Source: an uncultured Acidimicrobiia bacterium
Lineage (GTDB): Bacteria; Actinomycetota; Acidimicrobiia; IMCC26256; CAWATG01
Length of the DNA stretch: 64,000 nucleotides
NCBI GenBank assembly: GCA_963785035.1
Contig: CAWATG010000005.1
Span: forward strand, 287 to 64,286
Reading direction: 5' to 3'
The notes under the pieces were generated by a model, which made no database searches, was not told the origin of the DNA, and saw only the letters and a program-made list of their open reading frames with translations. Below are positions 1 to 64,000 of this stretch, piece by piece. Positions within the stretch are counted from its first letter, which is position 1. The number at the start of each line of letters is the position of its first letter. The position numbers and the translations under genes are program-made.

Positions 1-81
1 CGTGGGTATGGAACAGCGCGTCGCCGTTGTGGTCCGTGACCTCGATGTCAACCGTTCACCTTTGACGGGCTGGGCGAACCG

Positions 82-974
82 CTATCGCATCCATGCTCGT
101 GTGGCCGGATCCCACTCCCCCGCCATTGCCTCTTCACCAAGTATCGGGTCAGCGAAATCGGCAATGGCCGCGATGGTCTCGGCAAAGTCGGCGGGCACCT
201 CGTCACCGAGACCGCTGCGGTTCACGAACTGCTCCCAGGCGGACTGTCTCGTAGCGGCCAGCGTGACGAGCACCGTTCGCAGGGGTCGCAGGTCTGAGCG
301 GCGGTGGGCTCCGGTCGCGTGCACGGCCGCAGCAAGCTCGGCCGCGCCTAACCGCGTATCGCTTCGTGAGCACGAAGACGTCGGCGAAATCGCGCTCCCT
401 GGTCGTGGCGTCGCCGCTATCCACCATCGTGACGATCTTCTCGGCAAGCACCGTCTCCAGCGGGTAGCCGACCACGGTGAACGGCTCAGCCAGAAGAGCC
501 GGGTAGGTGACCTCGACCGGTGCGGGCGTCACCGGATCACCGACATTGACATCGACGCGAAGCGGATGCCTGGAACGTGCCACACCGGCAGGGACCACGA
601 TGCGTACCCCCGTGTAGAGATCCGCTTCGCGGATCACCTGGGCTCGCAACTTGGAAGGATCGAATACAACCCCGTCATCGACCTCGACAGCCACGATCTC
701 GCGTACCAGGCCGGCAACGGCTTCCACGTTGTTCGTCACCCGCTGCGCCAGGAGATCGACATCAGCGGTGGGGCGCCGCTCATCGAAGACGGCAAGGAGC
801 ATCCCGCCCTTGAGCACCAGACGGTCGCGATGTGTCGAGACCGAAAGGCGATAGAGGAACCGTTCGAGGATGTAGAGCACGAGTAGCTCGTCGGTGGGGC
901 GACCATCGCGGCGCCTTTGCCTGAAGATCCAAATAGGCCCGCCCGCCAGTGCTGTCCCTGCTCGGGTGCGTCAC
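82..974 (-). pseudogene. abiEii: AbiEii/AbiGii-family nucleotidyltransferase toxin (type IV TA), two frame breaks as assembled
   Basis: GTG at 974 overlaps the abiEi stop (GTGA). The protein reads across three frames: VTHPSRDSTGGRAYLDLQAKA (frame of ORF 780..1013) -> RRDGRPTDELLVLYILERFLYRLS...KGGMLL...ADVDLL...TRERDFADVFVLTKRYAV (ORF 203..880) -> LGAAELAAAVHATGAHRRSDL...FADPILGEE (ORF 82..447). Breaks are near ~915 and ~350. Confidence 0.75.
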
Positions 975-1570
975 GCGCTCAACACCCGCATCGCACTCGA
1001 AAGTGGTGTCCAAACCCGCAACGCCCGAGCGAAGTCGGCGACTCGGCCGGGCTTGGGTCGATCTCCCAGATACCGACGAAGCGCTTCGTTGGCCATGTCC
1101 TCGCCGATCAGATGCCGCATCCGAAACACGTCGACAACCGTGCGCTCCCGATCACTGATCCAAAACCGCTCACCGTGCTCCTGGCGAACCTCGACGCGCC
1201 CCAGACTGAAGGTCGCAGCACGAAACACATGCGCCTTCGTCGGCGGATAATCGATCGTTGGCCGATGCGAGCCCTCGGGGACCGCCACATGCACCTCGAT
1301 CGGGATCTCGTCACTCAGATCCCAGTAGGCAAGCGCCGAGTTCAAACAGATCATCCCGTGTGGGACGCGGGCACAGACAGCGACGAAATCGACGTTGCCG
1401 GTCCCCGCCGCCTCGGCAAGTTGGAAGAGACCCCTCGACAGCTCGACAATCACGCCGTCGTCGCGCAGGCGATACAGATCTCGCCACGACACGCCCACAG
1501 CGATGGCATCCCTCGAGCGGAACACCACACCAAGGCGTCGGAGCCGATCAAGAACAACAGCACCACGCAC
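971..1570 (-). CDS. abiEi: AbiEi-family antitoxin / transcriptional regulator (type IV TA)
   Basis: Intact 199-aa ORF with a GTG start. It has an N-terminal wHTH-like segment (RDAIAVGVSWRDLYRLRDDGVIVELSRGLF) and the C-terminal domain typical of AbiEi/COG5340 proteins. It overlaps the toxin start by 4 nt. Confidence 0.8.
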   Translation of the reverse strand: MRGAVVLDRLRRLGVVFRSRDAIAVGVSWRDLYRLRDDGVIVELSRGLFQLAEAAGTGNVDFVAVCARVPHGMICLNSALAYWDLSDEIPIEVHVAVPEGSHRPTIDYPPTKAHVFRAATFSLGRVEVRQEHGERFWISDRERTVVDVFRMRHLIGEDMANEALRRYLGDRPKPGRVADFARALRVWTPLSSAMRVLSA

Positions 1571-1617
1571 GTATGAAATCCTACATAGCTAAGGCTCATC
1601 TCAGGTGGATTTCATAC
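1571..1617. promoter_or_regulatory. Candidate abiE operator: perfect 11-bp inverted repeat with a 25-bp spacer
   Basis: GTATGAAATCC (1571-1581) and GGATTTCATAC (1607-1617) are exact reverse complements. They start immediately upstream of the abiEi start codon (1570) in a locally AT-richer patch. Confidence 0.5.
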
Positions 1618-1660
1618 ACGAGCGGACCACCCGACATCGGGGCGGCGCAGCAGCGACCCA

Positions 1661-2791
1661 TCAGCGCGTCCCGAACGATGCATGAACAACAGCCGAGTGA
1701 CGATCCTGCTGCGTGCGGCGCGCCTCGGCGAGCCGCTCACCGAAGCCGATGGCGATCGCCTCGTCCAACTCCGGGAACAGATGGCCATAGCGGTCGAGCG
1801 TCACGCTGATCGACGAGTGACCCATGCGGCTCTGAATCGCCTTCGGATGCGCTCCCTCGGCGATTGCCAACGCCACGCTCGTATGCCTGAGATCATGAAA
1901 GCGACATTTGAAGCCCGCAGTTCGCAGCGCCGGTTGGAAGTAGTGCTGCCAATAGCTCGACGAGATGAGCGGGTTGCCGACCTTGTTCGGAAACACCAGC
2001 GAGTCCGGACCGGGACCAACAACGCTCCCCACGTGCTCGGCGAGGATCTCTGCTGTCTCGGGCGAGATCGTGATCGAACGCACGCCCGCCGCCGTCTTGG
2101 TCTCCTTGCGCAGCCACTCGCCCGACTCGAGCCGGATGAGCTGCTCGGTCACCCGGACCTTTCGGCGATGGAGATCGACCTTCGAACGGCGAAGCCCAAC
2201 CAGCTCGCTCCATCGCATGCCCGAGTCGACGGCGAGGTAGATGAGCGCGCGGTACCGCTCATGGGTCGCCTCGGCCAGATCGACCGCCTCCTCCCACGAA
2301 AGGAACATCATCTCGCGCTTGGGCACCCGCGGTGGCTGAACACGGCCGCACGGATTGGTCGGGATCTTCTCCTTCTCCACCGCCACCTGGAGCATCCGAC
2401 GCAGGGTGCGGTAATGACGATGCACCGACGACACCGCCAAGCCCGAAGCGATCTCGTCGTTGAGCCAGTTCTCGATCTCATCGGCGGGCAGTCGACCAAG
2501 GCGATAGGCGCCGAACCTCGGCAGGATGTACCGCGACAGATCACGCCGGTAGGTCTCCTGCGTCGACGGGGACAACCGCCGCGCGAGCAGCAGGAACTCC
2601 TCGGCCCACACGCCGAGCGCGACGTCGGCGCCGGCCGGATCGATCCACCGGCCTCGATCGATGTCGACCTGCATCTCACGCAGGTAGCGCTCGGCATCGG
2701 CCTTTCGAGCGAAGGTCTCACACCGCTGGTGCCCGAGCGGGTCCCGGTACCGTGCGCGGTAACGGCCGTTGCGCTTCTCGATGAACCCCAC
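1661..2791 (-). CDS. int: Phage-type tyrosine integrase/recombinase
   Basis: Start placed at GTG 2791, which has AAGGAGG 6 nt upstream. Catalytic signature residues are present (DSGMRWSEL, HDLRH, GHSSISVTLDRYGH). The 507-aa track ORF (to 3184) runs through the tRNA and is an over-extension. Confidence 0.9.
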   Translation of the reverse strand: MGFIEKRNGRYRARYRDPLGHQRCETFARKADAERYLREMQVDIDRGRWIDPAGADVALGVWAEEFLLLARRLSPSTQETYRRDLSRYILPRFGAYRLGRLPADEIENWLNDEIASGLAVSSVHRHYRTLRRMLQVAVEKEKIPTNPCGRVQPPRVPKREMMFLSWEEAVDLAEATHERYRALIYLAVDSGMRWSELVGLRRSKVDLHRRKVRVTEQLIRLESGEWLRKETKTAAGVRSITISPETAEILAEHVGSVVGPGPDSLVFPNKVGNPLISSSYWQHYFQPALRTAGFKCRFHDLRHTSVALAIAEGAHPKAIQSRMGHSSISVTLDRYGHLFPELDEAIAIGFGERLAEARRTQQDRHSAVVHASFGTR

Positions 2792-2940
2792 CTCTGCCTC
2801 CTTGTCCGTCCCAGGGAGCGTGCGGGGAGCACGCGGGGAGCGAAACCAGGGGTTTCCAGGGGGTTCCGGCGGTAACTGATGGACCCTGCCGGTAACACCG
2901 AAAATGGGGTCTGACCTGCATGTATAGCAGATCAAACCCT

Positions 2941-3015
2941 TGGAGGCGGCGACCGGAATCGAACCGGTGTACAGGGCTTTGCAGGCCCTTGCCTCAACCA
3001 CTCGGCCACGCCGCC
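2941..3015 (-). tRNA. tRNA-Cys (anticodon GCA), CCA encoded
   Basis: Minus-strand 75-nt cloverleaf read by hand: GGCGGCG-TG-GCCGAGTGGTTGAGGC-A-AGGGC-CTGCAAA-GCCCT-GTAC-ACCGG-TTCGATT-CCGGT-CGCCGCC-T-CCA. It has a 7-bp acceptor stem, 5-bp anticodon and T stems, and discriminator U. Confidence 0.9.
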
Positions 3016-3072
3016 AGGCGCACTCGATGTTTCCACCGAGCCCAGCAGCGTACCCGTATCCCGCCCAGAAGC

Positions 3073-5316
3073 TCAGGCGTGGTGTCTCATGGCCACAACG
3101 TCGCGCCCTGCTTGGCCAAAGCCGTGCTCCTCGCGGAGATACCGCGTGGCAGCAACAGCAGTCAACGCCCGCGCCCAGAGCCAACCCTGTGCGCTATCGC
3201 AGCCAAGCGATTCCAGCGCCGCCGCCTGCTCCGCTCGCTCGACACCCTCAGCGGTCACCCGTAGTCCGAGCGCATGGCCAAGCATGATCACGGCCTCGAC
3301 AATCGCATGCTCAGAAACTGCGGTGTCCATCGATGAGACGAAGCAATGATCGACCTTGAGTACGTCGATCGGGAACTGGCGCAGATACGCGAGCGACGAG
3401 TAGCCCGTTCCGAAATCGTCGATCGCCACCGTCGCTCCGAGTGCCCGCAAACTGGCCAACGTTTCGAGCGTCCGCTCATCATCGATCAGCGCAGCCCGCT
3501 CGGTGATCTCGAATTGGATACACCGTGGCGATATCCCGGTCTCGCGGAAGATCGCCGTGACCTCATCGACCATCTTCGCCTGACGCACGAACCGCGGCGA
3601 CAGGTTGACACCAACCACGATCGCCTCGCGCATACCGAAGATCTCCTGCCAGCTCCGGATCTGGCGACATGCCTCATGCAATACGAACTTGTCCAGTTCG
3701 ACGATCAGACCCGTCTCCTCAGCGAGAGGCACGAAGTCATTCGGCATCACCAGGCCTCGGTGTGGATGGTTCCAGCGTACGAGCGCCTCGAAAGCCACAA
3801 GGGCACCCGTTGCGAGCGACACCTCGGGCTGGTAGTACACCTCGAGTTCCCAGTTCTCAATGGCGCGACGCAGCTCCGTCTCGAGATCGAGCCGGTTCGA
3901 CACCTGTCGAGCGTGCTCGATATCGAAAAGCGCCCAACGAGAACGGCCCTTGTCCTTCGCCGAATACATCGCAAGGTCGGCCTCGCGCAGGATCTCTCCC
4001 GTGTCGAGGTCCCCATCGGTCAGCGCGATGCCGATGCTGGTGGTGACGGTCAAGGACCGGTTTCCAAGATCCATCGGATCGCGCATGGCGTCGAGGATGC
4101 GCTCGGCAACGAGGACCGCATCGTCGGCCCCATCGATATCCTCCAGCAACACCGTGAACTCGTCTCCACCAAGCCGAGCAACGATGTCACCAGGGCGGAC
4201 GGCCTGACGCACACGTTCGGCCACCTCGGTGAGCAACCGGTCCCCGGCGTTGTGACCGAGGCTGTCGTTCACCAACTTGAAGCGGTCCAAATCGAGGAAC
4301 AAGACCGCGACCGGACGGCGGGTCTCATACGAGCGCGCAAGCGCATCACCAAGTGAGTCCGTGAACGCTTGACGATTCGGAAGGAAGGTGAGCGGATCAT
4401 GGTACGCCTGCAGGGAAAGCTGCTCCTCATATTGCCGACGTTCCGAGATGTCGTGAAGATTGGCCACGATTGCACCGACACTTGGGTCATCAAGCAAGTT
4501 TGTCAACGCAATTTCAAACCAATGCCACTCGTCGTTCACATCGCGGATGCGTATGTCGATCCATTGCGTTTCCCCAGGACAATCAATAATCACGAAGAAG
4601 AATTCGACGAGACGTTCATGCTCATCGCTGTGAATCAACTCAATTCCAAAACGCGTCTTGTGGGTCGGGTCATAACCCAAGACACGCTCAAACGCCGGAC
4701 TCACATATTCGATGATCCCATCAGGCTGAAACACCATGATGATGTCGGAAGTATTGGCAATGAGATTCCAGAATCGCTGCTGGGTTTGCACGAGCTCGTC
4801 GGCTGAATGCTCGCGATCCTCGGTGACATTGCAGATCACCCGTACAACAACGAGCACGCCGAGGCCAGACAGTAGCGCCAGCCCGTGCACCTGAGGCGAT
4901 TCCACGAAGCTGTCGACAACTCCGAGAGCGATTGCTGTTTGCCCCAACGCCATGCAGATCCCGGTCGACCACAGCAGCGGAGTAACGACCCGAGCACCGG
5001 CAGCCTCTACGGAATTGGCCAAGACAACCCCATAGCCGATTGCCAACATCGGACCCCATCCGGTGACGTACATCAAAGGGGTAACCGCGACGGTCTGAGC
5101 AGCAACCGTGATGACGAGGTTGCGGCGCGAATATTCGGGCGGACAGAGCCAAGAAGCACTGGCCGTCAACAGTGAGGCGAAAAGCGTGAGTCCCAGATAC
5201 AGCCACCACGGGCGATCAGCGACCAGCTCGAAATGACGTAAAACGAGCATCGCTGCCAGAGTGACGGGCGTCTCAAGGCGAAGGAGCGGGCGAAATCGCA
5301 CCGTCAATGGCGGCAT
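3073..5316 (-). CDS. Membrane-anchored PAS-GGDEF-EAL c-di-GMP turnover protein
   Basis: Start at ATG 5316. It has an N-terminal multi-TM region and a PAS domain (FWNLIANTSDIIMVFQPDGIIEYVSPAFERVLGY). The GGDEF domain has intact RLGGDEF and an RxxD I-site (RPGD five residues upstream). The EAL domain has EALVRW and DDFGTGYSSL. Confidence 0.9.
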   Translation of the reverse strand: MPPLTVRFRPLLRLETPVTLAAMLVLRHFELVADRPWWLYLGLTLFASLLTASASWLCPPEYSRRNLVITVAAQTVAVTPLMYVTGWGPMLAIGYGVVLANSVEAAGARVVTPLLWSTGICMALGQTAIALGVVDSFVESPQVHGLALLSGLGVLVVVRVICNVTEDREHSADELVQTQQRFWNLIANTSDIIMVFQPDGIIEYVSPAFERVLGYDPTHKTRFGIELIHSDEHERLVEFFFVIIDCPGETQWIDIRIRDVNDEWHWFEIALTNLLDDPSVGAIVANLHDISERRQYEEQLSLQAYHDPLTFLPNRQAFTDSLGDALARSYETRRPVAVLFLDLDRFKLVNDSLGHNAGDRLLTEVAERVRQAVRPGDIVARLGGDEFTVLLEDIDGADDAVLVAERILDAMRDPMDLGNRSLTVTTSIGIALTDGDLDTGEILREADLAMYSAKDKGRSRWALFDIEHARQVSNRLDLETELRRAIENWELEVYYQPEVSLATGALVAFEALVRWNHPHRGLVMPNDFVPLAEETGLIVELDKFVLHEACRQIRSWQEIFGMREAIVVGVNLSPRFVRQAKMVDEVTAIFRETGISPRCIQFEITERAALIDDERTLETLASLRALGATVAIDDFGTGYSSLAYLRQFPIDVLKVDHCFVSSMDTAVSEHAIVEAVIMLGHALGLRVTAEGVERAEQAAALESLGCDSAQGWLWARALTAVAATRYLREEHGFGQAGRDVVAMRHHA

Positions 5317-5430
5317 GTTTCCGTATCGGCCCGCACCAACCACTTCTTGAAACCCATAAAGGCCCTGGACGTGATATCTGACACAAACGCCTCGATAAGC
5401 ACCTCGAACGGCCGTAGCTATAGTGCTCCC

Positions 5431-6854
5431 ATGAACACATCCGTACGGATTCTCGCCCTTGGCGCCGCCGCGCCCTCCCTTCGTCTCGAAACCCGCCTGA
5501 TCGCCGAAGCCTGGAGCCGGGGCGGAGGTCGTGGTCAGGTCGCAGTCTGCGCCTCCGACGAGGACGTCCTGACCCTGGCCGCCGAGGCAGGCCAGCACGC
5601 TCTCACCGCCGCCGGCCTCGACCCCAGCGCCGTCTCGGGATTGTGGTGGGGAACCGCCCGGCCACCCGTTCGCCGAAGGTCCCTCCCACGCGATACTCGC
5701 CGCGACGCTCGGTTTGGGCCCACAAACGGGTGGCGCTTTGTGTTCAGGCTCAACACACGCCGGAATGGACGCCCTCTTGGGCGCGGCTGACGCCGTCGCC
5801 GCAGGGACCGCCTCGATGGCACTCGTCATCGTCTCCGATGCCCTACTACCCAGTATCGGAACCGGATTCGAGAGCCGGGCCGGCGCAGGTGCGGCCGCCG
5901 TCGTACTGGCAGCAACTGGTGGCGTCGCCTCCCTCGGTCCCCGTTTCACGACGACCGCACCGCTGATCGATCGGTACCGAGGCAGCGACGAACTCGTCAC
6001 TCGCGAGGTCTACGACGGCCGGCTGTTCCGAGAGGAGATCTTCCTGCCGATCGTCGGTGGGGTTGTCGACCGGGTTGTCGCAGACAGCGTCGACCGAGAC
6101 GGCATCGATGCATGGTCACTCCCCGATCCCGACGGGCGACTTGCCGCGACGATCGCCAAACGCCTGGGCGATACGAACCTCTCCTCAGCAGCCGTATTCG
6201 GCGCGATCGGTGACACAGGTGCGGCTGCAGCGCTGCTCGGAGCAATCAACGCTCTCTCGACGGTCGATAGCACGCGGGACAGTTGCCACGGTCGGTTTCG
6301 GCGGCGGCCGATGCACCGCAGTGATCATCAACACGGAAGGCTCGATTCCCGGCGCAGCGTCGCTGACCCCGCTCCTGAGCGCAGGCCGGCAGGTTTCGTA
6401 CACGGGCGCGCTTCGAGCCCGTGGCCAACTCGTCGCCGGTGGTGAGACGATCCCGATGGGCGTCCCACCCGAGAGCGCGATGTTCGTGCGCGGCGCCCAC
6501 GAGATGCTCGAGCTTCTCGGCGCGCGCTGCGTGGAGTGCGGCACCATCAACACGCCACCGTCGATCCATCCGACGTGCATCTCCTGTGGCCACTCGAAGT
6601 TCGAGGAAGTCGGTCTCGCCCGACGTGGCGTCATCCATACCTACGTGGTGAACCAGACGATGCCGGCGCCCTTCGTCGCACCGCTTCCAATCGCGGTGAT
6701 CGACCTCGACGACGGCGCACGCATGATGCTGCAGGTCACCGACGACCCGAGCGGTGTCGCCATCGGCGCGACCGTCGAGCTTGTCCTTCGACGTTACGCC
6801 AGTGAGCGTGGGGTCCCCGTCTACGGGTTCAAGGCCCGGGTAATAGGGAGCTGA
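5431..6854 (+). pseudogene. HMG-CoA-synthase/KAS III-like condensing enzyme fused to a DUF35 Zn-ribbon/OB-fold domain; two frame breaks as assembled
   Basis: Start at ATG 5431. One protein reads through three frames: MNTSVRILALGAAAP...SGLWWGTARPP -> FAEGPSHAILAATLGLGPQTGGALCSGSTHAGMDALL...LLGAINALSTVD -> GTVATVGFGGGRCTAVIINTEG...CVECGTINTPPSIHPTCISCGHSKF...VELVLRRY. Breaks are near ~5665 and ~6277. Confidence 0.7.
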
Positions 6855-6863
6855 GGAGTAGTC

Positions 6864-8039
6864 ATGGCATGGAATCGTGTAGCGGTTGTCGGCGCCGCGT
6901 TGATCAAGTTCGGTGAGCTCTTCGAGCAGAGCTACGAGCAGATGGCGGCCGGCGCCTTTCAAGGCGCTGTTGCCAGCGTCGACAAGGGCTTCGACCCATC
7001 CCAGGTCGAGGCGGCGTTCGTCGCCACGCAACGCGGGACCTTGTGGGGCCAAGAAGGTATCGGCGGTAATACCGTTCCGTCGGCTATCGGGATTTCGGGC
7101 ATCCCATGCACCCGTATCGAGAACGCGTGTCCGTCAGGCTCCGATGCATTCCGCGTGGGTGCGATGGCGGTGGCCAGCGGGGTCCACGACGTGGTGCTGG
7201 TCATCGGTGTCGAGAAGATGCGCGACAAGTCGTCCGAAGAAGGTCTCCTGTCGCGCGCTGCTGCTGGACACCCCATCTACACGCGTGGTGAAACCGCACC
7301 CGTCTTGTTTGCTCCGTTCGCGACGCGTCACATGCACGAGTTCGGCACGACACGCGAGATGCTCGCTTCGGTCGCGGTGAAGAACCACTACAACGGCGCC
7401 CGTGATCCGTACGCACACTTCCAGAACGAGATCACGGTCGACCAGGTGATCGCATCGGCGCCGGTGTGTTCGCCTTTGCACCTGCTCGACTGTTGCCCGC
7501 AAACCGACGGCGCCGCTGCGGTGCTGCTCGTCAGCGCCGAGCGTGCCCGCGAGTTCACCGACAAGCCTGTGTACGTCGCGGGCTTCGGCGTCGCGACCGA
7601 TCACCCGTACCTTCACGAGAAGACCACCTTCACGGGTCTTCCTGCGACCACACTTGCGGCCGAACGCGCGTACGCGATGGCAGGGATTGGACCCAACGAC
7701 ATCGATTGCGCCGAGGTCCACGACTGCTTCACGATCACCGAAATCCTCGACATCGAAGATCTCGGTTTCGTCGAGAAGGGCAAAGGTGGGATCGCGAGCC
7801 TCGAGGGCGAAACCTCGTTGACGGGCCGCATCCCCATCAACACTTCAGGCGGCCTTCTCGCCAAGGGTCACCCGATCGGCGCGACGGGGGTCGCGCAAAT
7901 CACCGAATGCTGGTGGCAGCTGCGAGGCGAGGCCGGCGATCGTCAGGTCGCAATCAGAAACGGCAACGCCCTGCAGCACAATGTCGGTGGTCGCGGCTCA
8001 GGCGTTTCGGTCGTGAACCTTCTGACCATCAACCAATAG
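6864..8039 (+). CDS. SCP-x / archaeal-type thiolase (acetyl-CoA C-acyltransferase family)
   Basis: Intact 391-aa ORF with GAGGAG upstream. It has a nucleophile Cys in IENACPSGSDAF, plus EVHDCFT and GGLLAKGHPIGATG near the C-terminus. Confidence 0.85.
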   Translation: MAWNRVAVVGAALIKFGELFEQSYEQMAAGAFQGAVASVDKGFDPSQVEAAFVATQRGTLWGQEGIGGNTVPSAIGISGIPCTRIENACPSGSDAFRVGAMAVASGVHDVVLVIGVEKMRDKSSEEGLLSRAAAGHPIYTRGETAPVLFAPFATRHMHEFGTTREMLASVAVKNHYNGARDPYAHFQNEITVDQVIASAPVCSPLHLLDCCPQTDGAAAVLLVSAERAREFTDKPVYVAGFGVATDHPYLHEKTTFTGLPATTLAAERAYAMAGIGPNDIDCAEVHDCFTITEILDIEDLGFVEKGKGGIASLEGETSLTGRIPINTSGGLLAKGHPIGATGVAQITECWWQLRGEAGDRQVAIRNGNALQHNVGGRGSGVSVVNLLTINQ

Positions 8040-8049
8040 GGTCCCGACC

Positions 8050-8851
8050 ATGACTGTCCATGTGCTCACCGGCGACGATCACGTCTGTCGCATCACGCTC
8101 GACCGTCCCGAAGCCAAGCATGCGCTGTCCATCGAGATGCGCGACACGCTCGTGAGCGCGATACGCGCAGCACGAGCCGACGGCAATGTCCGCGCCGTGC
8201 TCATCAATGCGACGGGCGACGCGTTCTGCGCCGGTATGGATCTGAGTGCCTCGACGGTCTCGAAGGCCGGCGGCGGATCATTCGACAACCGCTCCACGCA
8301 GGAAGCCCTGCGTGTGGGTGTCCAGTCGTTCATTCGTGAGCTCTGGGAGCTCGACAAGCCGACCGTCGCGGCAGTGAATGGCGCGGCGGTCGGCCCGGGT
8401 GCGCACTTCGCACTCGCGTGCGATTTCGTCCTCGTCAACGACAGGACGCGTTTCATCTGGTCGTTCGCCAAATGGGGACTCGTCGTCGACGCTGGTGGCG
8501 CCTACCTGCTCCCCCGTCTCGTTGGCCTCCCGCGAGCAAAGGCGATGGTCATGCTCGGCGAGAGCTGCAAGGGCCGTGAAGCCGTTGAGGTGGGGCTCGC
8601 CTACCGTCACGTCGAAGATCCGGAACACCTAGGTTGCGGACGCAGACGCGCTTGCCGTTCGGCTCGCAGCAGGTCCGACTCGCTCGCTCGGCCTTTCCAA
8701 GCGACTCCTCAACGCCAGCTTCGAGACCGACCTTGCGCACTCTCTCGACCTTGAAGGCGCGTTCCAGTCGCTCGCCACCTCATCATCGGACCTGGTGGAA
8801 GGCATGGCTGCATTCAAGGAGCGGCGCGACCCCAATTTCTCCGGCCGATAG
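8050..8851 (+). pseudogene. Enoyl-CoA hydratase/isomerase (crotonase fold); one frame break as assembled
   Basis: Crotonase motifs are present: INATGDAFCAGMDL...AAVNGAAVGPGAHFALACDF. After RHVEDPEHLG, the conserved C-terminus (DADALAVRLAAGPTRSLGLSKRLLNASFE...VEGMAAFKERRDPNFSGR) continues in the next frame to the TAG at 8849-8851. The break is near ~8635. Confidence 0.8.
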
Positions 8852-8931
8852 GCACGGCCTTCGGCCACTTCGCAACGCCCTCGGATACGCTGCCCGATTC
8901 GTCAGTTCCGGTTTCCGAGAAGGTGGATTCG

Positions 8932-9849
8932 ATGGGTTTGTTCGACGGTAAGGTCGCGATTGTCACCGGCGCAGGCCGCGGAATTGGGCGCACCGAGGCG
9001 CTGTTGCTCGCCTCTGAAGGCGCTGCCGTGGTCGTCAACGATGTCGGCGGCGAGATGACGGGTGAGGGAACCGACCAGCGTCCTGCTCAGGTCGTCGTGG
9101 ACGAGATCGTGGCCGCTGGGGGCCAAGCTGCAGCCAATTACGACAGCGTGTCGAGTTGGGCCGGCGCCGAAGCGCTCGTCAAGCAAGCGGTCGACACCTT
9201 CGGTGGACTTCACATCCTCGTGAACAACGCCGGGATCCTCCGTGACGGAATGAGCTTCAATCTCGATGAAGCCGCGTGGGACGCCGTCATCGACGTGCAT
9301 CTCAAGGGCCACTTCGCGCCCAGCAAGTTCGCCGCCGTGTATTGGCGAGCACTCAGCAAGGAGACCGGCGCCCCGATCGACGGCATCATCGTGAACACGT
9401 CCTCGGAGTCCGGCCTGTACGGCAATGCCGGCCAAGCCAACTACGCAGCGGCAAAGGCCGGGATCGCATCGATGACGATCGTGATGGCACGCGAACTCGA
9501 GCGCTACGGCGTACGCGTCAATGCGATTGCGCCGGTCGCCCGGACACGCCTGACCGAGTCCATTGCCGGCGACATGATGGCGCAGAAGGAAGGCGACTTC
9601 GACAGGTTCGCCCCTGAGAACGTCGCCGCCGCCGTCGCATGGTTGGCGTCGCATCACTCCAGTGGGATCAACGGTCAAGTGATCAAGGTCCAGGGCGGCA
9701 CGATTCAGTTCATGGAGGGCTGGCGTCCGATCACCGAGATCTCGGCGAACGAAATTTGGACGATCGATTCGATCGAGGCTTCACACACCGCTCTGATGGC
9801 AAAGTCCGACGGCTCGGTCCCGTCATTCCACTTTGAGGTGAAGAACTAG
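8932..9849 (+). CDS. Short-chain dehydrogenase/reductase (3-hydroxyacyl-CoA dehydrogenase-like)
   Basis: SDR motifs GKVAIVTGAGRGIGR, NNAG and YAAAKAG. I prefer ATG 8932 (AGGTGG 5 nt upstream) over the GTG at 8923. Confidence 0.85.
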   Translation: MGLFDGKVAIVTGAGRGIGRTEALLLASEGAAVVVNDVGGEMTGEGTDQRPAQVVVDEIVAAGGQAAANYDSVSSWAGAEALVKQAVDTFGGLHILVNNAGILRDGMSFNLDEAAWDAVIDVHLKGHFAPSKFAAVYWRALSKETGAPIDGIIVNTSSESGLYGNAGQANYAAAKAGIASMTIVMARELERYGVRVNAIAPVARTRLTESIAGDMMAQKEGDFDRFAPENVAAAVAWLASHHSSGINGQVIKVQGGTIQFMEGWRPITEISANEIWTIDSIEASHTALMAKSDGSVPSFHFEVKN

Positions 9850-9976
9850 CAAAACCTCGATTGCCGCGCGGACATTGAGGGGCGTGCGCGCGACCATTCA
9901 CGCCCAACACCCCCCGCAACTGTTCGAAGCAATTGAGTTGTCGTCGGCATCTCGCCGCTGAACCGAGGGAGCAACC

Positions 9977-10765
9977 ATGGGCACGAAGCAATGGGCACCA
10001 GGGACACCATCCTGGGTTGATGTCATTGTCCCGAATGTGGAAGCCGGCAAGGCGTTCTACTCGGCACTGTTCGGGTGGTCCTTCGAGGATCAGACCGCCG
10101 ACGGCGACTGGATCTATTCCATGGCCAGCCTCGACGGCGGGCACGTGGCCGGCCTGGGTCGTCTTACGGAGCAGATGGCGTCGGGCGGCATGCCACCGGT
10201 GTGGACGAGCTACATCACGACCGATGACATCACCAAGACCGCCGAACGCGTCGTCGAGCTTGGCGGTACGGTGCTCGGCGAGGTGATGGAAGTCATGGAG
10301 TCCGGGTCCATGGTCGTCACCTCCGACCCGACGGGTGCAGTCATCGCCTTCTGGCAACCGAAAGAGCACTTCGGCGTCGATGTCGCGAATGAATCCGGAT
10401 CGTTGTGTTGGACCGAGTTACAGACCCGGGACACGGCTGCTGCGCAGCGGTACTACACCGAACTGCTCGGGTGGACCGCGACCGTCAACGGGGGCCCGAT
10501 GCAGTACACGACGTTCGAGCTCGACGGCAAGGGCATCGCCGGAATGATGAACATGCCGCCGATGATCCCAGCCCAGGTTCCGGCGAATTGGCTCGTGTAC
10601 TTCGCCGTCACCGACTGCGATGCAGCGGTAGCGCGCGTCACCGAACTCGGCGGATCCGTGATGATGCCCCCCATGGACATCCCAGGCACGGGCCGGTTCG
10701 CGGTCGTCAGCGACGACCAGAGCGCCGTGTTCGCCATCATCAAGATGGAGCCGATGAACAGCTAG
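9977..10765 (+). CDS. Two-domain VOC/glyoxalase-family protein
   Basis: Intact 262-aa ORF with two similar halves (FYSALFGWSF... and YYTELLGWTA...). GAGGGA lies upstream of the ATG. Confidence 0.7.
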   Translation: MGTKQWAPGTPSWVDVIVPNVEAGKAFYSALFGWSFEDQTADGDWIYSMASLDGGHVAGLGRLTEQMASGGMPPVWTSYITTDDITKTAERVVELGGTVLGEVMEVMESGSMVVTSDPTGAVIAFWQPKEHFGVDVANESGSLCWTELQTRDTAAAQRYYTELLGWTATVNGGPMQYTTFELDGKGIAGMMNMPPMIPAQVPANWLVYFAVTDCDAAVARVTELGGSVMMPPMDIPGTGRFAVVSDDQSAVFAIIKMEPMNS

Positions 10766-10772
10766 AGCAGCG

Positions 10773-11936
10773 TCAGGCCTCCAAAAGCGGTGGAGATGAA
10801 GGCGTGGTCGGCTGATGGTCGGTCACGCCTTCATCCTCATGCAGGTAACGCTGCACGGCGAAGGCAACGCCGACAAGTGCTGCGCCGAGCCCAACGAACG
10901 TCCCGCCATACACACCCGGCGAGTGATCCGAACCAAGGACGTCGAACGCGATGACGACCGTCGACGTCAAAGCCGTTACGGCTGCGAGCCAGGTTGTGAA
11001 TCGACGAGTGCCGCGACTCCCGACGGCGCCGACGACGAAAGCGAGCACCAAAGCTGTGCAGTGCGCCCGGAATGATCCCGACCGTGGTTCCCAATCCGGT
11101 CACAGCGGAGCTCAATGCGCCCAGCATCGGATAGACCACCGCCGTTCCAACCCGGTATGCACCCGCCCTGTCCAGGCGGATCAAGGCCATCAGCAAACCA
11201 GCGCCCAGCAGCAGGTTCACGATCCAATACGCATGACCCGGGTCGTCGGATCCGCTCTCGGGATAGTCACCGTAGTCATCCGACATTTCGTCGCTTTCCA
11301 TGTCGTCGGGGTTGTCCATGTCGTAGCTGTCCATGGGATCCGTGGAGTCGGAATTCGATGACGAGCTATATCCAGCCTGCTGCTCCCATGGAGCGATCGA
11401 CATTGAACGCGTCGCTCGAAGCGCCCGGCAAGACGAAAAAGTTGGCGAACGCCACAATCACCAACAGGCCGACCGCGAGCAGCACAGTTCGCCCACGGGC
11501 CGGGCCCACCATGAACGTCGGCGAGCACCGTCAGTGCGATGAGTGCGGTCGTGACCTTGATCTTCGTGAGATCGCCCTCACCGGAGCCGAACATGGCAAA
11601 CAGCCAGAAAGCGGGAGCCGCGACAACCACGGCACCCGTCCCCGCCGAAGGAAAACGACGAGGAAGGAGGTGCATCACCAGCAGCGCGCCCACGGCGACG
11701 AGACCCATGAGCAGCGCGCCGAGAGCACCCGAGGGGTTGTCCGAGTCAATCCACTCGAGGCCAATGCCCGCGAAACCAACCGCTATGAGCGCACCCGCGA
11801 TGCCGGCGATCGCGACACCCAATCGGGGCTTCGGTCGCTCCTCGGCCTCGAGTTCGAACGTCGCGAATCGGCGCCATCCTGGTAACGACGGCGCGTCGCC
11901 GGGTCCGTCGACTGGTTCAGCGGTCGGACTGTCCAT
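10773..11936 (-). pseudogene. Polytopic membrane protein with an acidic loop, readable only across four frames (alternatively 2-3 small genes)
   Basis: AAGGAG lies 6 nt before ATG 11936. Reading: MDSPTAEP...TM helices...TTALIALTVLADV -> FMVGPARGRTVLLAVGLLVIVAFANFFVLPGASSDAFNVDRS -> APWEQQAGY + DSYDMDNPDDMESDEMSDDYGDYPESGSDD + TM helices -> LVLAFVVGAVGS...TM. Breaks are near ~11515, ~11400 and ~11055. I recognise no family. Confidence 0.4.
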
Positions 11937-12170
11937 GATCGACTCCTTGCGCAGCAATGGGACACAAGCCCCTCTTCCGAAACCCGTCGACGGGCACCGC
12001 GCACAACCTGAGTACTTTCTGCCCGCATCTTGGCGGTTCGGCCCGGATACCCAACACCATGGCCAAATCGTTCCAGCTACCGGGAACCGCGACCCGATTC
12101 AGCCGGTCGGCGCCCGTGTAGCATCATGTAACAAACCGCAGCCAATCTGTCTCAGGTACAGGGGATCGTC

Positions 12171-14003
12171 ATGAACGTGGATATGGTGAAACTCGCCGGC
12201 GCCCGAGGGCGCTTGAGCGGCGACGCAACCGTCGATCCGGTCACCGCCGAAGTCGTTCGCGGGGGCATGGAAACGATCTGCTTCGAAATGGCCGAATATG
12301 TTTCCCGCACGGCAACCACACCGATTCTGAACCAGAGCAACGAACGCAACGCCACCATCCTCGACGCGCAAGGCCGCCTCGCTGCGCTCAGTGTCGGCAT
12401 CCCGCAGTTCATGCTGACATCCACCTTGCCCGTGCGATTCGCACTCGACTTCCTCGGTGTCGAAGAGTTCCGCGAGGGCGACGTATTCCTCGCGAACGAC
12501 CCGTATCACGGTGGCGGCCATCTCCCTGATTACAACGTTTTCGCCCCGGTCTTCGCGGACGACCCCATGCGGCCCGGCACTCGCCGCATGGTGCTGATCG
12601 CAAGCATCCAGTGTCACCACGGCGATACCGGAGGCGCTGTACCCGGTGGGTACAACGTGACGGCCAACGACCTCTGGGGTGAAGGCGTGCGTTGGCCCGT
12701 CATCAAAGTCGTCGACCAGGGAATCGAACGACGCGACGTCGTGTACTCGCTCTCGGCGAACAACCGGATCCCAAGCTTCATCGGCGACATCCGCGCACAG
12801 ATCGGTGCGGCCCAGCTTGCCTGCGTCAGACTTGGCCAGCTGCTGGAGCGTTTCGGTACAACGACGGTCGAAGAAAGCGTCGACCTGATGATCGACTATG
12901 CGGCGAAACGTTTCCGCGAAGAGGTCAGCAGCTGGGCCGACGGTGTCTACGAAGCCGACGCCTACGTCGACCACGACCCGCTCGGCCACCTTGACGTCCA
13001 TCTCCATGTGAAGATCACCGTCGCCGGCGACACCCTCACCATCGACTTCACCGGTTCCGACACCCGCCAGGAACTCCAGGCGTGGTCGACCTTCGGCAAC
13101 ACCCGTGGCTACACCATCGGCCAGATTGCCTCGATGATGGACCCGGAGATCCCTAAGAACGAAGGCTTCTTCGACCAGATCAAACTCATCGTTCCTCAGG
13201 GCTGTGTCCTGAACCCGACGCCAGGCCGTCCGGTCTCGGCGGGAACACACCATCCTGGCGCCGACGTCGGCGAGGTCATCGCAGTCGCAATGCAGTACGT
13301 GTTGCCGGACAAGGCGGTGCCACAGGTCTACAAGACCGGAATCCCGACGGTCATCGTCGGCATCGATCCACGTACGGGCGTTTCGTTCACCGACCACTCC
13401 GCCGAGGTCTACTCAGGATGGTGCAACGCGGCGAAAGGCCTCGACGGCTGGGGCGCGCAGAACGCCAGCTTCGGCAATCTCTGGAAGGCCACAGCAGAGA
13501 TCAACGAGAGTCTGTATCCGCATATTCAGTGGTCACGTGACTTGCGAACCGACTCGGGCGGTCCGGGCCAGTGGCGTGGCCAGTGCGGCAGTCATTACCA
13601 AAAAGAGGTCCGCGTCGACGCCAAGGTGTACACGTACGTGGTCGGCATGAAGTACCCGATGCCAGGAATCTGCGGCGGAATGCCGGGCGCGCCGAACGAG
13701 ATGATCCTGCGTTATGGCTCCGACGACCCGTACCCTGTTCGACACACCGCCAACTGGGTCCCGATCGCCAAAGGCCAGCGGATCCTCTACAACTACGGCG
13801 GTGGAGGCGGTTGGGGAAACCCCCTCGACCGTGACACCCAAGCGGTACTCGATGACGTGCTCGACGAGTACGTCAGCTTCGAGGGCGCCGAGCGCGACTA
13901 CGGCGTCGTGCTCACTGGATCCCTGGAAGACCTGACACTCGCAGTCGATGAGGCTGCAACCACGAAACTGCGCGACACCCGACGCGCCCAGACGAACCGG
14001 TAG
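12171..14003 (+). CDS. Hydantoinase B/oxoprolinase-family protein (HyuB / acetone-carboxylase-alpha-like)
   Basis: Intact 610-aa ORF with family-typical sequence throughout (DPVTAEVVRGGMETICFEMAEYVSRTA, NDPYHGGGHLPD). Confidence 0.85.
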   Translation: MNVDMVKLAGARGRLSGDATVDPVTAEVVRGGMETICFEMAEYVSRTATTPILNQSNERNATILDAQGRLAALSVGIPQFMLTSTLPVRFALDFLGVEEFREGDVFLANDPYHGGGHLPDYNVFAPVFADDPMRPGTRRMVLIASIQCHHGDTGGAVPGGYNVTANDLWGEGVRWPVIKVVDQGIERRDVVYSLSANNRIPSFIGDIRAQIGAAQLACVRLGQLLERFGTTTVEESVDLMIDYAAKRFREEVSSWADGVYEADAYVDHDPLGHLDVHLHVKITVAGDTLTIDFTGSDTRQELQAWSTFGNTRGYTIGQIASMMDPEIPKNEGFFDQIKLIVPQGCVLNPTPGRPVSAGTHHPGADVGEVIAVAMQYVLPDKAVPQVYKTGIPTVIVGIDPRTGVSFTDHSAEVYSGWCNAAKGLDGWGAQNASFGNLWKATAEINESLYPHIQWSRDLRTDSGGPGQWRGQCGSHYQKEVRVDAKVYTYVVGMKYPMPGICGGMPGAPNEMILRYGSDDPYPVRHTANWVPIAKGQRILYNYGGGGGWGNPLDRDTQAVLDDVLDEYVSFEGAERDYGVVLTGSLEDLTLAVDEAATTKLRDTRRAQTNR

Positions 14004-14008
14004 AGACC

Positions 14009-16098
14009 ATGACAAGTACCAATACAGCGACCTCTGGCTACCGCGTCGGCGTCGACGTCGGAGGCACCTTCACCGACCTGATCTGCGTCGTCCCCAGTGG
14101 CGACATAGTCCTCGACAAGACCCCCACGACACTCGAGGACCAGTCGATCGGCGTCATGAACGGTCTCGGGCAACTCGCGAGCCGCTTCGGCATCACGCTC
14201 AACGAGTTCTGCGCTGCGATGGAGATCCTCGTGCACGGCACCACCACCGCCGACAACACGATGATCGAGATGAACGGAGCGAACACCGGACTGCTCGTCA
14301 CCGAGGGTCACCGTGACGAAATCGAATTCCGGCGCGTTCACAAAGAAAAGATCTGGGATCCGACCTATCCCGCGCCGCCCGCCATCGCGCGTCGTCGCGC
14401 GCGAATCCCAATCCCCGAACGTCTCGATTTCGAAGGCAATGTCATCATGGACCTCGACGAGGACGCAGTCCGCCGTGGAGTCCGACGTCTCCGCGATCTC
14501 GGATGCACGTCGATTGCCGTGATGTTCCTCTTCAGCTACATCAACCCAACGCACGAACGGCGTGCAGCGGAAATCGTGCGTGAGGAATTCCCCGACGTCG
14601 AGCACATCTCCCTCTCGAATGAGATCATGGCGCGTGGCCCAGAGTTCGAACGGGTCTCGACCACGCTCGTGAACGCGTACGTCGCTCCGAAGATCGCGCG
14701 CTACGTCGGACATCTTCAGGACAAGCTCCGATCCGCTGGCTATGCCGGACAGCTCCTCATCATGCAATCGACCGGCGGCGTCATGCCCCCCGACTACGTC
14801 GCCAAGCGTGCCGTGTCACTGCTCGGTTCCGGACCTACCGGTGGGGTCATGGGCGCGACCATCGCTGCCCGCCAAGATGGCATCCACGATTTCGTTGCCG
14901 TTGACATGGGCGGTACGAGCTACGACCTGTGCCTCGTGCGCGATAGCCAGCCCGAGATCAAGACCGAGTGGAACTGGCGATACCGCTACTACATCGGCCT
15001 GCCTATGGTCGACGTGCAAAGCGTCGGTGCCGGTGGCGGCTCGATCGCCAGAGTCCGTCAAGGCGCGCTACTCGTCGGACCTGAGTCTGCGGGCTCGAAC
15101 CCCGGGCCGGTCTGTTACTCGCGCGGCGGCACCCTTCCGACCGTCACCGACGCCGACGCTGTGCTCGGCTATCTGCCCGCCGATGGATTTGCCGGTGGTC
15201 GCATGTCCCTCGACGTCGATGCTGCTCGCGAAGCGATTCGCCGTGAGGTCGCCGAGCCCCTCGGTCTCGACATCGTCGAAGCCGCCTGGGGTATCGAGCG
15301 CATCGTCAACGCCAACATGGCAAATGCAACCCGTCGGGTCCTCGCGTCCCATGGAGCCGATGCGCGTGAGCTCTCGCTGATCGCGTACGGCGGCAACGGT
15401 GCCGTCCATGCCTGGGCCATCGCCGCCGAGTTGGGTATCGATCGGATCCTCGTTCCGAAGGCCGCACCCGCCTTCTCGGCTCTTGGCGTGCTCGTCGCGG
15501 ACTACGTCGTCGATGTTGTCCGTGCGTATGTGACGCCTCTGTCACAGGTCGACGTGGGTCGCGTGCGCTCTCTGATGGCGGAGCTGCTTGATGAGGCAGC
15601 CAAGGAACTCGAACCGGCCGGTCTCGACCCAGCCGATGTCGAAACCAACGTGCTCGTCCAGATGTGTTATCCGGGCCAGAACTTCGATATGAGTGTTCCG
15701 GTTCCCGAGACGACACAACTTGGCGAGACCGGTCTGCTTGACCTGGCGGAACGGTTCCACGCTCAGCACGAACGCGAGCGCGGCTTCTGTTTTACGAATA
15801 TGCAGCCAGTCCTACGCGGGGTGCGCGTTGTGGCACGCGGCGTCGACGAAGAAGCCGTCGAAACTTGCCGAGCTCGGGACGGTCACCGACGCGGATCTCG
15901 CAATCACGGGGACACGTCCGGCGTACTTCGGTACGGAGTTCGTCGATACGCCACTCTACGACGGGCCCAAACTCGGTGCCGGCGCTTCCATCACTGGGAC
16001 CAGCGTTGATCCAAGAGCCATTCACTGTGGTCGTGGTGCCTCCCGGGTCGATTGCCCGCCTCGATGTACACGGGAACTACGAGATCACAACCGCCTGA
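14009..16098 (+). pseudogene. Hydantoinase A/oxoprolinase-family protein (HyuA-like); two frame breaks near the C-terminus as assembled
   Basis: Family motifs YRVGVDVGGTFTDL and DMGGTSYD. After RGVRVVARGV the protein continues as TKKPSKLAELGTVTDADLAITGTRPAYFGTEFVDTPLYDGPKLGAGASITG -> PALIQEPFTVVVVPPGSIARLDVHGNYEITTA. Breaks are near ~15845 and ~15998; removing one base in GGGACC restores the second. Confidence 0.8.
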
Positions 16099-16119
16099 GG
16101 TTGCACACCGGGAGCGGCC

Positions 16120-17280
16120 CTACCTCGGCAAGCCAAGGATCCGTTCGCCGATGATGGTGCGCTGCACCTCGGAGGTTCCACCAGCGATCGAGGCAGCCTT
16201 GCTCCACAACCATTGTCGCTGCCACTTGCCGCCACCGGGAATGTCCGCGCCACCAACGTAGAGTGGACCGGCCGCGCCTGTAATTGCGAGGGCCGTGTCG
16301 GCCATGTGTTGACTCATGTCCGACCACGCCAGCTTCACAAAGCTCGACTCAGGACCTGGCTCGATGCCCCGCCCGAGACGCGAGAGCGTCCGCCAGTTGT
16401 GGAGCCGCAACACGCGCAGTTCCACGAACGACTGCGCCAATGCGTCCGAGATCTCGGGAAAATCGAGCAGCCCCTCCTCCTCGGCCAGTGCGTACAGCTC
16501 ATCGAGGAAGACTTCGTGAACCACCTGCTCCTTGAACGGAAACGACGTGCCGCGCTCATGCGCCAGCGTCGTATTGGCAACCGCCCAACCCTGATCGAGG
16601 CCGCCCACGAGGTGATCATCGGGCACGAAGACCTCATCGAGGAAGACCTCGTTGAACTCGGCTTCTCCGGTGATCTGCACAAGAGGGCGTATCTCGATCC
16701 CGGGTGCGGTCATGTCGACCACGAGATAGGAGATGCCACGGTGCTTGGACACCTCACGATTCGTGCGCGCCAGGCAGATCCCCCACCGCGCATACTGCGC
16801 GTAACTCGTCCAGACCTTCTGACCGCTGAGTAGCCATCCGCCCTCGGTACGCTCGGCGCGTGTCGACAATGAAGCCAGGTCAGAACCCGCGCCTGGTTCG
16901 CTGAACAGCTGACACCAGATCTCACGTGCATCGAGAATCGTCGGAAGCCACCGCTGCTTCTGCTCATCGGTTCCGTGCGCGAGCAAGGTCGGCCCCGCGA
17001 GGTTGATGCCAACACGGTTGACCGGCTGCAGTGCTCGCGATCGTGCGTACTCCATGTTGAAAATCGCGACCTGTACCGGCGTGGCGCCTCGCCCGCCGTA
17101 CTCGGACGGCCAATGAATTCCGACCCAGTGATCTGCGGCCAGCTTCGCCTGCCACTCGCGACCCCAGCCAATCTCGTCATCGAGCGAATCAAAGTGTGGG
17201 GGCAACTCGAGATGTGCGCGCAACCACTCGCGTACCTCTGCTGCGAATGCCATTTCGTCTGCGGTGAATGCGAGATCCAT
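16120..17280 (-). CDS. Acyl-CoA dehydrogenase (FadE-like)
   Basis: Start at ATG 17280 (MDLAFTADEMAFAAEV). Motifs CQLFSEPGAGSDLASL and GGTSEVQRTIIGERILGLPR. The 583-aa track ORF over-extends into the upstream gene. Confidence 0.85.
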   Translation of the reverse strand: MDLAFTADEMAFAAEVREWLRAHLELPPHFDSLDDEIGWGREWQAKLAADHWVGIHWPSEYGGRGATPVQVAIFNMEYARSRALQPVNRVGINLAGPTLLAHGTDEQKQRWLPTILDAREIWCQLFSEPGAGSDLASLSTRAERTEGGWLLSGQKVWTSYAQYARWGICLARTNREVSKHRGISYLVVDMTAPGIEIRPLVQITGEAEFNEVFLDEVFVPDDHLVGGLDQGWAVANTTLAHERGTSFPFKEQVVHEVFLDELYALAEEEGLLDFPEISDALAQSFVELRVLRLHNWRTLSRLGRGIEPGPESSFVKLAWSDMSQHMADTALAITGAAGPLYVGGADIPGGGKWQRQWLWSKAASIAGGTSEVQRTIIGERILGLPR

Positions 17281-17290
17281 CAGAGGCCGA

Positions 17291-19021
17291 TCACAGATCC
17301 CAGAAGCGCTCACGCTGGTAGCGCACAAAGGAAGCGTGCACCGCACGTTCGTCGTCTTCGGTGAAACGACGGTATGTGTCCTCGCCCCGCATACGAACGT
17401 AGACCTCGTCTCCGTGCACGAGATCGCCGCGGAACTTCTCGCGGACCAAGGTGCGCTTGACGATCTTGTTGGTGCCCGTCGTGGGAGGATCTCGCAGGAT
17501 GCGGACGTAGCGTGGACGCCACTTCGGACCGATCGCGTCCTGCGCGTCAATCCAAGCTGCGAAGCTTTGCGGATCGAACGTCGCACCATCCTTGAGGACA
17601 AGGCCTGCCATGACCTGATCGCCTGCCTGATCGTCGGGGACGCCGTAGACGACAGCGAGCACGACCTCGGGCGAACGGCCGATCGTCGTTTCGATCGGAC
17701 CGGCCGGGAAGTTCTCGCCGTCCACACGAATCCAGTCGGCGTTTCGGCCTGCGAAATACAAGAACCGCTGCTCGTCGAGATAGCCGAGGTCGCCAGTCCA
17801 GTACCACCCGTTGCGCATGGTCTTGGAGTTCGCTTCGTCGTTGTTGTAGTAGCCCTCGAACGGACCGACACCGGCCGTGTTGACTATCTCTCCGACACAT
17901 TCATCCGCGTTGAGGAGCCGACCATCGGCATCAAAACGCGCGTAGGGCAACTCGACGCCCTCCGCATCGACGACCTTGACGGCTTCACCGGCTTGGCCGA
18001 GCGCCCCCGCACGTTCGGTCGCTCCCCCGTCGAGCGCGTCGCGGTTGACAGCGACACCACCCTCGGTCGCGCCATACGCATCGATCACGTCCACCGCGTA
18101 GCGACGGGCGAAGTTGTCGACGAGTTCAGGCGAACCCTCGTTGCCAAACGCAACGCGCAGGGTATTCACGGCGTCGTCGGGAAGCTCCGGCGTCGAGAGC
18201 ACATAGGCCAAGGGCTTGCCGGTGTAGTTGAAATAGGTGGCTCCGTAGCGGCGGATGTCGCTCAGCCAACGCGACGCCGAGAATCTTCGAGCCAGCCCGA
18301 CCGATGCGCCGTAGACAATTGACGGTGCCCAACCGACCATCAGCGCGTTCGAGTGGAACAGCGGCATGCAGACGTATCCAACGTCGTCGGGACCCAGCTC
18401 CATGATGATGCCCATACGCGCGCCGGTGACCAGAAGACGGCGCTGCGAACAGATCACAGCCTTCGGCGCGTCCGAGGTGCCGGACGTGAAGATGAGACCC
18501 CAGATCGCGTCGGGATCCGGCACCACACCCGGGTCGTCCGTCGACATCTGCGCAAGCACTTCGTCGAGCGACGCACCAAACGTGACCGGCGGATCGTCGG
18601 GCTCGGCGTCGCGCGACGTCACCAGGAGGGCATCGCGACCGCCAGGTAGCTCGTCGGCAATCGATTCCAACAGGTGTAGATGGCGCGGCTCGGTGATGAC
18701 CAGACCGCAGTGCGTGTGCGTGATGTCGCGAAGGAGATGTTCACCGCGGCGAGTGTGGTTCAGACCAACAACTGCGGATCCGGAAAGCGCCGCGCCTCCG
18801 AGAGCGAAGAGATAATCGGGAGTGTTGTCGAGCAGCACCGCAACGTGCAGCGCTCGGTCCTCTGGCTTGTGCGCCAGGAACAGGTTGGCCCAACGTACCG
18901 ACTCGGCAACGTACTCAGCGTGGGTCCACGTGCGATCTGCGAACTTCACCGCGGGCCGGTCGCGGATCGTCGGATCCGTGGCGTTACGCCGCAACAAAGC
19001 AGCGGCGTTCTCCGCCGGCAT
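17291..19021 (-). CDS. Long-chain acyl-CoA synthetase (AMP-binding, FadD-like)
   Basis: Motifs LIFTSGTSDAPKAV, YGATEGG and TGDLGYLDEQRFLYFAGR. Start at ATG 19021 (MPAENAAALL) chosen; earlier starts up to 19165 are possible. Confidence 0.85.
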   Translation of the reverse strand: MPAENAAALLRRNATDPTIRDRPAVKFADRTWTHAEYVAESVRWANLFLAHKPEDRALHVAVLLDNTPDYLFALGGAALSGSAVVGLNHTRRGEHLLRDITHTHCGLVITEPRHLHLLESIADELPGGRDALLVTSRDAEPDDPPVTFGASLDEVLAQMSTDDPGVVPDPDAIWGLIFTSGTSDAPKAVICSQRRLLVTGARMGIIMELGPDDVGYVCMPLFHSNALMVGWAPSIVYGASVGLARRFSASRWLSDIRRYGATYFNYTGKPLAYVLSTPELPDDAVNTLRVAFGNEGSPELVDNFARRYAVDVIDAYGATEGGVAVNRDALDGGATERAGALGQAGEAVKVVDAEGVELPYARFDADGRLLNADECVGEIVNTAGVGPFEGYYNNDEANSKTMRNGWYWTGDLGYLDEQRFLYFAGRNADWIRVDGENFPAGPIETTIGRSPEVVLAVVYGVPDDQAGDQVMAGLVLKDGATFDPQSFAAWIDAQDAIGPKWRPRYVRILRDPPTTGTNKIVKRTLVREKFRGDLVHGDEVYVRMRGEDTYRRFTEDDERAVHASFVRYQRERFWDL

Positions 19022-19273
19022 CGGAGCCTCGCCGGGAGCGGGAACGGATTTTCGGGCAAGTGACGTCACGAAGCAAGCCTGTTCATCTCGAATATGGGGC
19101 TCCCAACTGTACCGGCCAACCAACGAGCACTTGGAGCCGGGATTCGACCGCGCGCCGACGGCCAAAGAGGCTCCCGAACCTCCGACGCGGCACGAATGAA
19201 CCGCGGCTCAACATGCTGCGCACCTATCATGACCTGCGGAATCGCCACTGCTAGGCGTTCGTGAGCGGGAGTC

Positions 19274-20172
19274 ATGGGGCGAGAAGGCAACCCACGAGAA
19301 CACGCCGCAACCCTTCAACTCGTCGATCTCGCCGCCTTCGAGAAGGTCGACCTTGTCGGCGCAGCGGATCTGCATTGCAATTGTGGGTTTCCGTATAGCA
19401 CGGACCCGGTCGACGCCCTTGCAGCAGCGACCGACGCCGCAGCGGCACGCTTTCGGGCAATCGTCCTCACCTGCCCTGGAGTGCCCGACTGTGCTCGTCG
19501 CCAACGTGGTCGCGGCGGTGGTCCCCGATATCGCCGTCTTCGGCAGCGTTGCCTGCGAGCGGGAGATCGGCGGAATCAATCCAGCGGCTGTTGAAGCAGC
19601 ATTGCGAGGCGGCGCAAAGATCGTGTCGCTCCCAACTGTCGGAGTTCGCGGCGAAGCACGCATCGGCGTCCCTGGGAATCCGGCGGCTTCGGCACCGCCG
19701 ATCGCTGTCTGCGACGACGAAACCGGTGAGCTGCTCTACCACACGCACGAGGTGATGGCGCTTGTCGCCCAGCATGACGCGATCCTTGCCACTGGACACA
19801 TCTCGCAGTTCGAGAGCTACGCCGTTGCCAAAGCCTTCGCCGGCAAGGGCAGGATTATCGTCACGAACGCCACTGAGCTTCTCACCGCCGACCAATGCAT
19901 CGAACTCGTCGCCCTTGGCGCAACGATCGAGATCACCGCAAAGACGTTCATCGGCAACGACGCGACGCGAGCACCCACAGAAGCTGGAGCATTCATTCGC
20001 GCAATCGGGACCGACCACGTCGTCTTGAGCAGCGGTTTAGGCTCGGGCGCCGATGGTGCAACCGGCTCGCGGGCTGCACCACTTCGCCGAAGCGCTGGTG
20101 ACGAGTGGCGTGACAGATTCGGCAGTGCGCCAAATGGCGTGCACGAACCCGGCCACGCTGCTCGGGTACTAG
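19274..20172 (+). pseudogene. Amidohydrolase-like (TIM-barrel metal hydrolase) protein; two frame breaks as assembled
   Basis: Reading: VDLVGAADLHCNCG...RFRAIVLT -> ALECPTVLVANVVAAVVPDIAVFGSVA...ILATGHIS...IIVTNA...DHVVLSSGLGSG -> PMVQPARGLHHFAEALVTSGVTDSAVRQMACTNPATLLGY. Breaks are near ~19470 and ~20050. The family assignment is tentative. Confidence 0.5.
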
Positions 20173-20173
20173 C

Positions 20174-21061
20174 TCAGGCCTCCATGCCCTTGGGCATCAC
20201 CATGCCGACATGCTGAAGGTGTTGCCCGAGCGTTTCGTCGAAGTGATCGGCGACTTGATCGGGCTGCCAACCGCCATCACGCCACATCCATGCGATCTGC
20301 TTGGGATGTTGGAACAGCGTGTAGGCGTAGTCGGTGCGACCGAAAATCTGACCGTTCACATGAGCGGCGCGCTCGGATGCCAAGTAGGCAACAACGGGCG
20401 CATTCAACGCAGGATCTTGTTCCGGAGGGGGCTCGGTACCGCTTCGCTCGAAGAGACTCGCCGTCATGCGCGTCGCGCCTGCCGGTGCCAACGCGTTCAC
20501 GGTGACACCGTACTTACCGAGCTCCAGGGCCCAGACGAACGTCATCCCCATAAGCCCCGCTTTTGCGGCGCCGTAATTCGTCTGCCCGAAGTTCCCACGA
20601 AGTCCGGCCGAAGAGGTGATGTTGATGATGCGGCCGTAGCCCTTGTCCTTCATGATGGGCGCAGCGTGGCGAGCGGTATTGAAGCTGCCCTTGAGATGCA
20701 CGGCGATCACGGCGTCGAAGTCGTCCTCGGACATCTTCACCAGCGTCCGGTCGCGCACGATCCCGGCATTGTTGACCAGGATGTCGATGGTGCCGAATGC
20801 ATCAACCGCAGTGCCGATCATGCGCTCGGCGCCGGCGAAATCGCTGACGGAATCGTAGTTCGGAACTGCACGACCACCGAAGGCCTCAATCTCCTTGCAG
20901 ACCTGCATCGCTGGATCGTCTTGCGTACCGCGCCCATCGAGACTCACACCCACGTCATTGACAACGACATGGGCACCCTCGCGAGCCAAGCACAGCGCCA
21001 GCTCACGTCCGATCCCGCGGCCCGATCCGGTGACGACGGCAACCTTTCCTTCGAGCAACAT
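20174..21061 (-). CDS. Short-chain dehydrogenase/reductase (paralog of 8932..9849; MFE-2/Hsd4A-like)
   Basis: Intact 295-aa ORF with GKVAVVTGSGRGIGR, NNAG and YGAAKAG. It lies directly downstream of the MaoC dehydratase gene. Confidence 0.85.
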   Translation of the reverse strand: MLLEGKVAVVTGSGRGIGRELALCLAREGAHVVVNDVGVSLDGRGTQDDPAMQVCKEIEAFGGRAVPNYDSVSDFAGAERMIGTAVDAFGTIDILVNNAGIVRDRTLVKMSEDDFDAVIAVHLKGSFNTARHAAPIMKDKGYGRIINITSSAGLRGNFGQTNYGAAKAGLMGMTFVWALELGKYGVTVNALAPAGATRMTASLFERSGTEPPPEQDPALNAPVVAYLASERAAHVNGQIFGRTDYAYTLFQHPKQIAWMWRDGGWQPDQVADHFDETLGQHLQHVGMVMPKGMEA

Positions 21062-21069
21062 CGGATCCC

Positions 21070-21498
21070 CTACTTCTCAACCACGGCGACGGCAGTTCCG
21101 TTCAAGCACACGTCGCCGCGTTGGTTCTCGACCAAGCACTCAAGGTCGACGAGGGCGACGCCATCTTCCTCGCGCTTGCCGGTCACGGTAGCGGCACACG
21201 TCAACGTGTCACCCGGCCAGACCTGCTTGGAAAAACGCACGCCGAACTTGCGAAGCGCTGTCGGACCGAACCAGTCGGTGAGGACTCGGCCCATCAACCC
21301 GGCTGTGAGCATTCCGTGGCCGAACACCGACGGGTTGCCCACAGACGTGGCGATGGTGTCGTCGTGGTGCATGGGGTTGAAGTCACCCGATGCCCCGGCA
21401 TACCGAACGAAATTGGTACGTGTGAGGTTCTCCACGACGAGGGGCGAACACTTGTCACCGACCTGGAGATCGGCGAAGCGGGGGACAGAACTGGACAC
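21070..21498 (-). CDS. MaoC-like (R)-specific enoyl-CoA hydratase, hot-dog fold
   Basis: Intact 142-aa ORF with the MaoC signature YAGASGDFNPMHHDD. Confidence 0.85.
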   Translation of the reverse strand: MSSSVPRFADLQVGDKCSPLVVENLTRTNFVRYAGASGDFNPMHHDDTIATSVGNPSVFGHGMLTAGLMGRVLTDWFGPTALRKFGVRFSKQVWPGDTLTCAATVTGKREEDGVALVDLECLVENQRGDVCLNGTAVAVVEK

Positions 21499-21591
21499 GA
21501 CAACTCCTTGTCATCCTTGTGAACGAATCTAGCGTCGGCACAACCGGCGTTCGGATTGTTACGTCGCGCGACGTGCGCAGCTTTTGGAGTG

Positions 21592-22350
21592 CTATACGGT
21601 CTCTCCGAGATACGCTCGGCGGACGGTTGGGTTACTCAGCACGTCGTCGGTGGGTCCGGACGCGATAAGCGTGCCGAAGTCGAGGACGAACAACCGATTC
21701 GCCAGACTCTGCACCATTTCGACGTCGTGTTCCACGAGCAGGATCGCCGTGCCCCGCTCCTTCTGGATGTCACGGAGCATCTCGGCGATCTCGTGTGTCT
21801 CGGACCGATCCAGGCCCGATGACGGTTCGTCGAGCAGCAGCAGCTTGGGTTCGGTCATCAGGGTTCGACCTAGCTCGACGAGTCGCGCAATGCCGAGGCT
21901 GAGCGACTCGATCGGACGGTCAGCCACCGCTTCGAGCTTCAGTAGCGCAAGCGTGGCGCTCGCACGCTCTTGTTCATCCTTGCTTGGACCCCCGCGGTTC
22001 AGCAGGTCTTTCCACAACGAGCCATCCCGGCGACGCGCCCGCTCCGCAACGAGCAAATGGTCTCGAACGGTCATCCCTGCGAATACCTCAATACGCTGGA
22101 ATGTGCGCCCAAAACCAAGACGAGCGCGCTGGAACGTCGGCAGCGCCGTGATGTCGGCTCCATCGAACATGACCCGTCCGCCGTCGGGTCGCAAGATCCC
22201 GAACAAGCAGTTGAAGAACGTCGTCTTCCCAGCGCCGTTCGGACCGATCAGACCGACCAACTCGCCAGGCTCGACGTCAAGCGAGACATCACTGAGCGCG
22301 GTAATGCCGGCGAAGTGCTTCGAAATGCCGACCGCTTGCAGCAAGCCCAC
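21592..22350 (-). CDS. livG: Branched-chain amino acid ABC transporter ATP-binding protein (LivG-type)
   Basis: Walker A GPNGAGKTT, RTFQ, LSLGIARLVELGRTL, LLLLDEPSSGLD, and C-terminal VRRAYLGE. Confidence 0.85.
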   Translation of the reverse strand: MGLLQAVGISKHFAGITALSDVSLDVEPGELVGLIGPNGAGKTTFFNCLFGILRPDGGRVMFDGADITALPTFQRARLGFGRTFQRIEVFAGMTVRDHLLVAERARRRDGSLWKDLLNRGGPSKDEQERASATLALLKLEAVADRPIESLSLGIARLVELGRTLMTEPKLLLLDEPSSGLDRSETHEIAEMLRDIQKERGTAILLVEHDVEMVQSLANRLFVLDFGTLIASGPTDDVLSNPTVRRAYLGETV

Positions 22351-22443
22351 AGATCTCCCATCGAACGGACGGCGATACCCCTCACAAAACCCACGGAGTA
22401 TAGGAAAGTCGCAGGCGACTCGCCGCAGCGAGAACCTGGCGCC

Positions 22444-23734
22444 CTAGCGGTAGATCGTCCGGGTCGGCGTTTCGTTCGCGTCGGCATCCCAGCAGAGGAA
22501 CGGCTTGCCCGGGCGCGTCTTCCACGGCTTGAAGCTCCCGTCGCCCGCGACTTTGACAACCGATACACAGGCAAGACCCGCTCGCCGGGTGTGGTTGATC
22601 GTCCGCACGCCCGGCAGGATCCCCTGGATCGTGTCGTTCTCGAATTTCGCCTTGTTGAGGGCGTCGATGAGTGATGCCCGTGTGACCTGCCGTCCGGCCT
22701 CGCGTAGCCCAGCGACGAAGATGTGCGCGCTCATCCATCCGGTGAGGGAGATCTCATTCTTGGGATACTCACGCTTGTTCATCCATGTTCCGAACAGCTT
22801 GATTCCTTCTGGAATGGGTCTCGTCTCGAACGGCGCGAACTGCACCGGCACCAGGGAACCGGCCAAAAGGTAGGCGTTGGCCCGCATGAACGCATGGTCA
22901 TAGCCGTTGGGCAACAGCTGAATGGCAGCCAGATCCTGTTTCTTTATTTCCCGAGCAAGCGACAGCGCCGCATTTTGGTCCATGCAGTGCGAGATCAAGG
23001 TGACGCCAGCCGCGCTTCATCGCTCGGACCTCAGCAGAGAAATCGGTTTGGCCAAATGGCACGCTCGTCGAGAAATAGGCAACCTTGGCGGTTGGATATT
23101 TCTCGAATGCCCGCTTGCGATTCACAGCACAGTCTTTGGAGTTGGCGACCGCATAGGCCAAGACTCCTACTTTGTCCCTCCCGGCCAGCTCCGCGAGCAT
23201 CGGCGTCGTCGGGTACGGACAGGTAATGCAGCGACTTCCATTGATACCGAACAGGTTCTTGGGGCCCGCCCACTCATCGTTGATCCCCCACCCGAATGTT
23301 GGGACCGACCGATCGATGAGTTCACGCGCTCCACTGAACGAATAGATCGTGGCCACCGGCAGAACCGCAAACACATTGTCGTGATCCAACAGCGCCTGGA
23401 CCTCCTGCGCGTTCGCAGCAGTCCTGTCGTCCCGGCGGACGGCGAAGTTCAACCGACGTCCGTGCACCCCACCGGAGCTGTTGACCATGTCGAAGTACGC
23501 CTGCACCCCGTCATTGACCGAATCGTACGGGCCATTCGTGACGTTTGTGATCGATGCGACACCACCAACGCGAATCTCGGTATCAGTCACACCCGGCACC
23601 GTCTTGCGCGCCGTTCGAACACCGACCCGTTCCTCGATCGAGGAGGCATAGGGCGCGCTAGCCCCCGCCGACGTGACGGCGAATGCGGCAACCGACATCC
23701 CGACAGCCATGATCCATGACCAAGTACGCAACAC
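22444..23734 (-). pseudogene. ABC transporter substrate-binding protein (Leu/Ile/Val-binding type I PBP); one frame break as assembled
   Basis: ORFs 22898..23734 and 22444..22998 align end to end with the intact paralog at 23808..25073 (SAEVRAMK | AGVTLISHCMDQNAALSLAREIKKQ versus SAEVKAMKDAGVTMVNHCIDQNGALSLAKEMRKQ). The break is near ~23008. An N-terminal signal-like segment is present. Confidence 0.8.
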
Positions 23735-23807
23735 CGCAACCTCCCCCTCGATGCCTCATTCGGCCTCCCGAGACGAGAAGTTGAGGGATTGTCGCGTCAC
23801 CGCGGTC

Positions 23808-25073
23808 TCAGCGGTGGATTGTGGCCTTCGGAACACCGGGCGTTTCAGCGTCCCAGCACAGGAATGGCTTTCTCGGACGGGTCTGCCATGGCAGGAATGC
23901 ACCATCTGCAGCCACTTTGACCATCGCGATACACAAGTTTTGGCGCTCGGTGGTGTGCTTGATGGTTTGGGTTCCCGGTGCCAGTCCCTGCATCGTGTCC
24001 TTGGTGAACTTCGTGTTGAGGACGTCGATCAGCGAGGCGCGCGTGACCTTGCGCCCGGCCGCCTCCAATCCCTTGACGAAAAGATTTGCGCTCATCCAGC
24101 CCACCATCGAGATTTCGTTCCGCTCAAAGTTCTTCTTCTTCATCCATTTGTTGAAGAGCTTCAAACCCGTCGGCTGCGGCTTGAACTCGAATGGGGCGAA
24201 CTGCACCAGAATCAATGAGCCTGCAAGAAAGGCGGCATTCGCCCGCATGAACTTGTGGTCATAGGCGTTGGGCAGGAGCTGAATGGCCTTCAGGTTCTGC
24301 TTGCGCATCTCCTTCGCAAGAGACAGTGCTCCGTTCTGGTCAATGCAATGGTTCACCATCGTGACGCCTGCATCCTTCATAGCCTTGACCTCTGCCGAGA
24401 GATCAGTGACACCAAATGCCAGGCTCTTCGAGACGTACACAACCTCTGCGGTCGGATAGCGCTTGTAGGATTGGACGATCATCTCCGCGCAGTCGCTCGA
24501 GTTCGCGACGCCATAGGCCACAACACCGATCTTCTTCTTCCCGGCCAGTTTCGAGACCATTGGAAACGCCGGGTAGGTGCAGGAAAAACAGTTGATCCCA
24601 CCGAACTGAAAGAGGTTCTCGGGTCCGGTCCATTCGGCGTTGATTCCCCACCCGAACGCTGGAACATTTTTTTCAGCGAGGAGCTTTGCCCCACTGAACG
24701 AGAAGATCGTTGCCATCGGCAAGGCTGCGAACACCTTGTCCTGCTCGAGGAGACCCTGCACCTCCTGCGCATTCGCAGCGATCTTGTCATCGCGGCGAGC
24801 AACAAGGCGGAGCTTGCGTCCGTGGACGCCACCAGCCGCGTTCACCATGTCGAAGTATGCCTGGACGCCGTCGAAGGAGGACGCGTACGGACCGTTGATC
24901 GGGTTGGTTACCGAGGCGACACCACCGACGCGAATCTCGGTATCTGTGATACCAGGATCAGTTGTCCCCTGGGCATCCGCCGGCTCGGACGAACCGACGC
25001 CAAGGATGGAACCCAAAACCAATGTTACGAGCAGCAATCCAACTGTCGACGAACGCCACCGGAAAGCGAGCAT
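23808..25073 (-). CDS. ABC transporter substrate-binding protein (Leu/Ile/Val-binding type I PBP), secreted
   Basis: Intact 421-aa ORF with an N-terminal hydrophobic signal segment (TVGLLLVTLVLGSILGVGSS). It is a paralog of the adjacent gene. Confidence 0.8.
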   Translation of the reverse strand: MLAFRWRSSTVGLLLVTLVLGSILGVGSSEPADAQGTTDPGITDTEIRVGGVASVTNPINGPYASSFDGVQAYFDMVNAAGGVHGRKLRLVARRDDKIAANAQEVQGLLEQDKVFAALPMATIFSFSGAKLLAEKNVPAFGWGINAEWTGPENLFQFGGINCFSCTYPAFPMVSKLAGKKKIGVVAYGVANSSDCAEMIVQSYKRYPTAEVVYVSKSLAFGVTDLSAEVKAMKDAGVTMVNHCIDQNGALSLAKEMRKQNLKAIQLLPNAYDHKFMRANAAFLAGSLILVQFAPFEFKPQPTGLKLFNKWMKKKNFERNEISMVGWMSANLFVKGLEAAGRKVTRASLIDVLNTKFTKDTMQGLAPGTQTIKHTTERQNLCIAMVKVAADGAFLPWQTRPRKPFLCWDAETPGVPKATIHR

Positions 25074-25163
25074 CCATCCCCCTTAGTGTTGTGACGTTCG
25101 TCACGGTAGTGGTGCCGCCCGCTCCTGACAAGACCAGCAGCACCGACGAGCAAGACTCGCGGC

Positions 25164-25955
25164 ATGGCAAAGACCCTCGTGACCTTTCATGCACATCCTG
25201 ACGATGAGTCAATCGCCACGGGCGGCGTGATGGCCCGCGCTGCGGCAGAAGGCCATCGCGTCGTTCTGGTACTCGCTACACGGGGGGAGGTCGGCGAGGT
25301 TCCACCTGATTACCTCGGCCTCCACGAGACGCTCGCCGATCGGCGCGTACAGGAAGTCGAGGCCGCGGCGGAGATTCTCGGTGTTGCTCGCGTCGCATAC
25401 CTGGGGTACCGGGACTCAGGAATGATGCATGAGCCGACAAACGACCATCCTGAGGCGTTCTGGCAAGCCTCAGTCGACACTGCTGCGCGACAGCTCGCAG
25501 ACATCTTGCGCGAGGAGCACGCCGACGTCCTCACGATCTATGACGACCGCGGCGGCTACGGGCACCCCGATCACATCCAGGTGCATCGCGTCGGGATAGC
25601 CGCGGCACATTTGGCCGGTACGCCGCGGATCTACGAGTCGGTTGTCAATCGGGACCACGTCAGACGCCTACTCGCCGGCATTCCCCCAGATGCAATCCCT
25701 GAGGGTGTCGAAATTCCCGACCTCGACGAGCTTGAACTCGGCGTCTCGGAATCGCTCATCACGACAACAGTCGACGTGCGTGCGTTCGCGGAGCAGAAAC
25801 GCGCTGCGATGCGTGCACATGGCAGCCAGATCAGCAGCGACTCGTTCTTCCTGCAGCTGCCGGACGCCATCTTCAGAGAATCATTCGGCTACGAGTGCTT
25901 CATTCGCCGTGATGTTGATCCGGCCCTACGCGAGACAAGCATCTTCGGCGGCTGA
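25164..25955 (+). CDS. PIG-L/LmbE-family deacetylase (MshB-like)
   Basis: Motifs HAHPDDES, GEVGEV and GHPDHIQVH. Intact 263-aa ORF. Confidence 0.75.
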   Translation: MAKTLVTFHAHPDDESIATGGVMARAAAEGHRVVLVLATRGEVGEVPPDYLGLHETLADRRVQEVEAAAEILGVARVAYLGYRDSGMMHEPTNDHPEAFWQASVDTAARQLADILREEHADVLTIYDDRGGYGHPDHIQVHRVGIAAAHLAGTPRIYESVVNRDHVRRLLAGIPPDAIPEGVEIPDLDELELGVSESLITTTVDVRAFAEQKRAAMRAHGSQISSDSFFLQLPDAIFRESFGYECFIRRDVDPALRETSIFGG

Positions 25956-25983
25956 CAGCCTCCCGACGCGGCACAATATCGGT

Positions 25984-27207
25984 ATGTCATGGTTTTTCAT
26001 CGTTGTTGGAGTACTCAGCGTTGCTCTGACAACAAACGCCATGCGCCCAAGCAAACACTGGCAGCTGTTTCTTCCAAGCTTCGTGGCAGGGTGGTTGACC
26101 GGCGAGCTCGCGCTGTTCTTGCTCTTCGGGCACCTCCTGCTTCCCGCGGGATTCGTCGCGTCCGGTGCACTCGACAGATGGCCGGGATGGGTTGGCCTCG
26201 CGCTCATCGCCCTCTCCGCGACCGGGCTCTTGCGCCTCATCGTCGTCGCCACACGCACTCGCCGCGTCATCGCCGATGCCCTCGCCCCGATGCATTTACC
26301 GGGTGACGCTCCTCCGGCCTCGCATCGCTTCAGACGAATACGCCGCATCCTCCTTCCCTTTCCGATGCGTCCCAGACGTGTACAACGAATCCGCAACATC
26401 CGCTACGCGGATGGTTTCGGGCGTCAGCACCTTCTCGACGTCTACCGACCTCGCGACGTCGTGGTCGGTGCGCCCGTGCTCCTGCAGATCCACGGGGGCG
26501 CCTGGGTCATCGGTAGCAAGAATCAACAGGCGCTCCCCCTCATGTTGCACCTCGCGGCAAAGGGCTGGATCTGCGTGACCGCGAACTACCGTCTGAGTCC
26601 GCAGGCGTACTTCCCCGAACATCTCATTGATTGCAAGCTCGCGCTCGCATGGGTTCGGGCGAACATCGCACAGTTCGGCGGCGACCCGGACATTGTGGTC
26701 GTCACCGGCGGATCGGCCGGTGGCCACCTTGCCGCTCTCATGGGACTCACCGAGAACCAAGCAGAGTTCCAACCTGGTTTCGAGGAAACCGACACCTCGG
26801 TGACTGCGGTTGTCCCGCTCTATGGCGTCTATGACATGACCACGATCTTCCGACCTGACGAACGCAGCAGGATCAGCCGCCGGATCTCCGCACGCTTCAA
26901 GCGAGTCGTGCTCGGACCCGTTGCCATGGACAACCCCGAAGCCTTATTGCGTGCGTCACCAATCAGCCATGTCACAAAGGATGCGCCGCCCTTCTTTGTC
27001 ATCCACGGCACACACGACAACCTGGTGCCAGTCGAGCAGGCTCGCAGTTTCGTCGGAGCATTGCGTAGCACGTCGGAAGCGCCAGTCGTCTACGCCGAGT
27101 TGCCAGGCGCCTCACATGCCTTCGAGATCTTCTCGTCCATCCGCGCCGAGCACACCATTGCGGGCATCGACAGCTTTGTCACGTGGATCGCGCAGCGGCA
27201 GCGCTAG
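25984..27207 (+). CDS. Membrane-anchored alpha/beta-hydrolase (family IV/HSL-like esterase)
   Basis: Start at ATG 25984 (MSWFFIVVGVL...). It has N-terminal TM helices, an oxyanion HGGAW motif, the nucleophile elbow GGSAGG and a C-terminal His region. The track ORF start (25642) overlaps the upstream gene. Confidence 0.8.
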   Translation: MSWFFIVVGVLSVALTTNAMRPSKHWQLFLPSFVAGWLTGELALFLLFGHLLLPAGFVASGALDRWPGWVGLALIALSATGLLRLIVVATRTRRVIADALAPMHLPGDAPPASHRFRRIRRILLPFPMRPRRVQRIRNIRYADGFGRQHLLDVYRPRDVVVGAPVLLQIHGGAWVIGSKNQQALPLMLHLAAKGWICVTANYRLSPQAYFPEHLIDCKLALAWVRANIAQFGGDPDIVVVTGGSAGGHLAALMGLTENQAEFQPGFEETDTSVTAVVPLYGVYDMTTIFRPDERSRISRRISARFKRVVLGPVAMDNPEALLRASPISHVTKDAPPFFVIHGTHDNLVPVEQARSFVGALRSTSEAPVVYAELPGASHAFEIFSSIRAEHTIAGIDSFVTWIAQRQR

Positions 27208-27638
27208 TCCTGGTCATCTCGAGGGCCACGACGCTGCGCTTTTCGGTCGGCAGTGCGACGCTTCTCGTCGAGTCGCCGGGCCTTCGCCGCCTTCGACGGT
27301 TTCGTCGCCTGGCGCGTCCGCTCAACTCTCAATCCTTCCGCCAGCCGGTCCCGCAGCCGGGTGATCGCCAGCTCACGGTTGCGCACCTGCGACCGTTCAT
27401 CGGACGCCACGACTCGCACCACCGGCCCCAACCGCTCGAGCAACTTTGCGCGTTGGCGGGGACCGAGCGACCTCGAAGCAGCAATGTCAAACCGCACCTC
27501 GGCGCGCGTGTTCGACGTATTGGCATGCTGGCCACCCGGACCGCCTGAACTACTGAACCGCCATTCCAACTCGTCCAGCGGTATCCGGCACGAACCGTTG
27601 ACCCAGAGCCACTCCCCCATGGCGATCAGCACTCCCAC
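27204..27638 (-). CDS. arfB: Alternative ribosome-rescue factor ArfB (peptidyl-tRNA hydrolase, GGQ class)
   Basis: GGQ motif in SSGGPGGQHAN and a basic C-terminal tail (KPSKAAKARRLDEKRRTADRKAQRR). The start is GTG 27638, abutting the gltB stop, or ATG 27620. Confidence 0.8.
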   Translation of the reverse strand: MGVLIAMGEWLWVNGSCRIPLDELEWRFSSSGGPGGQHANTSNTRAEVRFDIAASRSLGPRQRAKLLERLGPVVRVVASDERSQVRNRELAITRLRDRLAEGLRVERTRQATKPSKAAKARRLDEKRRTADRKAQRRGPRDDQD

Positions 27639-30600
27639 TCAGCGTGATGCGCCGAGCAACCCCTCATTGGCACGTTCGATCCGAACCACCTCCGATAGCG
27701 GCGCGACACGCCAGAGAAAGCGGCTCGTTGCTTGCCAGTCCGCAAGCAGTTCCGCCGCACGACGCGAACCGGTGAGCCCACGATGCTCCTCCAGCAGTTC
27801 CCTCACCTCCGCGAGTTCCTCATCATCGGGCGCGACCGCGTCGACGAGCTGGCGATTCAGCCTGGCGGCCAAGAGCGCTTCTTCGTCGACGATGAACGCC
27901 CGACCACCGGTCATGCCAGCCCCGAGGTTGTATCCGAACGGGCCGAGTATCAGGACCGTCCCGCCCGTCATGTACTCACACGCATGGTCACCGGTGCCTT
28001 CGACGACGGCCGTCGCACCACTGTTTCGAACTGCGAAGCGCTCACCAACCCGACCTGCTACGAAGAGCTGGCCGCCGGTCGCGCCGTACAACACGGTGTT
28101 GCCCGCCAAGACTGGATCGCCCGCGTCATCCGCTGGTGGTCGCACCACGATCCGACCCCCGCCCTGACCTTTGCCGACGTAGTCGTTGGCCTCGCCGATG
28201 AGGTCGAGCGTGACCCCATCAGCCAGGAAGGCACCGAAGCTTTGTCCTGCCGTGCCGGTGAACCGCGCCTTGACCGAACCCGCCGGTAACGACCTTCCCC
28301 ATTCCAGGCCGATAGCGCCACCCAACGAGGCGCCGATTGCACGGTCCGCTCCGGTGATCGTGTAGTCGAGCGTAATTTCGCCGCCTTCCCACAATGTTCC
28401 GAATGCATCCAGGTACAGCTGCTCGTCGAGTTCCGAGCGTGGACGCTGGATCGGCATACCCGCAACAAAGTGCCGCGGCGCGGCGGCATCGCCCGGCATG
28501 CACAACAAGGGCGCCAGGTCCAACGAATCGGTACGCGTATCCCCCGTCACGCTGCTGTGTGAGGAGCTCAACCCGCCCGATCGCGTCATCGAGGGAACGC
28601 AGGCCGTTCTGTGCGAGCAGAGATCGCACCTCCTCTGCGACGAACAGGAGGTATTGCGCAACACCTTCAGGTGTCCCTGCGAACTTGCGGCGCAGATTCG
28701 TGCGCTGCGTGGCGATGCCCGTCGGACACGTATCCCGATGACAGGCTCGTACCATGATGCAACCCTCGGCGATCATCACGGCTGTGCCGAACGAGTACTC
28801 ATCCGCACCGAGGAGCGCGGCGACGAGCACATCGCGACCTGTCTTGAACCCGCCGTCGACACGAAGACGCACGCGATCGCGCAGCGCGTTTTCAACGAGT
28901 GCCTGTTGCGTCTCTGCGATGCCGAGCTCCCAGGGCATGCCCGCGTGTTTGATCGACGACAATGGCGATGCCCCCGTACCACCATTCGCGCCCGAAACTT
29001 GAACCACGTCCGCAAGCGCCTTCACGACACCCGCTGCAATCGTTCCAATGCCGGCTTCGGCGACCAACTTCACCGACACTGCTGCTCGCGGGTTGACCTG
29101 CTTGAGATCAAAGATCAATTGCGCGAGATCCTCGATCGAATAGATGTCGTGATGCGGCGGTGGCGAGATCAGACCGACACCAGGCTGGGTATGGCGCAAG
29201 CGCGCGATCTCAGCGCTCACCTTGTGTCCCGGGAGCTGGCCACCTTCACCAGGCTTGGAGCCCTGAGCAATCTTGATGTTCAGCTCATCGGCAAAGGCGC
29301 AATACTCGGGTGTTACCCCGAAGCGCCCCGACGCGATCTGCTTGATCCTGGAGTTCTTGTCTACCGCTTGGCCTCGGGTTCGGAAACGCGCGGGATCCTC
29401 GCCGCCCTCGCCGCAGTTGCTCTTGCCGCCGATGAGATTCATCGCGACAGCGATCGTCTCGTGGGCCTCCTTGCTCAGCGAACCGTGCGACATGGCACCC
29501 GTGGAGAAGCGACGTGTGATCGCCTCGATGGGCTCGACCTCGTCCAGCGGGATCGGACTGCCTGCCGGAAGAATCTCCAGCAAGTCGTGCAACTCCGTGG
29601 TCGGTCGGCTCTCCACAAGGTTGCGGAACTGGTCGTACAAGTCGGAACGACCATCCTTGACGGCTCGCTGCAACACGTGCGCGGCGCGAAGATCAACGGG
29701 ATCGGGCCTGGCCATCAACTCTGCCGGCACCGGTTCGATGATCGACGCCGGACCCAGAATCATGACGCTTCCCTGCTCCTCGGGCGGCGCCGGCTGCAAT
29801 GATCCGAGAGGAGCAATGGTCTCCGATGCTGACGAGGGACCACCTGCATGTTCCAGCACCCGCGATCCGATCGCGCTGCCCTTGTCGGTGCTACGTCGCT
29901 TCGGTTCAGCGTCGCTGCCGCTGCTTCAGTCTCCACACCTGCCACGGCATGTATACCGTCAGCAACTTCGGGATTGTTGGCGTGATAGTCACCGCCACGC
30001 TTGCGGAATCGAACCCAGCCTGGCTCGTCAAGCTGAGCAACGTCAGCCGCGAATCCCTCCTGATGCCGACTCAATGCGTCGAGCCCGAGCTCGGCGAATC
30101 CGATACCGCCGACAGTCGACGTCGTCTCGCGCAGGCACCGATGGATCACCGATGGGCCAAGTCCGATGACTTCGAAAATCTGCGCCGAACGGTACCCCTC
30201 GACAGTGGAAATGCCCATCTTGGCGAAGATCTTCAGCACGCCGTCCTCGACGCCGGCCTGGTACTTCGCCTGGGCATCTGCGGAGTGCAACTCGCCCAGC
30301 TGGTCGTCGTCGGCCATCGCCGCGACGCTTTCGAGTGCCAGCCGCGGACACACCGCGTCGGCGCCATAGCCCAACAGGCATGCAACGCCATGTACGTCGC
30401 GCACATCGCCGGAGTCCACCACGAGCGAAACCAGCTGACGGACATGCGAATCGATCAAGCGATGATGCACAGCCCCCAGGGCAAGGAGCGACGGCACAGG
30501 AACGCGCTCATCGCTGACCCGTCCATCGGAGATCACGATGATTCCCACTCCACCCTCGATCGCGTGCAGCGCTTCGAGCGAGATGCGTTCCAACGCTGCT

Positions 30601-32402
30601 TCAAGACCGCCTGCCCCATCGCTGACGTCGAAGGTAGCGTCGAGCTCGACGGCTGCGAACACCGCTTGCTCGGCATCCAACAACTCCGAAACCGTGTTTG
30701 GGTACAGGAAGAAGGTCGGCAGTTCGAGGAGGCGTGCCGCCTCGGGGCGTTCGGTCAACAACGGTTGGCGAGGCCCGAGGCAGGTTCGCAACGACATGAC
30801 GAGCCGTTCGCGCAAATGATCGATCGGAGGATTGCTCACTTGGGCGAAGCGTTGCTTGAGAAAGTGGAACACGGGACGACTGCGGCGCGACACCGCGGCG
30901 AACGGCGTGTCGTCACCCATCGAGAACGTCGGCTCTTTGGCATCGGTGGCCATGGGCTTGAGCACCATGGTCACATCCTCCTTGGTGAGCCCAAAGGCGC
31001 GCTGGGCGCGCGTGAGAACGTCAGGGTCAGGAGGCGCCGAAATGGCCCGACCGAGAGGAAGTGACAGGAGCCCGTCGGCAGCCCAACGGCCATACGGTGC
31101 TTGGCGTGCGAGGTCGCCCTTGATGTCCTGGTCGTGGAGCAATCCGCCCGCGTCCGGGTCCACACAGAGCATCTGTCCCGGACCGAGACGCCCACGTCGG
31201 ATCTTGCCGTGGCCGCTGAGTGGCACAGCACCAACCTCTGATGCCACCACGACCAGACCATCGTCGCACTGAAGCCAACGCAGCGGGCGTAGTCCGTTGC
31301 GGTCAAGCGATGCGCCAACGCGCGTGCCGTCGGTGAAAACAAGGCCGGCAGGCCCGTCCCATGGGTCCGAGAAACTGGCGTGGTAGCGGTAGAAGTCGCG
31401 CACACCTGGCGCAACCTCACGATGCCCTTCCCACGCTTCGGGCACCAACATGGCAACGGCATGTCGGACATCACGCCCGGCGCGAGTGAGGAGCTCGACG
31501 GCATTGTCGAGCCTGCCTGAATCAGAGTCGTACTCGTCGAACAGTGGACGGAACGCGTCTTCAGGGCCGAGACCGACCTCAACCGTACCGAGCCGACCGC
31601 GTGCCTCCATGCGCCGGATATTGCCGTCGATCGTGTTGATCTCTCCGTTGTGACAGAGGAAGCGGAATGGCTGCGCGCGCTCCCATGCCGGAGCAGTGTT
31701 TGTCGAGAATCGAGAGTGGAAGATCGCGAACGGTGCGATGAAGTCCTCGGCGCCGAGGTCGTCATAGAACGGCTGCAGCCGGTCACTGATCACGAGCGCC
31801 TTGTACGTGACGGTGAGGAATGACCAACTTGCGAAGTAGTGCCGCACGCCGTCGGAGATGCACTGCCGCTCTGCTGCTCGGCGCGCCCGATAGCACCGCC
31901 GTTCGACATCATCATCGTTGACGCCCCGGCCATCAGAATCCGTTGGCCTGCGGAGGATGCCGTGGAGTATCGCCGGCATCTCGACACGGGCCGCGGCACC
32001 GATGTGGGACTCGTCGATGGGTACGGCACGCCACCCCAACAGATCGATACCCTCGGCCTCAAGCGCGCTCGCCACGTTGCGCTGTGCGACCGAGCGCGAC
32101 GCCGCATCATCACAGTCGAAGAAGGCCGTGATGACACCGACCTGCGAAGCGTCAACTTCGACACCGAGATCCTGCTTGGCGACCCTTGCAAAGAAAGCCT
32201 TCGGGATCGGCACGAGAAGACCCGCGCCATCGCCCGAAACGCCATCGGCAGCGATCGCGCCGCGGTGACGGACACCAGCGAGACCTTGGAGGGCAAGCTC
32301 GACAATCGCGCGCGACGACTCGCCACTCGACTGAGCAACAAATCCGATACCGCAGCTGTCGAGCTCGGCGCGGGCTCGAGCAGGAGTGAGATGGCGCGTC
32401 AT
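27639..32402 (-). pseudogene. gltB: Glutamate synthase large subunit (GltB); two frame breaks as assembled
   Basis: N-terminal amidotransferase domain (LDSCGIGFVAQ). FMN/Fe-S domain ([55 protein letters not shown]). C-terminal GXGXG domain (VVEGTGDHACEYMTGG). It reads through ORFs 29760..32402 -> 28219..29859 -> 27639..28664, with breaks near ~29880 and ~28560. Confidence 0.85.
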
Positions 32403-32640
32403 GGTGCTCCTCGTCGCGAGTGAAAAGGGGCCGGCGTGAAACGGGCGAGAGCCTCTCGACGCTCGCCCACGACCGCCACTTCCACACCAACTGACCGTGT
32501 CTAGGGGGTAGAGAGGGGTGGGGGGTCCGTTACAGGCGACGCCGGTGTCGCACCGAGAAGCCTAGCGGGGGGCATCACCGTGCCCCGAGCCGATTAGCGT
32601 TCACGCCAACGTCGGCCGTCGACCAAGGGGATTTCTGGCC

Positions 32641-33750
32641 GTGACAAAGGTCGCAGTACTTGGAGGGGGACAGCTGGGTCGCATGTTGGGCCTCGCTGCG
32701 TTGCCACTCGGTGTCACGGTCTCCTTCCTTGATCCCAATCCCGACGCGCCCGCCGGTTCTGTGGGGTCATTGGTCATCGGAACACTCGACGATGCCGCCT
32801 CGTTGCAGCAAGTCACCAAAGGGGCCACCGTCACGACCTATGAGTGGGAAGGTGTTCCGGCAACATCTGCGGAACTGGTGACCTCACTCACACCCGTGTA
32901 TCCGCCTGTGGGCGCGTTGGCCGTCTCGCAGGATCGGTTGGCGGAGAAGACGATGTTCACGTCGTTAGGTGTCGCCGTCGCTCCATTCCGTCAGGTCGAT
33001 TCGCTCGATGAGCTGCGACGAGCTGTCGAAGAGCTCGGACTTCCCGCAATCCTCAAGACGAGGCGCGGCGGCTACGACGGAAAGGGCCAGGTCGTACTCA
33101 GCGCTCCTGGTGAAATCCCGGCGGCGTGGGACGAACTGGGCGGTGCGGCTCTCATCCTGGAAGCACTTGTTCCCTTCACGCGCGAACTGTCGATCCTGTG
33201 CGCCCGCGGCGTCGACGGCTCGACAGTCGTGTGGCCATTGACCGAGAACACGCACAGCAATGGCATCTTGCGAGTGAGTCGCGCACCGGCGCCGTTGTTG
33301 ACACCCGAGCTCGTCGATGCGGCACAGTCGATCGCCACACGCACCATGGAGCACCTCGATTACCGAGGTGTGCTGGCAATCGAGCTCTTCCAACACGGAG
33401 AGGCGTTACTCGCCAACGAAATGGCGCCACGGGTACACAACTCGGGCCACTGGACGATCGAGGGTTCAGTCACGAGCCAGTTCGAGAATCACCTGCGTGC
33501 AATCCTCGGCCTGCCGCTCGGAGTCACCGACGCACGCGGCGCGAGTGTCATGGTGAATTGCATCGGTGGCATGCCGGACCGTCACGATGTGCTCGCTATT
33601 CCCGGTGCTCATTTTCACGACTACGGCAAAGCAGCTCGTCCAGGCCGCAAGGTGGGACACATCACGCTCACCGCAAGCGATGCCGATGCAAAGCTGCTCT
33701 CGCAACGTCTCGCTACGCTGCAGTCCCTGATTTCCGACGCTTCGAGATAG
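32641..33750 (+). CDS. purK: N5-carboxyaminoimidazole ribonucleotide synthase
   Basis: Intact 369-aa ATP-grasp protein with VAVLGGGQLGRML, RRGGYDGKGQ and NEMAPRVHNSGHWT. Confidence 0.85.
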   Translation: MTKVAVLGGGQLGRMLGLAALPLGVTVSFLDPNPDAPAGSVGSLVIGTLDDAASLQQVTKGATVTTYEWEGVPATSAELVTSLTPVYPPVGALAVSQDRLAEKTMFTSLGVAVAPFRQVDSLDELRRAVEELGLPAILKTRRGGYDGKGQVVLSAPGEIPAAWDELGGAALILEALVPFTRELSILCARGVDGSTVVWPLTENTHSNGILRVSRAPAPLLTPELVDAAQSIATRTMEHLDYRGVLAIELFQHGEALLANEMAPRVHNSGHWTIEGSVTSQFENHLRAILGLPLGVTDARGASVMVNCIGGMPDRHDVLAIPGAHFHDYGKAARPGRKVGHITLTASDADAKLLSQRLATLQSLISDASR

Positions 33751-33761
33751 CCGAGGCACCT

Positions 33762-34535
33762 GTGCGCATCGCCACCTGGAACGTCAATTCCCTGAAGGCT
33801 CGGCTTCCGCGCGTCGAGGAGTGGATCAGCACCGCCGCGCCCGATGTGCTGTGCCTGCAGGAAACGAAGATGACCGACCGGGCATTTCCCCACCTGACGT
33901 TCTCCGCGCTGGGCTATGAAAGTGTCCACCATGGTCAAGGACAGTGGAATGGCGTTGCAATCCTCTCGCGTGTCGGCATCGACGATGTATCGAGTGGATT
34001 CGGCACCCTCACTGATCCCTACGAAGGTGATGCCCGCCTGATCACCGCGACGTGTGGCGGTGTCACGGTTTCATCGGTCTATGTGCCCAACGGTCGCGAG
34101 CTGGCAACAGAGCACTACGAGCGCAAGCTCGTCTGGCTCGATGTGCTCAGAGAGTGGATCGCAATGACGTGCACTCCCAGCGATCCCTACGTCATCCTCG
34201 GCGACTTCAACGTCGCTCCCGACGACCGCGACGTCTGGAGCATGGAGGCCTTCGTCGGCGCGACCCACGTCAGCGAACCCGAACGGGCCGCACTGGCTGC
34301 GCTTCGTGCATGGGGACTCGTCGACGTGTTCCGCCAGCACTATGAAGAAGACGGCCTCTTCACCTATTGGGACTACCGCGGCGGTGCATTCCACCAGGGA
34401 CGCGGTATGCGGATCGACCTCGCCTACGCGACCGAGCCCGTCGCTCGACGCTGCACTTGGGCAATTGTCGATCGCAACGCACGCAAGGGGAAGCAGCCGT
34501 CCGACCACACGCCCCTCATCATCGAACTCGACTGA
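33762..34535 (+). CDS. xthA: Exodeoxyribonuclease III (AP endonuclease)
   Basis: Start at GTG 33762 (VRIATWNVNSLKARL). Motifs CLQETK, LGDFNVAP and a C-terminal SDHTPLIIEL. The 469-aa track ORF over-extends into purK. Confidence 0.85.
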   Translation: MRIATWNVNSLKARLPRVEEWISTAAPDVLCLQETKMTDRAFPHLTFSALGYESVHHGQGQWNGVAILSRVGIDDVSSGFGTLTDPYEGDARLITATCGGVTVSSVYVPNGRELATEHYERKLVWLDVLREWIAMTCTPSDPYVILGDFNVAPDDRDVWSMEAFVGATHVSEPERAALAALRAWGLVDVFRQHYEEDGLFTYWDYRGGAFHQGRGMRIDLAYATEPVARRCTWAIVDRNARKGKQPSDHTPLIIELD

Positions 34536-34607
34536 TCAGCCCAGATCGACCGAACGTCAAGCGTGCCGGGTCACTCCCGACACGTTCCGCTCGCTTGGGA
34601 TGCGTCG

Positions 34608-35579
34608 CTAGCTCCGTGCTTTCAAGGCCTCGATCAGCTTCGGCACAACCTTTGATGCGTCGCCGACGATGCCGAGGTCAGCCACACCGAAGATGGGAGC
34701 TTCGGCGTCCTTGTTGATCGCGATGATGTTGTCCGAGCCCTTCATCCCCACCAGATGCTGCGTCGCACCAGAAATCCCAATCGCGATGTACACCTTGGGC
34801 TTGACGATTTTGCCGGTCTGGCCGACCTGCTTCGAATAAGGCACCCATCCAGCGTCGACGATGGCGCGCGACGCGCCCGACGCTCCGGAAAGCAGGCGAG
34901 CCAACTCCTCGACGAACGGGTCGAAGTTCTCTTTGGCGCCGATACCCCGGCCGCCAGAAACGACCACGGTCGCATCTTCGAGCTTCGGACCCTCGCGCTC
35001 CTCGACGTGGCGCTCTAAGACCTGGGTCTCGCCGGAACGACCGAGGTCACCAGACCCCGCCACCTCGACAACAGCTGCAGGACCGCCGCTCGGCTCGGCC
35101 GCGAACGACTTCGGGCGAATCGCCGCGAGATACGGCTTGGGACCCGTGAACTTCGTGTCGACGAGCGTGTTGCCACCAAAAATTGCCGTTCCGACAACCA
35201 ACGTGTCGCCATCGACGGCCAACGACATGCCGTTGGTCAGCACGGTACGGTCCAGCCGAGCCGACAAACGCGACACAGCATCGCGACCGTCATAGCTCTG
35301 AGCGAACAGCACGACGTCGGGACCCTGCGTCTCGACCAGCGCCGCCAACGCCGCTGCTCCGACCACGCCAGCCTGCATCGACCCCGGGTCGACGGCAAAG
35401 ACCTTGGTCGCGCCGTATTCGCCAAGGGTCGAAGCCAGCGCTTCGGCGTTCGTACCGACGAGCACAGCCTCAACAGTCCCGCCGAGTTCACGGGCTTTTG
35501 TCAGCAATTCGAGCGTCGCGGCATTGGGCTTGTCGCCGTCGGCCTCTGCATACACCCAGATCTTCGAAAGCGCCATCAT
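34608..35579 (-). CDS. etfA: Electron transfer flavoprotein alpha subunit
   Basis: Start at ATG 35579 ([12 protein letters not shown]). FAD-binding C-terminal region VSGGRGIG...[16 protein letters not shown]. Confidence 0.9.
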
Positions 35580-35592
35580 CAATCCCTTTTCC

Positions 35593-36369
35593 CTAGACGA
35601 GCTTGAGCTGCTCGAGGAACGCGACGACCTGCTCGTGTGCAGTGCCGTCGTCTTCGATCTTGGTACCGGCCTGACGTTGCGGCGCGTCGGTGATCGACAC
35701 GATCTCCTGGCCGGAGCCCGCCCAACCAACGGAGTCGAGGCCAAGATCAGCAGCCGTCACAGCATCCACTGGCTTGTTCTTCGCGGCCATGATCCCTTTG
35801 AAGGATGGATACCGTGGCTCGACCACACCGGCTGTCACACTCACGACGGCGGGCAACGAAGCCTGTACGACATCGTATCCGGCTTCGGTTTGCCGTTGGA
35901 TCGTGACCTTGCCGTCGGCGATCTCGACATTCTTGGCGAAGGTCAGCGAAGGCCAGCCAAGCAGCTCGGCAACCTGTGCGGGAATCGTGCCGGAGTATCC
36001 GTCCGTTGACTCTGTAGCAGTCAGCACCAAGTCAATGTCGCCGACACGCTCGACGGACTTCGCGATGACCTTTGCGGTACCCAGCGCGTCCGACCCAGCG
36101 AGCGCCGGGTCCGAGATCAGCACAGCCTTCGAAGCGCCCATCGCCAGCGCAGTGCGCAAGCCCGAAACCTCACCATTCGGGGCCATCGAGATCAACGTGA
36201 CCTCGCCACTCCCGGCTGCCGCAACGAGCAGCAACGCCATCTCGACGCCATAGCTATCGGATTCGTCGAGAATGAGCTTGCCTTCACGCTTCATCGTTTT
36301 ACTTCCGGCATCAAGGGCGCCGGGCACGGTCGGGTCTGGAATCTGCTTGACGCAGACGGCGACGTTCAT
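35593..36369 (-). CDS. etfB: Electron transfer flavoprotein beta subunit
   Basis: Start at ATG 36369 (MNVAVCVKQIPD). It lies 13 bp upstream of etfA on the same strand. Confidence 0.9.
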   Translation of the reverse strand: MNVAVCVKQIPDPTVPGALDAGSKTMKREGKLILDESDSYGVEMALLLVAAAGSGEVTLISMAPNGEVSGLRTALAMGASKAVLISDPALAGSDALGTAKVIAKSVERVGDIDLVLTATESTDGYSGTIPAQVAELLGWPSLTFAKNVEIADGKVTIQRQTEAGYDVVQASLPAVVSVTAGVVEPRYPSFKGIMAAKNKPVDAVTAADLGLDSVGWAGSGQEIVSITDAPQRQAGTKIEDDGTAHEQVVAFLEQLKLV

Positions 36370-36542
36370 CAGTGATCGCTCCACGGAGTAACGGATGTAA
36401 CGGGATGTGATCTGGCGAAGGTACGGACACGGCCGGTCGCTTTGCGCCGTGGCGGCCAAGATTGTGACCCCAATCGCACTGGTGATGCCAAACGGATGCC
36501 AAACCGATACCAAACCGGGCATGGGAGGTACCGTCGTCGGCG

Positions 36543-37814
36543 ATGATGACACGAGGCGCTGGGGCGCCAACGAACAACCTGGACGTCGAAGTTCTCGTCG
36601 TCGGCGCAGGCCCCGCCGGGACGGCTGCAGCGATCCAGGCGCAGCGGCACGGACTCGGGGTACTCGTCCTCGACAAGGCGCGGTTCCCGCGGGACAAGAC
36701 CTGCGGTGACGGACTGACAACCTCGGCGTTACGACACCTCGAGACACTCGGCCTCGATCTGGGGGCATTGACGACGTATGAACCAGTGCGCGACATCCTG
36801 CTCGTCGGGCCAGATGGTCGCGAAGTCGAGCTGCGCCTGCCCGATGGTGGCCAACATGCGGGTGTCGTGCCTCGTCTTGAACTCGATGCAGCGCTGGTCG
36901 CATTGACTCGTTCCAATGGGATCGAAATCCACGAAGGCCGAATGCTTACCTCGGTCGCCATGCAGGACCATTGCGCTATCGCCGTGCTCGACAACGGCAC
37001 ACACGTTCACGCCCGTTTCATCGTGGCCGCCGACGGGCACTTCTCGAGCGTTCGCCGGGCGCTCGCGAGCAGCGCCCTCGACAATGCCGCAACTGTTCCG
37101 GGCACGTGGCACGCGTTCCGCCAGTACTTCTCGGGCGTCGAAGAACGCCGACTCTCCGTGCTCTTCGAACGAGACCTCCTGCCGGGATACGCGTGGATCT
37201 TCCCACTGCCCGATGGACGCGCCAACGTCGGCCTCGGCGTGCTCCGATCCACCGCGACCACTGGCAAGGGGCTCGCGTCCCTCTGGCGCGAACTGCTCGA
37301 GCGCGACTCGATCCGGAAGGTGCTCGGCACGACAGCAGAGCCGATCGATCGTCACCGGGCGTGGCCCATTCCCACCAACTTCCACCCCGATCGCCTGAGC
37401 TCGGGACGAGCGCTCTTTGTGGGCGACGCCGCAGGCGTGGTGGACCCGATGACCGGTGAGGGAATCGGTCAAGCGCTCGAAACGGGAATGCTCGCGGCCG
37501 ACTCGATCGCGCAGCATCGCTCATCGACCGACGACCACCCTGGTGCGGTCGCGACGACATACCGTCATCGCGTCGAACGAGCGCTCGGACGGGACTTACG
37601 CTTCGCGACACGACTCCAACAGCTCAATGGCTCACGTCTCGCCCTCACCGCAACGCTGCGCGCTGTCGACGCGAGCCCCTGGACGCGAAACAACTTCGCG
37701 CGCTGGCTCTTCGAGGACTATCCCCGCGCACTGCTGCTGACCCCCAGCCGGTGGCGACGTCACACCATTCAGCGCCCGACACCCTACGGTTCGTACACTG
37801 GACCGTCACGATGA
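36543..37814 (+). CDS. Geranylgeranyl-reductase-family FAD-dependent oxidoreductase
   Basis: Motifs VLVVGAGPAGTAAA, KTCGDGL and FVGDAAGVVDPMTGEGI. Intact 423-aa ORF, divergent from etfBA. Confidence 0.8.
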   Translation: MMTRGAGAPTNNLDVEVLVVGAGPAGTAAAIQAQRHGLGVLVLDKARFPRDKTCGDGLTTSALRHLETLGLDLGALTTYEPVRDILLVGPDGREVELRLPDGGQHAGVVPRLELDAALVALTRSNGIEIHEGRMLTSVAMQDHCAIAVLDNGTHVHARFIVAADGHFSSVRRALASSALDNAATVPGTWHAFRQYFSGVEERRLSVLFERDLLPGYAWIFPLPDGRANVGLGVLRSTATTGKGLASLWRELLERDSIRKVLGTTAEPIDRHRAWPIPTNFHPDRLSSGRALFVGDAAGVVDPMTGEGIGQALETGMLAADSIAQHRSSTDDHPGAVATTYRHRVERALGRDLRFATRLQQLNGSRLALTATLRAVDASPWTRNNFARWLFEDYPRALLLTPSRWRRHTIQRPTPYGSYTGPSR

Positions 37815-38509
37815 TGACTCACTGGTTGCGGACCCCGCATTGGTCAAGCACGATCCCGATGGAGACCCCGCACCCTCGCCTCGACGTGTTAGCCGAAACG
37901 GGCTACGTCGTACTGCAGGATCTCGATCCACCGATCCCCGAGCATGAGTACGCCGACCTCGAATACTTCGAATACAAGTCGGGTGGCGACACCGACTGGG
38001 CGCCGATCGCATCGCGCTCTGGCGGCGTCGACCTCGCCAACTTCTGGTCTCCAGGCGACGAACGTCCGGACAAGGACTTTCAACTCTGCGCGAATGCCGA
38101 CCGCGCGCCCAGCATCAAACGATACGTGCAGTCCGTACACGCCAACTTCGGCCGCGTGCGCATCATCCGTTTGCGTACCCAGGACTACGACGCTGCACGG
38201 CTGCAGATCCACCGCGACGACAACAACCGCTTCAACGACGACGACAGCGGATGGGTCGTGCGATCGTGGTTGGAACTCTCCGGCAACGCCGAAAGCTTCA
38301 TGATCCTGATGGAACAGGGTGAAGACGGCCTTCCCGATCCTGGCACCGAGATCCGGATTCCCCTGCACCGCGGCGCGCAGTTCGTCATCGACACCCAGCG
38401 GTTGTGGCACGTCGTATGCCATCCACGTCCGGAGCCGCGTTATGCGCTCATCTCGAGCTGGGAATCAGGTCCCGCGCTCGATGCGTGGATCAACTCGCAA
38501 CTTCCGTAG
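37811..38509 (+). CDS. Hypothetical protein, possible cupin/2OG-Fe(II)-oxygenase fold (aspartyl/asparaginyl beta-hydroxylase-like HxD...H)
   Basis: Its ATG overlaps the upstream stop (ATGATGA). LQIHRDDN (HxD) and RLWHVVCH follow the order expected for AspH-type cupins. Both fold and function are tentative. Confidence 0.45.
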   Translation: MMTHWLRTPHWSSTIPMETPHPRLDVLAETGYVVLQDLDPPIPEHEYADLEYFEYKSGGDTDWAPIASRSGGVDLANFWSPGDERPDKDFQLCANADRAPSIKRYVQSVHANFGRVRIIRLRTQDYDAARLQIHRDDNNRFNDDDSGWVVRSWLELSGNAESFMILMEQGEDGLPDPGTEIRIPLHRGAQFVIDTQRLWHVVCHPRPEPRYALISSWESGPALDAWINSQLP

Positions 38510-38744
38510 ACCCATGATTTGGCTCGTCCGGGAACGGGCAATGCCGACAGCCGCTTCCGCAACACTTCCCGTTCGCCAAGAGCGCCACACGCGTGAAAAC
38601 GAAGAACCCCGTCAATGGATCGGTGTAACCCGACACCCCGGCGGCGATGGCCGCATTGTGGGCGTTCTCAACCTCACCATTGGATGCGGCGTCGTCCTCG
38701 CGCATCGTCTGACGTTGTGAAAGCTCATCGTCAGACATTGCCAT
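38490..38744 (-). CDS. Small Cys-motif protein (DUF5522-like, CCGSGCRHCPF)
   Basis: 84-aa ORF ending in ...LANGKCCGSGCRHCPFPDE.... It overlaps the upstream gene end convergently by 20 bp. Confidence 0.55.
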   Translation of the reverse strand: MAMSDDELSQRQTMREDDAASNGEVENAHNAAIAAGVSGYTDPLTGFFVFTRVALLANGKCCGSGCRHCPFPDEPNHGSTEVAS

Positions 38745-38844
38745 CTACCCAGATTACGGACTGCCCAATCGGAGGTCCGAGCAGAACGGCAGCGCCGCGC
38801 GGCACAATGACCGGGTGCCCCAGCATCGCCACGCAAAGCCCACG

Positions 38845-39715
38845 ATGAAGCCGTCACGCATCGAGACCGGGCCCGTCTCCATCGCAGTGCAGGACTGGGG
38901 AGGTGATGGCCACCCGACACTCTTGGCGCACGCAACGGCGTTTCACGGCGTGACGTGGAAACCCGTGGCCGAACGGCTGGTCGCCGCCGGACGCCGCGTG
39001 TGGTCCTTTGATTTCCGAGGTCAAGGCGAAAGTGATCCATCACCCGACGGATACTCGTGGGAAGGATTCGCCGACGACGTCCTTACGGTTGTCGATGCCC
39101 TGGGCATCTCCGGAAATCCGGAACTCCTCGGCGTCGGCCTCTCGAAGGGCGCCACGGCATTACTGCTCGCGCAACTCCGCAGACCTGACGCTTTCGGGTA
39201 CCTCTACTGCTTCGAGCCAATCGTGTTCCCGTTCGATGCTGCGTTGCCGCATCCCGATGCCAACCCCCTTGCCGCTGGAGCACTCAAACGACGCGCCGTG
39301 TGGGAATCGACCGACCAGGCCTTGGCCTCCTACGGCGCACGCCCTCCGCTCGGCGTCTTGCACCCGGATGCCCTGCGCGCCGTACGTCGAGTACGGCTTG
39401 CGCGAGGAATCCGACGGGAGCTTCTCGTTGAAGTGCGCTCCGGAGGTCGAGGCTGCGATCTACTCGATGAGCCTGAGCCACGGAGCGTTTGGGCGACTTG
39501 GAGAGATAGCGATCCCGGTTGCGGTCGTCAGCGGCGAGACGACGAACGCGTTGACACCGCAATTCGCCGCCTTGGTTGCCGACGGGCTGATCAACGGCCA
39601 TCTGGAAGTGATGCCTGGCCTCGGCCACTTCGGGCCTCTCGAGGATCCCGACACGATCGTGGCCTCCATCCTGCGCTTCGCCTCGGAGTATCGGACAGGA
39701 AGCAAGGCCCATTGA
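38845..39715 (+). pseudogene. Alpha/beta-hydrolase fold protein; one frame break as assembled
   Basis: Reading: LLAHATAFHG...FDFRGQGES...GVGLSKGA (nucleophile elbow) ...HPDALRA -> YVEYGLREESDGSFSLKCAPEVEAAIY...PGLGHFGPLEDP. The break is near ~39380. The start is ATG 38845 or 38815. Confidence 0.7.
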
Positions 39716-39763
39716 CCCAGCTTTGGGACCGATTGGTGGTCATCGGTGTGCGAAGCTGTGCCC

Positions 39764-40105
39764 ATGGATATCGAACAGTTCTATGACGCCGACCCCCGCC
39801 GACGTACCTCCGACGAGGTCGAGTTCGGTCGCGACTGGCACGATTCCGCTGGTACCCGTTTCGCCTTGTCCTGGGTTGTCGACACCGGCGAGCTGTACCT
39901 GATGCGAGAGCCGATCGAACCGATCGAGCAGGATCCGCTCGGCGACACGTGGATGCCCGATCTTCCAACCGATGCCCTGACCGTCGAGATCCTCGCCACA
40001 CTCCCCGACAGGGCGACAGTGGACGCCGAACTCGATGACTGGCAGACAGCCATGGCCAAACCCGACAGTGTCATGTGGTTGCGTCAACGCACCAGCACAT
40101 CTTGA
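39764..40105 (+). CDS. Conserved hypothetical protein
   Basis: Starts MDIEQFYDADPRRR.... The ORF ends 2 nt before the next gene start. I recognise no domain. Confidence 0.5.
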   Translation: MDIEQFYDADPRRRTSDEVEFGRDWHDSAGTRFALSWVVDTGELYLMREPIEPIEQDPLGDTWMPDLPTDALTVEILATLPDRATVDAELDDWQTAMAKPDSVMWLRQRTSTS

Positions 40106-40107
40106 CA

Positions 40108-40938
40108 ATGGGCATCGAACTGCCGTCGAGCCTGTCGCCAAGTTCGGTCTCCGCCTTCAAGGACTGTCCGCTCGCGTTCAAGTTCAGCTACCTCGATCGG
40201 CTGCCCCAACCACCGTCTCCTGCGATGACCAAAGGCACGCTGGTTCACAGGGCCCTCGAACGCCTGCACGGCCGTCCGGCCGACGAACGGCTGCTCGACG
40301 CCGCGCTGACCGACCTCGATGATGCCCGGGCCGAGATGGCAACCCACCCCGACATCACCGAACTGGAACTGACTGACGAGGAGTGGGACAGCTTCTATCG
40401 CGATGCCAAGACACTGGTCGAGCGATATTTCGAAATCGAGGACCCGCGAACGGTTCGTACGGTGGGCTTGGAACTCAAGCTCAGCGCACGGATCGGTCGT
40501 CTCACCTTGCGTGGCATCATCGACCGCCTCGACCTCGACGAGAACGGCGAGCTCGTCGTCATCGATTACAAGACCGGTGCCGTTCCCTCCGAGTTCTTCG
40601 AGAATGCTCGTCTCTCCGGCGTACACATCTATGCATTGCTCGTACAGCAGGTGTTCGGGCGCCGACCTGCCAGTGTGCAGCTTCTCTATCTCGCAAAACC
40701 CTTGGCAATCGTCGCCACACCCTCAGAGCAGTCGCTCCGCGGCGTCACGAGCAAGACAAGCGCTATCTGGACAGCCGTCGAGCGCGCCTGCGCCAACGAC
40801 GACTTCCGTCCCAGGCCGTCCGCGCTCTGCGACTACTGCACCTTCAAGCCATATTGTCCTGCACACGGAGGAAATCCTGCCGATGCACAGCAGTTGCTCG
40901 AGCCGATGACTGCCCTACCGATGGCAACCACACCATGA
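40108..40938 (+). CDS. PD-(D/E)XK nuclease, RecB/Cas4-like with Cys cluster
   Basis: Start at ATG 40108. The nuclease core is RGIIDRLDLDENGELVVIDYKTG (D...D/E-x-K). It has one N-terminal Cys (FKDCPLAF) plus a C-terminal CDYCTFKPYC (C-x2-C-x5-C), typical of an Fe-S nuclease. Confidence 0.75.
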   Translation: MGIELPSSLSPSSVSAFKDCPLAFKFSYLDRLPQPPSPAMTKGTLVHRALERLHGRPADERLLDAALTDLDDARAEMATHPDITELELTDEEWDSFYRDAKTLVERYFEIEDPRTVRTVGLELKLSARIGRLTLRGIIDRLDLDENGELVVIDYKTGAVPSEFFENARLSGVHIYALLVQQVFGRRPASVQLLYLAKPLAIVATPSEQSLRGVTSKTSAIWTAVERACANDDFRPRPSALCDYCTFKPYCPAHGGNPADAQQLLEPMTALPMATTP

Positions 40939-41486
40939 GCGACGCCTCACCACACCCCGGGATTGATCGCTTCGATCGTGTCATCGATGCGATCGTCGAA
41001 CCGTTCCGCACGTCAGCGTTGGACCGAATCTTCTACCCGCTTTCGACAGCGGCAGACCACAGCATCCTCTGGCATGTCCTGGGTGCAGGTCGGGCCTTGC
41101 GACGGGGTGACCCAGAGATCGCACGCCGCCTCAGCGAAACCTTGGCAGTCGAATCGGCAGTGACCAACGGCATCGTCAAGACCATCTTCAAGCGCTCGCG
41201 GCCGGCGGATCAGCGACCGGAGTCCGAAGCGCCTCTGCCGTACGGAATGCGCCGGCCTATTACGAGCGCATTCCCATCGGGCCACGCGACGGCTGCGTTT
41301 ACGGCTGCAACCTTGCTCGGGCGCCGGAGTCGACTTGCGCGTCCGTATCTGATCCTTGCCGCACTCGTGTCCTTCAGCCGCGTGTACACCCGTATGCACC
41401 ATGCATCCGACGTCTTGGGAGGAGCAGCACTCGGGGTAGCGTTTGGGAACGCGGCGGCACTGGTCCGTCCGCTCGAACGACGCTGA
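40935..41486 (+). CDS. PAP2-family phosphatase (membrane)
   Basis: Its ATG overlaps the upstream stop (ATGA). PAP2 motifs are KTIFKRSRP, PSGH and SRVYTRMHHASD. Confidence 0.8.
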   Translation: MSDASPHPGIDRFDRVIDAIVEPFRTSALDRIFYPLSTAADHSILWHVLGAGRALRRGDPEIARRLSETLAVESAVTNGIVKTIFKRSRPADQRPESEAPLPYGMRRPITSAFPSGHATAAFTAATLLGRRSRLARPYLILAALVSFSRVYTRMHHASDVLGGAALGVAFGNAAALVRPLERR

Positions 41487-41495
41487 GGAACACTC

Positions 41496-42083
41496 GTGAC
41501 CACTTCTTTCGCGGTGACCTTCGACTATCGCTGCCCTTTCGCCCGTAACGCCCACGAGGCCGTCGTCCGTGCTCAGCGCGACCAATGGGATGTCGAGTTC
41601 ACGTTTCAGGCGTTCTCACTTGATCAGGTCCACGTCGAAGAGGGAGACGTTGCAGTCTGGGAACGCCCACCCGATCAGCGTGGGACGGGCGTTCTCGCGT
41701 TGGAGTGGGGAATTGCGGTGCGCGACACCTTCAGCGCACATTTCGTGGACTTTCACTTGGCGACCTTCGCCGCCCGGCACGATCATGGACGGGCGCTCGC
41801 AGATCCGCAGGTATTGCAGACGACAGCTGCCGGCGTCGGCCTCGACCCAGAAGCAGTCGCGGCCGAGGTCGCGAGTGGTCGTCCATTGACGACGCTCGCC
41901 CGTGAACACACCGAGGCAGTTGACCGCTGGTCGGTATTCGGCGTCCCGACATTCATCAGCGCGGACGCAGCGGTGTTCATCCGCTTCATGGAACGTGGAC
42001 GAACCGACGACCTGGAGCGAGCACTTGCACTCTTCGACGCTCCACGGATCAACGAGTTCAAGCACACCCAGCTTCCGAGATAG
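41496..42083 (+). CDS. DsbA-family thioredoxin-fold protein with a single-Cys CPFA motif
   Basis: GTG start 9 nt after the PAP2 stop. FDYRCPFARNAHE lies near the N-terminus and VFGVPTF in the C-terminal half. Confidence 0.65.
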   Translation: MTTSFAVTFDYRCPFARNAHEAVVRAQRDQWDVEFTFQAFSLDQVHVEEGDVAVWERPPDQRGTGVLALEWGIAVRDTFSAHFVDFHLATFAARHDHGRALADPQVLQTTAAGVGLDPEAVAAEVASGRPLTTLAREHTEAVDRWSVFGVPTFISADAAVFIRFMERGRTDDLERALALFDAPRINEFKHTQLPR

Positions 42084-42118
42084 TCCGACCTCGTCTCGCC
42101 GGTCTCGACATCGTTGCG

Positions 42119-42736
42119 CTAGTGGCGCACGCGGTCCCGCTCGTAGCCAGCGACCTCGAGCCAAGTGTCGAATCCGGGATCGAACCACAACGCGTGCTCA
42201 CACTCGGTTTCGCGATCTTCGACGAAGAGGTGCATCGTCGGCGCATCCTCCGCGAGATCTCGAAGTTCACGCGAACGCGGATGCGTCACCAACAGGTCGA
42301 CGACCTCGAGGAACGCGCGAATCGAAACTGTTCGGGAACGACATGTCGGACATGCTGAAACGGTCACACTCTCCAAACCATTCATGGCCATGAACAGCGA
42401 ATGTGCTTCCCACGCATCGAGCGCGACCTCACATCCCTCTTCGTCGAGGAACGCCAAAGCTGTCTCTGGATCAAGGGATTCGGGTGCCGTGTCCACGACA
42501 ACAACGGTACCCCGAACTGGGCGGTTTGCCCGCATGCGTACGGGTCGATTGAGGTCCCGCGAAAGGCCCATATCGGACAGCATTTCGGACCCTCCGACAC
42601 TGTCCAACGCGCCGCAGATAGCATCTCTGACCTGCACAAATGCTGCCAGCGCCGCCTGGCGGTCAGGACGCGCCCACCGGTACCGGACAGCCGACCTTGT
42701 CCGGGAGGGCGCTCGACGCAACACGGCTGGCGACAC
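42119..42736 (-). CDS. Hypothetical protein
   Basis: Longest ORF in the interval, with consistent coding-like GC3 and a CPTC pair. The start is uncertain; internal ATGs at MLSDMGLS are possible. I recognise no domain. Confidence 0.4.
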   Translation of the reverse strand: MSPAVLRRAPSRTRSAVRYRWARPDRQAALAAFVQVRDAICGALDSVGGSEMLSDMGLSRDLNRPVRMRANRPVRGTVVVVDTAPESLDPETALAFLDEEGCEVALDAWEAHSLFMAMNGLESVTVSACPTCRSRTVSIRAFLEVVDLLVTHPRSRELRDLAEDAPTMHLFVEDRETECEHALWFDPGFDTWLEVAGYERDRVRH

Positions 42737-42913
42737 CGCCGGCAGCGAACATTTCTACGCCAGACTCGGCCGATCCGAAAAGGCCGAAAATATGACGCTC
42801 GACACACAAGATTCGTCCGATTTCGCCCTGTCAGCCCACCCGGCCGGCGCCGTCCACATCCCGTCGCCTGCCACCGGCGTCCCGCCTCGGCCGGCTATCG
42901 GGGCTATCCCCGG

Positions 42914-43252
42914 CTATCCCCGACTCGCCAGCCGATCGAACCACTGAGCCACTGCTTCCGGAGTCGAACGAGCCAGAAATCCAAGGGCAAGACCCGCGTC
43001 ACCTTCGATCTTCAGGTCACCTCGCATGAATGCGACGCTCGGACGAAGATCCCCGGCCGCGATCGCAGCCTGCTGAGCGGCGCCGAGCGAGACCTTGAGA
43101 TCAGCCGTACCGGAGCTCTGCGGCACCACCGCGTCCAGCACGCCGTCGACAAACGTCAGCATGCAGGTCGTGTCACCGCCGGGCGCTCCCTTGACCGTGC
43201 ACTGCACACGTGCCGTGCCCGCGGTCGTCGGCGGGCGGTCACCGCGGCACAC
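42914..43252 (-). CDS. SCP2 sterol-carrier-like domain protein
   Basis: The C-terminal SCP2 pattern is LRPSVAFMRGDLKIEGDAGLALGFL. I propose GTG 43252 as the start, overlapping the mca end by 14 nt. The track start (43432) lies inside mca. Confidence 0.6.
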   Translation of the reverse strand: MCRGDRPPTTAGTARVQCTVKGAPGGDTTCMLTFVDGVLDAVVPQSSGTADLKVSLGAAQQAAIAAGDLRPSVAFMRGDLKIEGDAGLALGFLARSTPEAVAQWFDRLASRG

Positions 43253-44132
43253 CTTGGCCCTGTTCGGAACGCAGACCCAGAAAGAGGTCGTCTTCGAGTT
43301 CTCCGTGAGGGAGGGGAAGGTCGACGGTGCAGCGCGCGAGCTCGAACTCCTCGTACGGGTACACGTCGCGCAGCATCTCGTCCGAAACGAGGAACCAGAA
43401 GCCATTGGGATCGACCTGCGTCCGGTGTGCACGCAAGGCGGCGCTGCGGTTTGTCAGAAAGTCGCCAACATCGATGAGCGTCGTGAATCGCTCATCGCGA
43501 TCAGGAAATCCGCGAGCGAACCAATCCTCGTACGGGCTCTCGTCACCCTGAGCGAGGATCGTCTCGTGCAAGATCCGGATTCGTCGAAACGAGAATCCTG
43601 CGTAGTACAGCTTCTGGGGCTGCCATGGTTCGCCGAACTCGGGAAACTGCTCAGGGTCACCGGCGGCCTCGAAGGCGGGGATCGTCGCTTCATGCACACG
43701 AATATGGTCGGGATGCGGATAGAAATCCTGCTCATCACCGTAGGTGATCATGACGTGAGGCCGATCCGCACGAATGATCCGCACAAGTTCGCCCACGACT
43801 TCGGTCAGCGGCGCGTTCGCGAAATTGTCGGGCCTGGCATTGACCTCCGAACCCGGCATTCCCGAGTCGTGATAACCCAGGAGGTGCAGGGTTGTGTATC
43901 CAATCGCTGCCGCGCTCTCGCGCAACTCGCCGAGGCGCACCTCTGCAAGATTCGCCCATACCTCCGGCAGATCAACTGCCGGGTTCAGGATCTCGCCGGC
44001 CTCACCACCGGTACAACACACCAACGAGGCGACCACTCCTTGGTCGACGTACTTCGCCGTGGTCCCACTCCCCTTCGATGCTTCGTCATCGGGATGGGCA
44101 TGTATCTGCATTAGCCGGAACGCGTCGCTCAC
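43239..44132 (-). CDS. mca: Mycothiol S-conjugate amidase
   Basis: Starts MSDAFRLMQIHAHPDDEASKG...CCTGGEAGEILNP...YPHPDHIRVHE...LRAHRTQVDP...EEFELAR. By recollection it is collinear with mycobacterial Mca. Confidence 0.85.
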   Translation of the reverse strand: MSDAFRLMQIHAHPDDEASKGSGTTAKYVDQGVVASLVCCTGGEAGEILNPAVDLPEVWANLAEVRLGELRESAAAIGYTTLHLLGYHDSGMPGSEVNARPDNFANAPLTEVVGELVRIIRADRPHVMITYGDEQDFYPHPDHIRVHEATIPAFEAAGDPEQFPEFGEPWQPQKLYYAGFSFRRIRILHETILAQGDESPYEDWFARGFPDRDERFTTLIDVGDFLTNRSAALRAHRTQVDPNGFWFLVSDEMLRDVYPYEEFELARCTVDLPLPHGELEDDLFLGLRSEQGQGVPR

Positions 44133-44193
44133 CGTTCAGACGGTAACAGGGTCGATCCGGTACCCAGAACGCCGCCAACGCTTGCATTCCCCG

Positions 44194-45475
44194 TCACGCC
44201 GAACGCGGTACGTCCTTCCAGGCAGGATCCTTCGAAGGGTCCGGCTCCTTGGGCAATCCCAAGACCCGCTCACCAAGGATGTTCCGCATGATGTTGGATG
44301 TCCCGCCCTCGATCGTATTGGCCTGCGCGCGCAGAAAGCCCCGTGCGACGTCAACAGGCTCGTGGCCGCCACCGCCAATGACGCCTCGGCTCTCCTCAAG
44401 TTTCAAACCGGGACCGTCCCACGCGACGCCACCAGGACCCTCGAGGTCGACAGCCAACTTCTGGAGGCGCTTGTTGAGCTCGGCCTGTAGGAGCTTGGTC
44501 ACCGATCCTTCCGGTCCCGCCTCCCCGCCACTGCGACGTTGCGACGCCGCACGGTCGTTCGTCATCTTGACGATCCGGCCCTCGATGTAGGCCTGAGCCA
44601 AGCGGTCCCGTGCATGCGGATCGCTGCACGGCACGTGGCGCGCAATCAGCTCATCGACCGGGCTTCCACCGACAGCGTCACCGCCGACCGAACCCGCACC
44701 TGAAAGCGATACACGCTCGTTCATCAGTGTGGTGAGCGTGACCCTCCATCCGTCGCCCTCTGCTCCCAAACGCATCGAATCGGGAACGCGGGCATCCTCG
44801 AGGAACACCTCGTTGAACTCGGCGTCACCCGTAATCTGCGTCAGCGGACGGACCACAACACCGGGCTGGTCCATGTCGATCACGAAATAGGTCAGCCCCC
44901 GGTGCTTCGGCACGTTGACATCAGTGCGCGCAACGAGGAGTCCCCACTTCGCCTGATGCGCCAGCGACGTCCAAACCTTTTGGCCGTTGATCACCCACTC
45001 GTCGCCATCCCTGACGGCCCTCGTTGCGAGACCCGCGACGTCAGAGCCGGCACCCGGCTCGCTAAAGAGCTGGCACCAAATTTCCTCGTCGGTTGCGCAC
45101 GGCCGGATCAGGCGCGCCTTGAGCTCCTCGGATCCCCAGGTGAGGACCGTAGGGCCACCCATCCCAATACCAATGATGTTGTGCGGGCGAGGAACCTCGT
45201 AGTGGCGGAGCACTCTCGTTGACCGGACGTGCCTGACCAGGATCCAGCGACAGCCCGGCTCCATACTCTGCAGGCCACGTGGGGGTGGAATAGCCCGCAT
45301 TCCCAAGACGCACAAGGAATTCGCGCGTATTGAGCGATCGGCGCAACGCGCTGACGCGCTCATTGTCACCCGCATCGATAGCGGCCATCCATCCCTGAGG
45401 AAGATTGTCAGCAAGCCACGCACGACACGTGTCGCGCAGTTCTTCTGCGTTGAACTCGAATTGGTCGAAAGCCAT
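44194..45475 (-). pseudogene. Acyl-CoA dehydrogenase (paralog of 16120..17280); one frame break as assembled
   Basis: Starts MAFDQFEFNAEELRD...LDPGQARPVNE -> VLRHYEVPRPHNIIGIGMGGPT...CQLFSEPGAGSDVAGL...GGTSNIMRNILGERVLGLPK. The break is near ~45215; removing one A restores the frame. Confidence 0.8.
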
Positions 45476-45679
45476 GCGATCCTCCAAGAACAGGGGCGAG
45501 GATGGTACCCGTGACGCTGTACGACACCCGTATGACGACCGCAACATCATCAGTCCCCGAAAGTTCCGACGGTCGGTCGACGACAAATTAGATGACTACG
45601 GGCAAATCGGCTGCATAGGTACAGCCCCTGGCGCCTCGCACGTGAATACTCGCGTGCGACAAGATAGCCTGCGCCCTGA

Positions 45680-47660
45680 GTGAGCAGGGACTCTTCACCG
45701 ACGATCGATGATACGGCCGAGACGGTCAGTGTGGATCCCGGCCTCGCCGGAGAGAACGACGCGCTCGAAGTGATCGCCGACGATGTCCCGGCGCGACGGC
45801 GAGGCACACGGAAGCGGAGCCGAAGAACTTCCCACCCGCGCGTACGAGCTGCCGCGTGGGCAATTGGATTCTTTGGCCTCGGACTCGTTGCGTCTGACGC
45901 TCGGAGAACGCCTGCTCTATTACGGCAAGGTCCTACCGAATGTTGAAATTCGAGGCGTCGGTGCTTCCGGGGCAAGCGAAAAACATGCACTCAAGAGCGT
46001 GAACGACCTCGCTGAAGATCTTGGCCGGACACCGCTACCCGTCACAGCAGGCCCCGCCAAGTTCGGCCTCGACCGCAAGGCCCTGAACTACCAAGTGGAT
46101 GGCCCGGCAACGGTCCGCGCCGCGAGACGCGTTGGACGAACAGGCAATCCGTTGAGCCATATCGGCGGCTTTGTTCTGCGCAGGTTTCGCAAGGAGTCAG
46201 TCGATCTACGCGTCACCTATAACGAAGCTGCACTTGGTCGCCAGGTCAGCCAATGGAATGCAGCAACCAACAACGGCGTAGAGAACGGCTCACTCCGTTT
46301 CATCGGCACCGACGTGATTGGCGTTCCTCCCAAGGTCGGCATCGGGATACAACGCCAACCCGCACTCGAACTGCTCGATTTCGCCCTTCGAAACGGCGAT
46401 CAAGCAAAGGTCGCCCTCCCAATGGGCCCAGTGTCTCCAGCAGTCGACGCAACGGAAGTCAGCCGGGCGGTCACTGCTGCCGAAGCAGTGCTCGCAGAAC
46501 CCGTCGTCGTGACCGTCGACGGCACCGCCATCACGCTCGCGCCCGCGCAACTCGCCCCCGCCCTCACCACGGTCCCGGTCGATCGCAAGCTCGTTCTCGA
46601 CCTCGACAGGGCTCGGCTTCGTGCCGCCTTCGGCAACAAGCTCGAGCCGCTCGAAACGGCACCCGTCGACGCGACCTTCACCGTGGCGGCCGACAACACG
46701 GTCAGCGTTGTTCCATCGGTTCCGGGCAAGGTCCTGGACATCGATGCTCTCGCAGGACAGATCGCGAACGTACAACACGCAATCACGGGTCAACTCATCA
46801 CGAAAGAGCCGGTCCGCGACACCGCGTGGGCGCAGAGCCTCAATATTCGCGATCACCTCGCAACGTTCGAGACGAAGCATCCACCCAACCAGCAGCGGGT
46901 GACGAATATCCATAAGGCTGCCGACACACTGACCGGCGCAATCGTCGAGCCCGGTGCCGTCTTCTCACTGAATGAACGGCTCGGCGAACGGACCCTCGCG
47001 AAAGGCTACGTTCCGGCACCGGCAATCGCCGCGGATCTCGGTCTTGAAGACTCCGTTGGTGGCGGTGTCTCCCAGGTTTCAACGACGCTGTACAACGCCG
47101 CATTCTTCGCGGGCCTCGAGGACGTCAGTCATACGCCACACGCGTATTACATCGACCGCTATCCCGCAGGGCGTGAGGCGACGCTGAACTATCCATCGAT
47201 CGACAACAAGTTCCGCAATAACACTGCTTCTGGCATCTTGATCAACGTCCGTTATACCGCCACGACGATCAGCGTCTCCATGTTCGGTCGTTCCGACGGA
47301 CAGACCGTGACAGCCGAAGGACCGAACGTCCTCTCAACGATCCCATTCGAGACCGAGATCATCGACTCGCCCTTTCTCCCCCTCGGCGTCACCAAGGAGG
47401 TTCAGAAAGGCCACGACGGCTTGCGAGTTGAAGTGTTCCGTGTTATCTCACGACCCGACCAACCTGCCGTGCGAGAGCGCTACGTCACCAAGTACGCAAT
47501 GGTGAAAGCGAAGATCGCGCGGGGCATCGGCCCAGCTGCTCCCACCGCCCCGCCAGTTCCACCCGAGCAGACCGCTCCGCAGACGGACCCTCCCGGACCG
47601 ACGGCACCGGGGACGACTGCACCACCAGCTGCTCCACCCACCGCTGCGCCGCCCCAGTAA
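45680..47660 (+). pseudogene. VanW-family membrane-anchored protein with a Pro-rich tail; one frame break as assembled
   Basis: GTG 45680. Basic N-terminus plus TM helix (RRRGTRKRSRR...AAWAIGFFGLGLVA) -> LRLTLGERLLYYGKVLPNVEIRGV.... VanW core GGGVSQVSTTLYNAAFFAGLE...YPAGREATL. C-terminal PAAPTAPPVPPEQTAPQTDPP.... The break is near ~45890. Confidence 0.75.
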
Positions 47661-47832
47661 CCCCCAAGCACCGGGCCTGCGCCGATGAGCGCTCCCTGCA
47701 CCTTCCAGGGCGCCTGAATTCGCATCAATCGCGCCTGATACTCATGCAACGTGCCATGTGTATCCATTTCGTCTCAAGAGTGCCGAACAGGGCGCCGATA
47801 GAGCTCTTGAACACTAAGAGCCCACTCGGACC

Positions 47833-49314
47833 ATGGACGGCGCCCGAATGCAGCGGATCTCCACAGAAACAGACAATGGCGCCCGCCCCACACCGTTGCG
47901 AGCACAGCAACGGCGGGGCCACAGGGCCAAGCGCTTCGTAGCCATGCTCGGGCTGGCCGGTGTGACCGCTGCGAGCGGCCTGCCGTTGACCTCCGATGCG
48001 GCCCTTTCAGCAGTACCCGCAAAGATCGTCGGCTCCGGCGGTCCTATTGCCGCCAAAGCGTCGGTGGCAAGCATTGCAGCCACACCAACCGGCAACGGCT
48101 ACTGGCTCGTCGCATCCGACGGCGGCATCTTCTCCTACGGCGACGCCAAATTCTACGGCTCCACCGGAAACACCAAACTCAACAAGCCCATCGTCGGCAT
48201 CGCAGCCACACCAACCGGCAACGGCTACCGGCTCGTCGCATCCGACGGCGGCATCTTCTCCTACGGCGACGCCAAGTTCTACGGCTCCACCGGAAACACC
48301 AAACTCAACAAGCCCATCGTCGGCATCGCAGCCACACCAACCGGCAACGGCTACCGGCTCGTCGCATCCGACGGCGGCATCTTCTCCTACGGCGACGCCA
48401 AGTTCTACGGCTCCACCGGAAACACCAAACTCAACAAGCCCATCGTCGGCATCGCAGCCACACCAACCGGCAACGGCTACTGGCTCGTCGCATCCGACGG
48501 CGGCATCTTCTCCTACGGCGACGCCAAGTTCTACGGCTCCACCGGAAACATCAAACTCAACTCATCGATTGCCGGCATCGCAGCCACACCAACCGGCGAC
48601 GGCTACTGGCTCGTCGCATCCGACGGCGGCATCTTCTCCTACGGCGACGCCAAGTTCTATGGCTCGGCAGGCGGTAACTGCTTGAAGGGCAAGGTCACGT
48701 CGCTGGCGTCATCGAGTGCAGCCACGGGATATTGGATCGCTGCGGCCAACGGCGAGGTCCGCGCCTACAACGAGAGCACGACCGACTCCAAGGGCTGCAA
48801 CAATCCGCCTGCCGCCGACGCATCCGCTGCAGGTGGCGCGCCCCCGGCGGGAACAACGGCCGAGGCAGCAATCGCTCACGATATGTTCACGCGGCTCAAC
48901 ACCGAACGGGCACAGCGTGGTCTGCCGCTGCTGAGTTGGGACCCCGAGCTGGCGATACACGCTCGAGGCTGGAGTACCACGATGAGTGTCAGCAACAGCT
49001 TCCGCCACAGCGATCTCAACCCACTTCTGGCACGGTTCACCGTCGCCGCGGAAAACATTGCTTATGGGCGTGGTGAGGGAACCACAGCGGGCCACATTCA
49101 CGTCGCCTGGATGAAGTCAGAAGGTCACCGGGTCAACATGCTCGCACCGAACCTCGACCAGGTCGGGATCGGCGTCGTATGCGCTGCTGATGGAACGATG
49201 TGGGCAACAACGCAGTTCGGTCGTGTTCCCGGCTCGAAGAAGCCTTCCGGCTTCGGTCCGATCCCGAATACGTACCCGATCGTCGGCGAAGCAGCTGGCA
49301 ACGTCACCTGCTAA
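47833..49314 (+). CDS. Secreted repeat protein (five 42-aa repeats plus one degenerate) fused to a C-terminal CAP/SCP/PR-1-like domain
   Basis: The N-terminus is basic then hydrophobic (RRGHRAKRFVAMLGLAGVTAASG). It has 5 x IAATPTGNGY[W/R]LVASDGGIFSYGDAKFYGSTGNTKLNKPIVG plus a degenerate SSSAATGYWIAAANGEVRAY. The CAP-like tail has FRHSD, AENIAYG, WMKSEGHRVNML and GIGV. The start is ATG 47833 or 47848. Confidence 0.8.
   Translation: MDGARMQRISTETDNGARPTPLRAQQRRGHRAKRFVAMLGLAGVTAASGLPLTSDAALSAVPAKIVGSGGPIAAKASVASIAATPTGNGYWLVASDGGIFSYGDAKFYGSTGNTKLNKPIVGIAATPTGNGYRLVASDGGIFSYGDAKFYGSTGNTKLNKPIVGIAATPTGNGYRLVASDGGIFSYGDAKFYGSTGNTKLNKPIVGIAATPTGNGYWLVASDGGIFSYGDAKFYGSTGNIKLNSSIAGIAATPTGDGYWLVASDGGIFSYGDAKFYGSAGGNCLKGKVTSLASSSAATGYWIAAANGEVRAYNESTTDSKGCNNPPAADASAAGGAPPAGTTAEAAIAHDMFTRLNTERAQRGLPLLSWDPELAIHARGWSTTMSVSNSFRHSDLNPLLARFTVAAENIAYGRGEGTTAGHIHVAWMKSEGHRVNMLAPNLDQVGIGVVCAADGTMWATTQFGRVPGSKKPSGFGPIPNTYPIVGEAAGNVTC
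48073..48702 (+). repeat. In-frame tandem repeat, 5 x 126 bp; units 2 and 3 look identical
   Basis: Units start at 48073, 48199, 48325, 48451 and 48577. By eye, units 2 and 3 are base-for-base identical. Unit 1 differs at about 3 positions. Unit 4 differs by CGG->TGG and in its last ~25 bp. Confidence 0.9.
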
Positions 49315-51703
49315 CGATCCCAAAATGCCATCACGGTCGCTCGCCGACGCGCTGCATCCGCCGTTGCTAGCCGGTCGATACTTGCGGCACGGTTGACCCC
49401 GTAGTGCGTCACACGCCGGAAGCCCTCCTTGCGCCTTCACGCCCTGGAGAATCGGCAGCGTCAACCTCGACGGGAACGCGGGAGATCGCGCGATTGTGTT
49501 GACCGTCGTGCCCTCTTCGATCGTCTGGAAACGCCACGAGGGCCGATCTCCGCCAGGGGCAGCCAGGGTGACACGCAACCGCGAGCCCGCACGAAACACG
49601 TGACCGACAGGATCCAATGGCACGCGCACGAGCGTGTACACACCCCCTGGGAGCTTCTTGGAATCGCGACGAGCATGGGACGGGACCGCCTGAAGGAGCG
49701 TCGACACGCCAGGCAACAACGTCCGATGGGATGCCCGCAACCAGCCGCTCTGAACGTAGGTCTCCTTTCCATCAGGGCGCACCTCACTCAACGTCACCTG
49801 AAGGTCCGTATCAGGAGCGCTTGAGCGCACATACAACGACAGGCTTGACGGCCCCATGACCACAAGGTCGTCGCGCAATTTGGCTGTGACGTAGCCAAGC
49901 CCGTTTCCCCGCACTATGGGCGTCCACCGGTAGTCGGGCTGCGCCGCCCACGCGTCGCTCCCCACTTGACCGTCGAGTGTTTGGATGGGTCGCACCAATG
50001 GATCAGACCGATAGCGATCCGAACCCTTGACTCTTGGCGGTGTGCGACGCAGCGTACCCCGGCTACCGAGATAGAAAGCAGTCGGCTCGGCCTCGACCGG
50101 TGGCCACGACGCGAACGACATCTTCCAAGTCGGTTGCATCGCGCCCTTACCCTCAGACCCCGCGCCATTGTCCATGTACACCGTGACACGCGGATCAGAG
50201 GCGAAGATCCCCCGAGCCGCCGCAACGTCAGACATACCCGCAAACCGCGACTGTTCGATAGGTGCGGCCGGCGAGTCGGCAAGCGCGTCGTAGAACGCCT
50301 TCGACTCCGTCAACAAACCCGCCGGCACCACTGGGATCTCATCGGCGACAAACAACTTCAAGAACTCGAACCACCTCGTCAATGTCGCAGGACCGAGCGA
50401 ATCGATATGCGTGCCTCCCACGATCGAAACCCAGACATCGTCGGAAGGCAACAGCCGAATCATGTCCGGCCAGTGACCGCCCGTTTGCTCATCCTGAAAC
50501 GCACCGACCAAGAACACCGGAACCGAAATCTTCGGAGCCCATGCCGATGCCGATCTGGGCTCGTACACCGCCTTTGTGCGATACGGGTTGGACCGCAGGA
50601 CGGCGAACACGTCAACCGCTTGACCGTGGAGCCGCTGGTTCTCTTTGCAGCGTCGATCACCACGTTTCACGAGTTCACGCGCGTAGGGCAATCCGCCGCC
50701 GGGCGCGGCGCGCGCATTGTCCACGCGCGCCTCCAACCACGTTTTCGCAAAGCCGGTGTTGAACATCCCGCCCGGAAACCCAGGCTCGCGATACAAGTCG
50801 TCCGTCACCGACATCGCTGCCATAGCTGCGAGATGCGGCGGCCTCGTACCCGCAACGTAGAACTGAGCAATACCGGAATACGACAGGCCGACAAGGCCAA
50901 CCTTGTTCCCTTTCACGAATGGCTGAGCGGCGACAATCTCGACCGCGTCATAGCCGTCGTAGGTCGTCGGCAGGTCGAACAGGTCGAACGCACCACCCGA
51001 GCAGCCCGTTCCCCGCATCTGCACGCTCACCGATGCGAAGCCCAAGAGCGGGGCCAACAACGACCCGACGACCATCGAACTGTCCGGCGCGAGCGGGTCG
51101 GCACGTCGCGTTGGATCGAGGCGTTGCGCGGCGACGTCATCGATCATGCTGTTCGGCGCCGCGGCCTGATTCCCGGATATCTCAAGCACCGTCGGGAATG
51201 GACCGTCAGCCATCGTCTTTCCCGGTGGAAGCCGGACGACCATCGCCAACTCGACACCGTCACGCATCCGCACGTAGTTGAGGCCCGCTATGAGCTTCTG
51301 ACTCGTGTAGAGCGATGGATCTGGAACGACTGATCCGTCGAGCACGGCGAAGGGCACGGACGTCGCCGACCGTGGACCATGGCTCACCCGGTAGCCCGAA
51401 CCCGGTTTCACGCCGTAGAACACAAAGCTCCCGAAGCCATCTGCCGCGGCCTCTTGCGATGCTATCGCCATGTTCGTCGAGCAGTCGTAGATCTGTGCCC
51501 GGCTCAGCTTCGACGACGTTGGCTCGACCAACGCTGCCAAACGCTCGCAACGTCGCCTGCGTTACCACCCGCGCCTTTGCTGTCGGATCTGTGGCAGTCG
51601 GCAGTGCGACCGCTGGACCACAACCCACTGCAACCGCAACGATGATCGTCACCACCAGAAGCACCGGCGCGAAATCCGCCCTGTGTCGCAGCTTGACGCC
51701 CAC
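49117..51703 (-). pseudogene. CocE/NonD-family (S15 X-Pro dipeptidyl-peptidase-like) serine hydrolase, putative lipoprotein; one frame break near the N-terminus as assembled
   Basis: Signal peptide/lipobox MGVKLRHRADFAPVLLVVTIIVAVAVGC (ORF 51260..51703) -> LVEPTSSKLSRAQIYDC...hydrolase body with GLSYSG nucleophile (ORF 49117..51540). The break is near ~51535. The last ~65 codons overlap the convergent gene and may be a spurious tail. Confidence 0.7.
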
Positions 51704-51708
51704 TCACA

Positions 51709-54108
51709 TCACGTCGCTGTTGTGCGGCGAACCCACCACACCACCTCGAGCGCGACGATCGCGAACGCAACCATGACAGCGACCTCGAAACCGAGCGCTG
51801 CGAACGGAGCGTCCAGCGCGAAGAACTCGGCAGCTCGCGGTATCGCCACAACGGCGCATGCCGCAGTGACAATGGCTGCGACAAGACCGACCCGCCATGG
51901 CGTCAATGGACGGGCCGCCAGCACCAACACCCAAAGACTCACGGCGAGCAAGACCAGCGTTGCAACCGTCGTCGACTGCTCGCGACTGAGATCCCGATCA
52001 AGCGCGAGCCCATATGCCGACAGACACGTGAGAGCAGCAATCGCGCCCCCGGGCACAGCAAATCGCAGCACGCGACTAATGAATCCAGGCACGTATCGCG
52101 CGGTAGATGGTGCAAGCGATAGGAAAAATGCAGGGATTCCGATCGTGAGGTCACCAATCACCGTGACATGGCGTGGCAGGAGCGGAAATTGCCATCCCTC
52201 CTCGAGCACCATCTCCGTAATCACGATCACGACGGCCAACAGCATGCTGTAGACGGTCTTTGTCAAGAACAGGTTCGAGACCCGCTCAATGTTGGAAATG
52301 ACGCGTCGCCCCTCGCTCACGACTCCCGGCATCCTTGCGAACTTACCGTCAAGAAGCACGAGCTGCGCGACCGCACGAGTTGCCGCCGCTCCGGATCCCA
52401 TAGCGATGCCGATGTCAGCATCCTTCAATGCCAGTGCGTCGTTGACGCCATCGCCCGTCATTGCCACGACATGCCCGCTGGACTGCAGTGCACGCACCAT
52501 CGAGCGCTTCTGGTGGGGCGTGACACGACCGAACACAGCGTGTGTTTCCAGAAGTGCAGCAAGCTCCGCCTCATCTTCGGGAAGCTCTCGGGCGTCGAAG
52601 ATCGCCTCGGCGTTCGGAAGCCCTACTCGTGCAGCCACCGCACCAACGGTGTGCGGATTGTCGCCAGAGATCACACGAAGCCCGACGCCTTGCTCCGTGA
52701 AATATGCAAGCGTCTCGCGAGCATCATCTCGAACCTTTTCCTCCAACGTCACGAGTGCGACGGCATGCAGGGCCGACGGAAGCTCCTCTCCGCTGGGCTG
52801 TTCATCGCTCCTTGCGCAGAGCAACACGCGCTTCCCGGTGGCAGCAAGTTCCGTCGCTCGCACACGCGCAGCCGCGATCGCACCGGTGTCATTGATGCTG
52901 TCCCACAGCATTTCCGGGGCGCCCAGTACCCACGTGCCATGTGTCTCGAACGTGACCGAGCTCCACTTGCGAGCCGAGGAGAACGGCACCTGGCCTAGGC
53001 GAGTCCATGGCACCACCGGTGGAACGCAACCCTCGCCGACTGCGCGAAGCGTCGCATTCGCATCAGGATCAACGGCCATCGCACCGAGTGCTTCCTGGGC
53101 TCGCGCAACCCCGCTCTCATCGGCAACCGCTTCGATACCGGCGAACTCAACCTCGCCCTCGGTCAAGGTTCCCGTCTTGTCCAAACAGACGATGTCGACT
53201 CGGGCCAGTCCCTCCACTGCAGGGAGTTCCTGAACCAAGACCTTCCGTCGAGCCAAGGTCGTCGCTGCAACCGCAAAAGCAATGCTCGTCAACAGCACCA
53301 GTCCCTGGGGAACCATCCCGACGACAGCAGCAATGGTCGATCGGAGCGCGCCGGCAACGTCGCTGTCATGTGACGCGAACTGGCTCCAATACAAAAAACC
53401 GGCCACAGGAACAAGCGCCCACGTCACGAAACGCAGAATGACGTTGATGCCATCCATGAGCTCCGAACGCGTCAGCGCAAAACGGCGAGCCTCGATCGCG
53501 AGCTTCCGTGCATACGCCTGATCACCCACTCGTGTTGCCTGGAACTGGCCTGAGCCGGCTACCACGAAACTCCCCGAGAGCACCTCGTCGATCCAGACCC
53601 TTGACAACGGGATCCGATTCGCCGGTTAGTAACGACTCATCCAATTCGAGTCCGGTCGAAGTCCGAACGATGCCGTCACAGGGAACCTGATCGCCGACGC
53701 GAAGCACGACAGGAGGTCATCGAGCACGACATCATCGACGGCAATGTCATGTTCCGCGCCACCACGCACGACGCAGGCGTGCGGTGCGTTCAGTACAGCG
53801 AGGCGGTCAAGCGTTCGCTTCGCACGCAATTCCTGGACAATGCCGATCAAGGCATTCGACACCAACACGCCCACGAACAAGCCGTCTTGAATCGGCCCGA
53901 TCACGACGATGATGCCGAACATCACACCCAAGATCGCGTTAAAACGGGTAAAGATATTCGCAGATGCAATTTGGGCAAATGTTCTGCTCGTGCGCGCCGA
54001 GCTACGGTTGTCATCACCACGAGCGCGACGGTCAGCAGCCTCTGACTCCGTGAGCCCTTCCGGGTTCGTGACCCATGTGCTCAGCGACGCTTCACCAGTC
54101 TCAATCAC
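51709..54108 (-). pseudogene. Cation-transporting P-type ATPase (HAD-IC family); a pair of frame breaks ~100 bp apart as assembled
   Basis: I propose GTG 54108 as the start. Reading: ...DIAVDDVVLDDLL (ORF 53626..54234) -> LRVGDQVPCDGIVRTSTGLELDESLLTGESDPVVKG (ORF 53522..53707) -> IDEVLSGSFVVAGSG...CLDKTGTLT...GDGVNDALALKDADIGIAMG (ORF 51709..53607). Confidence 0.8.
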
Positions 54109-54133
54109 AATGATTGTGCCCGCAATTTCCTGA

Positions 54134-55369
54134 TCACTTCGGTGCGCGTGGGACAACGAGCATGACCTGACCTGTGTCGTCGTCCTCTCGAAGCTGGAAT
54201 CCGCACAGTTCCGCCAGGCCAGCGTGGCCTTCATCAGGACCGCTCGCGATCAGCTCGTCACCCGCGGAGAGACGGATGTTGCCACGCGGCCGATAGAAGT
54301 ACCGCCCGGCACGACGAATAGCGAGCAGGTAATAGCCCGTTTCCATCTCGAGTCGAAGTTCGCCCAGTTTCTTCCCGTCGACGGCAGAACCTGCTGCGAC
54401 TGGAACCCGCACGATGACCTCGTCAGAAGCGCCAAGCGCAACCGCCAACACGGGATGCATCTCCTCGCCCTTCTCGACAAGCCACACCATTTGCTGGGCG
54501 GCGTCGCCGATCTCCTCCGCAGCACCACCCAGGTGTAAGAGCCCTCTCAGCGATGACGGATCCACCGTTTGGGCAGCACCGCGCAAGACCCAGAGTTCGA
54601 GACGCTCCTTCATCTCATCGAGGCGGTCCTCCAGATGAGCAACCTCGGTCGCAAGTCCAAGGTCATTGAACAGCAACGAAGAATACGCAAGGCCGACTGC
54701 CACCTCCGAGACGTTTTTCATCTCGACCAACACATCCACAGCGCGGTCCAGATCGGTAATCGCCGGGTCTTCTTCGACCTCAGGAGCACGCCATTCCGGC
54801 GCTCCTGCAAGCGTGCGTAACGCGCCGATACCCGCCGCAGCACCACGCAGGAAAAGGACATCGTTCGGCATGAGCATCTCATCGCCATCGGGATCGATAA
54901 TCCATGCCTTGCCACGGCGCATGGCAACCACCCTCATCCCTACCTCGGTTGGTAACTCGACATCGGCGAGCGTCCTTCGGGTGAGTGCCGACGCTTCACG
55001 AATTCGAACTCGATGCGAGACCTCTTCGGCTGCCGCAAGGTCCGCGACCAAGGCCGGAGGGATACCCAAGTCGTGAGTGACAATGCGCGAAATATCACCT
55101 GCAGCATTTGCCATGCGCTCGATAGCGGAGACCACGTGGAGCACACTCGACATCTGCTCGGCCTCACGTGGCGAACGCGCCGCCAGCACGCAGGTCTCGC
55201 GCATGGCGTGCATGAGCTCAATCAGCACATCGCCGAGCTGATGCACCTCTTCGGCCATCCCGACGTCGCCGAAGAACAGCGCCGCGTACGCCAGGTCGAC
55301 CATCAACTCCGAGGTGTCCTTTGCCTCAGAGAGCATCGCCTTGAGATTTTTCGGTCGCTCGTCAGTCAT
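54134..55369 (-). CDS. Duplicated PhoU-like + TrkA-C (RCK C-terminal) domain regulatory protein
   Basis: Intact 411-aa ORF with two similar halves. Each half is a helical PhoU-like segment (DLAYAALFF.../VGLAYSSLLF...) followed by a TrkA-C-like beta domain (GMRVVAMRRG...DVLFLRG / YYLLAIRRAG...DELIASG). It starts 3 nt after the upstream stop. Confidence 0.65.
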   Translation of the reverse strand: MTDERPKNLKAMLSEAKDTSELMVDLAYAALFFGDVGMAEEVHQLGDVLIELMHAMRETCVLAARSPREAEQMSSVLHVVSAIERMANAAGDISRIVTHDLGIPPALVADLAAAEEVSHRVRIREASALTRRTLADVELPTEVGMRVVAMRRGKAWIIDPDGDEMLMPNDVLFLRGAAAGIGALRTLAGAPEWRAPEVEEDPAITDLDRAVDVLVEMKNVSEVAVGLAYSSLLFNDLGLATEVAHLEDRLDEMKERLELWVLRGAAQTVDPSSLRGLLHLGGAAEEIGDAAQQMVWLVEKGEEMHPVLAVALGASDEVIVRVPVAAGSAVDGKKLGELRLEMETGYYLLAIRRAGRYFYRPRGNIRLSAGDELIASGPDEGHAGLAELCGFQLREDDDTGQVMLVVPRAPK

Positions 55370-55372
55370 ACG

Positions 55373-56608
55373 TCACGTCAGTCCGAATACCACAATGGCC
55401 AGAATAAGCGACAGGGCGCCCAACAGATCGAGGCTTGAGGTCACGATGGGAATCCCATGATTGTCCGGGTCGAGTCCAAGGCGCCGCGACGTCACCGCAC
55501 CGTAGTAGCCGATCACCACGGCACAGGTCGTCGCGAAGAAACCCGCAAGCACGGAAACCCCGACCATCGTCGCCAATCCTGGGCCGCGCAGATTCACTAC
55601 GGACGCCGCAATTTCTGATGAGACACCGAGGAAAATGAACACTGGAACTGCGTAAACGTAGATTAGGAGAATATCGCCGCCCACCGTCTGCAGGGGCGAC
55701 CTGGACAAATCAAGAGTCCCCAGATGGAGTTTGGTGGACACCCTCGCCGCCAGAATGCCCCCAAGCGACCCGGCGTCCTCAAGAAATGGCGGGACCAACA
55801 CCAACAAGGCCGGGTACACCATAAATGAATCAAGACGTTTCTGAATCGTGATACCCGCGATCACATCGACGGTGCCGGCCAACACGAGCACGGGCGCGGA
55901 CTCGCGCACAATCCTGCGAACGATTGGCAGACGGCTTCGCAGGCTCATGACAAGCGACACGGTGGCACCGACCCCACAGATGACTGCGATCGCGGGCGTC
56001 ACCCACCGGATCCCAACAAGGTGCGTGGCCAGGAACAGCGCTGGGAGCGTCACCATGTCACCCGCGGCCGTCACGATCGGTGAGGCGACGTTATCGAGAT
56101 CCCAGCTCCTCCGGACACTTACCCAGGCGACGAACACCGTGATGCCCATCACCACGACCGATGACAGCAAGCCACCAATGACCGAGATCACAGCGAGGTC
56201 CAACACGCTGATCGAATCGACGAGACCGAATCCGACCGACACGACACGCGGAAGAACCGCAAGCACTAACGAGATCGAGACAGACAGGGCGAAAGACGCG
56301 ACCAAATTCTGTCCGAACAGCGTGTCGCGCCGGCGCGACAGCACAAACGTTCCAGCGTGAATCGCAGTGCCGAGACGGCTGCCGAGCGCGCCGAAGATGT
56401 TGCCCCGCATACCAATCGCAGCGGGGACGAGCACCAACAGACCCGGGAGACTCTCGAGGGTCCCGGTAATCGAACCGAGCGTCAGACCCGCGAGAAGATC
56501 ACCGGCAGAGGAGATAAGCAGCGCGACGAATCCCGCTCGGACCCCGATCGGGTCTGAGCGCACCAACGCGCGGAATCGCGCGACGAGGACGCGCAACCAG
56601 CGGAACAT
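55373..56608 (-). CDS. Tandem MgtE-type transmembrane-domain (SLC41-like) divalent-cation transporter lacking the cytosolic MgtE N/CBS domains
   Basis: Intact 411-aa polytopic protein with two homologous halves (PGLLVLVPAAIGMRGNIFGALGSRL... / PALLVLVPPFLEDAGSLGGILAARV...; DNVASPIVTAAGD / DNHGIPIVTSSLD). Confidence 0.7.
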   Translation of the reverse strand: MFRWLRVLVARFRALVRSDPIGVRAGFVALLISSAGDLLAGLTLGSITGTLESLPGLLVLVPAAIGMRGNIFGALGSRLGTAIHAGTFVLSRRRDTLFGQNLVASFALSVSISLVLAVLPRVVSVGFGLVDSISVLDLAVISVIGGLLSSVVVMGITVFVAWVSVRRSWDLDNVASPIVTAAGDMVTLPALFLATHLVGIRWVTPAIAVICGVGATVSLVMSLRSRLPIVRRIVRESAPVLVLAGTVDVIAGITIQKRLDSFMVYPALLVLVPPFLEDAGSLGGILAARVSTKLHLGTLDLSRSPLQTVGGDILLIYVYAVPVFIFLGVSSEIAASVVNLRGPGLATMVGVSVLAGFFATTCAVVIGYYGAVTSRRLGLDPDNHGIPIVTSSLDLLGALSLILAIVVFGLT

Positions 56609-56721
56609 GGGTACTCGGAGGCTCGTTCATCAGGCATTCTCGGTCTCATCGGCCCGCGCAAGGGTAGTCTCCCGCCGATGGTCCTTCGTGCCACCGCCGT
56701 GGGCGCGTAGTCTCCTCCCCC

Positions 56722-57366
56722 GTGCGGAAGACCGGTTTTGAATGCGGCCAGGTTCTCTTCCTTACCCACAGCGGCGACGTCGACGAGCGAGGTGTCCGGG
56801 TCGTCATCGAGGCGATCCAGGATCAGCGCCTCACCGTTGTATCCGTCGATGGCGAAGAGTTAGATGCCTCCTTCGCCGAGGACAGCACCGTGTGGGCCAA
56901 TTTCCTCTCACCCCGCGGCATGTTCGTTGTCGAGATGTTGGTCAGCCGCTCCGGTAAGACGACAGCCGCGCTCGACGTTCCCGACAACCTGCACGAAGCG
57001 CAACAACGCCAACACGTCCGAGTACGAGCCGACATTCCGATCTCATGCCTTCTCCTCGACGATGAGGCCAACGAGTTCTCCCAGTTCGTCGCCCGCATGA
57101 TCGACATCAGCGGCGGAGGCATGGCGATCGCCGGTGACGTCATTGCACCGGATCGATCGCGCGTCGTCTGTTCGATCGCTCTACCAAACGAAGCGCCGGC
57201 CATTGCCATTGGACTCGTTCTCGGCTCCGACCTTCCCACCAAGGAAGGGCACACGGCCCACACTCTGCGCGTGCGATTCGATGTGATCTCCGAGGGAGAA
57301 CGCGACCGGGTCATCCGTTGGGTCTTCGCCAACCTCCGCAAGCTCGCACAGGAGGGCCTCGCCTGA
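56722..57366 (+). CDS. PilZ-domain c-di-GMP-binding protein (YcgR-like architecture)
   Basis: RxxxR (QRQHVR) and D-x-S-x-x-G (DISGGG) lie about 35 residues apart, preceded by an N-terminal beta-rich domain. The GTG start is uncertain. Confidence 0.7.
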   Translation: MRKTGFECGQVLFLTHSGDVDERGVRVVIEAIQDQRLTVVSVDGEELDASFAEDSTVWANFLSPRGMFVVEMLVSRSGKTTAALDVPDNLHEAQQRQHVRVRADIPISCLLLDDEANEFSQFVARMIDISGGGMAIAGDVIAPDRSRVVCSIALPNEAPAIAIGLVLGSDLPTKEGHTAHTLRVRFDVISEGERDRVIRWVFANLRKLAQEGLA

Positions 57367-57386
57367 CCGCGTCGTAGTACCCACGT

Positions 57387-60300
57387 CTACCGAAAGTCTC
57401 TGGAGTGCAACGATCCGGCCAGGCTGATCGGTAAGCGCGTGATCCGCGTCGCGACAAGGTTGGTCACCCCCTGATGGCGTTCCACGACACCTCGTACCCG
57501 TAACGCCGGCGCACCACGAGCCGCGACACGAAACCGCTTCCACACGCCCCTCGAACAGATCACATTGATGAGACCTGTCTCATCCTCGAGATTCAGAAAC
57601 ACCGTTCCCTTCGCCGTTTCGGGCTGCTGCCGATGCGTCACGATTCCGGCAACTTCCACCACACTGCGATCAGAAACGGTGCGCATCTGTTCGGCCGTGA
57701 TGACACCTTGCGCCGCAAGGTCATCACGCACGAACTCCGTCGGATGTCGCCCCGGCGACATCCCCATCGACCACAGATCTGACGCCAGCTCCTCGGACTC
57801 GCTCATCCCCGGAAGCTCGGGTGCATCCACGCCGCAGAGCAGCCCTGGCAAGGTCGCCGCCACCACCCCATCAGCGGTGACTCTGGCTCGAGCGTCACGC
57901 AACGCTCCCGCAGCCCACATCGAAGTTCGCCGCGCTTGACCGAAGGACTGTTCAAACACGCCCGCCGCTGCGAGTACCTCGACGACATCGACAGTGGCAC
58001 CCGTACGGCGGACAAAATCCTCGAGACTTTCGAACGGGCGCTCAGTACGCACACCGTCGACATAGTCGAGAAACACATCGTGCAGCCCACGCACGGACCG
58101 CAGCCCCATCCGTACGGCATGAACCGATGGCTCCGCATACCAACCGGGCAATGGGCGACCAATAGGCTCGACGTGTGACGGACGCGGCTCAAGGGTCGCG
58201 TCACGACGTGAGGCGTTGATGTCGGGACCGAGCACTTCGATACCGTGACGACGGGCATCGCGCACAATCGTGTGCGGCGAGTAAAAGCCCATCGGTTGCG
58301 CGTTGAGCAACGCACAAGCAAACTCCGCTGGGTAGTGATACTTGATCCAGGCGCTCGAGTACACGAGATACGCGAAGCTCACCGAATGACTCTCGGGAAA
58401 ACCGAAGTTTGCAAATGCCTCGAGCTTCTTCGTGATGTCCTGGGCAACCTCGCCGGTGATACCTCGATCGGCCATGCCGTCCAACAATCGAGCACGGAGC
58501 TTGGCCATGCGAACCTGCGACCGTTTCGAGCTCATCGCCTGACGAAGCTGATCGGACTCCGCCGGCGTGAAGCCAGCAACGTCGATTGCCATCTGCATCA
58601 GTTGCTCCTGGAACAGCGGCACGCCCAATGTCTTCGCCAGGCACTTCTCGAGCAGCGGGTGTGGATAGGTGACCGCTTCCTCGCCGTTGCGGCGCCGGAG
58701 GTATGGATGCACGGACCCGCCTTGGATCGGACCAGGTCGGATCAGGGCGATCTCGATCACCAGGTCGTAGAAACACCGCGGTCGTAGTCGTGGCAGGGTC
58801 GCCATCTGCGCTCGACTCTCCACCTGGAACACGCCGATGGTGTCAGCGCTACAGAGCAGGTCATAGACCTCATCTTCTTGAGAAATGGTTGCCAGGTCGA
58901 TCTCGACACCTTCATAACGGGCGATGAGGTCGACAGCGAGGTGCAACATGGTGAGCATGCCCAGGCCGAGAAGATCGAACTTCACCAAGCCGGCAGCAGC
59001 ACAATCGTCCTTGTCCCACTGAAGGACCGATCGGCCTTCCATACGCGCCCACTCAATCGGGCAGTACTCCACCAACGGTCGATCCGCCATCACCATCCCG
59101 CCTGAATGGATCCCGAGATGGCGCGGAAAATCGAGCACCTGCGCGGCGAGATCGAGCGCGAGAGGTGGGATAGCCGGCGGTCGCGTCGCTACCCCCTCGG
59201 CGATATCAGCACCCGATGCGCCGGCTTCAGCCAGCTCAGCAAATGCTTCGGGCCCAGCACTCCAACGCTGTACCCATTTTCCGAGTGCATCGGCTTGGCC
59301 CGGCGCGACGCCCACAACTTTTGCCATCTCACGCAGCGCGGAACGCGGCCGGTACGTAATCACGTTCGCAACCTGGGCAGCACGCTCACGGCCGTAGCAG
59401 TCATAGACGTACTGGATCACTTCCTCACGACGTTGATGTTCGATGTCAAGGTCGATATCGGGTGGACCGTCACGCTCAGGTGACAGGAAGCGTTCGAAGA
59501 GCAGGCCCAGCGCGACGGCATCTGCCTTGGTCACCCCGAGCGCGTAACACACGGCACTGTTCGCGCTGCTCCCCCGTCCTTGGCAGTAGATGTCCGAACG
59601 ACGACAAAAATCAACGATGTCGAACAGCAACAGGAAATACCCGGCAAAGCCGAGCTGATCGATGACCTCCAACTCGTGTGTCGATTTGATGCTGCGCCTG
59701 CTCATGTTGTGGATGCGTCAATGGGTAGTAGACAGCGGCGCCGCGCCAGACGAGCTGACGCAACCAACTCATCTCGGTATGGCCATCGGGCACCGGATAA
59801 TCAGGCAAGTTCGGCGCGGCCAGCCGCAGATCGAACGCGCAGGCCTCCGCAATCTCAACGGTGCGCTCAATCGCTCCAGGCCAACGTGCAAACCTCCGCA
59901 TCTGCTCAGCCGGCGAGCGAAGATGCGCGAGTGGCGAAGCCGGCAGCCATCCGTTTGCCTCGTCAAGCGTTCGGCGTGCCCTGATTGCGCTGAGTGCTGT
60001 CGCCAACGGGCGCTGTGCAGCAGTTGCATAGTGAACGTTGTTTGTTGCCACAACGTTCACTCCCGCAGTGAGTGCAATGTTCGCAAGTGCATCGTTGCGA
60101 TGTCGATCGAGTGGATCATTGTGATCCCAGAGCTCCACGAAGACGCGGTCACGCCCAAACGTCGCCGTGAGGACGTCGAGTTCGCGGCGGGCAGCTGCAG
60201 GCCCGTCAGCCATGAGTGCTGCAGGTACCGTCCCCTTACGACATCCAGTCAGGACGAACCAGGCATCATTGTGTGTTGCAGTATTTCCAGTTGCAGCATT

Positions 60301-60726
60301 TCCATCGGAGACGATGAACAGGCGCCACGCGATGCCGCTCCTAGGGTTGCGAGGTCACAATGGGGCGCGCCTTTCTTCGCCGCGGAGCTGCGCCTGACTG
60401 ATCGCACGTGCCAAGCGCGTGTATCCGACAGGACCTTGCGCCAACACGAGCAGATGCCGTCCTGGTGGATCCGGTGCCCCTGGTTGCGTGGCGCTGCCGT
60501 CGAACGTCATCTCCGCACCGAAGACCGTCGGCAAACCGAGGGGACGCGCCGCCTGAGCGAAACGCACGACGCCGTAGAAGCCATCGTGATCAGTCACCGC
60601 TAGCGCACCGAGACCAAGGCGCACAGCTTCTTCGACAAGCTCCTCGGGGTGACTCGCACCATCAAGAAACGAGAAGTTCGTATGACAGTGCAGCTCTGCG
60701 TATCGTCCGTCTCCCACGTTCTCCAC
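57387..60726 (-). pseudogene. dnaE2: Error-prone DNA polymerase III alpha subunit DnaE2; in-frame TGA plus one frame break as assembled
   Basis: PHP domain (YAELHCHTNFSFLDGAS). An in-frame TGA at 60355-60357 sits inside conserved sequence (...LRGEERRAPL*PRNP...WFVLTGCRKG...). The frame break is near ~59690 (HEQAQHQI | KSTHELEVIDQLGFAGYFLL). The rest is collinear with DnaE2 (CQGRGSSANSAVCYALGVT...). Confidence 0.85.
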
Positions 60727-60784
60727 GCCCTACCCAGCCAAGCTCCTACGGCCTATTCCGCCGCACCCGAGAGCCCAGACGATA

Positions 60785-60800
60785 ACGAACATATGTTCGT
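60785..60800. promoter_or_regulatory. LexA (SOS) box, perfect 16-bp palindrome ACGAACATATGTTCGT
   Basis: It matches the Gram-positive/actinobacterial SOS-box core CGAAC-N4-GTTCG exactly. It is centred about 65 bp upstream of the dnaE2 start (60726, minus strand) and about 215 bp upstream of the divergent HNH gene ATG (61008). Confidence 0.8.
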
Positions 60801-61007
60801 ATCGTCAATTGGCCGGCCGCACGATCCAGCGAATCCGCTCGGCATGACTGGTCGAACCCGATCTGCGAGAACGACACTCCGCGGTCATGATGACGACAGG
60901 TGAGAGCTTCAACGTCCCCCTGGTTCACCCCAGTACCGGCGGCGCCACAACGCCCCGATCCGGACGTCTGCGGAATAACTGTCATATACCGCCGTCACAC
61001 TGTGGGT

Positions 61008-62090
61008 ATGACATCGGAATCCCACGCAGAGCCCAGCGACTCGCAACGCGTCCTCGCACTCATCGAGAAGCGTGATCTCGTTGAGCGAGAGCTTGTCGGC
61101 GCGCTCGCCGAATGGGACTTCGAACAGCGTTGGGCACTCGACGGGGCAGTCCATCCCATCCCCTGGCTCGTCCATCACTGTGCCATCACACGCGCCGAGG
61201 CATCGCAACTGGTCGCCAAAGCACGCGTCGTACAACGATGCGACGACATTGCCGACGCGCTTGCCGACGGAATACTCAGCACGTCGCACCTCGGGCTCCT
61301 TGCGCGCGCCGGACGACATCGCGAGCAACTGCTCGAAGAGCATCAAGGCGTATTGGTAGACGCAGCGCAGTCCGTTCCACCCGAGCAATACCGACAGGTC
61401 GTGCAACGCTGGCAGGCACTCGCCGACGACATCATCGCCGATGCCGAAGCAGTCGACGCCTTCGAGCACCGTCGCCTGCACGTCTCGACCACCTTCGAAG
61501 GCTCCGTCGCGATCAATGGCCGACTCGACCCTGAGGGTGGCGCTCGCCTCATCGCCGCCCTCAAGGACGCTCTGCCTCCGAGCGGCGGAACCCCCGCACA
61601 GCGTCGCGCCGATGCACTCGTCGCTCTCGTTACCGGCGAACGGCCGGGTGTCAAGCTCCATCTCGTCGCCACCGAAGCGACGCTCACAACCTCGCCTGCA
61701 TCCCCGGGCTCCTCAGCGGTCCTCGATCAATCCAGTAGCGAGATCTCGGGGCTCGGTACCGTCCCAGCCAGCATCAGCCGGCGCCTCGCGTGCGACGCAA
61801 TCATCGACACACGCGACACCGCTGGACTTTCACTCGGGCGCTCGCGACGGCTGGTCTCTCGGTCGCAGCGTCAGGCGCTCACCGTTCGTGATGGGGGCTG
61901 CTCATTCCCTGGTTGTGACCGTCCCCCCGAATGGACCGACGCTCATCACCTCCAACACTGGGCAGATGGCGGCAACACCGATCTCGAAAACCTCGTGCTG
62001 CTGTGTCGGCGTCATCACGTGTTGTGCCACGAGGGAAGGTGGCGCCTCGAACGCATGACCGACGGCCGTCTTATGGCAGTACCGCCGTAG
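61008..62090 (+). CDS. DUF222-domain HNH endonuclease (13E12-repeat-family-like)
   Basis: Intact ORF. It has an N-terminal DUF222-like helical region and a C-terminal HNH motif (RDGGCSFPGCDRPPEWTDAHHLQHWADGGNTDLENLVLLCRRHHVLCHEG). ATG 61008 is preferred over the 60900 start. Confidence 0.8.
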   Translation: MTSESHAEPSDSQRVLALIEKRDLVERELVGALAEWDFEQRWALDGAVHPIPWLVHHCAITRAEASQLVAKARVVQRCDDIADALADGILSTSHLGLLARAGRHREQLLEEHQGVLVDAAQSVPPEQYRQVVQRWQALADDIIADAEAVDAFEHRRLHVSTTFEGSVAINGRLDPEGGARLIAALKDALPPSGGTPAQRRADALVALVTGERPGVKLHLVATEATLTTSPASPGSSAVLDQSSSEISGLGTVPASISRRLACDAIIDTRDTAGLSLGRSRRLVSRSQRQALTVRDGGCSFPGCDRPPEWTDAHHLQHWADGGNTDLENLVLLCRRHHVLCHEGRWRLERMTDGRLMAVPP

Positions 62091-62117
62091 CCACCTGACA
62101 CGTCTCGCCGAGCACAC

Positions 62118-63764
62118 TCAGTCGTAGATCGCAGCAATACCGGCGCGGCCGCCTTCGAGGACCACTAGGCATGCGACATCGTTCACGACCATCTGCCATA
62201 ACGCTCGGCGACGACGCGCGATGCGATCCCACCAACCAACATCGTGCGTCCACGGCCCGTTCCACGCGCTGATCTCACCACCGCCCAGTGGGAGTGCGCG
62301 AGACCTCACCCATCCAGGATCGCCGGAAACTTCCCCACGCCCAGAAACTGCGATGGCATTGCCATATACATCAAGTAACTCTGCAGGCAACGCTGGCTCG
62401 AAGACACGCGATGGCGGCGGTGTCGGTACCGCTCCCGGCCACGCGCCAGGACGCGCTCCATCACCTCGCGCTTCTCGCGGCTCGCCCCAGGACACCCATC
62501 GGACCCGCTCACTCGGCAGTCGACCACCTTGAGGCATTGCCGTCACGACTGACTCATGACCCAACATCGCCTGCACCCGTGCCAAAGCTCGCTTGGCACG
62601 ATCAGCACTCGCGAGATCTCCCCCCCAAAAACCCAGCTGGCGACCATCAATGGTCACAACTTCCTCGGGGAGGAGCCGCAACACCAGGAGTCCACCGGTG
62701 GCAACCTCGGCGTCGGCAAGCTCGGCGTCGGCCGGCGCGCCCGTCCGTACCCGTGCCCACACCGAGCCAGCTCTCAAGCTGCCAGCGTGCCCGATCGGCT
62801 AGCGCGCTCGGCGTGAAGGCACCATCGTGTCGCCATGCCCGTGACCAATGCTCGCCATGCTCGGTTTCCGCTTCGATCACGATACGCGTACACGCCATCC
62901 CGCGATCAGCCAGTCGAGTCAGCATGTGATCGGCAAGCGCCTTCGCTGCAAACGTTGCCAGGTCGACACGTTGACAAGGTGGATCGAAATTGTGTGTCTC
63001 GATCATCTCCGGGGGCACTTCCGCCAGTACTGACGGTGCATCATCCAGGCCGCGTGCCCATCGATGTCGACGTAACCCATCAGGACCAAAGCGCACATGC
63101 ACTGCCGACGCCGGCAATGCAGCAAATGCACCCATCGTCGGTAAGCCCAGCCGGATCAAAAGCGCGCCGAAATCAGGATCCCCCAACACGCGCACCGACC
63201 TCGGCGCCAGGAACAACGCTGACTCCCCGGGCGCTATCACCGCATCGACACGTGCTGCTTGACGCGCAGCGAAACGACTATCGGCAATCCCCACCCGTAC
63301 TGCAGGAACCCCAAGGTCCGTCACCGCCGATCGGACACGCTCGGCAAGCATGTCATCACCACCGAAATACCGAGAGGGTCCACGTGTAGGAAACGACAAC
63401 ACGCCAGGCCTGTCCATCTCAAGACGCGGCGTGAGTGTCTCAACTGCTCGTGCAACTTCTTCAAATGCCCGCGCCTCACCAATGAGATCGGCATCAACTG
63501 CAACCAGCCCAGGCGCTCGAGCTTCCGCGACGCGCGCCGACGCATCCCGATCGTTACCCCAAGCGCACGGGCCTCACCCGATACCGCTCGCACCACGGGC
63601 GCACCCGTCGCCGACTCGAATACTGCGAAGGGAGCCCACGACAAGGTTTCGTCCCGCCGACGCCACGCAACGACTGGCCAATCAGGACACCAGACGCAGC
63701 AGGTCCGCTCAGCCCATACCCCTTCAACCGGTCGCTGCCCAGCCGATCGCTGTTCATCAGACAT
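62118..63764 (-). pseudogene. imuB: ImuB (Y-family-polymerase-like mutasome subunit); two frame breaks as assembled
   Basis: Reading: MSDEQ...CVWCPDWPVVAWRR...ARALGVTIGMRRR -> EARAPGLVAVDADLIGEARAFEEVARAVETLTPRLEMDRPGVLSFPTRGPSRYFGG... -> RTGAPADAELADAEVATGGLLVLRLLPEEV...WWDRIARRRRALWQMVV. Breaks are near ~63540 and ~62765. Confidence 0.8.
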
Positions 63765-63782
63765 CTGTGGCAAGCATCCACT

Positions 63783-64000
63783 TCAGCCAACGAGTGCGAG
63801 CGTTTCCCTGCCACGCGCCTCAACGCGAACAGTGCGCGCACGGTCGATCAGGTGACCGCCGCCTGATTCGAGCCCACGCCACGCCGACCTCTCGGCATAG
63901 ACCCGTACTGCAGCCTCTGCCGGCCATGGACCCAAGATCGCGAGTACGGCATCGCGTTCACGCGCCCGCCCAACAAGGCGATGTGCATCACCGGTCCGTA
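63783..64000 (-). CDS. imuA: ImuA' (RecA-fold mutasome subunit), C-terminal fragment; gene continues beyond the window
   Basis: The minus-strand frame reads ...RTGDAHRLVGRARERDAVLAILGPWPAEAAVRVYAERSAWRGLESGGGHLIDRARTVRVEARGRETLALVG, with a stop at 63783-63785, 18 nt before the imuB ATG. Confidence 0.6.
   Translation of the reverse strand, partial: RTGDAHRLVGRARERDAVLAILGPWPAEAAVRVYAERSAWRGLESGGGHLIDRARTVRVEARGRETLALVG

Follow-up and report, generated by a model that had tools for sequence, protein, structure and literature searches.

We found that 15 conserved genes in the window, by which we mean the whole 64-kb stretch of DNA analysed here, part of an Acidimicrobiia genome, are interrupted by small frameshifting indels, and we consider it probable (at about 0.88) that these are insertion errors left uncorrected in the consensus of a long-read MAG. 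We favor this reading, which comes from comparison of sequences, because the breaks are indels of one or two bases relative to intact close relatives, because the repaired genes lack stops and are under normal purifying selection, because the indel spectrum within genes is sharply unlike the natural intergenic one, because the relatives that show the signature are the Nanopore-only MAGs, and because the 705-kb source contig is typical in size of long-read assemblies. A first-pass annotation of this DNA had likewise preferred assembly insertion errors over selective decay, and indel type, selection, spectrum and the Nanopore-MAG signature all point the same way. The source assembly is most likely Nanopore-only, of the metaFlye plus one Medaka round type, a technology that we infer. 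Its reads would not be expected to support the extra bases, and all 15 genes are most likely intact in the organism itself.

As references we used short-read Logan contigs (L081-L098) from relatives with 92-99% identical DNA. These cover 60.6 of the 64 kb in colinear alignments spanning window positions 1-2298, 2965-23107, 24628-48100 and 48636-64000. Most of the contigs are ~94% identical to the window; L093 reaches 97.5% and L098 reaches 98.8%. All 15 broken genes are intact in these contigs, a result that as many as five independent sequencing runs bear out; with the closest references 1-6% diverged, it shows intactness of the relatives and not of the window's own genome. Every break is an indel of one or two bases within otherwise matching sequence. 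The two abiEii breaks are the sole indels over the 2.3 kb aligned to L098, and the two imuB breaks are the sole indels relative to L093. These near-identical contigs superseded protein-level deletion scanning, which with orthologs 80-85% identical resolved breaks only to 2-10 nt. A GC3 frame plot was, at 63% G+C, too noisy for locating frame switches.

The ~24 frame breaks that the first-pass annotation had listed in 15 conserved genes were all present, and 24 of 24 were placed to the exact base (Table 1). Twenty-two lay within ~20 nt of the position first given, one in gltB was 35 nt off and the one in the CocE-like gene was 91 nt off. By codon-phase arithmetic 21 of the 24 had been assigned to the class of one extra or two missing bases, in agreement with the exact events (19 single extra bases, two extra bases in three cases, two missing bases in two). 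The three breaks described as of opposite type turned out to be the two-base insertions in gltB, the P-type ATPase and imuB. Two further breaks in dnaE2 bring the total to 26 sites.

Table 1. Frame-breaking sites in the window, with each event described relative to the contigs of relatives.
Gene	Position	Strand	Event	Reference or test	Remarks
abiEii	349	-	+1 (T on + strand)	L098 (98.8%), L094	Sole indel besides 910; AbiEii intact there, 297 aa
abiEii	910..911	-	-2 (GC lost from short GC repeat)	L098, L094	
HMGCS-like::DUF35	5668	+	+1 (G)	L089	22 distant orthologs switch frame 1 to 2
HMGCS-like::DUF35	6268	+	+1 (T)	L089	24 orthologs switch frame 2 to 3
crotonase	8636	+	+1 (G)	L089, L090	Switch backed by 31 orthologs
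membrane protein	11059	-	+1	L089, L090	Intact gene in relative, 395 aa
membrane protein	11381	-	+1	Logan contig alignment	
membrane protein	11520	-	+1	Logan contig alignment	
hyuA	15845	+	+1	L089, L090, L091	Switch backed by 35 orthologs
hyuA	15995	+	+1 (T)	Logan contig alignment	Switch backed by 31 orthologs
DUF6282 (amidohydrolase-like)	19473..19477	+	+1	L089, L090, L091	Pfam DUF6282 match starts downstream, frame 3
DUF6282 (amidohydrolase-like)	20055	+	+1	Logan contig alignment	
periplasmic binding protein	23010	-	+1 (C)	L091, L092	P0277 intact, 421 aa
gltB	28553	-	+1 (T)	L095	Glu_synthase and GXGXG domains in different frames
gltB	29914..29916	-	+2	L084, L085, L087	
alpha/beta hydrolase	39382	+	+1	L084-L087, L096	
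acyl-CoA dehydrogenase (fadE-like)	45213	-	+1	L084, L096, L097	
vanW-like	45893	+	+1 (T)	L084, L096, L097	P0149 and P0151 (656 aa) cross break in two frames
CocE-like S15 peptidase	51444	-	+1	L081, L082	First-pass position ~51535
P-type ATPase	53590	-	+1	L081, L082	E1-E2_ATPase profile positions 29-65 and 68-181 in different frames
P-type ATPase	53709..53710	-	+2	Logan contig alignment	
dnaE2	59680	-	+1	L081-L083	P0121 is intact 1113-aa product
dnaE2 linker	60310..60326	-	+1, +2, -1 (net +2)	Logan contig alignment	Frame returns
dnaE2	60379	-	+1	Deletion test	Brings TGA at 60355-60357 into frame
imuB	62744..62749	-	-2 vs L093 (97.5%); +4 vs L083	Logan contig alignment	
imuB	63530..63531	-	+2	L093	imuB intact there, 548 aa

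Evidence from proteins agrees with these placements. Pfam profile coordinates continue across breaks, as in the binding protein, where positions 1-187 and 188-341 of the Peripla_BP_6 profile are split between two fragments. Each of five plus-strand breaks checked by frame switch is backed by 22-35 more distant orthologs. The gltB homologues listed included no near-identical relative, and the C-terminal break of this gene was fixed with L095 instead. Natural splitting of orthologs into separate genes at the same points had been raised as what would speak against the breaks; at each of the sites the orthologs keep to one frame.

An in-frame TGA in dnaE2 had been taken for a lesion other than an indel, a claim that did not hold. 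We rejected a nonsense substitution at this codon, as the codon lies in a stretch shifted by the extra base at 60379, with the frame back at ~60320. Once base 60379 is removed, the stop disappears and 17 residues again match those of the relative exactly. The net +2 event in the dnaE2 linker (60310-60326) is adjoined by an in-frame 15-nt difference. We also rejected the view that the two breaks in each of the ATPase, imuB and gltB compensate functionally for one another, since conserved sequence sits in the shifted frame between them. That frame gives Pfam matches in the ATPase and gltB and aligns to the intact ortholog P0297 in imuB. In the ATPase, the unshifted frame meets a stop between the two breaks.

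Frameshifts affect ~15 of 47 genes, housekeeping genes among them, at a density of ~0.5 per kb, or roughly one for each 2 kb. Longer genes carry more breaks (Spearman 0.49, p = 4e-4), as had been proposed from inspection of the letters. Fifteen genes were struck, compared with 18.5 +/- 1.8 expected under random placement, and the breaks are mildly clustered along the window. Within genes, insertions dominate the frameshifting changes (26, with 3 deletions), whereas between genes the same alignments show 8 insertions and 17 deletions, and many of these intergenic indels are multi-base (Fisher p = 1.5e-5 for genic versus intergenic). Only 4 of the 23 single-base insertions copy a neighbouring base, so they are unlike slippage mutations. 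No break site lies in a long homopolymer run, the location typical of the classical Nanopore profile. Read on the plus strand of the window, 19 of the 23 inserted bases are G or T and none is A (p = 0.003). No motif near the insertions survived multiple testing in a k-mer search, which thus gives no support for a systematic error of the methylation-motif type.

The first-pass annotation had suggested comparing break type with that in related genomes. We made this comparison with ten genes of the same operon in loci of related Acidimicrobiia, setting Nanopore-only MAGs against short-read MAGs. The Microflora Danica (MFD) MAGs were built from Nanopore reads alone and polished by one Medaka round, and their authors mention that Nanopore-associated errors may be present where coverage is low (PMC12313526). 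Across 157 kb of MFD loci there were 25 frame breaks, mostly of the +1 type (19:6), compared with a single break across 271 kb of short-read MAG loci (p = 2e-10). The share of +1 breaks in the MFD loci was not different from that in the window (p = 0.5). Two MFD loci (L004 and L015) had many isolated single-base insertions outside homopolymers relative to a near-identical short-read locus (L018); a third (L058) had few relative to L072.

These observations are consistent with a long-read metagenome assembly left without polishing by accurate reads. Every 2 kb or so, its consensus would retain one, sometimes two, spurious bases, and it would rarely lose two. The error process would ignore coding, so that long genes would be struck more often and the conserved protein would resume in the next frame. 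Indel errors described in Nanopore-only assemblies and in the MFD loci are likewise scattered, one or two bases long and present at ~0.5 per kb; they too split conserved genes, scale with gene length and are absent from short-read assemblies of relatives, and the MFD loci share the +1 bias (PMC12007338, PMC12313526). However, long-read assembly errors are usually described as homopolymer-linked indels, and deletions outnumber insertions in most of the assemblies tabulated (PMC12007338), whereas the window has mostly insertions, outside homopolymers. The strand asymmetry of the inserted bases is a further difference from described errors, for a window whose sequencing technology is itself deduced. 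Both the insertion-dominated profile outside homopolymers and the bias toward G or T and never A, for which we have no explanation, count against an assembly artefact. The asymmetry could in principle be a replication-strand mutational bias rather than a product of software.

We considered whether the frameshifts are true and reflect very recent pseudogenisation, through lost selection on many genes or a mutator episode. The breaks do stand in the deposited assembly, the divergence of the references leaves room for lineage-specific mutations, the asymmetry of the inserted bases could be linked to replication, and the mild clustering is compatible with such an origin. Base substitutions exceed indels roughly 10 to 1, and 26 neutral indels therefore imply hundreds of substitutions, with on the order of 10 stops. 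After removal of the indels, none of the 8,812 codons of the 15 genes, read in the relatives' frame, is a stop (chance of none < 5e-5). Their dN/dS is 0.13, compared with 0.10 in 32 intact genes, and is thus not raised as would be expected under relaxed selection. The mixed set of lesions expected of pseudogenes (nonsense mutations, larger deletions, a deletion bias) was not found in the broken genes, which have no large deletions and a spectrum opposite to that of the deletion-rich intergenic DNA. The inserted bases do not copy their neighbours, core genes such as gltB are struck, and an identical signature occurs at other positions in many unrelated Nanopore MAGs and not in short-read MAGs. 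Pseudogene-rich genomes in reductive evolution, such as those of Mycobacterium leprae and recently host-restricted symbionts, resemble the window in having frameshifts in a large share of genes, including housekeeping genes. Unlike them, the window lacks the other marks of decay, has events of one or two bases only and has relatives at 97.5-98.8% identity in which the genes are intact. We therefore regard pseudogenisation as improbable. Less probable still is a recent burst of real, untemplated, strand-asymmetric single-base insertions outside repeats, in coding and non-coding DNA alike. Such a burst, in a natural Acidimicrobiia lineage, would have to be so recent that neither substitutions nor nonsense mutations had yet come after it, and it would imply an unusual mutator state prone to insertions. 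The imuB-dnaE2 mutasome genes of the window are themselves among those struck.

A possible but doubtful form of the assembly artefact, and a sub-type of it rather than an alternative, is that a mixture of strains led the consensus to write both alleles in succession. This would fit events that are insertion-only, outside homopolymers and sometimes two bases long, as well as the several sites (15845, 39382, 29914-6 and 51444) at which a base adjoining the extra one differs from the relative, and the short-read graphs of relatives branch in the window's region. However, the flanks match perfectly over +/-3 nt at about half of the sites, and at ~6% divergence chance alone gives a nearby mismatch at roughly a third of sites. 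Expression of the split genes by programmed recoding, through ribosomal frameshifting or transcriptional slippage, might be suggested by the seamless continuation of conserved protein in another frame at every site. Programmed frameshifts such as the +1 shift of prfB, the -1 shift of dnaX and those of IS3-family transposases also resume the protein in the shifted frame, on defined slippery sequences that are conserved among orthologs. By contrast, no motif is common to the 26 sites, all of them lie outside slippery runs and long homopolymers, and no site is conserved in any relative, including those at 97.5-98.8% identity. With both +1 and +2 shifts present as well, we give recoding almost no weight.

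The breaks are almost certainly a warning about data quality and not a sign of genes dying in nature. About a third of the genes in the window, including gltB, dnaE2, imuB and the P-type ATPase, are liable to misannotation as pseudogenes or fragments, and metabolism, pseudogene load or genome decay read from this or similar Nanopore-only MAGs would mislead. We claim no biological importance for the breaks, as the genes are most likely intact. The error signature (insertion-dominated, outside homopolymers and strand-asymmetric) may help builders of polishing tools. Fragments of the window's own genes (P0001, P0125, P0126, P0156, P0276, P0280, P0286 and P0296) are on record from its source, a 705,113-bp contig deposited in NCBI/ENA, so the breaks belong to the public assembly, and fragments are already stored as separate truncated proteins in public protein collections. 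The MFD MAGs are also deposited in NCBI/ENA, and truncated dnaE2 or gltB products are found in many relatives as well, on contigs of 0.2-4.6 Mb.

The window belongs to an uncultured Acidimicrobiia genome and has a G+C content of ~63% with a GC skew that is negative throughout. In searches with hyuB, the top relatives among GTDB species representatives had 85% protein identity, and many of these are Microflora Danica (MFD) long-read MAGs. Gene fragments from the window are found in NCBI/ENA, and all come from one 705,113-bp contig, showing that the reading-frame breaks are present in the deposited assembly.

An intact dnaE2 product of 1113 amino acids from Logan assemblies of SRA runs falls within the 90% cluster of the window's dnaE2 fragment. 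Using this product and other cluster members, we retrieved 18 contigs of relatives from several runs, and colinear alignment with these covered 60.6 kb of the window. Identity was mostly ~94%, with two contigs reaching 97.5% (L093) and 98.8% (L098). Except for gltB, every gene listed as broken in the first-pass annotation is a single unbroken ORF in these contigs; for gltB, the relatives' N-terminal and C-terminal contigs are both open. L093 and L098 each differed from the window by two indels in 2.3 kb, both frame-breaking, and by no others.

Coordinates and sizes of features discussed in the text
Feature	Position	Strand	Size	Remark
HMGCS-like::DUF35			520 aa	intact in relatives
crotonase			266 aa	intact in relatives
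membrane protein			395 aa	intact in relatives
hyuA			695 aa	intact in relatives
DUF6282			298 aa	intact in relatives
binding protein			421 aa	intact in relatives
alpha/beta hydrolase			289 aa	intact in relatives
fadE-like			426 aa	intact in relatives
vanW-like			639-656 aa	intact in relatives
S15 peptidase			769 aa	intact in relatives
P-type ATPase			798 aa	intact in relatives
dnaE2			1113 aa	intact in relatives
imuB			548 aa	intact in relatives
AbiEii	85 to ~980		297 aa	intact in relatives; island, toxin-antitoxin pair with AbiEi
AbiEi	974-1570			island, toxin-antitoxin pair with AbiEii
integrase-like ORF	1661 to ~2870			putative, named from translation alone; adjoins tRNA-Cys
tRNA-Cys	2941-3015	minus		island
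predicted secreted protein	47833-49314	plus		five tandem ~45-aa repeats (GNGYW/RLVASDGGIFSYGDAKFYGSTGN)
dnaE2 +1/+2/-1 cluster	60310-60326			restores frame
dnaE2 extra base	60379			shifts frame
DUF222/HNH endonuclease gene	60900-62090	plus		between imuB and dnaE2
dnaE2 C-terminal fragment (P0001)			772 aa	NCBI/ENA record
gltB N-terminal fragment (P0125)			880 aa	NCBI/ENA record
hyuA fragment (P0126)			666 aa	NCBI/ENA record

All 24 breaks that the first-pass annotation had listed were found in the alignments with relatives, and 22 of its positions lay within ~20 nt of the event; this confirms the observation and its remarkable precision. The other two positions were looser, with the gltB event at 29914-6 lying 35 nt away and the peptidase break being at 51444, not ~51535. 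At the base level, 19 breaks consist of a single extra base. Two-base insertions account for three (29914/29916, 53709-10, and 63530-1) and two-base deletions for the remaining two (910, and 62745 when compared with the closest relative). These events bear out the assignment of 21 of the 24 to the one-extra-base or two-missing class (+1 type), and the three breaks called opposite in type are exactly the two-base insertions. We located two more breaks in dnaE2, an extra base and a cluster that restores the frame. Removing base 60379 changed LRGEERRAPL*PRNPRSGIAW to LRGKKGAPHCDLATLGAASR, identical to the relative, and the TGA at 60355-60357 vanished. This stop is thus a by-product of the frameshift and not a nonsense mutation, which removes the earlier caveat that it was not an indel effect.

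The same breaks were visible with more distant sequences. We compared translated ORFs from 80 hyuB-flanking loci with the window and found that at each of five plus-strand breaks, 22-35 orthologs share the position of the frame switch, which is invariably from f to f+1. DNA alignment with distant orthologs placed one surplus window column at four of these five breaks. The excess at ~6268 is 10 bases when the window is set against these distant orthologs and only a single base against a closer relative (L089). Pfam coordinates continue across breaks in profile matches on the fragments. Peripla_BP_6 is split between two binding-protein fragments (profile 1-187 and 188-341) and E1-E2_ATPase between two frames (29-65 and 68-181). 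The gltB domains are distributed across three fragments, the dnaE2 PHP domain is divided between two, and the DUF6282 match begins mid-profile. The chance that programmed recoding operates at these sites is negligible.

Real, very recent mutation would leave other traces. Substitutions usually exceed indels about tenfold, so 26 neutral indels predict hundreds of extra substitutions and ~10 nonsense codons. With the window projected onto the frames used by the relatives, no stop occurred in the 8,812 codons of the 15 repaired genes, and their dN/dS was 0.13 at a dS of 0.175, compared to 0.10 in 32 intact genes. Genes that had only recently become neutral should also carry the intergenic indel spectrum. 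Frameshifting changes within genes comprised 26 insertions and 3 deletions of 1-2 bases each, whereas intergenic indels in the same alignments comprised 8 insertions and 17 deletions, many spanning several bases (p = 1.5e-5). The single-base insertions do not look like slippage mutations. Only 4 of 23 duplicate a neighboring base, below the random-base expectation (p = 0.004), and none of the 23 is inside a long run. Longer genes had more breaks (rho = 0.49), and the 15 genes broken are close to the 18.5 +/- 1.8 expected at random, with slight clustering. We consider real mutation improbable. The breaks are very probably an assembly artefact (probability roughly 0.88), in which uncorrected insertion errors would have been left in the assembly, and not a biological feature.

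Two in-frame differences from the relative are ordinary natural indels: the window lacks 27 nt at 11287-11297, in an acidic low-complexity region of the membrane protein, and has 9 additional nt at 47538, where the VanW-like protein has its proline-rich tail. Their recovery indicates that the alignments can separate natural from frame-breaking indels. At 43233, three codons into an SCP2-domain gene, the window is one base short in a C run; no other -1 event in a homopolymer is left uncompensated. This ORF stays open from a GTG located a few codons upstream, and the missing base may reflect either a genuine change of start site or an erroneous deletion.

We also probed the 80 loci from relatives with ten proteins that are intact in the close relative, to count their frame breaks. 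The 23 loci from MFD MAGs, a catalogue assembled from Nanopore reads alone with one round of Medaka polishing (PMC12313526), had 25 breaks over 157 kb of aligned coding sequence, compared to one in 271 kb in short-read MAG loci (p = 2e-10). Nineteen of the 25 were of the +1 type, a share matching that of the window, and at least one apparent -1 break was two single-base insertions 23 nt apart. Two MFD loci (L015 and L020) had break densities as high as the window's, ~0.5 per kb. Paired with the near-identical short-read locus L018, MFD loci L004 and L015 had many single-base insertions that stood alone and lay outside homopolymers, like those of the window; MFD locus L058, paired with its near-identical short-read counterpart L072, had only a few. 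One pair of MFD loci had ~70-80 gap openings in 18 kb, compared to one in 7 kb for a short-read pair. Together with the sequence tests, this control supports the first-pass preference for insertion errors. The MFD authors note that Nanopore-associated errors are possible where coverage is low (PMC12313526), and gene fragmentation from long-read error rates is well described (PMC12007338). Many dnaE2 and gltB homologs on NCBI/ENA contigs of 0.2-4.6 Mb are cut to 500-950 aa (P0023, P0093, P0115, P0159, P0166, P0172, P0176, and others). This suggests that the same gene fragmentation is a widespread problem among this clade's long-read MAGs, and the value of the finding is as a warning about this and similar MAGs.

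The window's profile is insertion-rich and non-homopolymer, unlike the homopolymer-linked errors reported for long-read assemblies, most of which have more deletions than insertions as tabulated (PMC12007338). On the plus strand the inserted base was G or T at 19 of 23 sites and never A, regardless of gene strand (G 12, T 7, C 4, A 0; p = 0.003), for example at 349, 6268, 15995, 28553, and 45893. Six intergenic single-base insertions were four T and two C. The forms GC[T]GC and GTC[G] occurred at three and four of the 23 sites, respectively, and no enriched k-mer was found at the insertion sites. Because the window lies on a single replication arm, forward-strand software and a replication-linked effect are inseparable as sources of the G/T bias. 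The finding perhaps also describes an error signature.

Positions 1-3015 form a small integrated island, and the alignment of the ~94% relative starts only at 2965. A 98.8% identical copy of its AbiE module adjoins a transposase gene in another sample. The relative's short-read contigs that reach the predicted secreted protein gene stop inside it, at 48100 and 48636, indicating that the repeat breaks short-read assembly. The DUF222/HNH endonuclease gene is located inside an imuA'-imuB-dnaE2 mutasome cassette, as it is in two close relatives (L081 and L083).

Follow-up and report, generated by a model that had tools for sequence, protein, structure and literature searches.

What divides an SOS mutasome locus in which imuA', imuB and dnaE2 lie on one strand, and a DUF222-HNH endonuclease gene lies between imuB and dnaE2 on the other? 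The locus occupies the end of a 64-kb stretch of DNA (the window) from an uncultured Acidimicrobiia bacterium. The initial annotation saw there a mutasome split and broken around an intact endonuclease gene, with a LexA box in a promoter shared by dnaE2 and the endonuclease. We consider it probable (about 75%) that this is instead a standard split, LexA-controlled Acidimicrobiia mutasome in which dnaE2 has its own operator, a lineage-acquired HNH gene sits in the gap, and the breaks are most likely assembly errors.

Genes of the Locus

57387–60726, minus strand: dnaE2, error-prone DNA polymerase III alpha subunit (NCBIfam NF004225 and Pfam); ORF pieces as assembled, 57387–59705, 59611–60213 and 60355–60726
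59680, minus strand: dnaE2 lesion 1, a +1 insertion, TCGTGTGTCGA in the window and TCGTGTTCGA in relatives (blastn against L001 and L162)
60305–60379, minus strand: dnaE2 lesion 2, three +1 insertions at ~60312, ~60325 and 60379 (comparison with relatives)
60779–60808, minus strand: predicted dnaE2 promoter, −35 TTGACG (60803–60808), 18-nt spacer, −10 TATCGT (60779–60784)
60785–60800, no strand assigned: predicted LexA (SOS) operator ACGAACATATGTTCGT (unique exact match and clade matrix)
60809–61007, plus strand: non-coding region 5' of the HNH gene (non-triplet indels relative to relatives)
61008–62090, plus strand: intact DUF222-HNH endonuclease gene, 13E12-like family, 360 residues (PF02720 and PF01844)
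62091–62117, no strand assigned: 27-bp spacer between the convergent stops of the HNH gene and imuB (read from the sequence)
62118–63773, minus strand: imuB, catalytically inactive Y-family accessory factor (tblastn with the ImuB of L007); ORF pieces 62118–62777, 62647–63417 and 63321–63773
62744–62749, minus strand: imuB break, +4 (against L162 and L163)
63534, minus strand: imuB break in a CGCGCG run, with GC added or one base lost (tblastn with the ImuB of L007)
63783–64000, minus strand: 3' end of a probable imuA', cut by the window edge (NCBIfam NF058630)

Every feature claimed in the initial annotation was found, exactly or within a few bases, and the mutasome gene order stands, with dnaE2, imuB and the partial imuA' all on the minus strand of the window. 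The 772-residue piece of dnaE2 scores 1093 bits against the NCBIfam family "error-prone DNA polymerase" (NF004225; cut-off 939), which marks it as a DnaE2-type C-family polymerase; the intact orthologue of the relative L001 scores 1423 bits. Pfam places PHP, DNA_pol3_alpha, finger, HHH_6 and OB domains in the gene, two reading frames of which match the intact 1113-residue DnaE2 of L001, at 97% and 89% identity. The gene call in L001 starts at the equivalent of position 60717.

The ImuB of L007 aligns with imuB over its full length (tblastn; three HSPs in two frames, 54%–64% identity), and similarity to the IMS/Pol IV families is weak in Pfam and NCBIfam. The gene starts ~10–19 nt past the end of imuA' at 63783, directly downstream of it, and in relatives imuA'-homologous segments likewise lie directly upstream of imuB. 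The last 71 residues of imuA', all that the window holds, match the ImuA' family NF058630 (E = 9e-11) at profile positions 94–153 of 153; the score of 41.7 bits falls short of the 65-bit cut-off, which applies to the full length.

The HNH gene lies in a plus-strand ORF spanning 60900–62090, with its real start at the ATG at 61008; N-terminal homology was not found upstream of 61032. The claim that the gene is intact over 1.08 kb was borne out; both domains of the 360-residue product exceed their Pfam cut-offs (DUF222, 56.4 bits; HNH, 27.5 bits). The 15 columns that are invariant in an alignment of 40 sequences are all conserved in the protein, and the metal and catalytic residues of the HNH motif are in place (invariant residues present: C298, C303, D311, H313, H314, N328, C333, H336, H337 and H341). 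Its dN/dS is 0.30 against L001, and the C-terminal part of its AF2 model (pLDDT 87) resembles HNH folds. In the region 60809–61007, indel lengths between the window and its relatives are not multiples of three, no Rfam match was found, and RNA folding is not unusual (z = +0.6). At the other end, the 27 bp reported between the HNH stop (62090) and the imuB stop codon (62118–62120) were read directly from the sequence, and no terminator-like site was found in this spacer.

A Predicted Operator inside the dnaE2 Promoter

The perfect palindrome at 60785–60800, identified earlier as an SOS box, is real. Its core, CGAAC-ATAT-GTTCG, is the sole perfect CGAAC-N4-GTTCG in the 64-kb window, and it matches the clade consensus TATCGAACATATGTTCGATA. 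A weight matrix derived from 105 boxes of relatives gives it 28.4 bits, and nothing else in the 64 kb reaches 8 bits. It fills the 18 nt between the −35 and −10 elements of the dnaE2 promoter (TTGACG-box-TATCGT), which is the only sigma-70-like site within 60600–62300. From 60779 to ~60811 the window and its four closest relatives (L001, L162, L163 and L164) are invariant except at a single position of the operator's N4 spacer, where the window has A and the relatives have G; the flanks vary. In relatives, dnaE2-proximal boxes are followed by TAnnnT. Such a TCGAAC-N4-GTTCGA-type palindrome lying over a promoter is, judged by sequence and conservation, a genuine actinobacterial LexA-type operator.

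imuA' and imuB would form one operon, with an operator of their own beyond the window edge; a box before imuA' is seen in relatives, and the imuA' promoter of the window lies beyond position 64000. dnaE2 would be a second transcription unit with the LexA operator as its promoter spacer. Because the operator fills the interval between −35 and −10, bound LexA would block RNA polymerase, and RecA-stimulated cleavage of LexA after DNA damage would free the promoter.

Origin of the Gap between imuB and dnaE2

The initial annotation described the mutasome as split by the HNH gene, a description that comparison with other Acidimicrobiia does not favor. imuB lies upstream in 51 relatives, and in 33 of these the gap exceeds 250 bp (median 2.5 kb); the window gap, from the imuB stop to the dnaE2 start, is 1.39 kb and comprises the dnaE2 leader and promoter, the 199-bp non-coding stretch and the HNH gene. 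The gaps of the 33 split relatives hold 0.7–8 kb of unrelated genes (AMP-binding enzyme, ABC-2 transporter, DUF3152, F420 reductase, beta-lactamase, methyltransferase, GNAT, MOSC and cupredoxin). A dnaE2-proximal GAAC-N4-GTTC is present in 30 of these 33, versus two of the 18 contiguous loci (gap of 250 bp or less; Fisher p = 1.7e-8). By these counts the class most often keeps imuB and dnaE2 apart and provides dnaE2 with a dedicated box; the HNH gene occupies a pre-existing variable spacer and need not have caused the split.

None of the dnaE2 loci of 80 relatives contains the gene itself, which is found at the same place in four near-identical relatives only; cluster members of at least 90% identity whose loci were examined all have it at this imuB-dnaE2 site. 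This locus comparison upholds the earlier view that the gene is not ancestral here, and it is best described, from its distribution, as a lineage-specific acquisition. As to mobility, the 64-kb window contains one DUF222-HNH copy, and the gene has neither terminal inverted repeats nor an adjacent recombinase gene. Where target-site repeats had been envisaged, there is one 15/18 direct repeat bracketing the gene (60931–60948 and 62077–62094), which one of 500 shuffles reaches and which is absent in the four relatives. The marks of a transposable element (inverted repeats, target-site duplication, and a transposase or integrase) were not found for this gene.

It is nevertheless conceivable that an HNH element inserted into a contiguous imuB-dnaE2 operon, bringing the LexA box with it, and that dnaE2 then adopted the box. 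A box of its own is usual for a member of the DUF222-HNH family, contiguous imuB and dnaE2 without a dnaE2 box occur in some close relatives (L002, L004 and L014), and the direct repeat would be in keeping with an insertion. Several observations make this sequence of events highly improbable. The box and −10 in the window (GTTCGT-TATCGT) have the same geometry as in relatives with other cargo (GTTCGG-TACGGT), and the box lies away from the HNH start, unlike those of the family. L012 and L013, with a spacer of 59–121 bp, a box and no cargo gene, offer a plausible pre-insertion state, and the bracketing repeat is missing in the four relatives. Entry of the HNH gene into an existing gap is the reading we retain.

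Control of the HNH Gene

The "shared divergent promoter" proposed earlier is overstated: the only sigma-70-type promoter found faces dnaE2, and the HNH ATG is 207 nt from the box. The DUF222-HNH family as a whole is strongly associated with LexA boxes. Among metagenomic homologues, searched from −400 to +60 around the start, 17 of 61 have a perfect box and 44 have none; of all 24 boxes in 454 kb, 19 fall within these 28 kb. Family boxes normally overlap the start codon or lie 15–30 nt before it, and 58 of the top 120 homologues begin with MF, that is, with ATGTTC, the right half of the box. In M. tuberculosis, 13E12 genes are bound by LexA (PMC3381160).

The window gene has no start-proximal box of its own; with the clade matrix, not even a degenerate second box was found near its start. 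A canonical plus-strand promoter was not found either, the nearest candidate being a possible −10 (TATCGT, 60800–60805) that overlaps the last base of the box and has only a weak −35. This plus-strand TATCGT also overlaps the dnaE2 −35, which alone could account for its conservation.

SOS induction would probably de-repress the HNH gene, divergent from dnaE2, by way of the dnaE2 operator; we regard such co-regulation as plausible, at roughly even odds. Only a little less credible is a LexA-independent promoter of its own within 60809–61007, with the operator serving dnaE2 only and the adjacency incidental. The distance points that way (207 nt, versus 0–30 nt in homologues), as do the sole consensus promoter being directed at dnaE2, the lack of a second box by the HNH start and the 44 of 61 homologues without a perfect box; the invariance of the plus-strand TATCGT in both lineages and the LexA association across the family speak for control by the operator.

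Frameshifts in dnaE2, imuB and Other Genes

The breaks counted in the initial annotation (one in dnaE2 plus a TGA, two in imuB) are indeed present in the assembly and were placed by comparison with relatives. By tblastn the dnaE2 frame switches at 59680–59711. The three insertions of lesion 2 take ~70 nt out of the reading frame and uncover the TGA at 60355–60357; a conserved KKGAPHCDLATLGAAS stretch can be read in the shifted frame (three-frame translation against L001 and five relatives), and the window is here one in-frame 15-nt (GNAAT) repeat unit short of relatives. The contrast drawn between a broken mutasome and an intact HNH gene is overstated: in the window gltB and a P-type ATPase are each frameshifted twice, an S15 peptidase is frameshifted too, and at the local rate of ~0.7 indels/kb a 1.08-kb gene has a chance of ~0.47 of escaping. 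A solute-binding protein gene looks truncated by Pfam coverage, with no indel placed there.

Eight frameshifting indels in coding sequence could be positioned by comparison with relatives, and each of them is an insertion in the window. An intact 1113-residue dnaE2 is present in four independent short-read assemblies, and imuB is uninterrupted at 62744 in L162 and L163, the two relatives covering it; the break at 63534 is covered by no close relative. The dN/dS values of dnaE2 and imuB are 0.084 and 0.14, respectively. The frameshifts and the TGA are most likely assembly insertion errors rather than gene decay, because every placeable indel is an insertion, non-mutasome genes are hit and relatives are intact, and because conserved residues persist in the shifted frame and dN/dS is low. 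The three +1 insertions of dnaE2 sum to +3, as does the ATPase pair (+1, +2), which is a little odd for random error.

Were the lesions real, slippage-type insertions would very recently have inactivated the mutasome and other genes, leaving fresh pseudogenes beside a functional, selfish HNH gene. The sequence as given is broken, several insertions resemble slippage duplications of short motifs (GT to GTGT at 59680, CCGT duplicated at 62744, GC in CGCGCG at 63534), and indels seem denser in 51–64 kb, the only part comparable with close relatives. We think this unlikely: bacterial mutation is biased towards deletions, so an insertions-only pattern counts against it, the housekeeping gene gltB is frameshifted twice, and dN/dS values of 0.08–0.14 give no sign of relaxed selection. 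Moreover, wherever the four relatives cover a window-specific site they are intact (63534 being outside their coverage), and escape of the HNH gene is expected ~47% of the time by chance. Assembly error remains our preferred account of these breaks.

Comparison with Known Systems

The mutasome has been called a "contiguous or split multigene cassette" (PMC3919608). Contiguous imuA-imuB-dnaE2 cassettes, for example in Caulobacter and Pseudomonas (Abella 2004 and Erill 2006, as cited in PMC3919608 and PMC3381160), have a single operator for the operon. The window shares their gene order, single orientation and LexA control, but, unlike them, has a second operator at dnaE2, as do 30 of the 33 split relatives. 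With the M. tuberculosis mutasome (Rv3395c-Rv3394c and Rv3370c, with an operator of the TCGAAC-N4-GTTCGA type; PMC3381160) it has in common the three genes, a probable imuA'-imuB operon and a dnaE2 unit that stands apart under an SOS box of its own. The M. tuberculosis units are at different chromosomal positions, with LexA peaks at ~3.78 and ~3.81 Mb (PMC3381160), whereas those of the window are co-oriented and 1.4 kb apart, as in many Acidimicrobiia.

The HNH gene resembles the 13E12 repeats of M. tuberculosis (LexA-bound insertion elements with DUF222, most with HNH) in its DUF222 plus HNH architecture, its LexA-box association and its patchy, lineage-specific distribution. It differs in being present once in the 64-kb window, in the copies of close relatives all being at the same locus, and in its box, which belongs to the dnaE2 promoter 207 nt upstream and is not start-proximal; a phage attachment function is not evident in the window gene. 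The C-terminal 50–80 residues of the model superpose on the Geobacter Gme HNH nicking endonuclease (4h9d), EcoKMcrA (6ghc) and the HNH domains of Cas9/IscB, with Foldseek probabilities of 0.96–0.99 and an rmsd of 2.7 Å for 4h9d_B but weak E-values (0.14 or higher). As in solved stand-alone HNH nucleases, there is a Cys/His metal site with H...N...H catalytic residues; unlike them, the protein has a ~280-residue DUF222 part without a solved match.

By its sequence, then, the locus is of a known kind, an ordinary damage-inducible error-prone-polymerase locus, and the HNH gene belongs to a known SOS-linked family. About half of that family start inside a LexA operator (MF, ATGTTC), which suggests a further reading that we put forward as improbable: DUF222-HNH genes could be nuclease elements that parasitize the SOS response and depend on a LexA operator, the operator-less copy in the window having settled by that of dnaE2. 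Another possibility is that such elements land preferentially at the imuB-dnaE2 junction. If they are indeed SOS parasites, one LexA site would co-induce a DNA-cutting enzyme and an error-prone polymerase, and break formation would be coupled to mutagenic repair.

Gene Content and Close Relatives

The initial annotation described imuA'-imuB, an HNH gene, dnaE2, and a LexA box at this locus, and its gene map holds up in ORF listing and domain scans.

Features of the locus

57387-59705, 59611-60213, and 60355-60726, minus strand: dnaE2, in three pieces (ORF listing and domain scan)
60785-60800: LexA-type box ACGAACATATGTTCGT, the sole perfect CGAAC-N4-GTTCG within 64 kb
60808-60803 (-35, TTGACG) and 60784-60779 (-10, TATCGT), minus strand: dnaE2 promoter with an 18-nt spacer (consensus scan)
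61008-62090, plus strand: HNH gene, an intact ORF (DUF222, 56.4 bits; HNH, 27.5 bits)
62118-62777, 62647-63417, and 63321-63773, minus strand: imuB, in three pieces (ORF listing and domain scan)
63783-64000, minus strand: final 71 codons of imuA' (NF058630 ImuA', E 9e-11)

The 772-aa piece of dnaE2 scores 1093 bits against the NCBIfam model NF004225, "error-prone DNA polymerase" (cut-off 939), and 27 bp separate the stop of the HNH gene (62090) from the imuB stop codon (62118-62120). The locus is a split LexA-regulated mutasome together with an HNH gene resembling those of the M. tuberculosis 13E12 repeat family, both of kinds already known. A PilZ-domain gene (56722-57366) lies directly downstream of dnaE2, a position kept in close relatives. 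Elsewhere in the window, a tyrosine-recombinase (phage integrase family) gene (1661-3184, minus strand) adjoins a large PAS-GGDEF-EAL signalling gene (3073-6000, minus strand).

Acidimicrobiia MAGs are the overwhelming source of homologues of both the HNH gene and dnaE2. The nearest relative, the Logan short-read contig L001, is 94.2% identical to window positions 51015-62699 and has the same gene order (PilZ gene, dnaE2, HNH gene, imuB), with an intact dnaE2 of 1113 aa. Three other short-read assemblies (L162, L163, and L164) contribute members of the 90%-identity HNH cluster, with the HNH gene at the same locus as in the window; dnaE2 of L162 is also intact (1113 aa), and imuB of L162 and L163 is unbroken over the portion covered. 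Between the window and L001 (51015-62699), dS is 0.11-0.12 in the dnaE2-HNH-imuB block, lower than the 0.16-0.26 of flanking genes, which could reflect recombination or chance.

Frameshifts in dnaE2, imuB, and Other Genes

The initial annotation set a broken mutasome against an intact HNH gene. The breaks are present as assembled, but gltB, a P-type ATPase gene, and a peptidase gene are also hit, and with 8 events in about 11.5 kb locally, the chance that a gene of 1.08 kb stays unbroken is about 0.47. All frameshifting coding differences from L001, L162, and L163 are insertions in the window.

Insertions in the window relative to close relatives (position, size, gene)

51444, +1, S15 peptidase (49117-51663, minus strand)
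53590, +1, P-type ATPase (51709-54105, minus strand)
53709, +2, P-type ATPase (51709-54105, minus strand)
59680, +1, dnaE2
about 60312, +1, dnaE2
about 60325, +1, dnaE2
60379, +1, dnaE2
62744-62749, +4, imuB

The ATPase gene also has an in-frame stop (53626-53628), and it and the S15 peptidase gene are intact in L001. At 63534, a site outside the coverage of the close relatives, imuB is broken a second time, by an extra GC in a run of CGCGCG or by the loss of one base from it. The conserved dnaE2 segment KKGAPHCDLATLGAAS remains encoded, in a shifted frame. gltB (glutamate synthase large subunit, 27642-32402, minus strand) lies in three frames, with breaks at about 29.7-29.9 kb and about 28545, and an 880-aa fragment of it is entered as a separate protein in the source database (100% identity). 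A GC3 frame plot for mapping frameshifts across the window gave noisy output, the codon-position bias being too weak.

We regard the dnaE2 and imuB breaks as probably consensus errors of the long-contig assembly, because the spectrum is insertion-only over unrelated genes, including a housekeeping gene, and because orthologues are intact in four short-read assemblies and selection is unrelaxed (window-L001 dN/dS of 0.084 for dnaE2 and 0.14 for imuB, with 0.03-0.23 in neighbouring genes). Recent slippage mutations, real rather than introduced by assembly, are an unlikely source of the same broken frames. Apparent pseudogenes that are probably assembly errors are, without a read check, not evidence for lost induced mutagenesis.

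A solute-binding protein gene (22444-23734, minus strand) that adjoins an intact paralogue (23808-25073) looks truncated, its ORF spanning only Peripla_BP_6 positions 1-187 of 343; it is probably a further frameshift, with no indel placed. In the variable linker of the dnaE2 PHP domain, a 15-nt tandem repeat encoding GN(A/G/T)AT (about 60270-60305, minus strand) has two units in the window and three in L001, L162, and L163, an in-frame difference.

The imuB-dnaE2 Junction across Acidimicrobiia

A DnaE2 scan of one genome per species yielded 80 loci at 55-74% amino-acid identity, in which neighbours were located by tblastn with the window's ImuA', ImuB, and HNH proteins. Most carry co-oriented imuA'-imuB-dnaE2, and the distance from imuB to dnaE2 ranges from about 0 to 8 kb. 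The gap is at most 250 bp in 18 loci, in two of which a GAAC-N4-GTTC box immediately precedes dnaE2. It is larger in 33 loci (0.7-8 kb, median 2.5 kb), and here the dnaE2-proximal box is found in 30, a difference in frequency between contiguous and split loci with a Fisher p of 1.7e-8. For another 23 loci imuB is not within reach, and dnaE2 has a box in 19. Judged by nearest relatives, the cargo of the gaps is mutually unrelated: an AMP-binding enzyme, ABC-2 permease, DUF3152, F420-dependent reductase, beta-lactamase, O-methyltransferase, GNATs, MOSC, and cupredoxin (example junctions: L005, 7466-9998; L011, 4207-9986; L012, 1060-1119). Since 33 loci are split, 30 of them boxed, a split cassette in which dnaE2 has its own operator is the norm of the class Acidimicrobiia. 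This pattern agrees with the "contiguous or split" mutasome cassettes of the literature (PMC3919608; PMC3381160).

In all 80 loci the imuB-dnaE2 gap lacks an HNH homologue (one weak match, in L055, is non-adjacent), and the gene is found at this site only in the four close relatives. The initial proposal that the HNH gene split the mutasome is unlikely to hold, the split being common in relatives that lack the gene and have other cargo in the gap; the HNH gene occupies a variable spacer, and does so in this lineage only. Two loci (L012 and L013) have a box-bearing spacer of 59-121 bp without a cargo gene, plausibly the pre-insertion state. A search of the HNH gene's surroundings for terminal repeats or a target-site duplication found nothing beyond one direct repeat flanking the coding region, CAGTACCGGCGGCGCCAC and CAGTACCGCCGTAGCCAC (60931-60948 and 62077-62094), which matches at 15/18 bases. 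One shuffle in 500 reached this match. In the four close relatives, however, the left copy has diverged and the repeat is not conserved; it is probably due to chance.

The LexA Operator and Its Promoter

The perfect CGAAC-N4-GTTCG SOS box described at 60785-60800 is well supported, being conserved in the four close relatives and fitting the clade consensus TATCGAACATATGTTCGATA, drawn from 105 boxes of relatives. It scores 28.4 bits on the clade matrix, against less than 8 bits for every other site in the window, and around the HNH start a scan with this matrix found no further LexA box, not even a degenerate one. The dnaE2-proximal boxes of relatives run straight into a TAnnnT -10 (GTTCGG-TACGGT), and the window's geometry toward dnaE2 is identical. 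A consensus scan of 60600-62300 gave a single promoter, on the minus strand, whose 18-nt spacer consists of the box and a single base to either side of it. From 60779 to about 60811 the window and its four close relatives agree at every position except for one in the box's N4 spacer; substitutions, and indels in non-multiples of three, flank this block. Sequence and comparison thus show the conserved, predicted operator inside the spacer of the dnaE2 promoter.

Because the indels in 60900-61007 are of this kind, that stretch is taken as non-coding, and since there is also no N-terminal homology upstream of 61032, we place the HNH start at the ATG at 61008, 207 nt from the box. A longer ORF from the ATG in the box (60793) was rejected; it stops after 36 codons, in another frame, with no N-terminal homology. 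Rfam has no match to the 5' region of the HNH gene, and the folding of this region is not unusual. A plus-strand TATCGT (60800-60805) abuts the box, and the HNH gene may be transcribed divergently from a LexA-controlled promoter. The "shared divergent promoter" of the initial annotation is overstated: the promoter found faces dnaE2, and on the HNH side the -35 is weak and the box distant.

From what is known of the SOS response and the M. tuberculosis mutasome (PMC3381160), LexA would repress dnaE2 and imuA'B until its RecA-mediated cleavage, after which ImuA', ImuB, and DnaE2 would carry out mutagenic lesion bypass. That the HNH gene would be de-repressed through dnaE2's operator we put at about even odds.

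The DUF222-HNH Family and LexA

In a 40-homologue alignment, the residues that are invariant in the Cys/His metal site and in the H-N-H catalytic core are all present in the window protein. Its dN/dS against L001 is 0.30 (28 synonymous and 25 non-synonymous changes), which places the gene under purifying selection. The AF2 model (pLDDT 87) matches solved structures only in the C-terminal HNH part (Gme HNH, McrA, and Cas9/IscB HNH domains), and a fold search with the DUF222 domain found no solved homologue. PADLOC gave no defence-system match, and PHROG matches are confined to the generic HNH domain.

A metagenome scan with the 40-homologue alignment returned 80 loci (L082-L161), 61 with enough upstream sequence. 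A perfect GAAC-N4-GTTC lies between -400 and +60 of the HNH start in 17 of the 61, and these 28 kb of start regions hold 19 of the 24 boxes in the whole 454 kb (for example, L082, 4917-4928; L087, 1317-1328; L110, 1449-1460). In seven loci the gene starts, in frame, at an ATG or GTG within the box; in the remaining boxed loci the box is 15-30 nt upstream of the start. An "MF" N-terminus, mostly MFD or MFG, is found in 58 of the 120 best homologues (P0001-P0120), and the codons ATG-TTC-G(A/G) of an MFD/MFG start make up the box's right half. The window copy is atypical for the family in having neither an MF start nor a box of its own, the latter also a difference from the M. tuberculosis 13E12 genes, for which LexA control is known. 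The metagenomic loci contain no imuB, and a dnaE-like gene occurs in only one, 2.6 kb away, so there is no general HNH-mutasome linkage. Judging from these start-proximal boxes, the DUF222-HNH family appears to be broadly SOS-wired beyond mycobacteria.

For the window locus itself the consequences are small, since it has the textbook form of a split mutasome and a clear predicted operator. Across the class, the imuB-dnaE2 junction repeatedly takes unrelated cargo, and dnaE2 is then nearly always boxed, a natural experiment in operon splitting without loss of regulation. The LexA control of M. tuberculosis 13E12 genes would extend to environmental DUF222-HNH genes, many with the start codon in the operator, and because these too are LexA-linked, the DNA-damage response becomes a likelier seat of DUF222-HNH function.
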